From contig CAZCME010000012.1 of assembly GCA_964499705.1 (NCBI GenBank), positions 62,001 to 118,337 on the forward strand: a stretch of 56,337 bases of DNA. Direction: 5' to 3'. Positions within the stretch are counted from its first letter, which is position 1. The number at the start of each line of letters is the position of its first letter. The position numbers and the translations under genes are program-made. Positions 1 to 56,337 of this stretch are shown here, in pieces. The notes under the pieces were generated by a model. The model was given only the letters and a program-made list of their open reading frames with translations, was not told where the DNA came from and searched no databases. This stretch comes from an uncultured bacterium (GTDB taxonomy: Bacteria; UBA8481).

Positions 1-2
1 CC

Positions 3-989
3 GTCGAAAGTTTTCGGGAGGCGTTCGCGCACGTGGCGCCGGGTGGCGCTCTCGCCGTTTCGTTCGCCGCCGTGCGCCAGGACTGGCTATATCGGCGCCT
101 GGCGCACATGCTCCAGACCGCGACCGGAAAAACCCCGCGCGCATTCGCGGATATGCGCGGGCCTGGAATCATCCTGCTGGCGTTCAAGGGCGCCGAACCG
201 GAAATGCCGGACCAGTTTGATTCCTTCCGGCGGATTTCACCGGAGGGAATCGAGAGCATGGAAGTGACGAGCGACGATTGGCCGTTTCTCTACCTGAAGG
301 AGAAAACCATACCATCGGATTACCGGGTCAGCATGGCGATCCTGCTCGTGCTTTCGATTCTCATCGTGTTGTCCACCCGTGATCGATCGCCGACAAATAC
401 CGAAACAATATCTTCGGGCGTCCTCCCCGGATCGGAGGTGGCTCATTTTTTTCTTCTTGGATTCGGATTCATGCTGCTCGAAACAAAATGCATCACGGAG
501 TGGTCGCTTCTCTTCGGAACATCCTGGCTGGTAACCGTGCTCGGGGTAGGAGGCATGCTAATAATGGCACTGGCGGCCAACCTGTCGCTTGGCGCGACCC
601 GCAAGCTGACTTCTACCGTTCTCTATATTTTCCTGTCCTGCTCCCTGCTTGCCGGGTTGCTTCTTCCTGTTTCCAACTTTCTGGCGGAAGCCGAGGCCAT
701 CCGATATGCCGCGGCCGTTCTGACGGGACTGCTGCCCGTATTCTTCGCGGGACTCGTATTCTCACGTTCGTTTTCAACATCGAATAATTCCTGCGCCGCG
801 CTGGGCGCCAATCTCATCGGAGCCACCGCGGGGGGATTCGCCGAATACATGGGAATGATCTGGGGGCTCACCATCCTCGGATTTCTTGTGGCGGCGGCTT
901 ATACCGGCTCCTGGATCGCGCTTTCGCTCGCCGGAAATATTTCGCAACCACCGGATTCGCGGGAAGCTGCGGACTCAGTCGTCGTGTGA
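3..989 (+). CDS. Spermidine-synthase-like/SAM-methyltransferase-fused multi-pass membrane protein, C-terminal part (5' truncated by window)
   Basis: Frame is open from the window edge (VESFREAFAHVAPGG). Motifs TSDDWPFLYL, FFLLGFGFMLLETK and GANLIGATAGGFAEY plus several hydrophobic helices are typical of this fusion family. Confidence 0.65.
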   Translation, partial: VESFREAFAHVAPGGALAVSFAAVRQDWLYRRLAHMLQTATGKTPRAFADMRGPGIILLAFKGAEPEMPDQFDSFRRISPEGIESMEVTSDDWPFLYLKEKTIPSDYRVSMAILLVLSILIVLSTRDRSPTNTETISSGVLPGSEVAHFFLLGFGFMLLETKCITEWSLLFGTSWLVTVLGVGGMLIMALAANLSLGATRKLTSTVLYIFLSCSLLAGLLLPVSNFLAEAEAIRYAAAVLTGLLPVFFAGLVFSRSFSTSNNSCAALGANLIGATAGGFAEYMGMIWGLTILGFLVAAAYTGSWIALSLAGNISQPPDSREAADSVVV

Positions 990-2021
990 AGAATCGCGGG
1001 CAGGGCACCGGATCGTGAATGTGCTCCCCTTGCCCGGAATGCTTTCGACCGTGATGGTGCCGTGGTGCGCCTGGACGATGTGCTTCACGATCGCCAATCC
1101 CAGGCCCGTGCCCCCGCCCTTGCGGCTCCGCGCCTTGTCGACGCGATAGAAGCGCTCGAAGAGCCGCGGCAGATGCTCCGCGGGAATGCCGATGCCGCGG
1201 TCGATGACGCGGATGACGGCATCGCCATCCTGGAGGCTCGCCTCCACCCGCACGACACCGCCGGGTTCGCTGTGCTTGACGGCGTTGTCGACGAGGTTGA
1301 CGACCGCCTGCTCGAGAAGGAGCGGATTCATCGGCGTCACGAGATCCTCGCGGATGTCTGTCTCCAGTCGCACCCGGTGATCGGCCGCGCGGGGCTCGCA
1401 GATCTGGATGACGGACGCGATCAGCGGGCGGACATCGCCGGGCTCGAGCGGAAATTCTCCGCGATCGACATCCTGCTCGATTCTCGACAGGGAGAGCAGA
1501 TCCTCGATGATCGCGTTCAGCCGGTCGGCCTGCTTCAGCGTGATGTCGAGAAACCTCATGGAATTCTCGGGATCGTGGATCGCGCCATCGCGGAGCGTTT
1601 CGAGATAACCCTTGATGGACGTGATGGGCGTCTTCAATTCATGGGAGACATTCGCGACAAAGTCGCGCCGCATCGTCTCCAGGCGGCTTACGCGCGTCTC
1701 GTCGTGCAGGATGATGATGACACCGCGAATCGCGCCGTCACCTTCCCGCAACGCGGTTCCCCGGGCAAGAAGCTGCCGGCCTTTCTCCTCGATCATGCGC
1801 CCGCCGCCGGGAATCGCGGCGCCGGGTTGAAGCATATGCGAAACAAATTCCTGCAGGCGCGCATTGCGCACAACTTCCTGGAGAAATCTTCCGCGCGAAG
1901 CGGATGCATCCACGCCGAGGCAGAGCGCCGCCGCTTCATTCATTCTCACGACGCGCTCATCGACCGACAGAATCATGACCCCTTCGCTCATGACGGACAG
2001 CAGCGCTTCCAATTCAGTCAT
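975..2021 (-). CDS. phoR: Phosphate regulon sensor histidine kinase PhoR, soluble form (PAS-HisKA-HATPase, no TM segment)
   Basis: RRDFVANVSHELKTPITSIKG H-box, NLVDNAVKH N-box, FERFYRVDKARSRKGGGTGLGLAIVKHI. Directly downstream of phoB. An in-frame TAG at 2057-2055 rules out an N-terminal extension. Confidence 0.9.
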   Translation of the reverse strand: MTELEALLSVMSEGVMILSVDERVVRMNEAAALCLGVDASASRGRFLQEVVRNARLQEFVSHMLQPGAAIPGGGRMIEEKGRQLLARGTALREGDGAIRGVIIILHDETRVSRLETMRRDFVANVSHELKTPITSIKGYLETLRDGAIHDPENSMRFLDITLKQADRLNAIIEDLLSLSRIEQDVDRGEFPLEPGDVRPLIASVIQICEPRAADHRVRLETDIREDLVTPMNPLLLEQAVVNLVDNAVKHSEPGGVVRVEASLQDGDAVIRVIDRGIGIPAEHLPRLFERFYRVDKARSRKGGGTGLGLAIVKHIVQAHHGTITVESIPGKGSTFTIRCPARDSSHDD

Positions 2022-2022
2022 G

Positions 2023-2125
2023 AGGGGACATTCTCCAACATTGCAACATTGTAACTACATGACTTGCGTTTCACATTCGCTAACTCCCTGTATTCCCAAT
2101 GTTGCAATGTTGGAGAATGTCCCCT
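2023..2125. repeat. Perfect 29-bp inverted repeat with 45-bp spacer (REPIN/MITE-like element)
   Basis: 2023-2051 AGGGGACATTCTCCAACATTGCAACATTG is the exact reverse complement of 2097-2125 CAATGTTGCAATGTTGGAGAATGTCCCCT. It fills the whole phoB-phoR intergenic gap. Confidence 0.9.
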
Positions 2126-2810
2126 ATCCCTTGAAACGGTAGCCCACGCCGCGGACGGTCTCGATGATCTTGCCGGCCGATCCCAGTTTTTTCCGCAGGC
2201 CGACGATCTGGACGTCGACGGAACGCTGGGTGACGGGGTAATCGTCACCCTGGACGGATTCGACGATCTGGTCGCGTGAATAGACCCAGCCGGGCTTCCT
2301 GGCCAGCAGGTGAAGAAGCCGGAATTCGGTGAGCGTCAGGGTGACGGGCTTCGCCTTCACGAGCACTTCGTGGCGGCCGGGATGGATGAGGAAGTCATGG
2401 ATCTGTATGACGGCGTTTTCGTCCTTGTCGCTTTCGCGGCGTCGGCGGAGGATGCTGCGGACGCGCGAAATGAGGACGCGGGGGCTGAAGGGCTTGGTGA
2501 TGTAATCGTCGGCGCCCAGTTCAAGTCCGGAGACGATGTCGGCTTCCTCGCTCCGCGCGGTCATCATGATGATGGCGATATGAGCCGTCTTCTCGTCGCG
2601 CTTCAGGAGGCGGCAGACCTCCAGGCCGTCGATCCCGGGCAGCATGAGATCGAGGAGGATGAGGTCGGGCTTCTTGGAGCGGGCTTCCTTCAGCGCGAGT
2701 TCGCCGGAAGCGACGCCGCTCACGACGAAACCTTCCCGCGAAAGATTGTACTGCACCAGCTCGAGAATATTCTCCTCGTCCTCGACGACGAGCACGCGCT
2801 CCTTAGCCAT
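2124..2810 (-). CDS. phoB: Phosphate regulon response regulator PhoB/PhoP (OmpR family)
   Basis: REC domain (VVEDE, LLDLMLPGIDG, GADDYITKPF) plus winged helix (RSVDVQIVGLRKKL, IETVRGVGYRF). Lies between phoU and phoR. Confidence 0.93.
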   Translation of the reverse strand: MAKERVLVVEDEENILELVQYNLSREGFVVSGVASGELALKEARSKKPDLILLDLMLPGIDGLEVCRLLKRDEKTAHIAIIMMTARSEEADIVSGLELGADDYITKPFSPRVLISRVRSILRRRRESDKDENAVIQIHDFLIHPGRHEVLVKAKPVTLTLTEFRLLHLLARKPGWVYSRDQIVESVQGDDYPVTQRSVDVQIVGLRKKLGSAGKIIETVRGVGYRFKG

Positions 2811-2828
2811 GGTCGGATCCCACGCCAG

Positions 2829-3512
2829 TCATCGACCGTTCTCCTCCGGCGTGTATTCCTCGGGCCTGTGGCGGACGATCTCGCCCTCGATCATGTAGAT
2901 GACGTCCTCCGCGATGTTCGTCGCGTGATCCGCGATCCGCTCCAGGTGCCTCGAGACGGCCAGCAGGTGGATGAAGATCTCGATGTATTCGATTCGCGCC
3001 GTGATCCCGTCGCGGACGCGCGCGTACATATCGCGGTTGATAAGGTCGATCTCGTCATCGGCCGCGCAGACCTTGCGGGCCAGGTCCGCGTCGAGATTGA
3101 CGAGCGCGTCGAGGCTGTGGCGGAGCATCTCCTGTGTCTTCTCCGACATGCCGGGGAAATCGAAGGGGATGTCGACCGGGTCCCTGGTCGCCAGGAACGA
3201 GGCCCGCTCCGCGATGTTGACCGCGAGATCGCCGATCCGTTCCAGCTCGTTGTTCATCTTGATGACGCAGATGATGAACCGGAGGTCGATGGCAACGGGC
3301 TGATGCAGGGCGAGGAGCTTCAGGCATTCCTCCTCGATAGCCACTTCCATGTTGTCGATCGCGATGTCGCCGTCGATGATCCGCGCGGCGAGGCGCCGGT
3401 CGCGCGTCTGGACAGCGCGAACCGCGTCCTTCACGCTCTCCTCGACCAGCGCGCTCAACGTGAGTATGCGCTTTTTAAGGTCCCCGATTTCCTTCTGCAG
3501 ATGCTGGGCCAT
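2829..3512 (-). CDS. phoU: Phosphate signalling complex protein PhoU
   Basis: Two PhoU repeats: HQPVAIDLR...ELERIGDLAVNIAE and HLERIADHATNIAEDVIY. Confidence 0.95.
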   Translation of the reverse strand: MAQHLQKEIGDLKKRILTLSALVEESVKDAVRAVQTRDRRLAARIIDGDIAIDNMEVAIEEECLKLLALHQPVAIDLRFIICVIKMNNELERIGDLAVNIAERASFLATRDPVDIPFDFPGMSEKTQEMLRHSLDALVNLDADLARKVCAADDEIDLINRDMYARVRDGITARIEYIEIFIHLLAVSRHLERIADHATNIAEDVIYMIEGEIVRHRPEEYTPEENGR

Positions 3513-3532
3513 GCCCGTTGCTCCTTCGCTGC

Positions 3533-4318
3533 TCAGCCGAAACGGCCGGTGATGTAATCCTCCGTCTTCTTTTCGGAGGGATTCGTGAAGATGTGTTTCG
3601 TCGCGCCGAATTCCACGATCCTGCCCTCGTAGAAGAAGGCCGTGAAATCCGAGATGCGCGCCGCCTGCTGCATGTTATGCGTAACGATTCCGATGGTGTA
3701 CTGCGTTTTGAGATCCTCGACAAGTTCCTCGATCTTCGCCGTCGCGATCGGATCGATCGCCGAGGTCGGCTCGTCCATCAGGACGACCTCGGGTTCCACG
3801 GCGATCGCGCGGGCGATGCAGAGCCTCTGCTGCTGGCCGCCGGAGAGAGCGGTACCGGGATGGTTCAGCTTCTCCTTCACCTCTTTCCAGAGCGCGGCGC
3901 GCTGCAGGGCGCTCTCGACGCGATCGGCGATCTCCGCGCGCGACGCCTTGAAGTGCAGCCGCAATCCATAAGCTACGTTCTCGAAGACGCTCATCGGAAA
4001 AGGCGTCGGCTTCTGGAAGATCATGCCCACCTTGCGGCGGAGCTCGATCAGGTCGGTGGAGGCGTCGAGAATGTTGCGGCCGTCGAGAATGACCTCGCCG
4101 GTCGCCCTCTGGTCGCGATACATCTGGTAGATGCGGTTGAAGACGCGGATGTGCGTGGATTTTCCACAGCCGGACGGGCCGATGATCGCGGTGACGCGCT
4201 TTTCCGCGAATTCGATCGTGTTATCGTGAAGCGCCTGGTGGCCGCCGTAGAAGAAGTTCAGGTTGCGGACCGAGATCTTCCCCGGCTCCTTCAACGCCTT
4301 GTCGTGCGTTTCGCTCAC
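3533..4318 (-). CDS. pstB: Phosphate ABC transporter ATP-binding protein PstB
   Basis: GPSGCGKST Walker [30 protein letters not shown]-terminal [10 protein letters not shown]. Start placed at GTG 4318 overlapping the pstA stop (GTGA); the 680-aa track ORF is over-extended. Confidence 0.93.
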
Positions 4319-5172
4319 GCCGCATGCCTCCTCTCGGACAGCGCGAATCGGGCTCCCACGGAGAGAACAAGCACGCCGGCGGTGATAAGGAGCGACGAGC
4401 CCCACGCCAGTTTCTGCCAGTCCTCGTACGGAGACATCGCGAAATTGAAGATCGTCACCGTGAGATTCGCGGTCGGCTGGGAGAGCGTCTCCACCCAATA
4501 GGGGCTGTTCAACGCGGTGAAGAGGAGCGGGGCCGCCTCGCCGCTGACGCGGGCAATCGCCAGCAGCACGCCTGTCAGGAGCCCGGCGCGGGCGGAGCGA
4601 AAGACGATCTGGAGCGTGACGCGCCAGCGCGGAGCGCCGAGAGCGAGCGCGGATTCGCGGAGCGTATTGGGGACGAGGCGGAGCATGTCCTCGGTGGTCC
4701 TCGTGACGATGGGAAGCATCATGATCGCGAGAGCGAGCGAGCCGGCGTATCCGGAAAAGTGGCCGAACGGGACGACGACGAGCGTGTAGACGAAGACGCC
4801 GACGATGATCGACGGCATGCCCATGAGGACGCTGGAGACGAACCGGGCGGCGGATGCGAGACGGCTGTGTTCGTCGTACTCCGCAAGGTAGATGCCGGCG
4901 AAGATGCCGATCGGCACTCCGATCGCCGTCGCGAGGCCGGTGATCATGAGCGTGCCGAGGATGCAGTTCCCGACGCCGCCGCCGCCCATGCCCGGAGGCG
5001 TGGGAAGCTCGAAGAAGAAGGAGCGTTCGATCGAACCGATACCTCGTCGCCCCACTTCCCACAGGATCCAGGCGAGAATCGCGATGCCGGCGCAGGCGGA
5101 GAGACCGGAGAGAACCTTGACGGTCGCGTCCACAGCAAGACGGGGCGTTGCGGATCGGAGGCGCATGGTCAT
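4315..5172 (-). CDS. pstA: Phosphate ABC transporter permease PstA
   Basis: [34 protein letters not shown] loop, [13 protein letters not shown]. Confidence 0.93.
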
Positions 5173-6150
5173 TCAGGCCCGCGCCGTCACGCGGCCGAGA
5201 CGCGACATCCAGAAATAGGCGGCGGCCTGGAAGACGACGGAGATCGCCATGAGCGCAAGTCCCAGTTCCACGAGAGAACTCAGGTACATCGGCGTCGTCG
5301 CCTCGCTGAACTCGTTCGCGAGCGTCGCGGAGATCGTGGTGCCGGCGGCGAAGAGTGACGTGGAGAGCGTGTGGTCGTTTCCAATGACGAACGTGACCGC
5401 CATCGTCTCCCCGAGCGCCCGGCCCAGGCCGAGAAAGACCGCTCCGATGATGCCACGGAGCCCGTAGGGGATGCTGACATTGCGCGTGACTTCCCATGTC
5501 GTGGCGCCCATGCCGTACGCCGATTCCTTCAGGACCGGTGGCACCATCTTCAGAACGTCGCGCGTCACGGCGCAAATGTACGGCAGGATCATGAAACCGA
5601 GGATGATGCCGGATGTCATCATGCCGATCCCCATCGGCGGCCCGGAGAAGAGCGGGATCTCGCCGAACGTTTCCTGGATCCAGGGCTGAACATGATCGGC
5701 GATGAGGGGCGAAAGAATGAAGAGCCCCCAGATGCCATAGATGATGCTCGGGATCGCGGCGAGCAGCTCGATCGCATCGCCGACGACGCGCGACAGGAGC
5801 GGGGGCGCGAGCTCGACCAGGAAGAGCGCGATCGCCATGCTGAGAGGAACGGCCAGGAGCATGGCTAGGCCGGAGGAGACGATGGTGCCGTAGATCGAGG
5901 AGAGCGCGCCGAAATCCTCCGTGACGGGATTCCAGACGTCGCGCGTGAAGAAGGAAAAACCGAACCGGGCGATGGAGAGGCGCGCGTTGATGCAGAGTTC
6001 CAGGAAGATTCCTCCCAGGAGAACGATGACCGTGCTCGCCGCTACCGCGGCAGACGTGCGGAAGAGAAAATCCGGCAGGGCCTTGGCCCCGGGCGGCAGG
6101 GCGCGAGGGGCCGTCTCGCGCGACGCCTCGCCGGACGCGTCAGGAACCAC
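5173..6150 (-). CDS. pstC: Phosphate ABC transporter permease PstC
   Basis: [52 protein letters not shown]. Start uncertain; GTG 6150 near the pstS stop chosen. Confidence 0.9.
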
Positions 6151-7243
6151 TGTTCGACCAGACCGGTTTTCCGCCGCTGGACATCCGGCTGGTCCAGGAT
6201 GCGCGAACCAGGTCGGCGACCGTGCCGGGCAGGGAGACGTAGTCAAGTTTCTTCGCGGACGGCTCGCCGTTTTTATAGGCCCAGTCGAAGAATTTCAGGA
6301 CCGCGAGCGCCTTGGCCGCGTCGGGCTGCTCTCGATGCATCAGGATGAAGGAGGCTCCGGTGATCGGCCACGTGCGGGCGCCAGGCTGATCGACGAGAAC
6401 GAGATAATATCCCGGAGCATTCGCCCAGTCCGCGTTCGCGGCGGCCGATTGAAACGTCTCGATCGAGGGCTCCACGAAGGATCGATCGCGGTTTTCCATG
6501 AGCACGTGCGCCATCTTGTTCTGGAGCGCGTAGGCGAACTCCACGTAGCCGATCGAACCCTTCACTCTTTCCACGTAGGACGAGACGCCCTCATTGCCCT
6601 TGCCGCCGACTCCGGACGGCCATTCCACGGAAGTACCGGAGCCGGATTTCGACTTCCAGGATTCGGAAACGGCGGAGAGAAAGTTGGTGAAGATCCACGT
6701 CGTACCCGATCCATCGGCGCGATGAACGACGGTGATGTCCTGATCGGGCAGAGAGAGACCGGGATTGGCCGAGGCGATCGACGGATCATTCCATTTCCGG
6801 ATCTTGCCGAGAAAGATGTCCGCCAAAAGTGTCCCGGTCAGCTTCAGTTGACCTGAAGAAATGCCTTCGACGTTGATGACGGGCACGACGCCGCCGATGA
6901 CCATGGGAAATTGGATGAGCCCCTCGCTGTCGAGGACATCGGATTTCAACGGCGCATCGGATGCTCCGAAGTCGACGGTCTTCGCCTTGATCTGGGCGAT
7001 TCCGCCGCCGGATCCGATGGATTGATAATTGAGCTTCACGCCGGAAGCGGCCCCATACTCATGAGCCCACTGGGCGTACAAAGGATAGGGAAAAGTCGCG
7101 CCGGCGCCGTTCAACGTGATCCCGGAGGAGGACGTGCTTCCCGCGGACGTGACCGGCGCGGAACCTCCACCGCAAGCTGTTGCCGCCATCGTCAGGGCCA
7201 GGCCCAAGAGAAACTTGATCATCCTGTTGGTCATCATTTGCAT
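6140..7243 (-). CDS. pstS: Phosphate ABC transporter substrate-binding lipoprotein PstS
   Basis: GAGATFPYPLY, YQSIGSGGGI, DFGASDAPL, HRADGSGTTWIFT, GKGNEGV. Lipobox-like ATAC. GAGGTG RBS before ATG 7243. Confidence 0.95.
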   Translation of the reverse strand: MQMMTNRMIKFLLGLALTMAATACGGGSAPVTSAGSTSSSGITLNGAGATFPYPLYAQWAHEYGAASGVKLNYQSIGSGGGIAQIKAKTVDFGASDAPLKSDVLDSEGLIQFPMVIGGVVPVINVEGISSGQLKLTGTLLADIFLGKIRKWNDPSIASANPGLSLPDQDITVVHRADGSGTTWIFTNFLSAVSESWKSKSGSGTSVEWPSGVGGKGNEGVSSYVERVKGSIGYVEFAYALQNKMAHVLMENRDRSFVEPSIETFQSAAANADWANAPGYYLVLVDQPGARTWPITGASFILMHREQPDAAKALAVLKFFDWAYKNGEPSAKKLDYVSLPGTVADLVRASWTSRMSSGGKPVWSNSGS

Positions 7244-7264
7244 GTTGCTCTCACCTCTTCCCGG

Positions 7265-7320
7265 ATAGTAGATCCGCAAATCGTTAGCGGAATATTAGCG
7301 CCGTGTTAGATGTCGGTAAG
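7265..7320 (-). promoter_or_regulatory. Putative Pho-box promoter of the pst operon: four 11-bp-period repeats plus -10
   Basis: Minus strand reads CTTAC-cgacat-CTAAC-acggcg-CTAAT-attccg-CTAAC-12 nt-TACTAT. Plus-strand repeat starts are 7316, 7305, 7294 and 7283; -10 at 7270-7265. Confidence 0.7.
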
Positions 7321-7409
7321 GATCCTGTCCCCCGATTTCAGGAGCCAGGAAAAAGGCCGCACAAAATTACGCCATTTGACTCGCAAGGAGAATTTTCTGC
7401 CGACGCCGA

Positions 7410-7418
7410 TGCTATAAT
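7410..7418 (+). promoter_or_regulatory. Extended -10 promoter (TGcTATAAT) for the 7457 gene
   Basis: Perfect TATAAT with TG at -15/-14, followed by a GGAGG RBS before ATG 7457. Confidence 0.5.
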
Positions 7419-7456
7419 TCCTCCAAAAGAAGCAGGCAATTCAGGAGGGGGAAATC

Positions 7457-7999
7457 ATGAAGCGTTTATGGGCGATCACCATCGCACTTTTTCTTTTGGG
7501 AACGGTCATCACCGACGCATCGTCGTATGTTCAGCCGCCGCCATCCATGGCGGGGCTCAAGGGCCTCAGGTCCGTCGTCCTTGATATCCAGGTGCTCGGC
7601 CTGCTGCCGATCTCCGTCGTCTCGAATGAGCAACTGCGGATGGACATGCGCAATCTCATCGCGCGAAGGCTGCAGCAATCCGGAATCACGGTCTATGACA
7701 CCGTGAGCACGTCTCCCCCCGCGGACGGCGTCCTGTATGCCCACATCACGATGCAGGAAGCCAGGAACACCGACGGCATCGGGACGGGGCTCTTTATCGG
7801 CAGCGTCGATATGAACCTGGGGCAAAGGGTTTACCTCGCCCGGCCGATCCAGGACGATCTCGTCGCGGCGGTCGGCGTCACGTGGATCCGCCAGTCGACG
7901 TTCCTGGCCGGCAACGGCACCAGCATCGCTTCGCTCGTCCATGACCGGGTGAGCGCGGACATCGAAGCATTCCTCACCGACTGGAGAGGACAGCAATAA
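7457..7999 (+). CDS. Hypothetical secreted protein (180 aa)
   Basis: Strong RBS (AGGAGGGGG) and signal peptide MKRLWAITIALFLLGTVITDA. No family recognised. Confidence 0.75.
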   Translation: MKRLWAITIALFLLGTVITDASSYVQPPPSMAGLKGLRSVVLDIQVLGLLPISVVSNEQLRMDMRNLIARRLQQSGITVYDTVSTSPPADGVLYAHITMQEARNTDGIGTGLFIGSVDMNLGQRVYLARPIQDDLVAAVGVTWIRQSTFLAGNGTSIASLVHDRVSADIEAFLTDWRGQQ

Positions 8000-8548
8000 C
8001 TATTCGAGCCCATCCTCCCACTCGGGAAGCGATCCGCCGGGCGCGAGACAGAAGCAGGAATCCTGCGAGGTAGCGGGAGGAATGCTCGCGCTTCCGACCG
8101 GCGGGATATCGATATCGAGGATCTTCCGGACCTTATCGATCAGGGAACGCGGACGAAACGGTTTTGTGACGTATGCGGCGGCGCCCGCGCGAAATCCATT
8201 TTTCTGATCCTCGGGATCGGTGCGGGCGGAGACGATCACGATCGGGATCTTCGCCGTCACGGCATCCTGCTTCAGGCGGCGGCAGACCTCGAATCCGTCG
8301 ATCCCCGGCAACATCAGATCGAGGAGAATGATATTCGGCAGGCGCGCCCGCGCTATGCTGATGGCCGACTCCCCTGTCGAAACGCTCGTCACGTAGAACA
8401 TCTCCCGCACGAGATTGTATGCGATCATTTCGCGGATATATTTTTCATCCTCCACGATCAAAATGTGGATGTGCCCCTCGCCCCTTGAAAATTCAAAATC
8501 ATGCGACTCTCTCACGCTTTTCTCCTTTCTCATTCCGTCTTCAGGCAT
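8000..8548 (-). CDS. Single-domain response regulator (PhoB-like receiver, no output domain)
   Basis: ILIVEDE, ILLDLMLPGIDGFEVCRRLKQD, AYVTKPF; closely resembles the PhoB REC at 2124-2810. Start may be 8533. Confidence 0.8.
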   Translation of the reverse strand: MPEDGMRKEKSVRESHDFEFSRGEGHIHILIVEDEKYIREMIAYNLVREMFYVTSVSTGESAISIARARLPNIILLDLMLPGIDGFEVCRRLKQDAVTAKIPIVIVSARTDPEDQKNGFRAGAAAYVTKPFRPRSLIDKVRKILDIDIPPVGSASIPPATSQDSCFCLAPGGSLPEWEDGLE

Positions 8549-8624
8549 ATTTCACACGGGAAATGTTCAGAGATTGCAAGCGGGAGGTTCCCTTTGGGTT
8601 AAATCGCGAGCTCCTGCGCGAGAT

Positions 8625-9056
8625 TCACGGAATCAGCAGCGTCCCCAGCGCGAAGGCTCCGAAGACCCAGTAATCCGACGGCAGGCCGAACCACCAGCGC
8701 TTATGCCAGGGCACGGAAGCGGGATGGAAGCGACGCCATCCGAAGCGCGGATTGAAGACGAACCAGAGGAAATCCTCCACGACCCAGAAGACGGAATAGC
8801 CTCCGAGAAGTCGCAGCTCGTTGCGGATCGTCCAGGGCCAGTCGAGAAAGAACGGGAGGTGGAAGACGAGGAGAACGAAGGTGAACGCCCAGAAGTGATA
8901 ACCCGTGAGCGGCCGGCCGCCGTAAAAAACATCAAGCATCCAGTGCTTCTCGATCCGCCATGTGGGAAGACCGGCGGCCCATCCCTGTTCGCCTTCGATC
9001 TCAATCTCGAGCTTGGCCCAGGCGACAGCGAGAAGAAGGCCGAAGAGGAAGATCAC
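8625..9056 (-). CDS. Small uncharacterised membrane protein (143 aa), coupled to the glycolipid synthase
   Basis: Hydrophobic, Trp/aromatic-rich (LEIEIEGEQGWAAGLPTWR, RPLTGYH, VEDFLWFVFNP). GTG 9056 overlaps the upstream stop (GTGA). Confidence 0.7.
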   Translation of the reverse strand: MIFLFGLLLAVAWAKLEIEIEGEQGWAAGLPTWRIEKHWMLDVFYGGRPLTGYHFWAFTFVLLVFHLPFFLDWPWTIRNELRLLGGYSVFWVVEDFLWFVFNPRFGWRRFHPASVPWHKRWWFGLPSDYWVFGAFALGTLLIP

Positions 9057-10189
9057 GGCGACGGCGCAACGGCGCGACTCGCGTCGGCGATCACGCCGTC
9101 CGCAATATCCCAGGCCGCGCGAGGGCGGGCGATCCTGGCGGCATTGTCTCTCATCTGCCGGAGGCGCTCTGGTTCCCCGAGAAGCGTCAGCACCTTGTAT
9201 TCGAGATCCTCCGTGTTCGCCGCCTTGAGCCCGGCTCCGTTTTCCATCAGGTAGTCTGCATTGCGTTCCTCCTGGCCAGGTATGGGCGAGACGGCGACCA
9301 ATGCGACTCCACGAGCCAGGCATTCCGATGTCGTCAGGCCGCCCGGCTTGGAGGCCACGATATCCGCCACGGTCAGAAGCTCCGGCATGTTGTTCGCGTA
9401 GCCCAGGCTGACGATCCGGCACCCGTTCGCGGGGCGGATCGCGTCGATGCCTGCTTTCAGGTCCGCGTTGCGGCCGGCGACGGAGATGATCTGGAGCGGA
9501 TGAGGCAGATTCGAGATGGCTTCCACCGATCGAACGAGCGGACCCATGCCAAGACCTCCCGACATCATCAGGAGGACCGGCTTGCCCTCTTCCAGTTGCA
9601 TCTCCTTCATGACGGAGGAACGATCGATCTTCCGGAGAAAATCGGGATGGATCGGGATACCCGTGACGCGGATCTTCTCCGCGGGGATACCCCGCGACTT
9701 CAAGCGGTATGCGAGCGCTTCGCGCGCGACGTAATAGCGCGAAACGCCCGGCTCGATCCAGACCGCGTGAATATCGTAGTCGGTGACGACCACATCGAGA
9801 GGTATCGTCCAGCTCCCGTTCTTCAACGAGGATGCCAGGATCTGCGGCAGGAAAAAATGCGTGCAGACGATCCTGTCCGGCGCGAACTGCTTTATGAATC
9901 GGAAGAGCCGGGGCGCCTGGAGCCGCTGCATCGCGGCCGCGAATCGATTCGCGCGAGCGGAAGAATGCTCGGCAAGTTCATACAGGTATCCCCACAACGC
10001 GGGAGCGGAATTGACCATGGAAACATAACCGCGCGTGTAAAGCCTCCGGAACGGAGCCGGGACGTAATCCATGGCGTCGATATTCCGGATCTCGACACCG
10101 GGATGCCGCTCACGCATCGCGGACTCGACCGCCTGCGCGGCGCGGACATGGCCGGCGCCGGCGGAAACGGAGAGGATGAGAATTTTCAT
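9053..10189 (-). CDS. UgtP/MGDG-synthase-family diacylglycerol glycosyltransferase (GT28-like)
   Basis: ILILSVSAGAGHVRAAQAV, PDRIVCTHF, VVTDYDIHAVW, VTGIPIHPDF, SKPGGLTTSE, PIPGQEERNA. Confidence 0.88.
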   Translation of the reverse strand: MKILILSVSAGAGHVRAAQAVESAMRERHPGVEIRNIDAMDYVPAPFRRLYTRGYVSMVNSAPALWGYLYELAEHSSARANRFAAAMQRLQAPRLFRFIKQFAPDRIVCTHFFLPQILASSLKNGSWTIPLDVVVTDYDIHAVWIEPGVSRYYVAREALAYRLKSRGIPAEKIRVTGIPIHPDFLRKIDRSSVMKEMQLEEGKPVLLMMSGGLGMGPLVRSVEAISNLPHPLQIISVAGRNADLKAGIDAIRPANGCRIVSLGYANNMPELLTVADIVASKPGGLTTSECLARGVALVAVSPIPGQEERNADYLMENGAGLKAANTEDLEYKVLTLLGEPERLRQMRDNAARIARPRAAWDIADGVIADASRAVAPSP

Positions 10190-10335
10190 AAGGGGAGCGT
10201 AAACCCAAATTTGCGGCAGGGAAACCGGCTTCCGCGGATGAGACGCGGGATTGCCGTGCGGAACTTTCTGAAAATCGCGAAACCGTCAGAGATCTTACAG
10301 CCATCTCCCGGCTGCCTGCGATAAACTGATCCCAT

Positions 10336-12594
10336 ATGCCCGATTCCCGGACCACTGCTTCGACCCCTCCCGGACATCGATCCTCGACGGAACCAAACCC
10401 GATGGGCGATTTCTGGGGCGGACTCGCGGCGATGCTGGTCGCGCTTCCCTCGGCCATCGCTTTCGGCGTCACCACGCTCGGTCCCCTGGGACCATCAGCC
10501 ATCGCGGACGGAGTGCTCCTGGGTATGCTCGGCACCGTCGCTCTCGGGCTGATCGCACCGCTCCTCGGAGGAACACCGCGTCTCATTTCCGCTCCTTGCG
10601 CGCCCGCCGCGATGGTCCTCGGAGCGCTCACCGGCGAACTGGCGACGCTTCCTCATTCCCCTGGCAGCTCGCTCTCCACGCCGACCATCCTCGGGCTTCT
10701 CTTCGTCACCATCTTCGCGGCAGGCGCATTCCAACTGGTCTTCGGCCTCCTGGGCGGAGGGAAACTTATCAAGTACATTCCGTATCCCGTGGTGGCCGGA
10801 TATCTCTCCGGCGTCGGGATCAAGATCATGCTCGAGCAGATTCCCAAGCTCTTCGGCATACCTCACGGCGTCCGTTTGATGCACGGACTCCTCGCTCCGA
10901 ACTGGACGCTGACGCCCGCGATCCTGACGGGCCTCGTCACCATCGCATGCCTGTTGTTGGCTGCAAAGTGGACGCGGAAAATTCCCGCGCCCATACTGGC
11001 GCTCACGGGCGGCCTGATCACTTTCGGCCTGCTGGGCCTGGCGTGGCCTTCCCTGCTGACGCTCAAGGATAATCACCTCGTTCTTGGTCCGATTGCGGGT
11101 GGGGCTGACGCGCTTTTGACGATCCCCGCGCGCCTTCGGTCGGTCTTCGCCGTCCCTCCGGAACTTGCAGGCCGCGCGCTGGGCACCGCGGGAACGCTCG
11201 CCGTTCTTCTCTCCATCGATACCCTGAAAACCTGCGTCATCATCGACTCCATCACGCGTTCGCGCCACGACTCCAACCGTGAACTGCGCGGACAGGGCAT
11301 CGGAAACATGACCTCGGCCATCATGGGTGGCATGGCCGGCGCCGGCACAAGCGGCGCCACTCTCGTCAACCTCGCCAGCGGAGGCCGATCGCGGATCTCC
11401 GGATTTCTGGCCGGCGTATTCGCGCTGCTGGCGCTTCTCATTCTGAGCCCCCTGCTCGCCTGGATTCCCAAGGCCGCGCTCGCGGGCATCCTCGTGGTCG
11501 TCGGATTCCGGATGATCGACCTGCACAGTTTCCAGCTACTTCGAAACCGATCCACGCATCTCGACTTCGTGGTCATTGTCTCGGTGATCATTCTCGCCGT
11601 GACCGCGCCTCTGCTCTATGCCTCCGCGGCGGGCCTGGGACTGGCGATCCTTTTATTTCTCCGCGAGCAGATCCGTTCCAACGTGATCCGGCGGCGCAGT
11701 TACGGCGACGCCACGTTCTCGCGGCGCAAGTATCTGCCGGAGGATCTCGAGGTGGTGAAACGACACGGACGCGAAACCGTCATATGCGAGCTCCAGGGCA
11801 GCCTCTTCTTCGGAACCACGGATCAGCTGATGAGCCAGCTCGAGAGCGATCTCAAGACCTGCCGCCGCGTGATCCTCGACATGCGTCGCGTCTCCGCCGT
11901 GGACTACACCGCCGCGCACATCCTGCAGCAGATCCAGGCGATGCTCGGGGACCACGACGGGGAGCTCATCCTCGCCGATGTCGGCCGCGCGCTGCCTTCG
12001 GGACGCGATATGCAGGTGTATTTCGGAGACGTGGGACTGGCGCGCCATGAATCGCGGGTGCGAATCTTCGAGACGCGAGACGAGGCGCTGGAGTATGTCG
12101 AGGACCGGGCGTTCGAGGAGGAGAACCTGCTGGGAAAGGGGCACGGCGCGCCGCTCGAACTGGGCGAGCTGGATCTCTTCCGGGAACTGGATCCGGCCGC
12201 ATTGGAGGAGCTGAAAACGATCGTTGTGGAACGTGAAGTGGAGGAAGGGCAGACCCTGTTCCGCGCCGGAGAGACCGGCAACGAAATCTTCCTCGTCCGG
12301 AAGGGCACGATCAAGATCCTGCTCCCATTGTCCACCGGTCGAGCCCGCCACCTCGCGTCTTTCGCGCGGCGGGATTTCTTCGGAGACATGGCGTTCCTGG
12401 ACGGCGAGCCTCGATCCGCAAACGCCGTCGCCGCGTCACGCACCTGGCTGTACATCCTGTCGCGCGACCGTTTCGACTCCCTGGCCATCACGCACCCCGC
12501 GATCGCCTCCCGTATCTTCAAGCGCCTGGCCCGCGCTCTCGCGCATCGCCTCCGGCAGACCGACATGCAGCTCGGGGAACTGGAAGAGGGATAA
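10336..12594 (+). CDS. SulP/SLC26 anion transporter with STAS and C-terminal cyclic-nucleotide-binding domain
   Basis: GDFWGGLAAMLVALPSAIAFG, KYIPYPVVAGYLSGVG, DSNRELRGQGIGN; STAS LQGSLFFGTTDQL; cNMP FFGDMAFLDGEPRSANAVA. Confidence 0.9.
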   Translation: MPDSRTTASTPPGHRSSTEPNPMGDFWGGLAAMLVALPSAIAFGVTTLGPLGPSAIADGVLLGMLGTVALGLIAPLLGGTPRLISAPCAPAAMVLGALTGELATLPHSPGSSLSTPTILGLLFVTIFAAGAFQLVFGLLGGGKLIKYIPYPVVAGYLSGVGIKIMLEQIPKLFGIPHGVRLMHGLLAPNWTLTPAILTGLVTIACLLLAAKWTRKIPAPILALTGGLITFGLLGLAWPSLLTLKDNHLVLGPIAGGADALLTIPARLRSVFAVPPELAGRALGTAGTLAVLLSIDTLKTCVIIDSITRSRHDSNRELRGQGIGNMTSAIMGGMAGAGTSGATLVNLASGGRSRISGFLAGVFALLALLILSPLLAWIPKAALAGILVVVGFRMIDLHSFQLLRNRSTHLDFVVIVSVIILAVTAPLLYASAAGLGLAILLFLREQIRSNVIRRRSYGDATFSRRKYLPEDLEVVKRHGRETVICELQGSLFFGTTDQLMSQLESDLKTCRRVILDMRRVSAVDYTAAHILQQIQAMLGDHDGELILADVGRALPSGRDMQVYFGDVGLARHESRVRIFETRDEALEYVEDRAFEEENLLGKGHGAPLELGELDLFRELDPAALEELKTIVVEREVEEGQTLFRAGETGNEIFLVRKGTIKILLPLSTGRARHLASFARRDFFGDMAFLDGEPRSANAVAASRTWLYILSRDRFDSLAITHPAIASRIFKRLARALAHRLRQTDMQLGELEEG

Positions 12595-12687
12595 AGGCAA
12601 GCAGGAAAAGCCACCGCGGTCCCGCCCTTTTACGCCCGCGTGCCTGTGAAGCGCGGCGCATTTTCACCGCTCCACTGTTGAGGTGAG

Positions 12688-13467
12688 TTAAAGGATTACC
12701 TGGCCTTGATATTCGATGTTCAGTTCCGCGCCTTCGGCGACGAGCGCGGCGACGTAACCGGGTTCGGGTTCCCAGGACCACATGCTCCACTGTTTCGCTG
12801 CTTCCTTGTTTCCATGGATTGTCAGAAGACGGGCCGGCTGATCGAGTTCGAAGGCCGCCTCGAATTTGGAGAGAGGCATCGAAAGGCCGTCGCCAATGGC
12901 CTTGATGTATGCTTCCTTTCTGGTCCAGCAGTTCAGGAATGCTCGCGGCTTCTGATGATCCGGCAGGGCGCGATACCGCTCCACTTCGCCGGAAGCAAAA
13001 TAGCGCGCGGCAATTTCGTCGCGGTCGCCGACTTCCCTTGCCGCGCTCTCCACATCGACTCCGACGCGCGCCTCCCTGGAAAACGCGAAGAGGACGAGAC
13101 CGTTCGAGTGGGCGTAATTGAATTCGAGCTTGTAGGGATTCTGCGACGCGGAAATCACGGGCTTGCCGTGCGGGAGAAATTCAAAGCACACCGCGGACGG
13201 CGCAATCGACAGGAAGTGCCCCAGGATGATACGGGACAGTCCGCGGGCCAGCATGTACATGCGGCGGTCGCGATCAAAGTGGAAACGGGCGGCGCGTTCC
13301 AGCTCATCCGGAGCCAATGTCGCGCGAAGATCGTCATCCTTGAAGGAGGCATCGTCCGCTCTCGCCTGCAGGGCGAATACCTCGCCGCGGTTCGGCGCTG
13401 CATTAGTCAGGATTCGCACGTCACCTCGCGGAAGTCGTCCATCAGATCCCGGATAGCGGAAAACCAT
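12688..13467 (-). CDS. Sfp/HetI-type 4'-phosphopantetheinyl transferase
   Basis: ELERAARFHF, PHGKP, FNYAHS, VGVDVE, FLNCWTRKEAYIKAIGDGL. Start uncertain. Confidence 0.88.
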   Translation of the reverse strand: MVFRYPGSDGRLPRGDVRILTNAAPNRGEVFALQARADDASFKDDDLRATLAPDELERAARFHFDRDRRMYMLARGLSRIILGHFLSIAPSAVCFEFLPHGKPVISASQNPYKLEFNYAHSNGLVLFAFSREARVGVDVESAAREVGDRDEIAARYFASGEVERYRALPDHQKPRAFLNCWTRKEAYIKAIGDGLSMPLSKFEAAFELDQPARLLTIHGNKEAAKQWSMWSWEPEPGYVAALVAEGAELNIEYQGQVIL

Positions 13468-13590
13468 CCGGCGGCGGCGATGATTCTCTCAGTACGGCGA
13501 GTGTTTCCATAGCCAATCCCAGCATTCTCAAGTTATTTCATCCGAAATATACGATTATTGATCCTATTTTCCCACATTCTTCTGGAAACC

Positions 13591-13599
13591 TGTTATGAT
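13591..13599 (+). promoter_or_regulatory. Possible extended -10 promoter (TGtTATGAT) for the helicase gene
   Basis: Lies in an AT-rich intergenic region ~80 bp upstream of the AAGGAG RBS and ATG 13680. Confidence 0.4.
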
Positions 13600-13679
13600 A
13601 CCTCTCCCGCGCCGCGCACCATTCCTTCACGAGGCAAGCCTGCCCGTCCGGGTTCGTTCACATCAAGGAGAACATCATC

Positions 13680-15050
13680 ATGGGTTTCACCGTCTTCAAC
13701 TTTCAACCTCGTATGTCCGTGGGCATTCGCGCCCTCGGCTTTACCACGCCGACACCGATTCAGCTGCAGGCAATGCCGCCGATTCTCGCCGGCCGCGACG
13801 TCCTGGGACTCGCCCAGACCGGCACCGGCAAGACCGCCGCCTTCGTCCTTCCGATCCTGGAGCGACTTCTCTCCGGTCCCAGGCATACGCTCCGAGCGCT
13901 CATCCTGGCGCCGACGCGCGAGCTGGCGGAGCAGATCCACGATGTCATCCGGAGCCTCACGCCGCACTCCGGCATCACGAGCATGACGATCTACGGGGGC
14001 GTCGGCATGTCGCCCCAGGTGAAGAAACTGCGCGAAGGTGTCGACATCGTCGTCGCCTGCCCGGGCCGCCTCCTGGATCACTTCTCCGACAGGACGATCA
14101 ACGTCTCCAGGCTCGAAGTGCTCGTCATCGACGAAGCCGACCGGATGTTCGACATGGGATTCGTGAAGGATATCCGGAAAGTCGTGGCTTATCTTCCCCG
14201 CAAGCGCCAGACGCTCCTCTTTTCCGCCACCATGCCCGCCGAAGTCAGAAAGCTGATCGGCGATATTCTTGTCCAGCCTGAAACGGTCCAGATCGGACAC
14301 AGCGCTCCGGCAGCGACCGTCGATCACGCTCTCTACCCCGTTCCCCAGCATCTCAAGACTCCTCTTCTCCTCGAGCTTCTCCGGAAAACAGAGACAGGTT
14401 CCGTCCTCGTCTTCACGCGCACCAAGCACCGCGCGAAGAAAGTGGCCCGCACCCTCGCAAGCAAAGGCTTTTCCTCGGCCGAGCTCCAGGGAAATCTCTC
14501 CCAGAACCAGCGCCAGAACGCGCTCGACGGATTCCGCGACGGCCGTTACCGCGTCCTCGTCGCGACCGACATCGCCGCGCGCGGCATCGACGTTTCGCTC
14601 ATCTCGCACGTCATCAACTACGACATCCCTGACACCACCGACGCCTACACGCACCGCATCGGAAGAACCGGCCGGATGGAACGCGGAGGCGACGCGTTCA
14701 CGTTCGTGACGAACGAGGACAAGGATACGGTGCGCGACATCGAGCGTGTCATGAAGGCTCCGATCGAACGAAGATTTCTCGAAGGTTTCGACTACAAGCA
14801 GTCGGCGCCGAGGAAAGACACCGAGTTCGCCCGCGATCCGCGCCCTCCGCGTCACACGCCGATCCAGTACGGAAAGCCCCGCCCGAAATCTTATGCGCCG
14901 TCGCCCAGGCATTCACGATCGGGTTCCGGTTCGAATCGGACCGCCGCGGGCATGGATAGCCACTTCGCCGCAAGGGATCGGAACGTTGCCGGAAAACCGG
15001 CGGCACCGAAACAACGCAGAAGAAAACTCCTGGGCCGCTCCGGTCGATAG
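13680..15050 (+). CDS. rhlE: ATP-dependent DEAD-box RNA helicase (RhlE-like)
   Basis: Q motif PTPIQ, AQTGTGKT, PTRELA, DEAD, SAT, ARGID, HRIGRTGR and a basic C-terminal tail. Confidence 0.85.
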   Translation: MGFTVFNFQPRMSVGIRALGFTTPTPIQLQAMPPILAGRDVLGLAQTGTGKTAAFVLPILERLLSGPRHTLRALILAPTRELAEQIHDVIRSLTPHSGITSMTIYGGVGMSPQVKKLREGVDIVVACPGRLLDHFSDRTINVSRLEVLVIDEADRMFDMGFVKDIRKVVAYLPRKRQTLLFSATMPAEVRKLIGDILVQPETVQIGHSAPAATVDHALYPVPQHLKTPLLLELLRKTETGSVLVFTRTKHRAKKVARTLASKGFSSAELQGNLSQNQRQNALDGFRDGRYRVLVATDIAARGIDVSLISHVINYDIPDTTDAYTHRIGRTGRMERGGDAFTFVTNEDKDTVRDIERVMKAPIERRFLEGFDYKQSAPRKDTEFARDPRPPRHTPIQYGKPRPKSYAPSPRHSRSGSGSNRTAAGMDSHFAARDRNVAGKPAAPKQRRRKLLGRSGR

Positions 15051-15084
15051 CCGGAATTGGCGCGCTGGATCCAAAGAATTTTCA

Positions 15085-15150
15085 AACAGGACAGACAAGA
15101 TGTTCAGGTTTTGGTTCGTTCTTAAATCCTGATCATCCTGTTTACCTGTT
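15085..15150. repeat. Imperfect inverted repeat with ~9-bp CAGGAT-like subunits (palindromic element, possible terminator)
   Basis: AACAGGACAGACAAGATGTTCAGGTTTT pairs imperfectly with AAATCCTGATCATCCTGTTTACCTGTT. AT-rich, just after the helicase stop. Confidence 0.6.
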
Positions 15151-15239
15151 AATAATTCGAATTTGCCGCTATCGATATTCCGTGAATAGCGGAATCAGAA
15201 TTTGAAAATCACGGCAATCGGGGATAACGTCACACGGTT

Positions 15240-15968
15240 ATGATTTCTTCCAGGCCATTGTCGGGGCTCACCGCGCTTGTCACGGGCGGCAATCGAGGAA
15301 TCGGCCGGGCCACCGCGGAGCGACTGGCGGCCGAGGGTGCCGTCGTCTGCGTGACCGGCCGGAATGAGACGACGCTCGCGGATACAGCCGCCGCCCTCGA
15401 AAAACTGTCGCCCGGTTCGTGGTTCAGGAAGCATGATGTTCGTGATGAGCCGTCGACGCTCGCTCTCTTCGATGATATTCGCGATCACAGGGGATCGCTC
15501 GATATCTGCATTCCCAACGCGGGGGAAGCGACGCTCGCGAACACAACGGAAACGACCCTTGCCGACTGGCAGCGGGATATCGATACGAATCTGACGGGCA
15601 CGTTTCTCACCGCGAGGTCCGCCCTGCGCATGATGAAGGAGAAGAGATCCGGCTGGATCATCCCGATCGTCTCCCAGGCCGGCAAGTTGCCCTTCGAGCT
15701 CCGCGCCGCCTACTGCGCCTCGAAGTGGGGAGCCCTGGGATTCACGAAATGCCTCGCCCTCGAGGCGAAGCGTCATGGTGTTCGCGTCACCGCGATCTGT
15801 CCCGCGTCGGTCGCGACGGATTTTCAAAAGGATAATCCCTCCGGAACCGACTGGATGCTTTCCGCATCCGACGTCGCCGACGCCGTCCTGTATGCCCTGA
15901 CGGTCTCGCCGAAAGTCGAGCTGGAGGAAGTCACGCTCCGCTGCTGGAACAAGCCGGAACGCAAGTAG
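15240..15968 (+). CDS. SDR-family NAD(P)-dependent oxidoreductase
   Basis: TGGNRGIG Rossmann motif, NAG, catalytic YCASK. Confidence 0.9.
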   Translation: MISSRPLSGLTALVTGGNRGIGRATAERLAAEGAVVCVTGRNETTLADTAAALEKLSPGSWFRKHDVRDEPSTLALFDDIRDHRGSLDICIPNAGEATLANTTETTLADWQRDIDTNLTGTFLTARSALRMMKEKRSGWIIPIVSQAGKLPFELRAAYCASKWGALGFTKCLALEAKRHGVRVTAICPASVATDFQKDNPSGTDWMLSASDVADAVLYALTVSPKVELEEVTLRCWNKPERK

Positions 15969-15978
15969 CGCCTGTCGC

Positions 15979-17514
15979 ATGACGTTCGCGGGCGGGTCGA
16001 CGAATTCCGGTTCCGACACGCCCCTCGATGATTCCCCGCGTGATCGGGAAATTCCCTGGAGCGAGCTCCGGCACGACCGAATTCTTCAGATCATCCTCCT
16101 CGCCGCTCTCGTTCTGCGCATGTGGAACATTTCCTGGGGTCTGCCTGATGCGACACACCGATGGCCTTATCATCCCGACGAGACAAACCTCTTCATGGGC
16201 CTGGCTGCATTCCCCCCCACTTTTCACCCTTACGACATCGCGTGGGGAGGTTCCTTCTTCTGTCTCTATGGATTTCACACGCTCCTGGGCGGCCTCATCG
16301 GCCTTTTTCCCCTGACGAAAAGCGCCTCGCTCTTTCAGCATGATCCTGGCGCTCTGAACTGTCTCTATCTCTGGAATCGATCCCTGACGGTCCTGCTTGC
16401 CTGGGTCTCTATCATGGGGCTCTATCTTCTGGCTCGCAGGTTGGGTTCATCGCGACGGGGAGCGCGGATCGCGGCTCTTTTGTTCGGCATCACTCCTTTT
16501 TCCGTTCTTCATGCTCATTATCTCACGGTGCATACACTCACCGCCTTCATGGCCATCGCCGCGCTTCTCGCGTTCGCCGGACGGACCCGGCCTTTCGCGA
16601 CAGGTTTTTTCGGAGCCGCAACCGCGGGTTGCGAATATTCCTTCGGCGCGCTCTGGTTCGGACTCGCGGCCGTCATGCTGACTCGAACCCGAAAAGATTT
16701 TCTGCGGTTCGGCTCCGGCTCGCTCCTCGCTCTTCCGCTCTTCTTCTCGATTCTCCTGGACCCGCGCGGCTGGTGGCTGGCCCTGGCCGAGCAGAAGAAG
16801 TTCATCCAACCGGGAGCGCACGGGCCCTGGTTTTATATGGACGTTGCGGGACCCGCCACGTCCTACATGCTTCTTGCGGCCGGAATCACCGGAATGGCAT
16901 GGGCCTTCCGCTCACAGCATCGCCGCGCGGTCCTCTTCGTCATGATTCTCCAGACCCTGGCCCTCGGCGTGCTTGGTAATCCCTTCGCGCGGCGTTTCGC
17001 ATTTTTCTATCCCTGCTTGGCTGTCTGCATCGGCCTGATGCTGGAAAAAATACGGCGGCCACCGGTCCGCCGAATTCTGGTCGCCATGCTCCTCGTCGAG
17101 CCATTGCTTCGCTCCGTCGCTCTCGTGCAGGGATTGACCTCCTGCGACACCAGGACGCTGGCACGCGCGGCGGTGGAATCCGTCGTCCCGGCGGGCGAGC
17201 GGATCGCGGTCCAGAACTGGTTTTTCGCTCCTCACATTTCAACGACTCGATACCGTATCGTCGCCAATCCGCTCGGGCTGATTCCCGTGGACTCGGACAT
17301 CTGGTGCCTGACAAGCGAGCGGAACGGGCCCTCGCCGGAGGAACTGCGCGAGGCGGGATGGTCCGAGGTCGCTAGGATCGAAAGGCCTCATGAATTCCTG
17401 AATTTCCCTTTTCACGACGCGGAGTGGCCGGAAGATCTTCGCTATACGAATCCGACGATACATCTATTTCGTCGACATGCGGATACCGCGCCCGCAAGCA
17501 CCGACAACGAATGA
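15979..17514 (+). CDS. GT39/ArnT-like (GT-C) polytopic glycosyltransferase
   Basis: LRMWNISWGLP...YHPDE N-terminal motif, many TM helices, C-terminal DTR...A motif before a periplasmic domain. Confidence 0.65.
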   Translation: MTFAGGSTNSGSDTPLDDSPRDREIPWSELRHDRILQIILLAALVLRMWNISWGLPDATHRWPYHPDETNLFMGLAAFPPTFHPYDIAWGGSFFCLYGFHTLLGGLIGLFPLTKSASLFQHDPGALNCLYLWNRSLTVLLAWVSIMGLYLLARRLGSSRRGARIAALLFGITPFSVLHAHYLTVHTLTAFMAIAALLAFAGRTRPFATGFFGAATAGCEYSFGALWFGLAAVMLTRTRKDFLRFGSGSLLALPLFFSILLDPRGWWLALAEQKKFIQPGAHGPWFYMDVAGPATSYMLLAAGITGMAWAFRSQHRRAVLFVMILQTLALGVLGNPFARRFAFFYPCLAVCIGLMLEKIRRPPVRRILVAMLLVEPLLRSVALVQGLTSCDTRTLARAAVESVVPAGERIAVQNWFFAPHISTTRYRIVANPLGLIPVDSDIWCLTSERNGPSPEELREAGWSEVARIERPHEFLNFPFHDAEWPEDLRYTNPTIHLFRRHADTAPASTDNE

Positions 17515-18418
17515 TGCACGATCGGATTTTCACGGGCGGCCCGTGACGAAAAATACGCATCCGGTTCCCCCTTCAGCCGACTGGCATGCGGACGCCGTCG
17601 CTGAACGTATGCAAGCATGCCTATCCTCGATCGCGCGCTGCCGGAAGTCGTCTTCCGAAGAGGCTGTCCACGACGCGCGGGTCGCCCTGCGGCGCCTCTC
17701 CGCCGCACTCGACTTCATCGGGACCGCCCTGCCCGACGTTCGTGTGCGAAAACTGCGAAGGCAGGCGAAACGCAATCGCGCGCGGCTCGCGAAACTTCGG
17801 GATCGCCAGGTCGCGGTCCTGCTCGTCGCGGATCTCTGCGCGTCGGTGCCTGAACTCGAATCCTATCGAGCTCACCTCCGCGCGAAAGGAGAAAAAGTGG
17901 AAGCGGAATCCCGCAGGGTTCTCACGCGCCTCTCGCTCCCCGGTCTTGCACGAACCGTCTCGTCCGTGTCCCGGCAATACGGCGCGCTGAGTCCGTCTCA
18001 AATCGTGATGCAGAAACGCCGGCTTCTCAAGGAGACGGGCGCGCTGTGCGGGGATGTCCTGGAACGCCGCGATCTGGCGCTGGCCGGCGACATGGACGCG
18101 TGGCACAGGTTTCGTATCGGCGTGAAGCGGCTACGCTACCGGCTGGAAATCACGCGACCGCTCTATCCCCGCCTCCGGGACGCGCACATGAAGGCTCTCA
18201 GGCGCGTCCAGACGGAACTGGGAGACCTCCACGACCTCGTTGTTGTAGCGCGTGGTTTCGAAAAATTCGCTTTCCGTAAGAAGAAAATGCATCCACGGAG
18301 CGCGCAAGACGTACAATCGGAATTGGATCGGATCATGAAACGATACAGGGCAAAGGCGGCGCGCGCATCCGGATTTCTTCCGCGCCTGGCCGCGGTGCTC
18401 CGGGGTCGAAAGCCATGA
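17477..18418 (+). CDS. CHAD-domain (polyphosphate-binding) protein
   Basis: EEAVHDARVALRRL, LAKLRDRQV, WHRFRIGVKRLRYRLE, QTELGDLHDL; very basic. True start may be GTG 17543. Confidence 0.88.
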   Translation: MRIPRPQAPTTNDARSDFHGRPVTKNTHPVPPSADWHADAVAERMQACLSSIARCRKSSSEEAVHDARVALRRLSAALDFIGTALPDVRVRKLRRQAKRNRARLAKLRDRQVAVLLVADLCASVPELESYRAHLRAKGEKVEAESRRVLTRLSLPGLARTVSSVSRQYGALSPSQIVMQKRRLLKETGALCGDVLERRDLALAGDMDAWHRFRIGVKRLRYRLEITRPLYPRLRDAHMKALRRVQTELGDLHDLVVVARGFEKFAFRKKKMHPRSAQDVQSELDRIMKRYRAKAARASGFLPRLAAVLRGRKP

Positions 18419-18933
18419 AGCTCTTTCTCCTGCGCCACGGCATCGCCGTGGAACGCGGCGCTCCCGGTTACGATATCGACGGCGATCGCCCGCTCACGCC
18501 GAAGGGCGTTCGCAAGATCGAGAAGATCGCCGGGAAAATGTTGACAGGCATGAAGATCGATTTCGACGCGATTTACTCCAGCCCTCTCCTGCGCGCGCGC
18601 CGGACCGCGGAAATCGTGGCGAAAGTTTTCGACATGACTCCGGCTCTGGAGTTTCTCGACTCGCTCGCACCCGAAGGAACTCCCGACGCGGTGATCGAGG
18701 ATCTCTCCAGGAGACTCTCAAGCAGTGGAACCTCGCTCGATAATATCCTGCTCGTCGGACACGAACCCGCGCTGAGCGAGCTCGGTTCCTTTCTCCTGCA
18801 CGGAGACGTCCTCCATGCCTTACCGATGATGAAGGGCGGACTCTGCGGTCTCTCCATCCCGGCGCTCGCCGGCGGCCGCTGTGCGACCCTGGATTTCCTC
18901 CTGACACCGAGGCTCATCCAGAGACTGGACTGA
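18415..18933 (+). CDS. sixA: Phosphohistidine phosphatase SixA
   Basis: LFLLRHGIA, DRPLTPKG, SSPLLRARRTA, LLVGHEP. ATGA overlap with the CHAD gene. Confidence 0.88.
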   Translation: MKLFLLRHGIAVERGAPGYDIDGDRPLTPKGVRKIEKIAGKMLTGMKIDFDAIYSSPLLRARRTAEIVAKVFDMTPALEFLDSLAPEGTPDAVIEDLSRRLSSSGTSLDNILLVGHEPALSELGSFLLHGDVLHALPMMKGGLCGLSIPALAGGRCATLDFLLTPRLIQRLD

Positions 18934-19026
18934 GGGACGGGTGCTCATGGTCGCGAGATTCCGCTGAGAAATGGCGCGAACCGTGCTAGATTCCAGTCAA
19001 CTCAACAAGGGCGAGGTGATACCAGC

Positions 19027-19830
19027 ATGAGCCGATACATCGTAAAACCCGGCGGAAAAGTCCGGCTGAAGGATCAGGATCCGGAAGACAAGAGCGACTG
19101 GAAGGGAGAGAGGGAGGAAGCCGAACTGGAGCTCATAAAACTTCGCCAGAAGCTCAGCGGCCTCCAGGAAATCCTCTACGCCCAGCACAAGGAGCGCATC
19201 CTCATCGTCCTGCAGGCGATGGACACGGGCGGCAAGGACGGGACGATCCGCCATGTGTTCGAAGGGGTCAATCCGCAGGGCGTCCGCATCGCCAACTTCA
19301 AGGCCCCCTCGGCCGTGGAGCTGGATCATGATTATCTCTGGAGAATCCATCCTCTCGTACCGGGAAAGGGTGAGATCGTCATCTTCAACCGCAGCCACTA
19401 TGAGGATGTCATCGTGGTCCGCGTGCATGAGCTGGTGCCGGAAAAAAAATGGAGGAAGCGCTACGACCAGATCGCGGCTTTCGAGAGCATGCTGGCCGAG
19501 GAAGGCGTGACGATTCTGAAATTCTATCTGCACATCGACAAGGACGAGCAGAAAGAGCGGCTGGAAGCCCGGCTCGCGGAACCGTCCAAGCACTGGAAGT
19601 TCAATCCTCGGGACCTGGATGAAAGAAAACTATGGCCGGATTACATGGAAGCCTATGAAGAGGCTCTCTCGAAAACCAGCACGCGGGAGGCTCCGTGGTA
19701 CATCATCCCGGCAAACCGAAAATGGTATCGTAACCTTGTCATCACGCGGATCCTTGTGGATACGCTCGAATCGCTCGATATGAAATATCCCGCGCCGCCG
19801 GCCGACCTGGACAAGATCGTCGTCGATTAG
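19027..19830 (+). CDS. ppk2: Polyphosphate kinase 2 family, class III-like (polyP:nucleotide phosphotransferase)
   Basis: LQAMDTGGKDG Walker A, FNRSHYEDV, KFYLHI, HWKF, TSTREAPWYIIPANRKWYRN. Confidence 0.92.
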   Translation: MSRYIVKPGGKVRLKDQDPEDKSDWKGEREEAELELIKLRQKLSGLQEILYAQHKERILIVLQAMDTGGKDGTIRHVFEGVNPQGVRIANFKAPSAVELDHDYLWRIHPLVPGKGEIVIFNRSHYEDVIVVRVHELVPEKKWRKRYDQIAAFESMLAEEGVTILKFYLHIDKDEQKERLEARLAEPSKHWKFNPRDLDERKLWPDYMEAYEEALSKTSTREAPWYIIPANRKWYRNLVITRILVDTLESLDMKYPAPPADLDKIVVD

Positions 19831-19831
19831 A

Positions 19832-20164
19832 TCATTCCGGGACGAGGGACGCGACCGTCGTGTTCACATACGCGAGGATCGCTTCGATGCGCGATTCGAC
19901 CCGCGCGGAATCTCCCGCCTTCGCGGCCGCTTCGAGCTCGCCGCCCATCCTGGAGATAGGCGGAAATCCGTAGCTTCCGCCGGAACCCTTGATCTGGTGG
20001 CCGAGCCGCGCGACGACGTCATGGTTGCGCTCGCGACATGCGGCGCGCGCTTCCTCGCAGTATTGCCTCATGAAGACGATGTATTTCGGGAGGAGCGGAA
20101 GGATGTCCTCGTCGATGGTGATGGCCGGAGCGCTTTCGCCGGGCGAATCGGGGACGGCATGCAT
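19832..20164 (-). CDS. Stand-alone HPt (histidine phosphotransfer) protein
   Basis: GHQIKGSGGSYGF HPt motif. TGATG coupling to the upstream REC gene. Confidence 0.85.
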   Translation of the reverse strand: MHAVPDSPGESAPAITIDEDILPLLPKYIVFMRQYCEEARAACRERNHDVVARLGHQIKGSGGSYGFPPISRMGGELEAAAKAGDSARVESRIEAILAYVNTTVASLVPE

Positions 20165-20550
20165 CAGGAGAATGGCATCCGCTTCTCCAGGAGCGCGTTG
20201 ATCTTTCCGAGCAGACGGGGCATTTCGATCGGCTTGATGTCGTAGTCGTCGCAGCCCGCCTCGATGGTTTTCTCCCGGTCCCCTTCCATCGCGTGCGCGG
20301 TCAGAGCGATGATGGGAATCGCCCTGGTCGCCGGTTGCGCCTTCAACTTCCGCGCGGCGTCCCAGCCGTTCATCACCGGCAGGCTCATGTCCAGCAGGAT
20401 AAGATCCGGCAACTCCGATGCCGCCATCGCGACACCCTGCTCGCCGTCAACGGCGAGCACGACCTCGAATCCCTTCCGGGCAAGAAGCCGCGAGATGAGG
20501 TCCCGGTTCATCTCGTTGTCCTCCACGACCAGTATCCTCGTCTTCGTCAT
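20164..20550 (-). CDS. Single-domain response regulator (DivK/CheY-like)
   Basis: ILVVEDNEMNRDL, LLDMSLPVMNG, IIALTAHAMEGD, GCDDYDIKP. Confidence 0.9.
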   Translation of the reverse strand: MTKTRILVVEDNEMNRDLISRLLARKGFEVVLAVDGEQGVAMAASELPDLILLDMSLPVMNGWDAARKLKAQPATRAIPIIALTAHAMEGDREKTIEAGCDDYDIKPIEMPRLLGKINALLEKRMPFS

Positions 20551-20606
20551 CGTCTCCTCGATCCCCTCATTGCCATCATATCAACCGGCACCAGGACGAG
20601 CCATTG

Positions 20607-23075
20607 TCATGGCGCCGGATCCGGCTTGTGCCGGGAGAGCGTGGAAACCGCATCGCGGACGATCCGGAGCAGATCTTCGTGGCTGCACGATCCCTTCTCC
20701 ACGATCTTCTGAACGGACTTCGTGAGCTTCCCGCGCTCGTCCGCGGTCAGATCCTTGACGGTCACGACAAGGACCGGGATATCCTTCAGATCCTCCCGCT
20801 TCCGGATCACTTCGACAAATTCGAATCCATCCATCACGGGCATCATCAGATCGAGTAGAATCAGGGCGGGCCGGGCCTTCGCGAGTTGTTCGAGCCCGAC
20901 CTTTCCATTCTCCGCCTCCAGCACGATCCATCCGTCCTTTTCAAGAATCCGGCGGACCATCTCCCTTGTCGGAGCATCGTCCTCCACGACCAGCACGGTC
21001 TTTTCTTCCGCCGAATGGCGGAACTTCTTCAGGACGGCGATCAGCTGGTTCCTGTCGAACGGCTTGATGATGTATTCCGCCGCCCCCAGCGAATAACCCA
21101 TGTTCCTGTCGTCCATCATCGTCAGCATGATGACGGGGATATCCGCGGTATCCGGATCCGACTTCAAAGCCGTCATGACGGACCATCCGTCCATGCCGGG
21201 CATGAGAACATCGAGCGTGATGGCGACAGGGTGCAATTTCTTCGCCAGTTTCAGCCCTTCCTCGCCGCCCACCGCGATCACGACATCGAAGCCCTCCTTC
21301 TTCAAAAGCCTCTGCATCATCTCCCGCGCGGAAGGATCGTCGTCGATCACGAGAATGACGTTCACGCCGCTCTCATCTTCATTCGTCTTCTGCTCCGAAA
21401 TCAAGGCTCCCGGCGTTTCCGGCAGCACCGCGATCTCGGCGGGAAGCCGGATCGTGAAGGTCGAACCCTTTCCGGGTTCGCTCGTCACCTTCACATCGCC
21501 GCCCATCATCTGGCAGAAGTGCCGGGTGATGGACAACCCCAGTCCCGTGCCGCCGAACTGTCTCGTGGTCGAGTCATCCACCTGGGTGAAGGGACGGAAT
21601 AGTTTCTCCATCTGATCTTCCGTCATGCCGATACCGGAGTCCGTCACGGAAAATATGAGCCCGTCCGCGCTTGATCCCTGCGCGCCCGGGGGCGCCGGGC
21701 CGCGCTCCACCTGGAGCCGGATCGTTCCCTTCTTCGTGAACTTGCAGGCGTTGCTGAGGAGATTCAGAAGCATCTGTCGGACTTTAGTAAGGTCCGCGCG
21801 CATCGCCCCCGCTCCGTCCGCGACCGAAACCTGCAGGTCATTTTCATTCTTCTCCACGAGCGGTTTGATGGTCGCGGCCAATCCTTTCACCATCTCCGCC
21901 ACGTCAAAGGTCTCCAGGAAGAGGTTCATCTTTCCGGCCTCGATCTTCGAGAGGTCGAGGATGTCATTGATGAGCGCGAGGAGGTGCTTGCCGGCCGAGT
22001 TGATCTTGCCCAGGTCGTCCGTGAAGACCTTGTTCCCCATCTCCTGCGAATCCTCGATCATCATCTCGCTGTAGCCGATGATGGCGTTCAGGGGCGTCCG
22101 CAGCTCATGGCTCATGTTCGCGAGAAAAGCACTCTTGGTGCGGTTGGCCTTCTCCGATTCCTCCTTCGCCAGCGCCAGCTCGAGCGATCGCTGCTCCAGC
22201 GAGAGCGTGCGTTCCTCGACGCGCATTTCGAGCAGTTCCGTCCATTCTTCCAGCTCGCCCTGCATCCGGTTCAGCCCTTCGTTCGCGCGCGCCAGTTCCC
22301 CGGCACGCCGCACCATCTCGCCGGAGGATTGCCGCAGCCGGCCGACGACGAGCATGAGCGCGAAGAGCCCCATTGCGGACATCGCCGCCATCAGGCCGGT
22401 CGTTTCCCGAAGCGACTCCCGGTTCTGACCCATGAATTTGTCCACGGGCAGCACGACTTCCAGGACGCCCCGCACATCGCCTTCCTTCCAATCGCGCCTG
22501 GGACTGTCCGGATGCGTGTTATGGCAGTTCACGCACTTGGAGCGCATGATGTCCGCGGTCGCGTATCGGAGCGAAAATCGACCTCTGTAATTTTCGAACG
22601 ACCAGTAGGGCGTCTCCGGATTTTTTCGCAATCGTTCGAGCGCGGTCCGTTCGAACTCGTCCTCCGGTCCATGGCCCGTTCCCCCGGGAAACGGATATTC
22701 GCTATAGAGCCGCGTGTTGCCTCCCAGATCCTTTTCGGCGAGGCGCTTTCCCAGCAGTATGGTGAGTGTCGCCGGCAGCGGGATGGCTCCTTTTTTCACC
22801 TTGTAATCGTGCGTGACGGTGATTCCCTCCTCGCGGACGATCTCGACCACCTCGGATGTATAGAGCGACCTCAGCTCCGCCAGCGCATCGGAATATAATT
22901 TCGCATCCTGAAGGGAGACGGATCTCGTGAGGTTCTCCTGGAGGCTGTAGACATGCCACACCGTGATTCCTACGCCCAGCACGAACATGAGCACAAGGAT
23001 GAGCACGATCGGATCGCGCAACAGGCCGGCCAGCGCGGCCATGTTCCTGGCGAAATCCCGGCGCATGTTTGTCAT
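20607..23075 (-). CDS. Hybrid sensor histidine kinase: TM-DUF3365/Tll0287-like heme c (CxxCH) domain-TM-HisKA-HATPase-REC-REC
   Basis: [58 protein letters not shown]; two receivers (TLDVLMP, LLDLMMP). Confidence 0.9.
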
Positions 23076-23170
23076 GTGGAGAGTTTTATACTCTATTGCC
23101 AGTGAGTTGAAAAGCGGGCGATAATATCCAATGCGGTCGAGATGGATTCTCGGAGGAGAGGAATGAATCG

Positions 23171-24619
23171 ATGAAGATCCTGATCGTGGAGGATTCCCCC
23201 GCGCAGGCGCTTCTTCTCGAGACGATTCTCGAGGCGGCGGGCTTTGAAGTCGAGACGGCGTCCACCATCGCGGCGGCGAAAGAAGCGCTTCCGCGCGGCA
23301 GATTCGATCTTGTATTGACCGATCTGAACCTCCCGGACGAGACAGGCGTGGATCTCTGCAGGTGGATGAAGGGCAAGTCCATCCCCGCGCTTGCTGATAT
23401 CCCCGTTATCCTCCTGACCGCGGACGCCGAGGCCCCCGAGATCCGCCGTCCTGCCGCCGCCGCCGGGGCTTCGGCGGTACTCGGCAAATCCATGTCGAAA
23501 AGCGAGCTGATCGCGGAGATCCGGCGCGTACATGCGGAGAAAACGCGGCGCGCGACCGTTCTCATCGTGGACGACGATCCTGCCACGCGTCGATTCATCA
23601 TGGCCGAGGTGACGCGCCTGGGTTGCCGCGCCATACCGGCCGGCTCCGCCGAGGAAGCCCTGCTCTTCATAGGAAAGTTGCGTCCCGATCTCATCACGCT
23701 CGATCTCCTCATGCCCGGAACCTCCGGTTGGGAGATGTTCCGCCGGCTGCAGGCGGATCCGGATCTCCGGACAATTCCGGTCGTCATCGCATCAATGCGG
23801 GCGGAGGAAGCCAGGAGCGGTCTGCTGGGCGCCGTCGAATTTCTCCAGAAGCCCTTCTCCCGATCGACGATCGAATCCATCCTGCTGGAGCATCTCCCGC
23901 GCGACGCCGGCCGTGTCCTCATCGTGGATGACGATCCCGATATCCGGTTTCTTCTCACGAATCTTCTGTCCGACCGGGGATTCGAGTTTCGCGAGGCGAC
24001 CAACGGCCGCGAGGCGCTCGATGTCCTCGCCGATTTCTCGCCCGATCTTGTCCTCCTTGATCTCCAGATGCCCGTCATGAACGGATTCGAGTTTCTCTCC
24101 GAGATCAGAAGCGACCCGCACCATCTCCATCTGCCTGTCGTCATCCAGACCGGAAAGGAACTCACCGACGCGGAGATCGGCGACTTATCCTCCAAGTCGG
24201 CGGCCATCCTCAGGAAACAGGAACTGGATGCTCCGCGTATCTCCAAACTGCTCGGAGACGTGATCGGCACAAGGCTCAAGACCGCGCGGCACGCGCGCAT
24301 GGCGGCGATATCGCCGACGGGCGCGGAATCGGAGAAGTGGTCGGAAGCCGTAACTCCGGATGCCCGCGCATGGTACCGCTCGGAACTTGCCGCGCGCCTT
24401 CTGACGCTCACGGACGCCTCGCGCGATCTCGATCTGGAGCCCGCGCTGAACGAGTCCTCGCGGCGCATCGTTCACATCCTCCGCGGTTCCGGTTCCATGT
24501 ACGGTTTCCCGGACATCACGGCGGCGGCGCGAGCCGTCGAGGAATCGAGCGATCAGGAACGTGGTACACGCCTGGAAGAATTGATCGCCGTCCTCTGCCG
24601 GGCCATCGACGATCACTGA
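23171..24619 (+). CDS. Multi-receiver protein REC-REC-REC-HPt
   Basis: Three receivers ([24 protein letters not shown]) and a C-terminal [12 protein letters not shown] HPt motif. GGAG RBS. Confidence 0.85.
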
Positions 24620-24622
24620 CGG

Positions 24623-26044
24623 TCACCCCCTGGCGCCGTCGCCGAATCCTTTCCGGTCCATCTTTCCCCAGCCCTTCCGGCCTCTCAGGGCGGAATAGAC
24701 ACCGCGGACACGCCAGTACGTGCAGAGCTGGCGGAAGCCGAAATTCTCCACGATCGCCAGGGCGAAGAGCTTCAGGAGATCAGACTGGCGCGGATACCTC
24801 CGGAAGGAAAGTTCCTCCAGGCCGACCGCGGCGATCGAGAGCGCGATGCCGAGGACGAGGGCAACAAGAAGAAACGCCGTCACGAAGAGCGGCGTCAGGA
24901 TTCCCGCGAACCAGGAGGCGATGAAGACGATGTACCCGCAGAGCTCGATGATCGGCCCCATCATTTCGAGGCAATAGAAGTAGGGAAACGCGGTCGTGCC
25001 GATCGTGCCGTATCGGCGATTGAAGAGCATGACACGGTGCCGTGAGAGCGTCTCGATGAGCCCGCGCTGCCAGCGGTCGCGCTGTCGGCCCAGCACCTTC
25101 ATCGTCTCCGGGCATTCGGTCCAGGCGACCGGATCGGGCACGAATCCGATCCGCGCGGGAATGCCTTTCTCCAGGCAGTGCCGCTGCATCCGCACCACAA
25201 GCTCCATGTCCTCCCCGACCGTGTCCGTCGCATAGCCGCCGACGTCCACCACGGTCGTCCTGCGAAACAGGCCGAAGGCTCCGGAGATGATCAGCGTGGA
25301 GTTCATCGCATCCCAGCCCATGCGGCCGGCGAGGAAGGCGCGGAGATATTCGAGAACCTGGAACGACGCCAGAAGGGATCGCGGCAGGCGGATGTCGGTC
25401 ACCATTCCGGAATTTACGGTGCAGCCGTTGACGATGCGGATGATGCCTCCGGATGCCACCGTCGTTCCGTCTTCCAGGAAGGGGCGGATGATGCGGGAGA
25501 GCGCGTCGCGTTCCAGGAGGCTGTCGGCATCGATCGCGCAGAAGAAGGGCGAATGACAGTGGTTGACGCCGACATTCAGGGCGTCCGCCTTTCCTCCGTT
25601 CTCCTTGTCGATGACCCAGAGGTCGGGCGATCTGCGGCTCCGGTAGATCTCGCGCACATTCTTCGTCGGGATCTCCGCCGTCGGCGAACGCGGCGACGGA
25701 ACAAGATCGAACGCCTCGGCGAGCCTCTCCAGGGTCCTGTCGCTCGATCCGTCGTTCACCACGAGAATTTCGAAATCGGGATAGTTGAGGGCGAGCAGGG
25801 ATTTCACCGACTCCACGCATGTGGCTTCCTCGTTGTGCGCCGGCGCGATCAGCGAGATGGGCGGCGCGCCCGCGCCCGCCACGAGATCGTCGATCTCCAG
25901 CGCCTTCAGACGGCGCGCGTAGAGCCGCAGCGCGCGGAACGCGAAGATGCTGGTGACGAGATAGACGGAGTTGAGGAGGATGAAATAGCCGAGCACGATC
26001 CAGTTGAAGGCATGCAGTATCGTCCAGGCCAGCTCGACGCTCAT
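24623..26044 (-). CDS. Processive GT2 glycosyltransferase (PgaC/IcaA/cellulose-synthase-like)
   Basis: PAHNEE, NDGSSD, NGGKADALN, DADS, TVGEDMEL, QRDRW (QxxRW), C-terminal TMs and WGKMDRKGF. Confidence 0.9.
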   Translation of the reverse strand: MSVELAWTILHAFNWIVLGYFILLNSVYLVTSIFAFRALRLYARRLKALEIDDLVAGAGAPPISLIAPAHNEEATCVESVKSLLALNYPDFEILVVNDGSSDRTLERLAEAFDLVPSPRSPTAEIPTKNVREIYRSRRSPDLWVIDKENGGKADALNVGVNHCHSPFFCAIDADSLLERDALSRIIRPFLEDGTTVASGGIIRIVNGCTVNSGMVTDIRLPRSLLASFQVLEYLRAFLAGRMGWDAMNSTLIISGAFGLFRRTTVVDVGGYATDTVGEDMELVVRMQRHCLEKGIPARIGFVPDPVAWTECPETMKVLGRQRDRWQRGLIETLSRHRVMLFNRRYGTIGTTAFPYFYCLEMMGPIIELCGYIVFIASWFAGILTPLFVTAFLLVALVLGIALSIAAVGLEELSFRRYPRQSDLLKLFALAIVENFGFRQLCTYWRVRGVYSALRGRKGWGKMDRKGFGDGARG

Positions 26045-27153
26045 GAGCCCTCCTGCATAAGCGCCTGCCGCGCGAGCGACGCCCGGGGATGCCCGGACGC
26101 GGCGAACCGCTCCAGGACGTCACGGGCGCCGATCTGCACCAGGCTCGCGGCCGCGCTCATGCCGACCCATGGAAAATCATCTTCCAGGGCATGACGAAAC
26201 ACGGGCGCGTCGTCCTTGTCGCCGAGGAATCCGAGCGTGCGGTAGGCATGCGCGCGCACCATGGGATCGGTCGAATTGCAGAAGCGGCGGACGAGACTCG
26301 CGTGCTCGTTCCTGCCCACTGCTCCCAGAAGCCTCAGGCATGCCGCCAGCACCTCGCGATGCGTTTCCGATTTCAGGACGCGCACCGCGACATCGGCCGC
26401 ATCCAGGTGGTTCAACTGCTTCAACGCTTCCGCCGCCATCGCGCGGACGCGTCCGACTCGCGACGGACTTTCAAGAATCCCGACCAGATCGCCGGCGATC
26501 GCCGGCCCGATCTGCGCGATCATCGAGACGATGAAGTTCTGGCTCCAACTGTCGAAACGCTCCAGTCTCGCCAGGATATGCGGCGCGTATTCAGGATGCT
26601 CCTTCTGCGCCAGCGCGCGCGCGGCAATGAGGACGACAAGAGGCGCCGGATCGTCCAGCGTCTCGATGATGGCCGCGGCATGTTCATGAACACCGAGGTT
26701 GCAGACCGTGTGTACGGCGCGCGCGCGCTGCGTCACGTCCCCCGACTTCATCCGCGCGACTATCCTGGGGAGCCACGGGCGCGCCAGTTCCGCGAGGTTT
26801 TCCCGTTCCTCCCCTCTCAGGCGGCGCGCATAGCGCAGAAGGAAATCGATGAAAAAGAGCTGATCCCGGGGCAGAACCGCCGCGTGCACTTCCGCCACGG
26901 TTTTTTCTCCCACGAGATGGGAGAGAATCAAAGGCTCCCACTCCGCCTCAAGTCTCTTCCAATGGAGCGCCTTTCTCGTGTTGAAGATCCGAAGACGTAT
27001 CGTGATGCCGGCGAAGATTACGGAGAGAAAGAAGAGCGCGACGATCGAGACGCAAAGGAGAATGAGCACGAGGTTGGTCGCAAGATCGTGCTCGGGAAAA
27101 ACCAGCCCGACAACCGATCCCGGTTGAAAATCCATGAGTGATGCCTTGAGCAC
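26041..27153 (-). CDS. Membrane-anchored HEAT-repeat protein
   Basis: N-terminal TM then helical repeats (LDDPAPLVVLIAARAL, DPMVRAHAYRTLG, LEDDFPWVGMSAAASL). ATGA overlap with the GT2 gene. Confidence 0.8.
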   Translation of the reverse strand: MLKASLMDFQPGSVVGLVFPEHDLATNLVLILLCVSIVALFFLSVIFAGITIRLRIFNTRKALHWKRLEAEWEPLILSHLVGEKTVAEVHAAVLPRDQLFFIDFLLRYARRLRGEERENLAELARPWLPRIVARMKSGDVTQRARAVHTVCNLGVHEHAAAIIETLDDPAPLVVLIAARALAQKEHPEYAPHILARLERFDSWSQNFIVSMIAQIGPAIAGDLVGILESPSRVGRVRAMAAEALKQLNHLDAADVAVRVLKSETHREVLAACLRLLGAVGRNEHASLVRRFCNSTDPMVRAHAYRTLGFLGDKDDAPVFRHALEDDFPWVGMSAAASLVQIGARDVLERFAASGHPRASLARQALMQEGS

Positions 27154-27172
27154 GGAACGGATCTTACAGATA

Positions 27173-28429
27173 CTACTGCAGAAGACGACGGACGCGGGCC
27201 ACCAGTTCGAGCGGAGAAAAGGGCTTCACGATGTAGTCGTCGGCGCCGAGCGAAAGCCCGCGCGCAATGGACTTGTCGCTTCCCAGGGCCGTCACCAGCA
27301 TCATCGGCACATGAGCCATGACCGGCAGCTTCTTGAGATTGGAAAGAAGCTCAAAGCCGTCCATTTCCGGCATCTGGACATCGAGAATGCAGAGCGAGGC
27401 ATTGGCCTGCGGAGCGGCTTCCAGGGCCGCTCGACCGTTTGGAAAATGGACAACATCGAAGCCTTCCTTCGTCAGCCGGTGCTGAACGAACGTCGCCAGG
27501 ATCTTGTCATCGTCGGCGAGGAGAATTTTCTTCTTCGGCACTTCCACGTTGTCCTTGTCGGAGATGACCATGTTTCTCCCCGCGGTCTTGGCCTGGTAGA
27601 GATAGCGGTCCGCCTCCGAAACGGCCTGGTCGAGCGTCGCATTGGCCTTGACCTCCGCGACCCCCGCGGAAAACGTGACGCGGAAAGCCTGGCCGGAGCT
27701 TGACGAGAATTCCGTCGCGCGGAGAGCTTCGAGCGATTTCATGAGCGCGACGGCGCCGGAAGGAGCATCCGCGTTCGGCAGGAGCGCGACGAATTCCTCC
27801 CCGCCCCAACGGGCGATCAGGTCCGTATCGCGCAACTGATTCGAGATGATGGACGTTCCCCGTCTCAGGACCTCGTCGCCCGCGGAATGGCCGTATGTGT
27901 CGTTCACGAGCTTGAAGCGATCGAAGTCGATGATGGCGATCGAAAGAGGAGTGCGCGTCCGCTGCCCCATCGCCTTCATCTGCTCGTAAGCTTCGGCGAA
28001 CGCGGCGCGGTTCGCGAGGCCGGTGAGCGCATCCTTCCTGGATTCGCTCGCCGACTTCCGGCGCCGGGAGAGGTGCGAGGAGATCGCCGCGCGGAGCACG
28101 CCGAGATCGAACGGCTTGACGAAATACGTGTCGATGCCGAGATTGAAGCACTGGATCTTGGCGGCCGAATCGTCGAGCGCGGAAAGGACGAAGACCGGCG
28201 TGTCGGCTGTCCGGATATTTTCGCGCATCCTGTCGAGGACGATCCGGCCGTCGATGTCGGGCAGACCGAGGTCGAGGAGAACGAGATCAATATCGCGCGC
28301 CTGCAGAAGCGCAAGCGCTTCCGTGCCGTTGGCGGCGAAATGGAGAGCTCGATCAGGTTCGGAGAGTTTCTCGCCAAGCAGCATGCCGATTGCCGGATCG
28401 TCGTCCACGATCAGAATTTCCGTCATCAT
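27173..28429 (-). CDS. Diguanylate cyclase REC-GGDEF-REC
   Basis: DALTGLANR, DFDRFKLVNDTYGHSAGD, RDTD I-site, RWGGEEF, ADRYLYQAKTAGRN; receivers at both ends. Confidence 0.92.
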   Translation of the reverse strand: MMTEILIVDDDPAIGMLLGEKLSEPDRALHFAANGTEALALLQARDIDLVLLDLGLPDIDGRIVLDRMRENIRTADTPVFVLSALDDSAAKIQCFNLGIDTYFVKPFDLGVLRAAISSHLSRRRKSASESRKDALTGLANRAAFAEAYEQMKAMGQRTRTPLSIAIIDFDRFKLVNDTYGHSAGDEVLRRGTSIISNQLRDTDLIARWGGEEFVALLPNADAPSGAVALMKSLEALRATEFSSSSGQAFRVTFSAGVAEVKANATLDQAVSEADRYLYQAKTAGRNMVISDKDNVEVPKKKILLADDDKILATFVQHRLTKEGFDVVHFPNGRAALEAAPQANASLCILDVQMPEMDGFELLSNLKKLPVMAHVPMMLVTALGSDKSIARGLSLGADDYIVKPFSPLELVARVRRLLQ

Positions 28430-28696
28430 GCCCCTTCCGCGGGATGAATCGAGGGGGAGCTATGAATGAGGTATTTGTCCGAAGCGCCCCTTCATGGTCA
28501 TCCCCATCGAAATCGCAGCACGACAGACTAATGCATCCGGCAGGTTCGTCAAGCCCTTCACGCGCCCTTGATCTCCGAAGGTTAAATGACCCCCAGGACA
28601 CCAGAAAATCACTCTTACCGATCCGTCATCGATCCGGGATCGCTCTTGGAGAAAATGGAATTCGCCGAGGCGTCGCTCGCAGGCGCGGCGAATATC

Positions 28697-30370
28697 TTAC
28701 TCCGGCGGCGCAGGGATCGAACCGAAATCCTTCACGAAGAGCGCACGGTCGAGATCTTCGCGGATGAGCCATTTGCACCCGACGCGCCTCAGGTCGAGCC
28801 GCACCTGGGTCGAATAGTCGCGCCTGGAATTGAGCGACGTATAGTTGATCGTCTGGCGCCAGTTGAACTTGACGATGAGGAATTTCCCCGGATTGACGAT
28901 CGTGATGTCCTCCGAATTCCACCGGCAGAATGACGTCGTCGTCCGGTTGAATAGGTCACGCATGGAATTGTCGAGCTCCTGGTAATCGCGGAAATCTTCC
29001 GCGGAGGAGATGTAATCGCGGTCGATGAGATTGAGAAGGGCTCGGCGGTCGTTGTTGAGATGAGCTTCCGCCAACTTATTGAGAAGCTCGCGGATCTCTT
29101 CGACTTGCGTCTTGTGGCGATAATGGATGACCTTCAGTTCGGGCACGAGATCGACCATCGTGCCGACGTTCGTCATAACCCGAATCCGCGCCACGAAGTC
29201 GCCATCCGCGCGAACCGGAATCTTGTATGAGAATGCGCCGGTCGCGGGATCGATGTTCAGAGGCACGTATGAGTCAGAAACCTTCGCCATAATCCAGGCG
29301 GCCGCGGGACGAGGAGTAATGACGCCCGTCCATGCCATCGTGCCGTCCGGCGCCTCCTCGCGGGTCCAACAGGCTTCCGGAGCGATCGATGCGGCGCGCA
29401 CGTCGTTGATGGCGAGGTTGGAGAGCGAATAACCGCCGGCGGAAACCGTCGACGTAGCGGATGCGCCGGATGAGACCTTGAAGGAGCCGAAGAAACCCGA
29501 AGTGATCTGGATCATCGATCTTCCGGCTGCGTCCTTCGGCATGACGGTCCAGTCGTACGACTGGCCGTCGACGAGCGGCAGACGCGCGTCGGCGGGATTG
29601 AATTCATATCGCGAGCCCGTCACGGTAGCCGTTGCGATCGTATTCTGCGACGTGAGCGGCGGGCGGGAGATGTAGATCTTGTAGCTCGCGGCGCCGGCGA
29701 GCGGCGTCCAGAAGAAATTCGGCTGCGCCGTATTCGCAACGAGCTTCGACTTTGGAACGAAGGGCAGCGAACTCGCCGGGCCCGTCGGCAGAGTGAGAGC
29801 GCCGGGCCATTGGGCCGGATCCGCTATCACGCCGAGAACCGGCGACTGCGGCGCGGTATCGAGCTTGGGCCTCGCCTTCTCCGTGTCGGCCTTTACGACG
29901 CTGAGGGTTGTATCCCCAACCACTCCCATGGTCACCGTCACCTTCGCCGTCGTGCGCTGGCCTCGCCCATCCGTCAACGCGACGATGTCGATCACGCCGC
30001 CTTGGGAACCGGCTTTGTAGATTCCCTGCGCGGCATCAATGGTCGCGCCGGACTTATTATCGAGGATCGTGAACGTCTGCGCGCCCGGCGTGGGGCGTCC
30101 TCCGGAGCTCGAATAGATCTTCGACGTGTTTCCGCCGCCGACGGCGAATGTAAACGACTGGCCGGGCGCAACGGTGACGGTTAACGGTGTGATGGTAAGC
30201 GGAGTCTTCTTCCGGAGCGTAACGCGCTTGACCTTCAGATCGCCCATCTGATTGTACGTGCCCTCGTCGAGAATCATGGCCTCGGGATGAGCGGCAATAA
30301 AGAGAACGGGAATCATGATCGCGACGCCGATTGTCCGGACGATCCTCCGGTGCAGACTTTCGTTCTTCAT
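28697..30370 (-). CDS. Secreted 557-aa protein: Ig/FnIII-like modules plus C-terminal NTF2-like domain
   Basis: Signal peptide; shared TIDAAQGIYKAG module; FFWTPLAGAASYKIYI...YDWTVMP FnIII-like segment; helix-then-strands C-terminus ending KWLIRE. The NTF2 call is inferred. Confidence 0.7.
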   Translation of the reverse strand: MKNESLHRRIVRTIGVAIMIPVLFIAAHPEAMILDEGTYNQMGDLKVKRVTLRKKTPLTITPLTVTVAPGQSFTFAVGGGNTSKIYSSSGGRPTPGAQTFTILDNKSGATIDAAQGIYKAGSQGGVIDIVALTDGRGQRTTAKVTVTMGVVGDTTLSVVKADTEKARPKLDTAPQSPVLGVIADPAQWPGALTLPTGPASSLPFVPKSKLVANTAQPNFFWTPLAGAASYKIYISRPPLTSQNTIATATVTGSRYEFNPADARLPLVDGQSYDWTVMPKDAAGRSMIQITSGFFGSFKVSSGASATSTVSAGGYSLSNLAINDVRAASIAPEACWTREEAPDGTMAWTGVITPRPAAAWIMAKVSDSYVPLNIDPATGAFSYKIPVRADGDFVARIRVMTNVGTMVDLVPELKVIHYRHKTQVEEIRELLNKLAEAHLNNDRRALLNLIDRDYISSAEDFRDYQELDNSMRDLFNRTTTSFCRWNSEDITIVNPGKFLIVKFNWRQTINYTSLNSRRDYSTQVRLDLRRVGCKWLIREDLDRALFVKDFGSIPAPPE

Positions 30371-30409
30371 CCGATGACCTCCCGACCATTCATGGCTATT
30401 TTCCGCCGA

Positions 30410-33229
30410 TCATTCATATTCAATCTCCGCCTCGTATCCCGGCGGCACTTCGATCTTCGTCACGGCACCGGCCTCCGCGCCGGGGAACTCGATCGTCGAT
30501 TCGTGCGCGCCGATGTCGAAAGTCGCCGCCTTTTGGCCTTCCGACGTCTTCCATTCGATATTCCCTGCTATCCCCGGAACTTTGTCGTCGGAATAATCCA
30601 GCGGATCCGTGCCGTCCTTCAACTCCTGGCCGTCCTTCACGCCGCTTCTGTCGGAATCCGCGAGCAAGGGATTGGTCTTATGTATGTTCACTTCGTCTCC
30701 GTCGGAGAGTCCGTCGAAGTCGGTATCGAGATAGAACGGGTTGGTGCCGAGCTTGACCTCATCGGTGTCGCTCAAGCCGTCTCCATCGGCATCGCCGAGA
30801 ACGCCGCCCGACTTGATGGATGCTGACGTCTGTGTCGTCGAGGTCGTATCGCCGGCGAGCCTCGCAAGGACGAGCGCGAGAGGAACCGAAACGGTATCCC
30901 CGCCCGGTGTCTTCGCGGTCAGGTCATCGCGGAAACGGATCGCGGCGAGCTGCTTGCTCAACGAGTCCCTCGCCACGATTCCGCCGGCGGTCGAACCTAG
31001 ATTCCTGTTCCCCGAAATCTCGTCCGCGAACTGCCGCACCGCGGGGATCACACCGCTCGGTCCGGCTTCAGCCGCGACGGCGAGATGGAAATTCGTCAGC
31101 TTCGCGGAATTCGGATCGGACATGTCGCCGAAGTCCGTCTTCGAGACATCGGCGCCGCCCGAGAGGCCGATCGCTTCTCCGACCCGCTCGTTCGTGGAAT
31201 TGATCTGCGATCCCGTGATCATGTTGTTCGGAATCGAATCCATCTTGTCCTTGATGATCTCGGACGCGATCGCGGTCGGGATGTTGAGCGAACACTCGAC
31301 GAGCGTTTCGCCGCGGCCGTTCGTCACCGCGGAGAGCGCTTCCGGAAGATTGGCATTGGCGCCGACGAACTCGTCCCAGAAGAGCCCGTCCGCCTCGATA
31401 CGCGTCGGACCGACCCAGGGACACCTCAGGAAGTATCGTCCATTGTCATCCAGAACTTCGCCGACGACGACCTTCGTCGGATCGTTGAGATACGTCGCCG
31501 TGACGACAGCGCCTTTCCGATACGGCCCCTGGAAGACGGTGCCTCCGAAGTCGCTGTACCGCCTGTCATTCTCCGCGTAGGTCTTGATCATTCCGCCGAG
31601 TTCCGCCAATTCGCCTACGACCGGAATGTCGAAGACTTCCGCTACCGTGCCGGTCACTTCCAGCGCGATGTCCCATCCGTCCGGTGGATTCTGGCCGACA
31701 TAGATCGTCGATTTCGCCGCGCTGTTCGCGTCCTTCACCGCGATCTCATCCTTGCCCTCCTCCGACCCGGCCATATAGATGACGTTCATGCCGTTCAGCT
31801 TGACCGCGCCGTAGGAATTGCCCTCCGCGCCGACTGTAATCTGGCCGGATCCGCCGCTGATCGTGAACGTCTGCTGTTGAAAGGAAGTCATTTGACGCTT
31901 GGATGGCGACAATGAAAGCGGCCCTGGCGGCGGCGGCGGTACATAGACTCGCTCCACCTTGACATGCGCATAGAGATAGGGAGAACCGGGGGATTTCACG
32001 ACGATGGCATTGGTGACGCTCATGGACTGTAAATTATCGGCGATGTTCTTGGCGGTGAATTGGCCGGAGGGCGTGATGGATCCGATGTATTCGGCGCCGC
32101 TGTTCATGGAGAAGGTAATGGCTGAACCGGGACGTCCTCCCGTTGTTCTGAAATTGAAGACTCCGCCCGGGTTCAGTGTCGCCGTGGCCTGTTCGAGCCC
32201 GAGAGGAGGAGGCGCCGGAGAGATATAGATCGTCCGATCGGCCGTCCCTTTGACTTGGCCATCCTGCATATCCTTCACGCGAATTTTCGCCTGGGACGGG
32301 GCATTCGGACCGGCCTTGAAACTACGATTGGACGCACTGAAGCTCCCGCCCGATCCATCGGAAATGAGTTCCCAAACTTTCTGAGCTCCCCAGCCGCCGG
32401 TATGCCAGAAATAAGTCTTCTCGCCCGACTCCAGGTTCGACTGCCCTACTTGGATATCGAGAGGCTCCGTCATCTCGACCCAGGCCTCGCCCATGGCGCC
32501 GGCCTCGTCGAACGAGTAGATCTTCACCATGGCGCCGGCGATTTTCCCGGCGGTGTATGTGCCGTCGGCCGCGATCGTCCCTCGCCGTTTGGGATCGGTG
32601 CCGGAATACGGCTCGTTGAACGCGTAGGTGATCTTTCCGTCGCCGCCCGTCACGGTATATTTCTGCGTCTTGCCGCAGTTGAGACGCGCGGAAGCAGGCT
32701 CCATCTTCAAAGGCGGCGGACGAACGATATAGAAGTCGATCATCCAGGAATAGTCGTACTCGACGAGCGCAATGCCGTTGAACAGGACCTTCACCACCGT
32801 GTTGTATCCGACGATGGCGCAGTTCTTGGGCATCGCGACCTCGACCGTGATCACGGTCTCCTGGTTCGGAGCGAACGTCGCGGTCTGCTCCGGGCCTTTG
32901 ATCACATTGCTGTACCAATCCTTCACCGAAACGGAGAGCTGAGCGTCGACGCTCGCGCCGCCGAGGTTGGAGAATGTCAATGCGAGCTTGACCTTGCTGC
33001 CGGGAATAAAGGCCGGGAAGCCGTTGTCGTTCTTCTGCGGCGGATCGACGACTGCGATCGATTTCAGATAGATCTTGGGCTTCTCGACGCTGAAGACCGG
33101 GAACTCCGCCCCGTTCCTGATCGTGGGAGCGGCGTCAGCCGGGCCAGAAGATGCGATCGCCAGAAGGCAGGCCATCATCGCAACGACGAGGTGTATTCGT
33201 CGTCCTCCAGTCACGTTTCTCATTTCCAT
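30410..33229 (-). CDS. Secreted ~938-aa multidomain surface protein with C-terminal DxDGDG Ca-binding repeats
   Basis: Signal peptide (…MACLLAIASSGPADA); Ig-like modules; QGPYRKGAVV…ADGLFWDE…NIPT domain; three DxDGDGL-type repeats. Start is 33229 or 33223 (ATGA overlap). Confidence 0.8.
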   Translation of the reverse strand: MEMRNVTGGRRIHLVVAMMACLLAIASSGPADAAPTIRNGAEFPVFSVEKPKIYLKSIAVVDPPQKNDNGFPAFIPGSKVKLALTFSNLGGASVDAQLSVSVKDWYSNVIKGPEQTATFAPNQETVITVEVAMPKNCAIVGYNTVVKVLFNGIALVEYDYSWMIDFYIVRPPPLKMEPASARLNCGKTQKYTVTGGDGKITYAFNEPYSGTDPKRRGTIAADGTYTAGKIAGAMVKIYSFDEAGAMGEAWVEMTEPLDIQVGQSNLESGEKTYFWHTGGWGAQKVWELISDGSGGSFSASNRSFKAGPNAPSQAKIRVKDMQDGQVKGTADRTIYISPAPPPLGLEQATATLNPGGVFNFRTTGGRPGSAITFSMNSGAEYIGSITPSGQFTAKNIADNLQSMSVTNAIVVKSPGSPYLYAHVKVERVYVPPPPPGPLSLSPSKRQMTSFQQQTFTISGGSGQITVGAEGNSYGAVKLNGMNVIYMAGSEEGKDEIAVKDANSAAKSTIYVGQNPPDGWDIALEVTGTVAEVFDIPVVGELAELGGMIKTYAENDRRYSDFGGTVFQGPYRKGAVVTATYLNDPTKVVVGEVLDDNGRYFLRCPWVGPTRIEADGLFWDEFVGANANLPEALSAVTNGRGETLVECSLNIPTAIASEIIKDKMDSIPNNMITGSQINSTNERVGEAIGLSGGADVSKTDFGDMSDPNSAKLTNFHLAVAAEAGPSGVIPAVRQFADEISGNRNLGSTAGGIVARDSLSKQLAAIRFRDDLTAKTPGGDTVSVPLALVLARLAGDTTSTTQTSASIKSGGVLGDADGDGLSDTDEVKLGTNPFYLDTDFDGLSDGDEVNIHKTNPLLADSDRSGVKDGQELKDGTDPLDYSDDKVPGIAGNIEWKTSEGQKAATFDIGAHESTIEFPGAEAGAVTKIEVPPGYEAEIEYE

Positions 33230-36200
33230 GTCACGCTCACCTTCGCCTTGTACTTGCCGTTCGCGGCGGTCGTGGGGAGCTGGAAGGCGAACTTGACGGG
33301 CGTGGTTCCGTTCGCGGAAGCCGAGCCCGTGAAATCGCTCTTCGAGAAGACGGTCGTGCCGTCCGGCGTCATGATCGTCAGCGCGGCGGTGAAATTGCGC
33401 GACTGGGAAGCGGAGTTCAGGACGTTGAATTCGCCGCTCACGTTGCTTCCCTGTGTGTAGATCTTCAATGCTCCGGCATCGGCATTCTCAGCCGAACCCG
33501 ACGAAAGAATCTCCACGCCGTCCGCCGCGGCCTCGACCTTGCCTCCCTTATTGTTCGCCGTCACGACGCAGGTGACGAGCACATTGGGACTCGTGCCGAG
33601 TTCTTCCTTCGTGGGTTGATACCAGCTTCCCGTTTTGCCGGGCACGTCCGTGCCTTCGATCTGCCAGCGGTAGCTGTAATAGATCGACGGATCGCCTTTC
33701 CACTTGCCGCTAGTGCATTGCAGCACGCCGGGCCAGTTCGGATAGAAGGAGACGACGGGCTTCTCGACATTTTCTGGCTTGTCCACCGCGATCGTAACGG
33801 AATCGGTCGTAACCGATGCGCTTCCGCCTCGCTCGCTCGTCGCCGTCACCTTGCAACTGATCGGCTCCATACCGACCGCTTCGGTCACCGCGTAGGAAGC
33901 ATCGGTGGCGCCGGAGATGGGATAGTATCCGCGCATCAACCACTGATATGTGTATGTGAGGGTTCTGTCGCCCGTCCACTCTCCGGGATTGCAGGTGAGA
34001 ATCGATCCGATCTTCGGCTTGCCGGTCATCGTCGGCGGGCTCTTGTTCACCGTCGGCTCGACGGTGACGTACACGCCTTTCGTCATGACGATTACCTTGG
34101 CTCCCGCATTCTCAGCCGTCACCTGGAGAGTGATCGTCTTTATACCGTCATCCGAAGTCGTCGTGTAGGTCTTTCCGTTCGCTCCGCTGATGACCTTGCT
34201 GTCTGCAAACCACTGGTATGTATAGACGATCGGCGGTTCGCCGGTCCATGATCCCACGTTGCCGGTCAGGGTCTGCCCGACTTTCGGATCGCCCGTGATA
34301 TAGGGAACGGAGCTATTCCTCGGCTTCTCCACGGAAACGGTGACGGCGTTCGAGCTCACCGATTTGGTGTTTCGGGAATTGGATGCCGTGACGCGGCAAC
34401 TGATCTTCTTTCCGAAATCCTCCTGGACGACCACGTAGAACGGATAGGTCGCGTTCGCTATATCCTTGTCCTCGCGCACCCACTGATATTTATAGGTGAT
34501 CGTCGGATCCCCGGTCCAGTCTCCCCGATTGCAATTCAGATCCACTCCGACAAACGCCTCGTCCGGGACGGTGGGCGCAACCGTGTTCGCGATCGGAATG
34601 ACGTTCACTTTTACGGCCGCGGTCGTCACGGCAACGGTTCCGGCGCCGTTGACACCCGACACCTTGCAGGAGATCGATTTGGTCGCGTCGGCGTCCACGA
34701 CGGTGTAAGAGTTGGAGGTCGCTCCCGTAATGGCGGCGTTATCGCGGAGCCACTGGTATTGACAGACGACAGAGACGTCATTGTCCCATCCGCCTTCACT
34801 GCACCTCAACCGCTGGCCGATATTGGCCGTGCCCGAAATGACCGGCAGGGCGGTGTTCTTCGGCTTCGTGACGACGACCTTGATGGCCGTGGTCTTCGCC
34901 GTAGCCTTGCCGATCGCATTGGATGCGGTAACCGCGCAACTGATCATCTTCTGAGCATCCGGTTCCATGACGGCATAGGAGGGATAGGTCGCGCCGACGA
35001 TGTCCTTGTCATCGACCTTCCACTGGTACGTATAGGAGTTCGACGCGCCCCCGGTCCATTCGCCCGGAGCGCAGGTCAAGGTCTGTCCGATCACCGTGGA
35101 TCCAGAGATCGTCGGCAGGACTACATTTGCCGGCGCCATGAGCTTGAACGGTATTTCATTCGAAAGCATCGCTGTTTGTCCGCCGTCGTTGATGGCCGTC
35201 ACCCTGCAGGAGAGCTTGCCGGGAATCACGTCCGACGTGAGGGTGAATGTTTTGTCGGTCGCTCCGGCGATTTCCTGGCCGTCCTTCAACCACTGATACT
35301 GAAAGATCGGAGGAGGCGGCTTTCCTTTCCAATATCCTTCATTGCAGTACCAAGTTGCTCCGGCGACTTTACTCTGAGCCGGGATCATGTTCTGAATCAT
35401 GTCCGCCGACATCATCATCAACATGCTGCCGCCAAACTCACTGTACCAGATGGTCGGCTTATCCGACGCGTTCCGGAGCTCTGGTTTCGGGATCGTGTAG
35501 CCGGGAATTTCGACCGTGAAGATTTCAGGCGCTCCATAATCGGCATTCGCATCGCCGGGCACTTCATTTCTTACGAGCTTCATGAAATACCTTCCAGGCA
35601 CGGCACTGGTCGGAATTGTCAGACTGATCTCATGCTCCAATTTCTGACCGGGGGAAATGGTCAGGTTGGAAGTCTTTCCCTTGATGATTTCCAAGTAGGA
35701 CAAATTGTAAATGAAATAATCAACATTGAAGACTTTAGTGATGTTCTTGTTTGATTTGATGGTGATTCTGCACTTCGTGGTCATGCCGGGCTTGACGATC
35801 GAATCCGTCGCGTTTGCACCCAGGATATTGATATGGCCTGAGGTGTTCGGCGTATAGGACCAATGCCCAATAGTGAAGACTTCGGCTTCCGGAGTTTTCA
35901 TCGGATTCGCGATAACCCTCCATTCACCACCGGCGGGACGAGCCTTCAGCGTCACGCGCCCTTTATAAACTCCATAAATCACGGGCTTGGGATATTCGAA
36001 TTCGAATGGCACGGTCATGAATGTGGCGCTCACCGTTGCCTTGATGGGAATCTTCTTCATCACCTCAAGATTCAGATTCAGCACGGAGAGTTCAAGTTCG
36101 ACCTCCTGGGTCACGCCGGAGAGATTTTGGATGACGATTCCGCCGTGAATCACATACCGCTCCATTCCCTCGCGGAATCCCTCGTCGAAGTTCTTGATGG

Positions 36201-39200
36201 AGTCGACCCTTACATCCACCGCCTCGGAATTGATGGAATTGCTGATCGCGGAACTTGCGCCGCTCGAGTTGGTCCCGGTCACGCGGCAAGTGATCTGCTT
36301 ATACGCGGTGATGGCCCCCACGATGTACGAGGCCGCGTTCGCTCCGGGAATTTCCGAACCGCCCGCGAGCCATTGGTACGAATAGAAGATGGTCGGGTCG
36401 CCGGACCAGGCGTTGGGCTTGCAGGTAAGCGTGCCCCCGATCTTCGCGTCGCCGCTGATCGAAGGAAGCGTGGTGTTTGCGGGCTTCTGCACCGTGACCG
36501 TGACCGGTTCGCTTGTCGCCAAAGTCTGTCCGCTGGGATTCTTTGCGGTCACCTGGCACGTGAGAGTCTTCAGGGCGTCCGCTTCGGTGACGGTGTATCG
36601 CGCCGATGTCGCGCGGGAGATCTCGACTCCGTCGCGGAACCACTTGTACGTGAGCGTCATATCGAGATCGTTCAACCAGGCGCCGGGATCGCAGGAGAGG
36701 TTCGCGCCGATCTTGACCGCGCCTGCGATGGACGGAAGGACCGAGTTGAAGGGCGCAGGAGCCGGAATGGCGACTCCGGCGGAGATCGCCGAGGTCTGCC
36801 CGACGTCGTTCGTGGCCGTCACCTTGCAGGTCAGCGTCTTCAAGGCATCGGCCTGAACGGGCGTGTAGGTCGAGCTGATGGCCTCGGGAATATCGACGCC
36901 GCCGCGCTGCCATTGATAGGTATAGCGGATCTGCGCGAAATATCCGTAGGTCGCTGTGGAGTTTCCTTTCCAGCTGCCGTTGTCGCAGGTCAGGAGTGCG
37001 CCTACGCGATTCTCGCCGGTGATAGCCGGAAGCGCTGTATTGGTGGGCGCGGTGCCTGAGGGAATGGTGAGGGTGTCGACGGTCCTGGCGAAAACATAAA
37101 CCTGGGCGCCACCACCGTCTTTAACCACGATCTGGTGCGAGGCGCCGGATTTCTGATCCTTCGCCGTATACAGCCCGGTCTTCTCGTCGATGGTGCCTTG
37201 CCCTGCATAATACCCGGAAAAAGCAAACTTGTAATTGCCGTCGCCTCCGGACGCCGTAAACTTGACCGTCTTGCCAGGCAGGACTTCACCCAAGACGGGC
37301 GAGACCGTCAAAGGCGCCATGGCGAGCGTATTACGAACGTTGATTTTCATGATACATTGACCGCCGACGGCGTCCCTTACATAAACCTCGTCCGTTACGT
37401 TGCCCTTCGTCCCGGCCTTATAAACACCCGTCGTCGCGTTGATCGATGGAGCGCCCGATTGGGCCCATTTCATTTCGTACTTATACGGAGGAGTGCCGCC
37501 TGTTGTGACGAAAGTTGCCGTTCCACCCGGCAAGACCTGTTGCCACTCCGGAGTGGCGAGCAGCCACTTATCAATGGGCTGTTCTTTCGATACGACCACG
37601 GTGTCGAGTCCATCGTACGAGAACGCGAGCGTAAAACTCAGGGTGCGACCGCGGTCCTCCGGTTCAACTTTTCGAAACTGCTGGGTGGCGCCCGGGATAT
37701 CTTTACCGTCCCGACGCCATTGATAGGAATAAACGGTCGGTGGATAAAAACTCCAGACGCCATTATCGGCCCGGAGCTGATTCTCAGGACGGGTAAATAC
37801 GCCCCAGACATAGGGCAGTGAAGTATTGGTGGGCAGAACTCTCGTCCTTGCCACCGTGAATTTCGCTTCACAGCGGGCGCCTTTCGCATCGACGAATTGA
37901 ACTGCAGCGTTAAAGTCGTACTGGGTCCAGGAATAAATTCCGGCCGTGTATTCTCCCGTGGTGGCGTCGATCTTTCCAAGTGGAGATGAGCCCGACATGG
38001 AGTAGGTGTATGGCGGGGTACCGCCTTTCGCGACGAACGTGAACTTCTCGCCCCCCTGCAACAATGTCGGCACGGATGCGAACTTGAGCGGCGACACCGC
38101 CGCCGTCACTACAGACTGGCTTCCCGAAGAGTTCGTCCCGGTGACGCGACAACTGATACTGTGCCCCAGGTCTTCAGCCGTGATTTTCCATTTCCGATCC
38201 GTGGCGCCGGATATTTCAACACCGTCGCGCAACCATTGGTAGGATTGAATAACCTGCCAATCCCCGGTCCAGGTTACATTGCTGCAGTAAAGCGTGTTGT
38301 CGAGACTGGCATTGCCGCTGAGAGTCGGCAGGTCCGTGGTTGAAGGCTTCCTGAAGGTTTCGGTGAGCGGCTTGACCGTGAAGATCTCGAACTTCTCGCC
38401 GGAATTGTATTCGTGGAGGATCGCACCTGCTGCGTCCTTCAGTATCGCCGTAGCCTTGTACACGCCCGTCTCGGCATTCGCCGGTATGGCGCACTGATAT
38501 GCAAAGGCTGCCGGATCGCCGGAGACCGGAATATTCTCGGACTTGTTCCACGTGTTGATCACGCGGCCGCTCGGGCTCGCGAAGTTCATCTCGACGACGG
38601 CGGGTTGAATCTTCGTCGACCACGCGTCGAGATAGATCTTTCCAACCGCGGTTTTGCCGGGATGAATGAAGAGATCGTCGGACTTCACATCCGTGATGAG
38701 ATGCGTGATCGTCGTCGATGGGGCGGGGGTGAGCTTGAAGAGATCGCTCGCCGACGTCGAGGCAACGATCGTGGGAGCGCCGGCCCAGGACGCCTTCACA
38801 TTGACCTGCGCCTTGTACTGACCTGCGGGGGCCGACGCGGGAACCTTGATCGTGAAGCGGATGGCCGACTTTCCACCGGCCGGCACGGAACCCGTCAGGC
38901 CCGGCAGGGAGATCGACGAGAATCCGGACGGCCCCTGCACCGTCAATGTCGCATCGACGGCCTGGTCGTTCGCGCCGGAATTCTTCACGAGGATCTCGCC
39001 GGTGATCTCCTGTTCCGCGCCCGCGGGATAAGACGATTTTCCCGTCGTGACGGCGTCGATGTCGATGGTCGGTCTGACCTCGACCGCGCTCGTGGTCGCC
39101 GGTGCGGCGCCTCCCGCGTTCGAGGCAATGACGCGGCACGATATTTTCGATCCGCCATCGGACGGCTTGAGCAGGAATGTCGATCCGGTCGCGCCGGAGA

Positions 39201-42200
39201 TATCGATGTCATTGCGGAGCCACTGATACGCATGCGTGATAGGTGATTCCCCCGACCATTCGCCCTTGTTGCAGGTGAGAGTCATTCCGGACTTCGCCTC
39301 GCCCTGGATCGAGGGCTTCAGTGTATTGGCCGGCTTGACCATGGCGGAAGCCGGGACGGCGACAGGCGCGGCAAAACCTTCCGTCCTGCCGGCGGGATTC
39401 GAGGCGGTGATTTTGCACGCGAGCATGCGACCGCCGTCCGTCGCCTTGATCATGTACATCGCGCCGGTCGCACCATCGATCTTGTTGTCGTCGATCATCC
39501 ATTGGTAGGCGAACGCAATCGGAGGATGACCCGACCATACGCCGGGATTGCACGCAGCGCTCGAGCCGACCTTCAATTCGCCGGTGATCGAGGCGGGCGT
39601 CGTGTTGATGGGCGCGTAGATGCGAAACTCGGATGATGAAGTGGCGGACGAGACGGCGCCGCCCGCGTTGGTCGCGGTGACGCGACAGGAGAGGCTGTGC
39701 CCGCCGTCGGCTTCGACAACCGAGTAATCCGGAAGCGTCGCGCCCGAAATCTCCCGCCCGTCCCGCAACCACTGATACTTGTAGACGATCGGCTCGTCGC
39801 CGGACCATATGCCTTGGCCCGAAGACAGCTTCGCGCCGAGCTCCGCCTGGCCCGTGAGTTCGGGCTGGCCTCCGTTCGTGGGCGGCGCTACAAAGATCTC
39901 AATCGCTTCCGTCACCGCCGACGCCGACCCGGCCTTGTTCGTGAGGGTGATCTCGCAACTGATGCGCTTCGATCCGTCCTCCGCGGCGATGGTGTAATCC
40001 ACCGCGGTTGCCCCCGGGATCGGCACACCGTTCCTGAGCCACTGGAACTTTCCTTCGATCTTCGGATCGCCGGTCCATCCGCCCGGCTTGCAGACAAGCT
40101 TCGATCCGATCCTCGGCTCGCCGGACAGGACAGGCAGGGTCGTGATGGCGGGTTTCACGATGGTGATGGTAACCTCCGCCGTCGTCGCCGATGCCTCGCC
40201 GCCCGCGTTCGATACCGTCATGCGGCAGGAGATCTTGCGAAGTCCGTCCGCGTCCTCGAGGAGGTATATCTTCTCCGTCGCGCCCGGAATTTCCCGGCCG
40301 TCGCGGAGCCATTGGTATTTGTTGCGGAGCGTCTTGTCACCCGTCCACTCGCCCGGACGACAGTGGAGCGACAGGCCGATCGACGGCGTGCCTCCCAGGG
40401 TTGGCGGAACCGTATTCGACGGCTTCTCGACGTCCACCGTGACAGGCGCAGTGGTGATGGTCTTCTCGCCGCCCGGATTGGTCGTCGTCACCCTGCACGA
40501 AATCTTGTGGAAGGCGTCGTCTTCGATGACGGTGTACGTCGGTCCCGTCGCGTCGGGAATCTCCCTTCCGTCCAGCAGCCACTGATACTTGTACGCGATC
40601 GGAGGAGGGCCGGTCCAATCTCCGGACTGGCATGTGACTTCGGAACCGATCCGGACGCTGCCGGATATCGCGGGCGGCGTGGTGTTCTCAGGCGGTGTCG
40701 GAGGCGTCGGCGGAGCGGGCTTCACGGCGGGAACAAGCGGATCGGTCTTGAGGTTGTTGACCTCGTCACCGTCGGTGAAGTCGTCACCGTCGGTGTCAGT
40801 CTTCTTCGGGTCGGTCTTGCGCGAGACCTCATCGCCGTCCGAAAGGCCATCGCCGTCCGTGTCGGCCTTCGTCGCATCGAGACCGAGTTCCTTCTCCTTG
40901 CGGTCGGAGAGGCCATCGCCGTCGCCGTCGCGATCGAGATCGTCCTTCGGATCGGTGGGATCGGTTCCGTCTTTGACTTCCTGCCCGTCCGGAGTTCCGC
41001 TGCCATCTGTATCAGCCTTCAGTGGATCGGACTTGTGCGTCTTGACCTCGTCACCATCCGAAAGGCCGTCGCCGTCCGTGTCGGATTTTTTGGGATCCGT
41101 GCCGCGGTTCAATTCGTCGCTGTCCGACAGTCCATCTCCGTCGGTATCCGCCTTCTTCGGATCGAGTTCGAGTTTGATCTCGCGGCGATTCGGCAAGCCG
41201 TCGTTGTCATTATCGAGCTCGAGATCGTCCGTCGGGTCGGCAGGATCTGTCCCGTCCTCGATTTCCTGGGCATCCCTCGTGCCGCTTCCGTCGGAGTCCA
41301 CTTTCAAGGGATCGGATTTGTATTTATTGACCTCGTCGCCGTCCAAGAGCCCGTCGCCATCGGTGTCGGCCTTATTGGGGTTAGAACCGCGCTTTACCTC
41401 GTCGCCATCCGAAAGCCCGTCGCCATCGGTGTCCGGCTTGGTCGGATCGAGCCCGAGTTCCTTCTCCTTGCGGTCCGTTAAGCCATCTTTGTCCGTATCG
41501 CCATCGAGGTCGTCCTTTGGATCGGTCGGATTCGTGCCGTCTTTTATTTCCTCTCCATCGGGTGTGCCGCTGCCATCAGAATCCTTGTTCAACGGATCGG
41601 ACTTGTGCTTGTCCACCTCGTCGCCATCCGAAAGCCCATCGTCATCGGAATCGGTGTCCTTCGGATCGGTTCCGCGCGTGATCTCGTCGCCGTCCGGCAG
41701 ACCGTCGCCGTCCGTGTCGGCCTTCTTCGGATCGAGCCCGAGTTCCTTTTCCTTCCGATCGGAAAGTCCATCTTTATCGGAGTCTCCATCGAGATCGTCG
41801 GTCGGATCCGTCGGGTCCGTGCCATCCTTTATTTCCTGGCCGTCGGGCGTGCCGCTGCCGTCGGAGTCCGTCTTCAGGGGATCGGACTTGTGCGTGTTCA
41901 CTTCCTCGCCGTCGGGGAGGCCGTCTTTGTCAGAATCAGGATTTTTCGGATCCGTCCCGCGCTTGATTTCATCGGCATCGGAAAGTCCATCGTCGTCAGT
42001 GTCTGCCTTCGCCGGATCGGTGCCGAGCTCCTTCTCCTTGCGGTCGGTCAATCCGTCCTTGTCGGTATCGCCGTCAAGATCGTCCTTCGGATCCGTCGGA
42101 TTCGTACCGTCCTTGATTTCCTCACCGTCGGGCGTGCCGCTGCCGTCGGAGTCCGTATTCAGCGGATCGGACTTGTGCGTGTTGACTTCATCGCCGTCCG

Positions 42201-45200
42201 AGAGGCCGTCGCCATCGGAATCGGAATTCTTCGGATCAGTCCCGCGCTTGACTTCATCGCCATCGGGAAGGCCGTCTTTATCGGAATCAGGATTCGTCGG
42301 ATCGAGACCGAGTTCCTTCTCTTTTCGATCGGAGAGTCCGTCCTGGTCGGTATCGCCGTCGAGATCGTCCTTCGGATCCGTCGGGTTCGTACCGTCTTTT
42401 ATTTCCTCTCCGTCAGGCGTGCCGCTGCCGTCGGAATCCTTGTTCATCGGATCGGACTTGTATTTATTGACCTCGTCGCCGTCAGGAAGCCCGTCGTTAT
42501 CGGAATCGGGATTCTTCGAATCCGTGCCGAGTTTCTTTTCCTCACGGTCCGAGAGTCCATCGCCGTCGGAATCGCCGTCGAGATCGTCCTTCGGATCCGT
42601 CGGATTCGTCCCGTCCTTGACCTCTTCTCCATCCGGCGTGCCGCTGCCGTCGGAATCTTTGTTCATCGGATCGGACTTGTATTTGTTGACCTCGTCGCCA
42701 TCCGGAAGTCCGTCTTTGTCCGAATCAGGATCCTTCGGATCCGTGCCGCGCTTCAGCTCATCGCCATCGGGAAGTCCGTCTTTGTCGGAATCAGGATTCT
42801 TCGGATCGAGGCCGAGTTCCTTTTCCTTACGGTCGGAAATTTCATCCTTATCGGTGTCGCCGTCGAGGTCATCATTCGGATCCGTCGGATTCGTGCCGTC
42901 TTTGATTTCTTCACCATCCGGCGTGCCGCTGCCGTCAGAATCCGCTTTCAGAGGATCGGACTTGTGCTTGTTGACCTCGTCGCCGTCAGGAAGCCCGTCA
43001 TTGTCGGAATCGGGATTCTTCGGATCCGTCCCGCGCTTGAGTTCATCGCCATCGGGAAGTCCGTCGCCATCGGTGTCGGCCTTCTTCGGATCCGTGCCGA
43101 GTTCCATTTCCTTGCGGTCGGGGAGTCCATCCTTATCCGTGTCGCCGTCGAGATCGTCCTTCGGATCGGTCGGATTGGTCCCGTCTTTAACTTCCTGACC
43201 GTCCGGCGTTCCACTTCCATCCGAATCCTTGTTCAATGGATCGGATTTGTGCTTCGTGACCTCGTCGCCGTCAGAAAGACCATCGCCATCGGAATCGGGA
43301 TTCTTCGGATCCGTGCCGCGCTTCAGCTCGTCGCCATCCGATAAGCCATCGCCATCGGTGTCGGGCTTCAACGGATCGAGGCCGAGTTCCTTCTCCTTCC
43401 GATCGGAGAGTTCATCCTTATCCGAGTCGCCGTCTCGATCGTCGTTCGGGTTCGTGGGATCGGTGCCGTCCTTGACTTCCTGGCCGTCCAGAGTGCCGCT
43501 TCCATCCGTATCCGTCTTCAGCGGATCGGACTTGTGCTTTTTGACCTCATCGCCGTCGGTGAGGCCGTCGCCATCGGAATCGGAATTCTTCGGGTCGGTC
43601 CCGCGCTTGACCTCGTCGCCGTCCGCGAGGCCGTCGTCGTCCGTGTCGGCCTTCTTCGGGTCGAGACCGAGTTCCTTCTCTTTCCGATCCGTCAGCCCGT
43701 CCTTGTCCGTATCGCCGTCGAGATCGTCCTTCGGGTCGATCGGATTCGTTCCGTCCGCGACTTCCTTGCCGTCGGGAGTGCCGCTGCCGTCAGAGTCAGC
43801 TTTCAGAGGATCGGACTTGTACACGATGACCTCGTCTCTGTCGGTGAGCCCGTCGCCGTCGGAATCGATATTCTTCGGATCGGTCCCGCGCTTGACCTCG
43901 TCGCCATCCAAAAGGCCGTCGCCATCGGTGTCGGCCTTCTTCGGATCGAGCCCGAGCTCCCTCTCTTTCCGGTCCGAGAGCCCGTCCTCGTCGGTGTCGC
44001 GGTCGAGGTCGTCCGTCGGATCGATGGGATTCGTGCCGTCCTGAACTTCCTTGCCGTCAGGCGTGCCGCTGCCGTCGGTGTCCCGGTTCAACGGATCGGA
44101 TTTGTATTTGTTGACTTCATCGCCGTCAGAAAGACCATCGCCGTCAGAATCGCCCTTCTTCGGATCCGACCCGCGCTGAACTTCCTCGCCATCCGGCAAA
44201 CCATCGCCGTCGGTGTCGGGATTCTTCGGATCGAGGCCGAGTGCTTTTTCTTTCCGATCGGACAATCCGTCGTTATCCGAATCACGGTCGAGATCGTCGT
44301 TCGGATCCGTCGGATTCGTCCCTTCTTTGATCTCCTTGCCATCGGGCGTGCCGCTTCCGTCCGTGTCCGGATTCCGAGGATCAGTCTTATGCTTGTTGAC
44401 TTCGTCGCCGTCGGGAAGCCCGTCGCCATCGGTGTCGGCCTTCGTCGGATCGGTGCCGAGCTCCTTTTCCTTGCGGTCGAGAAGTCCATCCTTGTCGGTG
44501 TCGCCTTCGAGATCGTCCGACGGATCGAGCGGATTCGTCCCGTCCTTGATTTCCTGTCCATCGGGAGTTCCGCTGCCATCCGTGTCCGGGTTGCTCGGAT
44601 CCGACCTATGTTTATTGACCTCGTCGCCGTCTGAGAGACCGTCGCCGTCGGTGTCGGCCTTCTTCGGATCGGTGCCGCGAGCGACTTCATCGGAATCGGT
44701 TAGGCCGTCGCCGTCCGTGTCGGCCTTCTTCGGATCGGTCCCGAGTTCCTTTTCCTTGCGATCTGAAAGTCCGTCCTTATCCGTATCGCGATCGAGATCG
44801 TCTTTCGGATCGGTCGGGTTCGTGCCGTCGGCTATTTCCTTTCCGTCAGGCGTTCCGCTGCCATCCGAATCCGCATTCTTCGGATCGGACTTGTACGTGT
44901 TTACCTCGTCGCCGTCGGAGAGGCCATCGCCGTCAGAGTCGGGCTTGCTCGGGTCCGTCCCGAGCACCTTCTCCTTGCGGTCAGAGAGTCCGTCCTTATC
45001 CGTATCGCTGTCGAGATCATCATTCGGGTCGACCGGGTTTGTGCCGTCGGCTACTTCCTTTCCATCAGGTGTGCCGCTGCCGTCGGTGTCCGCATCAAGG
45101 GGATCGGACTTGTACTTGTTAAGCTCGTCGCCATCGGAGAGCCCATCGCCGTCCGTGTCGGTCTTCTTCGGATCGGTCCCGAGTTCCTTTTCCTTGCGAT

Positions 45201-48200
45201 CCGAAAGTCCGTCCTTATCTGTATCGCGATCGAGATCGTCTTTCGGATCGGTCGGGTTCGTGCCGTCGGCTACTTCCTGTCCGTCAGGCGTTCCGCTGCC
45301 ATCCGAATCCATGTTCTTCGGATTCGACTTGTATGTGTTTATTTCGTCGCCGTCCGAGAGCCCGTCTCCGTCGGTGTCGGGGTTGTTCGGATCCGTGCCG
45401 CGCTTTACTTCTTCGCTATCCGACAATCCGTCGCCGTCTGTGTCGGCCTTTGTTAAGTCGGTTCCGATTTCTATTTCTTTGCGATCGGAGAGCCCATCCT
45501 TATCCGAATCGCCATCCAGATCGTCCTTCGGATCCGTCGGGTCCGTCCCGTCTTTGACTTCCTGACCATCCAGAGTTCCGCTTCCATCCGTATCCTTCTT
45601 CAGCGGATCGGATTTGTGCTTGTTGATCTCATCGCCGTCCGACAAACCATCGCCGTCGGAATCGACCTTCTTCGGATCCGTGCCGCGCGCGACTTCATCG
45701 GAATCGGTCAGGCCGTCGCCATCGGTGTCCTTCTTAGTAGGATCGAGGCCGAGCTCCTTCTCTTTCCGATCGGACAACCCATCGCCATCGGTGTCGCGTT
45801 CGAGGTCATCCTTCGGATCCGTAGGATCCGTGCCATCTTTGACTTCCTGGCCATCCAGCGTTCCGCTTCCATCCGTATCCTTCTTCAGCGGATCGGACTT
45901 GTGCTTGTTGACCTCATCGCCGTCCGACAAACCATCGCCGTCAGAATCGACCTTCTTCGGGTCCGTACCGCGCGTGACTTCATCACCATCCGACAGGCCG
46001 TCACCATCCGTGTCCGCCTTCTTCAGATCGAGATCCAGTTCTTTTTCTTTCCGGTCCGACAGCCCATCCTTGTCCGTGTCGCGTTCCAGATCGTCCTTCG
46101 GATCGGTCGGGCTCGTGCCGTCGGCTACTTCCTTCCCATCAGGTGTGCCGCTGCCATCCGAATCCAACTTCAGAGGATCGGATTTGTGCTTGTTGACCTC
46201 ATCGCCATCCGACAAACCATCGCTGTCGGAATCAACCTTCTTCGGGTCCGTGCCGCGCGCGACTTCATCGGAATCCGATAACCCATCGCCGTCCGTGTCT
46301 TTCTTCGACGGATCTGTGCCGAGTTCTTTTTCCTTCCGATCAGACAGCCCATCGCCATCGGCGTCGCGCTCGAGGTCGTCATTCGGATCCGTCGGGTCCG
46401 TGCCATCCTTAACTTCCTGGCCGTCCAGAGTTCCGCTTCCGTCCGTATCCTTCTTCAGCGGATCGGACTTGTGCTTGTTGACCTCATCGCCGTCCGACAA
46501 TCCATCGCCGTCGGAATCGACTTTCTTCGGATCCGTACCACGCGCGACTTCATCGGAATCGGTCAGGCCGTCGCCGTCCGTGTCTTTCTTCGACGGATCT
46601 GTGCCGAGCTCTTTTTCCTTCCTATCCGACAACCCATCGCCATCTGTGTCGCGCTCGAGGTCATCCTTCGGATCCGTCGGGTCCGTCCCATCTTTAACTT
46701 CCTGCCCGTCCAGAGTTCCGCTTCCATCTGTATCCTTCTTCAGCGGATCGGACTTGTGCTTGTTGACCTCATCGCCGTCCGACAATCCATCGCCGTCGGA
46801 ATCGACTTTCTTCGGATCCGTGCCGCGCGCGACCTCGTCCGCATCTGAAAGCCCATCGCCGTCCGTGTCCTTCTTCGTCAGATCAAGGCCGAGTTCCTTT
46901 TCCTTCCGATCGGAAAGTCCATCGCCATCGGTGTCGCGTTCGAGGTCATCCTTCGGATCCGTAGGATCCGTGCCATCTTTGACTTCCTGGCCATCCAGCG
47001 TTCCGCTTCCATCCGTATCCTTCTTCAGCGGATCGGACTTGTGCTTGTTGATCTCATCGCCGTCGGACAAACCGTCGCCATCGGAATCAACCTTCTTCGG
47101 ATCCGTGCCGCGCGCGACTTCATCGGAATCCGTCAGGCCGTCGCCGTCGGTGTCCTTCTTCGTCGGGTCCAGTCCGAGTTCCTTTTCCTTCCGATCGGAA
47201 AGTCCGTCGCCATCGGTGTCGCGCTCGAGGTCGTCCTTCGGATCCGTCGGATCCGTGCCGTCCTTGACTTCCTGGCCGTCCAGCGTTCCGCTTCCGTCCG
47301 TATCTTTCTTCAGCGGATCGGACTTGTGTTTGTTGACCTCATCGCCGTCGGATAGACCATCGCCGTCCGTATCCAATTTCCTCGGATCCGTGCCGCGACG
47401 CGCTTCCTCGATATCGTCGAGCCCATCGCCATCGGCATCCCCAACGATCTCGACTGTCGCTTCGGCGATATTCCCGTCTTCGTCCGTTACGCGGATCACA
47501 TCCTGCACGGCCGACGTCGAGCCCGACGTGTATGTGCCGTTGACGCGATCAATGCTCCCGCCGGAACGATTCGTGGAAATAGCATACGAGCGCTGCCCGA
47601 CTCCGCCGGAGGACGAGAAAGCAAGCGTTCCACCGGTCGCGACGGAGTCGGACAAAGGCGCCAGCGTCAGGCGCGGCTTCACTTCGATCCTGACTTCGAC
47701 GTACTTGCCGCTTTGATCCGTGACGCGGACGACATCGGTCGCATCGGACTTCAAGCCGGCGGTGTATTCTCCCGTAACCGGATCGATTTTGCCGCCCGAC
47801 CTGTCATTTGCGATCGAAAATACGAGATCGCCAAGACCTCCCTCGGCCTTGATCGTCATGACCGACCCGGACATCGCCTGATCGGTCGCCATCGAGAGCG
47901 AAAGCGGCTGCGCGACTTTGATCGCGGCCTCCTGCGTGTTGCCCGCTTCATCCGTTACGCGGACGACATCCGCGACGTCGTATTTCGTTCCCGCCGTGTA
48001 ACGTCCTGTTACCGGATCGATCGATGCTCCGGAGAGATTCTTCGCGAGCGAATAAGCGTATCGCTCGCCGCCGCCGACACCGACGAACGTGATCGACTGC
48101 CCGGGAAGAACGTTCGCGGATTTCGGAGCGATCGAGAGTGCTCCGGTCGGAACCACGACGAGGATCGAAATCGTCGGATCGAATTCGGAATAGAGCTTCG

Positions 48201-49302
48201 GCGGGAACTGGATGAGCGCGCCGTCCCGATCGCGGATCGCGAGATGCCATCCGTATTCGCCGGCTTCCCGAGGCGCCGTGATTTCGAAGACCATGACGGA
48301 AGTATCGCGCGCGCGGACAGGGCCGGTTGCGGAGGAAGCTTCGGTCGCGGCAACGCCCTGGCCGCGTCGATAGAGCTTGAGCTCGCCCGAAAAGGATTGC
48401 GGCAGATCGGAGTTGTTGAAGACCTGGAACGACGTGCGGAATTTCGTTCCGGCCGTCAGCGACCTTTGATCGATCGACGGACCGGTCGCGATCACGGACG
48501 GAACTTCAATCCGTATGGTGTGATCGTCCAGCGTCGTCACATTTTGTTCGATGACAGGCGGCGCGGTGGACGACCCGGACGGCGTCACGCGGACGAGGGC
48601 GACGGACGTTTGTCCCAGCTTGTCCGTGACGCGAACGGCATCGGTCTTCTCTTCCGTCACCGCGCCGGCGCGGTATTTACCCGTGGCGCGATCGATCGTG
48701 GCGCCGGATTGATTCTCGAAGATCTCGAATTTCTTCCCCTCTCCCCCGCCAAGCGTGCGGAACGAAATAGTCCCGCGACTTGCGACGACGGCTCGCGACG
48801 GCGCGATGACGAGCGGCCCCTCCACGGTGAGAAACGATTTCGGACCGTCCGGCGGATAGTCGAAGGAATATCCGGTTCGCTGGTTGCGGATATGGAGCCG
48901 ATAGGAATAGTCGCCGGAGCTGAAGGGAGCATCGATCTTGAATTCGAGCGTGCCTGACCGATTCGGAGAAACGGTCGCGGTAGCCGTGCCACCGCGCGCC
49001 GTGACCGGCTCGCCGGATTTCAGGATCCCAAGCTCGCCGATATAGTCCGCCGGTTTGTCGCTCTTGTTCGTCACTGTGAATTTCACGGCAAGCGGAGCAT
49101 TCGATTCGGTCGATCGCGCGCCAATGACGGGGCCTGTGACGAGGACCTGTTCCGCCGTCGCCGCGCGGCGTGAACTCGTCTGCGCGACGGCCGCCAGAAT
49201 CATCTCGTGCGGCATGAGCGATTGAACCATCAGCACAAGAACGGCGATCGCTATGCGGCGCGATGCGCGATTCCACCAATTCTCCCGGAGTTCCCTCTTC
49301 AT
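33220..49302 (-). CDS. Giant secreted repeat protein (~5360 aa), putative Ca-stiffened adhesin/surface fibre
   Basis: Uninterrupted 16-kb ORF. Start placed at ATG 49302 (MKRELRENWWNRASRRIAIAVLVLMVQ…, signal-like, 2 nt after the upstream stop). Contains a TSP3-like repeat array, a Pro linker and 18 Ig-like YQW modules. Confidence 0.88.
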   Translation of the reverse strand: MKRELRENWWNRASRRIAIAVLVLMVQSLMPHEMILAAVAQTSSRRAATAEQVLVTGPVIGARSTESNAPLAVKFTVTNKSDKPADYIGELGILKSGEPVTARGGTATATVSPNRSGTLEFKIDAPFSSGDYSYRLHIRNQRTGYSFDYPPDGPKSFLTVEGPLVIAPSRAVVASRGTISFRTLGGGEGKKFEIFENQSGATIDRATGKYRAGAVTEEKTDAVRVTDKLGQTSVALVRVTPSGSSTAPPVIEQNVTTLDDHTIRIEVPSVIATGPSIDQRSLTAGTKFRTSFQVFNNSDLPQSFSGELKLYRRGQGVAATEASSATGPVRARDTSVMVFEITAPREAGEYGWHLAIRDRDGALIQFPPKLYSEFDPTISILVVVPTGALSIAPKSANVLPGQSITFVGVGGGERYAYSLAKNLSGASIDPVTGRYTAGTKYDVADVVRVTDEAGNTQEAAIKVAQPLSLSMATDQAMSGSVMTIKAEGGLGDLVFSIANDRSGGKIDPVTGEYTAGLKSDATDVVRVTDQSGKYVEVRIEVKPRLTLAPLSDSVATGGTLAFSSSGGVGQRSYAISTNRSGGSIDRVNGTYTSGSTSAVQDVIRVTDEDGNIAEATVEIVGDADGDGLDDIEEARRGTDPRKLDTDGDGLSDGDEVNKHKSDPLKKDTDGSGTLDGQEVKDGTDPTDPKDDLERDTDGDGLSDRKEKELGLDPTKKDTDGDGLTDSDEVARGTDPKKVDSDGDGLSDGDEINKHKSDPLKKDTDGSGTLDGQEVKDGTDPTDPKDDLERDTDGDGLSDRKEKELGLDLTKKDTDGDGLSDADEVARGTDPKKVDSDGDGLSDGDEVNKHKSDPLKKDTDGSGTLDGQEVKDGTDPTDPKDDLERDTDGDGLSDRKEKELGTDPSKKDTDGDGLTDSDEVARGTDPKKVDSDGDGLSDGDEVNKHKSDPLKKDTDGSGTLDGQEVKDGTDPTDPNDDLERDADGDGLSDRKEKELGTDPSKKDTDGDGLSDSDEVARGTDPKKVDSDSDGLSDGDEVNKHKSDPLKLDSDGSGTPDGKEVADGTSPTDPKDDLERDTDKDGLSDRKEKELDLDLKKADTDGDGLSDGDEVTRGTDPKKVDSDGDGLSDGDEVNKHKSDPLKKDTDGSGTLDGQEVKDGTDPTDPKDDLERDTDGDGLSDRKEKELGLDPTKKDTDGDGLTDSDEVARGTDPKKVDSDGDGLSDGDEINKHKSDPLKKDTDGSGTLDGQEVKDGTDPTDPKDDLDGDSDKDGLSDRKEIEIGTDLTKADTDGDGLSDSEEVKRGTDPNNPDTDGDGLSDGDEINTYKSNPKNMDSDGSGTPDGQEVADGTNPTDPKDDLDRDTDKDGLSDRKEKELGTDPKKTDTDGDGLSDGDELNKYKSDPLDADTDGSGTPDGKEVADGTNPVDPNDDLDSDTDKDGLSDRKEKVLGTDPSKPDSDGDGLSDGDEVNTYKSDPKNADSDGSGTPDGKEIADGTNPTDPKDDLDRDTDKDGLSDRKEKELGTDPKKADTDGDGLTDSDEVARGTDPKKADTDGDGLSDGDEVNKHRSDPSNPDTDGSGTPDGQEIKDGTNPLDPSDDLEGDTDKDGLLDRKEKELGTDPTKADTDGDGLPDGDEVNKHKTDPRNPDTDGSGTPDGKEIKEGTNPTDPNDDLDRDSDNDGLSDRKEKALGLDPKNPDTDGDGLPDGEEVQRGSDPKKGDSDGDGLSDGDEVNKYKSDPLNRDTDGSGTPDGKEVQDGTNPIDPTDDLDRDTDEDGLSDRKERELGLDPKKADTDGDGLLDGDEVKRGTDPKNIDSDGDGLTDRDEVIVYKSDPLKADSDGSGTPDGKEVADGTNPIDPKDDLDGDTDKDGLTDRKEKELGLDPKKADTDDDGLADGDEVKRGTDPKNSDSDGDGLTDGDEVKKHKSDPLKTDTDGSGTLDGQEVKDGTDPTNPNDDRDGDSDKDELSDRKEKELGLDPLKPDTDGDGLSDGDELKRGTDPKNPDSDGDGLSDGDEVTKHKSDPLNKDSDGSGTPDGQEVKDGTNPTDPKDDLDGDTDKDGLPDRKEMELGTDPKKADTDGDGLPDGDELKRGTDPKNPDSDNDGLPDGDEVNKHKSDPLKADSDGSGTPDGEEIKDGTNPTDPNDDLDGDTDKDEISDRKEKELGLDPKNPDSDKDGLPDGDELKRGTDPKDPDSDKDGLPDGDEVNKYKSDPMNKDSDGSGTPDGEEVKDGTNPTDPKDDLDGDSDGDGLSDREEKKLGTDSKNPDSDNDGLPDGDEVNKYKSDPMNKDSDGSGTPDGEEIKDGTNPTDPKDDLDGDTDQDGLSDRKEKELGLDPTNPDSDKDGLPDGDEVKRGTDPKNSDSDGDGLSDGDEVNTHKSDPLNTDSDGSGTPDGEEIKDGTNPTDPKDDLDGDTDKDGLTDRKEKELGTDPAKADTDDDGLSDADEIKRGTDPKNPDSDKDGLPDGEEVNTHKSDPLKTDSDGSGTPDGQEIKDGTDPTDPTDDLDGDSDKDGLSDRKEKELGLDPKKADTDGDGLPDGDEITRGTDPKDTDSDDDGLSDGDEVDKHKSDPLNKDSDGSGTPDGEEIKDGTNPTDPKDDLDGDTDKDGLTDRKEKELGLDPTKPDTDGDGLSDGDEVKRGSNPNKADTDGDGLLDGDEVNKYKSDPLKVDSDGSGTRDAQEIEDGTDPADPTDDLELDNDNDGLPNRREIKLELDPKKADTDGDGLSDSDELNRGTDPKKSDTDGDGLSDGDEVKTHKSDPLKADTDGSGTPDGQEVKDGTDPTDPKDDLDRDGDGDGLSDRKEKELGLDATKADTDGDGLSDGDEVSRKTDPKKTDTDGDDFTDGDEVNNLKTDPLVPAVKPAPPTPPTPPENTTPPAISGSVRIGSEVTCQSGDWTGPPPIAYKYQWLLDGREIPDATGPTYTVIEDDAFHKISCRVTTTNPGGEKTITTAPVTVDVEKPSNTVPPTLGGTPSIGLSLHCRPGEWTGDKTLRNKYQWLRDGREIPGATEKIYLLEDADGLRKISCRMTVSNAGGEASATTAEVTITIVKPAITTLPVLSGEPRIGSKLVCKPGGWTGDPKIEGKFQWLRNGVPIPGATAVDYTIAAEDGSKRISCEITLTNKAGSASAVTEAIEIFVAPPTNGGQPELTGQAELGAKLSSGQGIWSGDEPIVYKYQWLRDGREISGATLPDYSVVEADGGHSLSCRVTATNAGGAVSSATSSSEFRIYAPINTTPASITGELKVGSSAACNPGVWSGHPPIAFAYQWMIDDNKIDGATGAMYMIKATDGGRMLACKITASNPAGRTEGFAAPVAVPASAMVKPANTLKPSIQGEAKSGMTLTCNKGEWSGESPITHAYQWLRNDIDISGATGSTFLLKPSDGGSKISCRVIASNAGGAAPATTSAVEVRPTIDIDAVTTGKSSYPAGAEQEITGEILVKNSGANDQAVDATLTVQGPSGFSSISLPGLTGSVPAGGKSAIRFTIKVPASAPAGQYKAQVNVKASWAGAPTIVASTSASDLFKLTPAPSTTITHLITDVKSDDLFIHPGKTAVGKIYLDAWSTKIQPAVVEMNFASPSGRVINTWNKSENIPVSGDPAAFAYQCAIPANAETGVYKATAILKDAAGAILHEYNSGEKFEIFTVKPLTETFRKPSTTDLPTLSGNASLDNTLYCSNVTWTGDWQVIQSYQWLRDGVEISGATDRKWKITAEDLGHSISCRVTGTNSSGSQSVVTAAVSPLKFASVPTLLQGGEKFTFVAKGGTPPYTYSMSGSSPLGKIDATTGEYTAGIYSWTQYDFNAAVQFVDAKGARCEAKFTVARTRVLPTNTSLPYVWGVFTRPENQLRADNGVWSFYPPTVYSYQWRRDGKDIPGATQQFRKVEPEDRGRTLSFTLAFSYDGLDTVVVSKEQPIDKWLLATPEWQQVLPGGTATFVTTGGTPPYKYEMKWAQSGAPSINATTGVYKAGTKGNVTDEVYVRDAVGGQCIMKINVRNTLAMAPLTVSPVLGEVLPGKTVKFTASGGDGNYKFAFSGYYAGQGTIDEKTGLYTAKDQKSGASHQIVVKDGGGAQVYVFARTVDTLTIPSGTAPTNTALPAITGENRVGALLTCDNGSWKGNSTATYGYFAQIRYTYQWQRGGVDIPEAISSTYTPVQADALKTLTCKVTATNDVGQTSAISAGVAIPAPAPFNSVLPSIAGAVKIGANLSCDPGAWLNDLDMTLTYKWFRDGVEISRATSARYTVTEADALKTLTCQVTAKNPSGQTLATSEPVTVTVQKPANTTLPSISGDAKIGGTLTCKPNAWSGDPTIFYSYQWLAGGSEIPGANAASYIVGAITAYKQITCRVTGTNSSGASSAISNSINSEAVDVRVDSIKNFDEGFREGMERYVIHGGIVIQNLSGVTQEVELELSVLNLNLEVMKKIPIKATVSATFMTVPFEFEYPKPVIYGVYKGRVTLKARPAGGEWRVIANPMKTPEAEVFTIGHWSYTPNTSGHINILGANATDSIVKPGMTTKCRITIKSNKNITKVFNVDYFIYNLSYLEIIKGKTSNLTISPGQKLEHEISLTIPTSAVPGRYFMKLVRNEVPGDANADYGAPEIFTVEIPGYTIPKPELRNASDKPTIWYSEFGGSMLMMMSADMIQNMIPAQSKVAGATWYCNEGYWKGKPPPPIFQYQWLKDGQEIAGATDKTFTLTSDVIPGKLSCRVTAINDGGQTAMLSNEIPFKLMAPANVVLPTISGSTVIGQTLTCAPGEWTGGASNSYTYQWKVDDKDIVGATYPSYAVMEPDAQKMISCAVTASNAIGKATAKTTAIKVVVTKPKNTALPVISGTANIGQRLRCSEGGWDNDVSVVCQYQWLRDNAAITGATSNSYTVVDADATKSISCKVSGVNGAGTVAVTTAAVKVNVIPIANTVAPTVPDEAFVGVDLNCNRGDWTGDPTITYKYQWVREDKDIANATYPFYVVVQEDFGKKISCRVTASNSRNTKSVSSNAVTVSVEKPRNSSVPYITGDPKVGQTLTGNVGSWTGEPPIVYTYQWFADSKVISGANGKTYTTTSDDGIKTITLQVTAENAGAKVIVMTKGVYVTVEPTVNKSPPTMTGKPKIGSILTCNPGEWTGDRTLTYTYQWLMRGYYPISGATDASYAVTEAVGMEPISCKVTATSERGGSASVTTDSVTIAVDKPENVEKPVVSFYPNWPGVLQCTSGKWKGDPSIYYSYRWQIEGTDVPGKTGSWYQPTKEELGTSPNVLVTCVVTANNKGGKVEAAADGVEILSSGSAENADAGALKIYTQGSNVSGEFNVLNSASQSRNFTAALTIMTPDGTTVFSKSDFTGSASANGTTPVKFAFQLPTTAANGKYKAKVSVTWK
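33500..40690 (-). repeat. 18 tandem/dispersed ~95-aa Ig-like modules (N..P.ISG...G..LTC..G.W.G....YQW.RDG..I.GAT...Y.....D....ISC.VTATN..G)
   Basis: 18 YQW/FQW/YKW/YRW cores counted in the translation, most with a conserved Cys pair, interrupted by other beta modules. Boundaries approximate. Confidence 0.8.
40738..47439 (-). repeat. Hierarchical coding repeat array: 24 units (mostly 95 aa/285 bp, some 73 aa/219 bp) of thrombospondin-type-3-like DxDGDGLxDxxE repeats
   Basis: Unit is 22+22+23+28 aa, with one GSGT per unit (24 counted). The 285-bp period shows in antisense ORF starts 45616/46471/47041. Confidence 0.92.
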
Positions 49303-49304
49303 GA

Positions 49305-52300
49305 TCAGCGGATAATCGCCAGCTTGTCGGTGAAGCGCCGGTTGCCGGTGGAGTTGCCGATGTCGATGATATAGATGTACGCGCCCGTCCCGATCGCGAT
49401 GCCGCGATCGTTCTTGCAATCCCAGGCATACTCCGTCGGGAACGTGTTCAGGTCGACGTAACGATCGAGCACGCGCCGGCCGGAGAGATCGAATACGCGC
49501 AGGCGGAGCTGACCGCCGGCGGGCACATTGTATTTGAACCGGACATTTCCATCAGCGGCCGGGCCCGGATTCGGATAAGCAAACGTCTGGTTCTGATCGA
49601 GCTGTTGGCCGAGGAGCGTCCGGACGGCCGCTTCCGTTCCCACGACGATCCGGAACGAACGCGCGGTAGCGCCCGACGACGCATACGAATAGTTCGGCGA
49701 CGCCTTCACGTCGGTGATCTCGTTCGACCCGAGGTCGACGAGCCGCACGACGAAATCCGCGGGAAGATTCGAGAGCTCACCGAACTGGAGACCGACCGTC
49801 GTGTCCGAAGCGGAGGGTGTTACCGAGAAGAGCCAGACATTGGCGCTCGCGAACGGCGCGCGGAGATCCTGAGCGAAGGCGGCGCCTGAACCAAGTCCCG
49901 ACGCGAGTCCGTTTCCTAGCGGTGGAGGATTCCCGATGTCGAGCGCGAAGTCCGAGTTCTCCGTTGCGGTCGGCGAGACTCCAAGATAGTTGACCGTCGT
50001 CGCGCCGGAGGACGCGCTCGAAGTCACCTTGATCCTCCAGTCGGTCACGTCGCCCGCCGCTTGCGCGGACGCGAGCGTCGAGGTCGTCGACTCGGAGTAG
50101 TAGAAGCTCGGCGAGAGGCGAAGCGTCGCGTTCGCGGCGGCGTAGATCCAGAAGCCGTTCCAGGGCGAAAGAATCGGATCGGCGTTCGTGGAGTTCGGGC
50201 CGAACTGGTACGCGTTGTTCTTGTACCAGAAGACCTTGTTCACGATGACGCCCTGCGCTTCCGCTTCCGCGAGTGAGAGATTTGCTCCGCCAGTCGTGAT
50301 GATCCGCGCGGCGTTGTATTGCGTCAGATACGCGAAGGGCGATCCGAGCTGGTTCCAACCGGTCCTCAGTGCGATATCCGCCGTGTCAGTCTTCAGCGTC
50401 ATGCCCGTGACCGTCAAACGCGGCGACGTCACTTCATACAGGAAATAGCCCTGGCCCTGTTCGAGTGTCGTCGGGATGACGTACTGGAGATTCTTCGCGC
50501 TCGAAGGCGCGACCGGATCCCAGTGGAAGATGTTCGCCGGGCTGATCGAGAGCGCCTGAGCGACATTGCTGCTGGTCGGCGCGCGCAACAAGGCGATCAT
50601 GTTCCATTGATTCGCGATAACATCGAATTCGTTCGTCTGGTAGCAGAGGTAGATCGGCGAGATGCCCGGCACGGAGACCTTCAGGACGTACACGCCCGTC
50701 TTGTCGCCCGCTTTCAGGATCACGGTGCATCGCCCATTCGAGTCCGTGGCGGTGCGGACGAACGTGTCTCCGGTCGCACCCGTCGGCCGCGCCACGATCG
50801 AGACCGCGACGAGATAATTCGGCACGCCGATTCCGTTGGAGTCCCGGACGATGAAGCGCGACGAGTCGCTCGCGAACGTGTTGGGCGAGAGGATGAAGGT
50901 CTGCGAATCGACGAGCGTCAATAGACGCGGTGTATCCGCGTAGATCGTGAAGCTGCGCGAATCGATCACGCCGCTCGCATTACCGAGTCCGTCGGTGCAG
51001 ATGAGATCGGCGCGATACACTCCGATGATTAGGGCGGAATCGACGGTAGCCGATAGACCGGAGGTTTCATAAGTAAGAAGCGTCGATGAATCCGAGAGCG
51101 ATCTTACGGTGATACGATAGCTCGCGACGCCGTTCGAATCCGTCGCGGCTGTCCAGCGGATCGTCGGCAGACGAACGGCGGTGTCGCCGATCGTCAGGAC
51201 CGATCCCGTGGGCGCCAGAGTGTCGAGCCGGACAAGAATCGAGTCGGAGAAAGATGCGCCTCCGACGTGGCGCGTGATCTGGACCGCGACCGTGTTGTTG
51301 TACACGATCACGTTCGCGACGGTGAACGTCCGCGTCTCGTTCACGCCGGTCATGATCTGCGTCTCGATGACGGTGTTGTTCACGATGAGGCGCACCGTGT
51401 CGCCTGCTGTGCCGCTGTCGATCGCGGCGCGGAGCGAGAACGTTGTGACGCGCGTGTCGATCGGCGATGTCGCCTGGATCCGGACGCGCGAGATATCCGG
51501 CAGGATATTGAACGACCGCGAGTCGACGTTTGAGTTCGTGCTCCCGAACGCATCCGTGCACGCGAGATCGGCGCGGTATGATGCCACGGCGAGCGGAATC
51601 GTACAGGCTGCGGATAAGCCTGATGTGTCGAAGGCCATCAGGACGGAAGAATCCGCGAGCGACCGGAGCGTCACGCGATAAGCACTGACACCGTTAGAGT
51701 CCGTCGCGGCCGTCCACCGGAATGTCGGCGTGGAGACGACCGTGTCGGAGATCGAGAGCACCGAGCCGGAAGGCCCGGCGGTGTCGAGCCGGACGAGGAT
51801 CGAATCGGAGAAGGACGCTCCGCCGGTATGCCGCGTGATCTGGACCGCGACCGTGTTGTGGTACACGATCACGTTCGCGACCGTGAACGTCCGCGTCTCG
51901 TTCGTCGCGGCAAGGATTTGCGTCTCGATGACCACGTTATTGACGATGAGGCGAACCGTGTCACCCGCCACACCGCTGTCGATCGCCGCTCGAAGCACGA
52001 ACGATGTCGATCGCGTGTCGACCGGCGAGGTCGCCTGGATCCGGACGCGCGATGTGTCGGGATAGACGTTAAAGGAACGCGAGTCGATATTCGAATTCGT
52101 GTTCCCGAGCGCGTCCGTGCAAGAGAGATCGGCTCTATACAGCGTAACGGCCAGGGGCGTCGTGCAGGTCGCGGAGAGCCCCGAGGTATCGAAGGCCATG
52201 AGGACCGACGAATCCGCAAGCGAACGGAGCGTAACGCGGTACGCCGCGATGGCATTTGAATCCGTCGCCGCGGTCCAGCGGAACGTCGGCGTCGCAACGA

Positions 52301-55300
52301 CCGTGTCGACAATCGAGAGAACCGATCCCGTCGGCGCGACGGTGTCCAACCGGACGAGGATCGTATCGGCATACGAAGAACCGCCGACGGAGCGCGTCAC
52401 CTGGACAGCGACCGTATTGTTGTACACGATCACGTTCGCGACCGTGAACGTCCGCGTCTCGTTCGTTCCCGTCATGATCTGCGTCTCGATCACAGTGTTA
52501 TTGACGATCAGCCGCACCGTGTCGCCCACGACGGCGCTGTCGATCGCCGCAACGAGCGCGAAGGTCGTCACACGCGTATCGACAGGGGACGTCGCCTGAA
52601 TCCGGACCCGCGAAGTATCGGGCAGAATGCTGAACGACCGCGAGTCCACGTTCGAGTTCGTGTTCCCGAACGCATCCGTGCAAGCGAGGTCGGCTCGATA
52701 CAACGCGACCGCGAGCGGCGTCGTGCAGCTCGCGGAGAGCCCGGAAGTGTCGAACGCCATCAGGACCGACGAATCCGCAAGAGACCGCAGCGTCACGCGA
52801 TAAGCGCTGACGCCGTTCGAGTCCGTCGCCGCCGTCCACCGGAACGTCGGAGTGGTCACGATCGTATCCGAGATCGTAAGCACCGAACCCAATGGCCCGG
52901 CGGTATCCAGGCGAACGAGGATCGAATCAGCGAACGAAGCGCCGCCGATATGCCGCGTCACCTGAACGGCGACGGTGTTGTTGTATACGATCACGTTAGC
53001 CACGGTGAACGTACGGGTCTCGTTCACACCGGTCATGATCTGCGTCTCGATGACCGTGTTGTTCACGATGAGTCGGACTGTGTCGCCAGCGACGGCGCTG
53101 TCGATCGCCGCTCGGAGCGCGAACGTCGTGACGCGCGTGTCGATCGGCGACGTAGCCTGGATCCGCACCCGCGACGTGTCAGGCACAATGCTGAACGACC
53201 GTGAATCGACATTCGAATTCGTATTGCCCAACGCATCCGTGCACGAAAGATCAGCGCGGTACAGTCCTATAGCGAGCGGAGTAGTACAAGTGGCAGAGAG
53301 CCCCGACGTGTCGAAGGCCATCAGAACCGACGAATCCGCCAGTGACCGCAGAATCACGCGATACGCGGAGATAGCATTCGAGTCAGTAGCCGCCGTCCAT
53401 CGGAAAGTCGGAGTCGTCACTAGCGTATCCGTGATCGTCAGCACCGATCCGGATGGCACGACCGTGTCGAACCGGATCGATATGGAATCCGTGAATGTAT
53501 CTCCCAATGATTGCCTCGTGATCTGGATAACCGCGGTGTTGAGATTCGTGCCGACATTGATCGTGAATGTCCGCGTCTCCGCCGAATCCGTCATCGCCTG
53601 CGTCTCGATGTTGACGTTGTTGACGAAGAGCCTCACCGAGTCTCCTCTGACCGCGCTGTCGATCGAGATCCGGATCGCAAAGCTATTTGACCTTGTATCG
53701 ATCGGGCTCGTCGTGAGGAACCGGATCCGAGGCGTGTCGACGCCCGTCGTAGTCACCGTTATGTTCCCGCTCACGGCCGAATCCGTCGCGTCCGTTGGGT
53801 CGATATACCGAATGCTGATCGTGTCTCCCGTCAGCGCAAAGAGCCGGCCCGAATTTGAGAGGCTGTCGGCCGCGCTCGCGGAGAGCGAGAGCGAATCGTT
53901 GCCGCCGAAATAACCAGCGTTCGCGCCGTTCTCGCTGATCGTCAATGACTCGGACTCGCCGGTACGATTGTTTGTGATCGTGATGCTTACCGTCTCGACC
54001 CTGATGCCGGAGAAGTTCTGATCCGTATCGCGGATCACGGCGCTGACACTCTCGGCTAGCCTTATGCTCGATGGAAATGTCCCGGCAGAAGCGACGCTGT
54101 CATGGCTCACTGTGATGTTCCCACTCGCAATCGAGTCCGTCGGAATAGAGGGATCAACATAGCGAATCGTGACGGTGTCGCCCGCAAGGACGAATAGCCG
54201 TCCCGAGTTCGTCCCGTTGTCCGCCGTGTTCGACGAGAGCGGAAGAGTGTCGTTGCCGCCGAATCGCGATGAGTTCGCGGATTGTTCGGTCATCTGGAAC
54301 GTCTCAGATTCGCCCGTGCGATTGTTCGTGACTGTCACGGAGACGGTCTCCGTCACACCGGCATTCGCGTTCCGGTCCGTATCCGTGATGATTGCGGAAG
54401 CGCTATCGGATATTCGAAGGGACGCCGGAAACAATCCTGTCGAAACGGTGCCGATTATGAAGTCCGCCGCGGCGGGATTCGTAGGCGGATTCTCAGTATT
54501 CGAACCGAATCTCACCCACCCTGTCGAGTCGCCGCTCGCATCCACGACCCGCACTTGCCAGTGATAGGAAGCCGACGCCAGACTGTCCGCGATGATGTTC
54601 AACGTCTCACCGCCGGCCACTGCCGAGAACGCGCTCTGGAAGAAGATCGCGCTGTCGACTGTGACGTCCACCGGACTCGTGAAGGCCGCACTCACGGTGC
54701 GCAATTCGATCTGAATCCTGCATGTATCGCTCAAATCGTTCGCCTGAACCGCGAAGCGAATCGAGGACGAGTCCGAAATAAAACCGCCCACCGATACAAG
54801 CGTGCTGTCGAGCTTGGTCTGCGCCAAGGACGTCGGCGTGTCGGGTGTGGTCTGAAACAGATATCTTGAAAAGTTGGATGTGTTGCCACCGCGTATGGCA
54901 TACAAAAATAAGCCGGTGCCGGGATATGTCAGACCGCTTCCGTCGCTGAATGCTGACGGTGAGTTCGCAAGTCGTGTCCATGAATCCGTTGTAACGGTGT
55001 AACGAAAGAAATCAGTGCCAGTAAAGCCACGCACACCGTACATGAATCCGTCGGGCCCGAAGATGAGCGAACTCCCGGTAGCCACGGCCACGGGATACGG
55101 CGTCAACGTCGACCATGAATTGGCGCTGATCGAATAACGGTAAAAGGTGGTACTGCTGCCGCCTAAGGCATAGATGAAGTCGCCGGATCCGGGATATGTC
55201 AGCGAAGCGCCGTTCAAAATGGTCGCTGGAGCATTAGCCATCGTGTCCCAGACGTTCCCGCTGATTCGATATCGATAGAAAAATGCAGTGCCATTGCCGC

Positions 55301-55811
55301 GGGTGGCAAAGAGCGTGTCCGCGCCCGCCACGCACATCGCGCTGCCGTCGAAGATGTTTCCAGGAAATTGGGCCATCGTATCCCATTGATTACGACTGAT
55401 CGAATAGGAGTAGAAGGGACGAGTCGTCCCCCCCTTTGTGGCGAAGAGGGAGTCGCCGGAACCGGGGTAAACGAGCGTCGCGCCGTTCGCGATGGCGGTC
55501 GGAGTGGAGTCGACTTGCGACCACGTGTCCGTGCTGATCTGATAACGAAAGACGGTTCGTGTGCCTCCGCCGCGCAACTGAAACAATGTATCGGTTCCGG
55601 CGGCGGCGGTATTTCGTCCCGAATTGGCGCCCCCGATCGTAGCAGGCGGCGCGGCAAGGCTCGACCAGGTGTTCCCGACTGCGGCAGCCGGCGCGGCAAA
55701 CCACGAAACGGACGAAATACACGAAAGAAGAACAAAGGCATAAGATAAAAACCTATGATCGGATTTCTTTCGTGTATTTCGTCTATTTCGTGGTTCGATT
55801 TTCTGATTCAT
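49305..55811 (-). CDS. 2168-aa secreted protein: Kelch-like beta-propeller, Ig/FnIII repeats, C-terminal T9SS type-A/FlgD-Ig-like sorting domain
   Basis: Signal peptide; repeated GG…FYRY.IS.N.W blades; five ~187-aa repeats; GWNQLGSPF domain; C-terminus AYPNP…LRVFDLSGRRV…WDCKNDRG…GAYIYII…KLAIIR. TGATG coupling to the upstream gene. Confidence 0.88.
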   Translation of the reverse strand: MNQKIEPRNRRNTRKKSDHRFLSYAFVLLSCISSVSWFAAPAAAVGNTWSSLAAPPATIGGANSGRNTAAAGTDTLFQLRGGGTRTVFRYQISTDTWSQVDSTPTAIANGATLVYPGSGDSLFATKGGTTRPFYSYSISRNQWDTMAQFPGNIFDGSAMCVAGADTLFATRGNGTAFFYRYRISGNVWDTMANAPATILNGASLTYPGSGDFIYALGGSSTTFYRYSISANSWSTLTPYPVAVATGSSLIFGPDGFMYGVRGFTGTDFFRYTVTTDSWTRLANSPSAFSDGSGLTYPGTGLFLYAIRGGNTSNFSRYLFQTTPDTPTSLAQTKLDSTLVSVGGFISDSSSIRFAVQANDLSDTCRIQIELRTVSAAFTSPVDVTVDSAIFFQSAFSAVAGGETLNIIADSLASASYHWQVRVVDASGDSTGWVRFGSNTENPPTNPAAADFIIGTVSTGLFPASLRISDSASAIITDTDRNANAGVTETVSVTVTNNRTGESETFQMTEQSANSSRFGGNDTLPLSSNTADNGTNSGRLFVLAGDTVTIRYVDPSIPTDSIASGNITVSHDSVASAGTFPSSIRLAESVSAVIRDTDQNFSGIRVETVSITITNNRTGESESLTISENGANAGYFGGNDSLSLSASAADSLSNSGRLFALTGDTISIRYIDPTDATDSAVSGNITVTTTGVDTPRIRFLTTSPIDTRSNSFAIRISIDSAVRGDSVRLFVNNVNIETQAMTDSAETRTFTINVGTNLNTAVIQITRQSLGDTFTDSISIRFDTVVPSGSVLTITDTLVTTPTFRWTAATDSNAISAYRVILRSLADSSVLMAFDTSGLSATCTTPLAIGLYRADLSCTDALGNTNSNVDSRSFSIVPDTSRVRIQATSPIDTRVTTFALRAAIDSAVAGDTVRLIVNNTVIETQIMTGVNETRTFTVANVIVYNNTVAVQVTRHIGGASFADSILVRLDTAGPLGSVLTISDTIVTTPTFRWTAATDSNGVSAYRVTLRSLADSSVLMAFDTSGLSASCTTPLAVALYRADLACTDAFGNTNSNVDSRSFSILPDTSRVRIQATSPVDTRVTTFALVAAIDSAVVGDTVRLIVNNTVIETQIMTGTNETRTFTVANVIVYNNTVAVQVTRSVGGSSYADTILVRLDTVAPTGSVLSIVDTVVATPTFRWTAATDSNAIAAYRVTLRSLADSSVLMAFDTSGLSATCTTPLAVTLYRADLSCTDALGNTNSNIDSRSFNVYPDTSRVRIQATSPVDTRSTSFVLRAAIDSGVAGDTVRLIVNNVVIETQILAATNETRTFTVANVIVYHNTVAVQITRHTGGASFSDSILVRLDTAGPSGSVLSISDTVVSTPTFRWTAATDSNGVSAYRVTLRSLADSSVLMAFDTSGLSAACTIPLAVASYRADLACTDAFGSTNSNVDSRSFNILPDISRVRIQATSPIDTRVTTFSLRAAIDSGTAGDTVRLIVNNTVIETQIMTGVNETRTFTVANVIVYNNTVAVQITRHVGGASFSDSILVRLDTLAPTGSVLTIGDTAVRLPTIRWTAATDSNGVASYRITVRSLSDSSTLLTYETSGLSATVDSALIIGVYRADLICTDGLGNASGVIDSRSFTIYADTPRLLTLVDSQTFILSPNTFASDSSRFIVRDSNGIGVPNYLVAVSIVARPTGATGDTFVRTATDSNGRCTVILKAGDKTGVYVLKVSVPGISPIYLCYQTNEFDVIANQWNMIALLRAPTSSNVAQALSISPANIFHWDPVAPSSAKNLQYVIPTTLEQGQGYFLYEVTSPRLTVTGMTLKTDTADIALRTGWNQLGSPFAYLTQYNAARIITTGGANLSLAEAEAQGVIVNKVFWYKNNAYQFGPNSTNADPILSPWNGFWIYAAANATLRLSPSFYYSESTTSTLASAQAAGDVTDWRIKVTSSASSGATTVNYLGVSPTATENSDFALDIGNPPPLGNGLASGLGSGAAFAQDLRAPFASANVWLFSVTPSASDTTVGLQFGELSNLPADFVVRLVDLGSNEITDVKASPNYSYASSGATARSFRIVVGTEAAVRTLLGQQLDQNQTFAYPNPGPAADGNVRFKYNVPAGGQLRLRVFDLSGRRVLDRYVDLNTFPTEYAWDCKNDRGIAIGTGAYIYIIDIGNSTGNRRFTDKLAIIR
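50940..53740 (-). repeat. Five tandem ~187-aa (561-bp) repeats
   Basis: The RVRIQATSP motif recurs at 53161, 52600, 52039 and 51478 (561-bp spacing), plus a diverged first copy (RIRFLTTSP, ~53725). Confidence 0.92.
55699..55795. repeat. 31-bp inverted repeat (29/31 match, 35-bp spacer) with 9-bp ACGAAA subunits, inside the signal-peptide coding region
   Basis: AACCACGAAACGGACGAAATACACGAAAGAA (55699-55729) versus TTCTTTCGTGTATTTCGTCTATTTCGTGGTT (55765-55795). Confidence 0.88.
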
Positions 55812-56337
55812 CAGAAGATCACCTTCAGCCCGATCGTCGTCGTCAGCCGGTCATGGTCGCTCGCCTTCGCGTCGAACTGGTTGATCTCGTAATCGCTCCG
55901 CAGAGTCAACGTATTCTTGAACGGCCCGTTCTCGCTTGTGTACCCGAGGTCCAGCGTGAACCGGTCCTTCGTCGTGTCCTGCGCCTTCACCGTTCCGCGC
56001 TTCAGGTCCCGGAGATAATCGAATCGCGCCGAGAGCCTTTCGCCTTCGTGCCCGAGCGTCCCGCCGAACGTCGAGAAGCGGTCCTGCTGGTTGCCCTGGT
56101 CCTTGGCGCGATAATTCGCCTTCAGCTCCACCTTCAGCCAGTCCCAGAGCGTCTTCGAGACGGAGTTGTCGACCTTCCACTCTTCCGTCGTCAGAAGCGT
56201 GTTCAGAAGGCGATCCTTCTCGCGCTCGACATCGAAACTCGCGGAGACCGTGTAGATCTCCCAGAGCGTATTCTTCACGCCGGTCGTCACCTTGAAGTTG
56301 TCTCGATTGCTTCCCGGTGTCGTGCCCACGACGACGA
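55811..56337 (-). CDS. Outer-membrane beta-barrel protein, C-terminal part (5' truncated by window)
   Basis: Alternating amphipathic strands (LKVELKANYR, LSARFDYLR, FTLDLGY) and a terminal IGLKVIF with C-terminal Phe (BAM-type signal). Confidence 0.65.
   Translation of the reverse strand, partial: VVVGTTPGSNRDNFKVTTGVKNTLWEIYTVSASFDVEREKDRLLNTLLTTEEWKVDNSVSKTLWDWLKVELKANYRAKDQGNQQDRFSTFGGTLGHEGERLSARFDYLRDLKRGTVKAQDTTKDRFTLDLGYTSENGPFKNTLTLRSDYEINQFDAKASDHDRLTTTIGLKVIF

Follow-up and report, generated by a model that had tools for sequence, protein, structure and literature searches.

How could secreted proteins of up to several thousand residues be carried to, and held at, the bacterial surface when they lack a recognisable export tag? 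This question is raised by a locus in the 56,337-nt stretch of DNA analysed here (the window), from an uncultured bacterium of the UBA8481 lineage, in which the original prediction, made from the sequence alone, had seen a 28-kb operon for a giant multi-subunit surface structure. The reading that we favour, with a probability of about 0.5, is that three of the encoded proteins, B, C and D, form a chain held together by strand complementation, and that a large barrel is the dock and probably the exporter of this chain, in an usher-like way with neither usher nor chaperone.

Gene order across a contig end

Direct reading of the sequence bears out the five minus-strand open reading frames (ORFs) first described (Table 1) and all four of their junctions. 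The barrel and A genes meet in a TGATG at 55811, A and B are separated by a 2-nt gap (49304-49303), C has a first ATG that lies within B by 10 nt and a second one (33223) that forms part of an ATGA overlap, and a 39-nt gap separates C from D. By a hydropathy heuristic, A, B, C and D each start with a basic and then hydrophobic, signal-peptide-like N-terminus, as had been proposed, and none has a membrane-like segment beyond it. The sharing of modules by three proteins was also confirmed, as a beta module of ~80 aa is found in B (7 copies), C (4) and D (1); TSP3_bac repeats are common to B and C (Pfam).

Table 1. Coordinates of the genes and segments discussed (positions in the window, unless a contig is named)
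Feature	Position	Strand	Description or basis
Large barrel, 3' part	55811-56335 (feature 55811..56337)	-	174 aa, open at contig end
Protein A	49305-55811	-	2168 aa; Kelch propeller, Asp/Thr-rich beta repeats, conserved ~440-aa region, T9SS-type tail
Conserved end of A (aa 1627-2168)	49305..50933	-	Sole part kept in distant loci
Protein B	33220-49302	-	5360 aa counted from ATG; signal-peptide-like start, without T9SS tail
TSP3-type acidic repeat block of B (~aa 622-2860)	40723..47439	-	PF18884; motif counts
Ig-like stalk of B (aa 2879-5260)	33523..40668	-	NF040485, 216 bits (cut-off 100)
Last domain of B (aa 5262-5360)	33220..33519	-	NEW3/MG2-like Ig domain, appears to stop before final strand
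Protein C	30410-33229	-	939 aa
C extension (aa 34-48, predicted mature N-terminus)	33086..33130	-	Conservation in G043:C29 homologue
C terminal 53 aa (half-domain)	30413..30571	-	blastp E 7.6e-4 to C-terminus of C14 giant
Protein D	28697-30370	-	557 aa
D segment (aa 28-58)	30197..30289	-	Also in C14 D paralogue and N-terminus of P0009
NTF2-like domain of D (aa 421-545)	28736..29110	-	rmsd 2-3 Å over ~120 residues to solved NTF2-like domains
Large barrel, 5' part	C35:17186-19100	+	Contig overlap
Small PorV-like barrel	C35:16449-17369	+	Upstream of large barrel

The 28-kb operon holds in its layout and not in its extent, as the window ends with contig C12 and the operon probably runs on into contig C35. 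Following the sequence past the contig end, as suggested with the original prediction, adds a small PorV-like barrel and the missing part of the large one. The C35 and C12 ends overlap by 54 exact bases, and contigs from two of three public runs, one of which may be the source sample, cross from C35 into C12 by 10 and 28 bases, below the 31 bases of the bridging standard. From this overlap and these contigs, the operon is likely to read small barrel, large barrel, A, B, C and D. No frameshift differences from other assemblies are listed across 44000-56337 and the C35 end, and part of the region is present in six of the seven listed runs, the two best of which are labelled groundwater metagenome; no RNA run is listed among those with the region. 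A search for sigma-70-type promoters at 27000-34500 found 0 (2.2 expected), which is uninformative on transcription. Judged by its sequence, the operon appears to be composed of two modules, namely (i) A with the PorV-like barrel and (ii) the large barrel with NTF2-like domains.

Proteins B, C and D and their candidate joints

The repeat block of B, about 2,240 aa long, carries 90 DxDxDG-like motifs, and its 24 super-repeat markers lie at intervals of 95 or 73 aa; from what is known of the family, its TSP3-type repeats would bind calcium. The matches of B to CglD and MtsD were set aside as TSP3-repeat matches only. The stalk has at least 16 ZirU-like repeats, interspersed with shared modules and NEW3/MG2-like domains. 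B had been described as ending in a plain beta domain, which profile alignment contradicts, the last domain being cut short. It spans positions 14-91 of a 117-position profile (trained on nine domains from B, C and a 2053-aa protein of genome G043, which reach position 116), and the final 26 positions, which would correspond to the final strand, are absent.

C is composed of an N-terminal extension, a NEW3-like domain, four shared modules, a conserved domain of ~250 aa, TSP3 repeats and the 53-aa terminal half-domain. In the predicted mature protein, ~15 residues precede its own complete domain, and it is likely, from the comparisons that follow, that this extension acts as a donor strand for B, whose last domain would be the acceptor. 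A B-like gene on G043:C29 has the same cut residue, and its last domain is identical to that of B at 62 of 98 positions, against 41-42% wherever else the two giants align. The C extension and its G043:C29 homologue are identical at 9 of 13 positions, against 31 of 110 (28%) in the adjacent domain (binomial P 0.003-0.013), and the B-like/C-like pair keeps the ATGA overlap. The C-like protein also carries an NTF2 domain of its own and adjoins a large barrel. In the genome and in the scanned loci, only two ORFs have the cut ending and only two the extension, as neighbours in both cases, and the N-terminal 140 aa of C are matched in two of 401 genomes, this one and G043. The existence of single chains that combine B-type repeats with the C domain, in G362:C313 and G043:C41, also speaks for a B-C joint.

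The first four residues of the C extension are those that come after the cut point in the closest intact paralogue of B. When the whole extension is compared with intact final strands, its profile score is 3.5, and 240 of 2999 ORFs score at least as high (shuffle p 0.24); the local match is not significant alone (p 0.08). The B-C case consists of two pairs, in which shared ancestry can conserve the junction without binding.

D is made of an N-terminal segment, a shared module, two beta domains and the C-terminal NTF2-like domain, as seen from alignments, a model and a fold search. No family match over the cut-off (Pfam, NCBIfam) and no PDB sequence match were obtained, and nothing was found when genome contigs were scanned with D as a single protein. 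The Atlas matches obtained in this analysis, all below 0.9, are leads only. The D model (pLDDT 60) is below 50 over aa 1-185 and uninformative on the donor segment.

A second joint, between C and D, is suggested by a similar pattern. The 53-aa half-domain is common only to C and the C-terminus of the 7544-aa giant of contig C14 (profile matching 2 of 27882 ORFs). The profile of the D segment also matches 2 of 27882 ORFs, which are the two D proteins following a half-domain gene, and is absent from the D homologue of contig C9. The acceptor and donor segments are neighbours both times, and the C9 locus has neither. The D segment is likely, from this distribution, to complete the half-domain that ends the product of the upstream gene. 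A beta-gamma-crystallin likeness of the two halves was considered and found no support in Pfam, which matched neither half, and a proposed unsplit form in G043 reaches only E 0.28. The C-D case consists of two pairs in one genome and of P0009, without context, and here too common descent could keep a junction in the absence of binding.

The large barrel and its neighbourhood

The 174-aa barrel part is 84% identical to a full-length paralogue (C9:115692-117998). The predicted structure of the latter, from eight sequences (pLDDT 74, pTM 0.44), contains an alpha/beta domain of LptE/CsgG fold (residues 1-152) and, by our count, ~26 strands. Residues 1-152 of the model match LptE, CsgG, FlgT and DUF330 chains (Z 12-13.6, rmsd 2.5-3.7 Å), and the Pfam LptE family gives E 7.5e-4 to 0.04 on this domain, below its cut-off; a shared fold, as modelled here, shows no function. 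LptD, MtrB and SlpA come first in the fold ranking, which with TM-scores of at most 0.37 would be a matter of size class and not of family. The overall weakness of this model (pTM 0.44, best TM-score 0.37) counts against the main reading.

No family match over the cut-off (Pfam, NCBIfam) and no PDB sequence match were found for the large barrel, PF19838 gave no match, and Pfam detected no intimin/invasin barrel domain in it or its relatives. Its identification as the LptD of the organism was rejected, the only PF04453 match in the genome being another gene (C1:88034). Relatives are rare, with 7 proteins in a 90% collection and 17 representatives among 1.84 billion. The full-length barrel is found in 5 of 401 genomes, this one counted, and any match at E 1e-8 in 18 of 401. 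One locus (L018) lies in a Candidatus Lindowbacteria record, and scans of genome contigs with the barrel alignment gave one locus each.

The NTF2-like domain of D is likely to dock on this barrel, to judge from the association and fusion of NTF2-like domains with large barrels. A profile built from six non-D seeds, one of them from this genome, matched 11 of the 27,882 ORFs of the genome, 9 of which lie in six large-barrel loci and include all three D proteins; when the seed from this genome is left out, 8 of 10 matches lie in barrel loci. Among the nine weaker barrel matches examined out of 15, several of which also served as seeds of the NTF2 profile, an NTF2-like domain is adjacent or fused in seven and was not detected in two (G216, G062). 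In G362:C355 and G211:C73, it is fused in one frame after the last barrel strand. A domain in this position lies in the periplasm or in the lumen of the barrel, and by this general topology the NTF2-like domains of these two proteins would be periplasmic or lumenal.

Conserved synteny, a check named in the original prediction, was assessed at eight loci with a full-length barrel, three in this genome (C35/C12, C9, C14) and five in four others (G043:C41, G257:C51, G098:C56, G098:C61, G362:C60), using blastp and profiles built from these loci. A D homologue is encoded at 7/8 (absent from G362:C60, D-like pieces of G362 being on other contigs), an A-type region at 7/8 (absent from G098:C61) and the small barrel at 5/8. 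The giant is present at four and absent from the other four, and the fibre would therefore be a variable cargo, not a fixed subunit. The paralogous operons on C9 and C14 each encode a small barrel, a large barrel, a tailed A-like protein, a giant and a D homologue, their giants being tail-less and different (~6,000 aa on C9, 7,544 aa on C14). The C9 locus, where the giant is present with neither pair of halves, counts against the chain. On G043:C29, a 14.3-kb contig with both ends within barrel genes, the B-like/C-like pair is flanked by large barrels, and neither A nor a small barrel is encoded. FecR-like domains recur on partners at barrel loci, whereas the B, C and D proteins encoded in the window have none.

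Co-assembly into an extracellular fibre, as first predicted, gains support from the sequence as far as the joining of B, C and D is concerned; the absence of a giant from half of the close barrel loci counts against the chain. In the reading that we favour, B, C and D would each cross the inner membrane by Sec and their signal peptide, the C extension would supply the strand missing from the last domain of B, and the start of D would complete the end of C. The chain would pass through the barrel in gene order, with B as tip, C in the middle and D as base. The NTF2 domain of D would stay in or under the barrel as a plug or stopper, and calcium would stiffen the B repeats. The polarity of the B-C-D joints would be that of donor-strand complementation in type 1 pili (PMC6615685). 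Two absences count against this reading: no usher was found in the genome (PF00577, 0 matches; the positive control matched in E. coli) and no PapD-type chaperone among the proteins of the three operons.

Protein A, other readings and known systems

Kelch repeats are recognised in A (Pfam). As stated originally, only A bears a T9SS tail (TIGR04183, 25.9 bits, cut-off 23, aa 2079-2160), which is type A-like; the tail model has no match on B, C or D, and all ten ORFs with the shared ~80-aa module end, by eye, without a T9SS-type tail. The conserved region of A has no PDB sequence match beyond the tail. Within this genome, it occurs only in the three operons, apart from one partial match; its role as a cassette-specific adaptor was rejected, as it ends ~20 proteins of G043. 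In the A-like genes of G043:C41 and G362:C60, a different short tail replaces the T9SS tail; a CFI-box-type label for it was considered, to which NCBIfam gave no match.

The small barrel of C35 scores 29 bits on NF033709 (E 7.6e-7, cut-off 90), and other genes of the genome pass PF19572. It accompanies A at all five loci where A has a T9SS tail and was not found at the two with the other tail. The stretches read in G003:C3 and G098:C233, which both lie close to a contig end, encode A with the small barrel and no large barrel. This pattern indicates that A and the small barrel behave as one pair, probably a variant of the known T9SS cargo-shuttle pairs. They would form a second, T9SS-like unit, usually travelling with the barrel and its chain and displayed beside the latter. 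Export or anchoring through both the barrel and the CTD-bearing subunit, as initially predicted, is for these reasons less well supported in its CTD part, the G043:C29 pair also being without A.

The main rival to barrel export is that the chain leaves via a SprA-like translocon together with the tailed A, the large barrel being only a surface dock. The genome (96% complete) does encode one SprA-like frame of 2168 aa on contig C5 (97.8 bits, cut-off 200), which could be the exporter and as such counts against barrel export, as well as 9 PorV matches; the T9SS tail model matches 25 times, in 20 cases over the cut-off. The frequency of the A-type region at the close barrel loci and the constancy of the small barrel beside tailed A point the same way. 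Cognate pairs are known in Flavobacterium, a type B CTD cargo being found beside its PorP/SprF barrel in Flavobacterium johnsoniae (PMC12618676). The tailed A encoded beside the small barrel is like these pairs; unlike them, its tail is type A-like, the barrel is PorV/PorQ-like and below the cut-off, and B, C and D are tail-less. As for the T9SS itself, the 15 matches to the PorU sortase all fall within model positions 937-1094 of 1095, the tail region, with none over the cut-off, and the SprA-like gene is below its own; PorM/GldM has no match in the genome, and the control genomes are likewise silent. We consider this route rather unlikely, as the A-like genes next to barrels (G043:C41, G362:C60) lack a T9SS tail, B-like and C-like genes sit with barrels on the 14.3 kb of G043:C29 (whose ends lie in barrel genes) with no A or small barrel, and no segment common to A and B was found.

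Alternatively, the barrel and NTF2-like domains could tie the outer membrane to peptidoglycan, or plug a channel for small molecules or glycans, with B, C and D on the periplasmic side or as unrelated passengers. An NTF2 domain fused after the last strand should indeed be periplasmic by general topology, distant barrels have as neighbours small proteins that consist of a single NTF2 domain and begin like lipoproteins, and a giant is missing from two close loci, in G257 and G098. In Pgp2, an NTF2 domain binds peptidoglycan (PMC8038945). This alternative seems improbable: B, with its 5360 aa and repeats of TSP3 and invasin-like Ig type, would fit a surface fibre better than the periplasm, a separate LptD is encoded, and the barrel is patchy, not being found in the four closest genomes (86-96% complete). 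Still more improbable is that nothing assembles and that a shuffled cluster of secreted adhesin-like genes has kept cut domains as relics of old gene splits, a view that fits the fusion of B-type repeats and the C domain in one polypeptide (G362:C313, G043:C41), the non-significant likeness of the C extension to intact strands, the varying giants and the DUF1016 gene that interrupts the C9 locus, and is opposed by the conservation of cut domain and extension above their surroundings across two lineages, the signal-peptide-like start of each piece and the finding of the halves only as neighbours.

Chain formation on the large barrel, our preferred reading, shares features with several described systems. 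In chaperone-usher pili, the Ig-like fold of a subunit is incomplete and is filled in by the N-terminal extension of the one that follows (PMC6615685), as proposed here for C and the cut Ig domain of B, and a large, plugged barrel would likewise be part of the operon. Unlike in these pili, there is no usher match and no chaperone in the locus, the subunits are of 557-5360 aa with many domains, the two kinds of joint are unrelated, and LptE/CsgG-fold and NTF2-like domains replace the usher domains. The ZirT barrel secretes the separately encoded Ig-like proteins of its own operon, ZirS and ZirU, and the available text describes no substrate chain for it (PMC4943183). The B stalk repeats score on the ZirU model; unlike ZirT, the present barrel has ~26 predicted strands and no intimin/invasin match. 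LptD is a 26-stranded barrel folded around its LptE plug, and soluble plugs occur in many large barrels (PMC13048289). The resemblance to LptD-LptE and MtrB-MtrA lies in the top fold matches of the barrel model and in the LptE fold of its N-domain. The differences from LptD-LptE are the TM-scores of at most 0.37, the lack of a sequence match, the fusion of the LptE-like domain and the presence of the true LptD elsewhere; MtrB-MtrA differs in that no cytochrome is encoded in the operon.

The barrel-NTF2 unit with its proposed clipped passengers does not classify as a T9SS cargo, a chaperone-usher system or an inverse autotransporter. That its architecture matches no described system, as suspected from the start, agrees with the literature searched, in which no description was found (supplements and most subscription journals being outside this scope). 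We propose tentatively, at somewhat less than even odds, that it is an undescribed outer-membrane export and display system of several poorly known lineages. In it, a ~26-stranded barrel that includes an LptE/CsgG-fold domain would, with NTF2-like plugs, export tail-less passengers, and split domains would snap the giant ones among these together end to end, following the gene order, usher-like with neither usher nor chaperone. The B-C-D chain would be ~6,850 residues long. The joints are small (~99 + 15 and 53 + 31 residues), so that binding could be assayed in the tube without culturing, and they might serve as protein-coupling tags. If the proposal is true, the locus would offer a route to export and anchor giant proteins without known export tags, based on barrels that match no known family or structure, and an example of split domains that serve in nature as clips between large proteins.

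Sorting regions of the A-like proteins

The ~440-aa region that precedes the tail of A, the T9SS-tailed protein of the window operon, is an extended sorting region belonging to no named family, and in G043, another genome with large-barrel loci, it also forms the end of about 20 proteins at about 20 contig places, the longest of them encoded by 9,114 codons. Two A-like proteins carry a short, Cys-containing tail instead of the T9SS tail (see table). This tail resembles a CFI-box sorting signal; no model match for that label was obtained for either tail.

Related and paralogous operons

In contig C41 of G043, a 2053-aa protein resembling B and C has a ubiquitin-like domain directly after its signal peptide, matching the Rad23 model (E 7.8e-13). 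In the G098 cassette, the gene with FecR-like similarity gives weak matches, all under the cut-off, to the LapA retention module and to the LipL45/Lsa33 models.

Similar low-complexity leaders (ICNLK..QITNYKL-like), N-terminal to the hydrophobic signal region, open several genes of the paralogous C9 and C14 operons. The C9 operon is interrupted between D and the giant by a gene of the DUF1016/YhcG nuclease family. The two unnamed helical secreted proteins on either side of this giant, which in G043:C41 come after its homologue, could be dedicated partners of the C9-type giant. Across the three shorter-barrel loci of the window's genome, some secreted proteins have beta-helix-like ends, and small NTF2 proteins are also present.

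Surroundings of the putative fibre operon

The phosphate uptake and regulation set of the window comprises a binding protein, a permease, an ABC ATPase, PhoU, a response regulator and a kinase. The genes downstream of D possibly constitute a c-di-GMP-linked polysaccharide cluster adjoining the fibre operon.

Locations of the features (G000, genome of the window; C, contigs; L, locus stretches)
Feature	Location	Strand
A-like proteins, Cys-containing tail	L013:7349-10159; L048:7344-10229	
B/C-like protein, 2053 aa	L015:5150-11308	
FecR-like gene, G098	L045:7040-7972	
Genes with leader, C14	G000:C14 29918-32329; 24840-29960	
Genes with leader, C9	115692; 117962; upstream of D	
DUF1016/YhcG-family gene, C9	L003:7632-8792	
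Two unnamed helical secreted proteins, either side of C9 giant	L003:8792-9781; G000:C9:144234-145931	
Helical proteins after the C9-giant homologue, G043:C41	L014:9821-12317	
Shorter barrel-superfamily member with secreted FecR- and/or NTF2-domain proteins	G000:C1:379890-397113	
Same	G000:C4:174922-185281	
Same	G000:C6:232319-237577	
Phosphate uptake and regulation genes; CHAD/histidine phosphatase/PPK2 cluster	window 978-7279; 17477-19830	-; +
Genes downstream of D: response regulator with GGDEF domain, protein with HEAT repeats, family-2 glycosyltransferase, unmatched 460-aa frame, hybrid kinase	window 20610-28429	-
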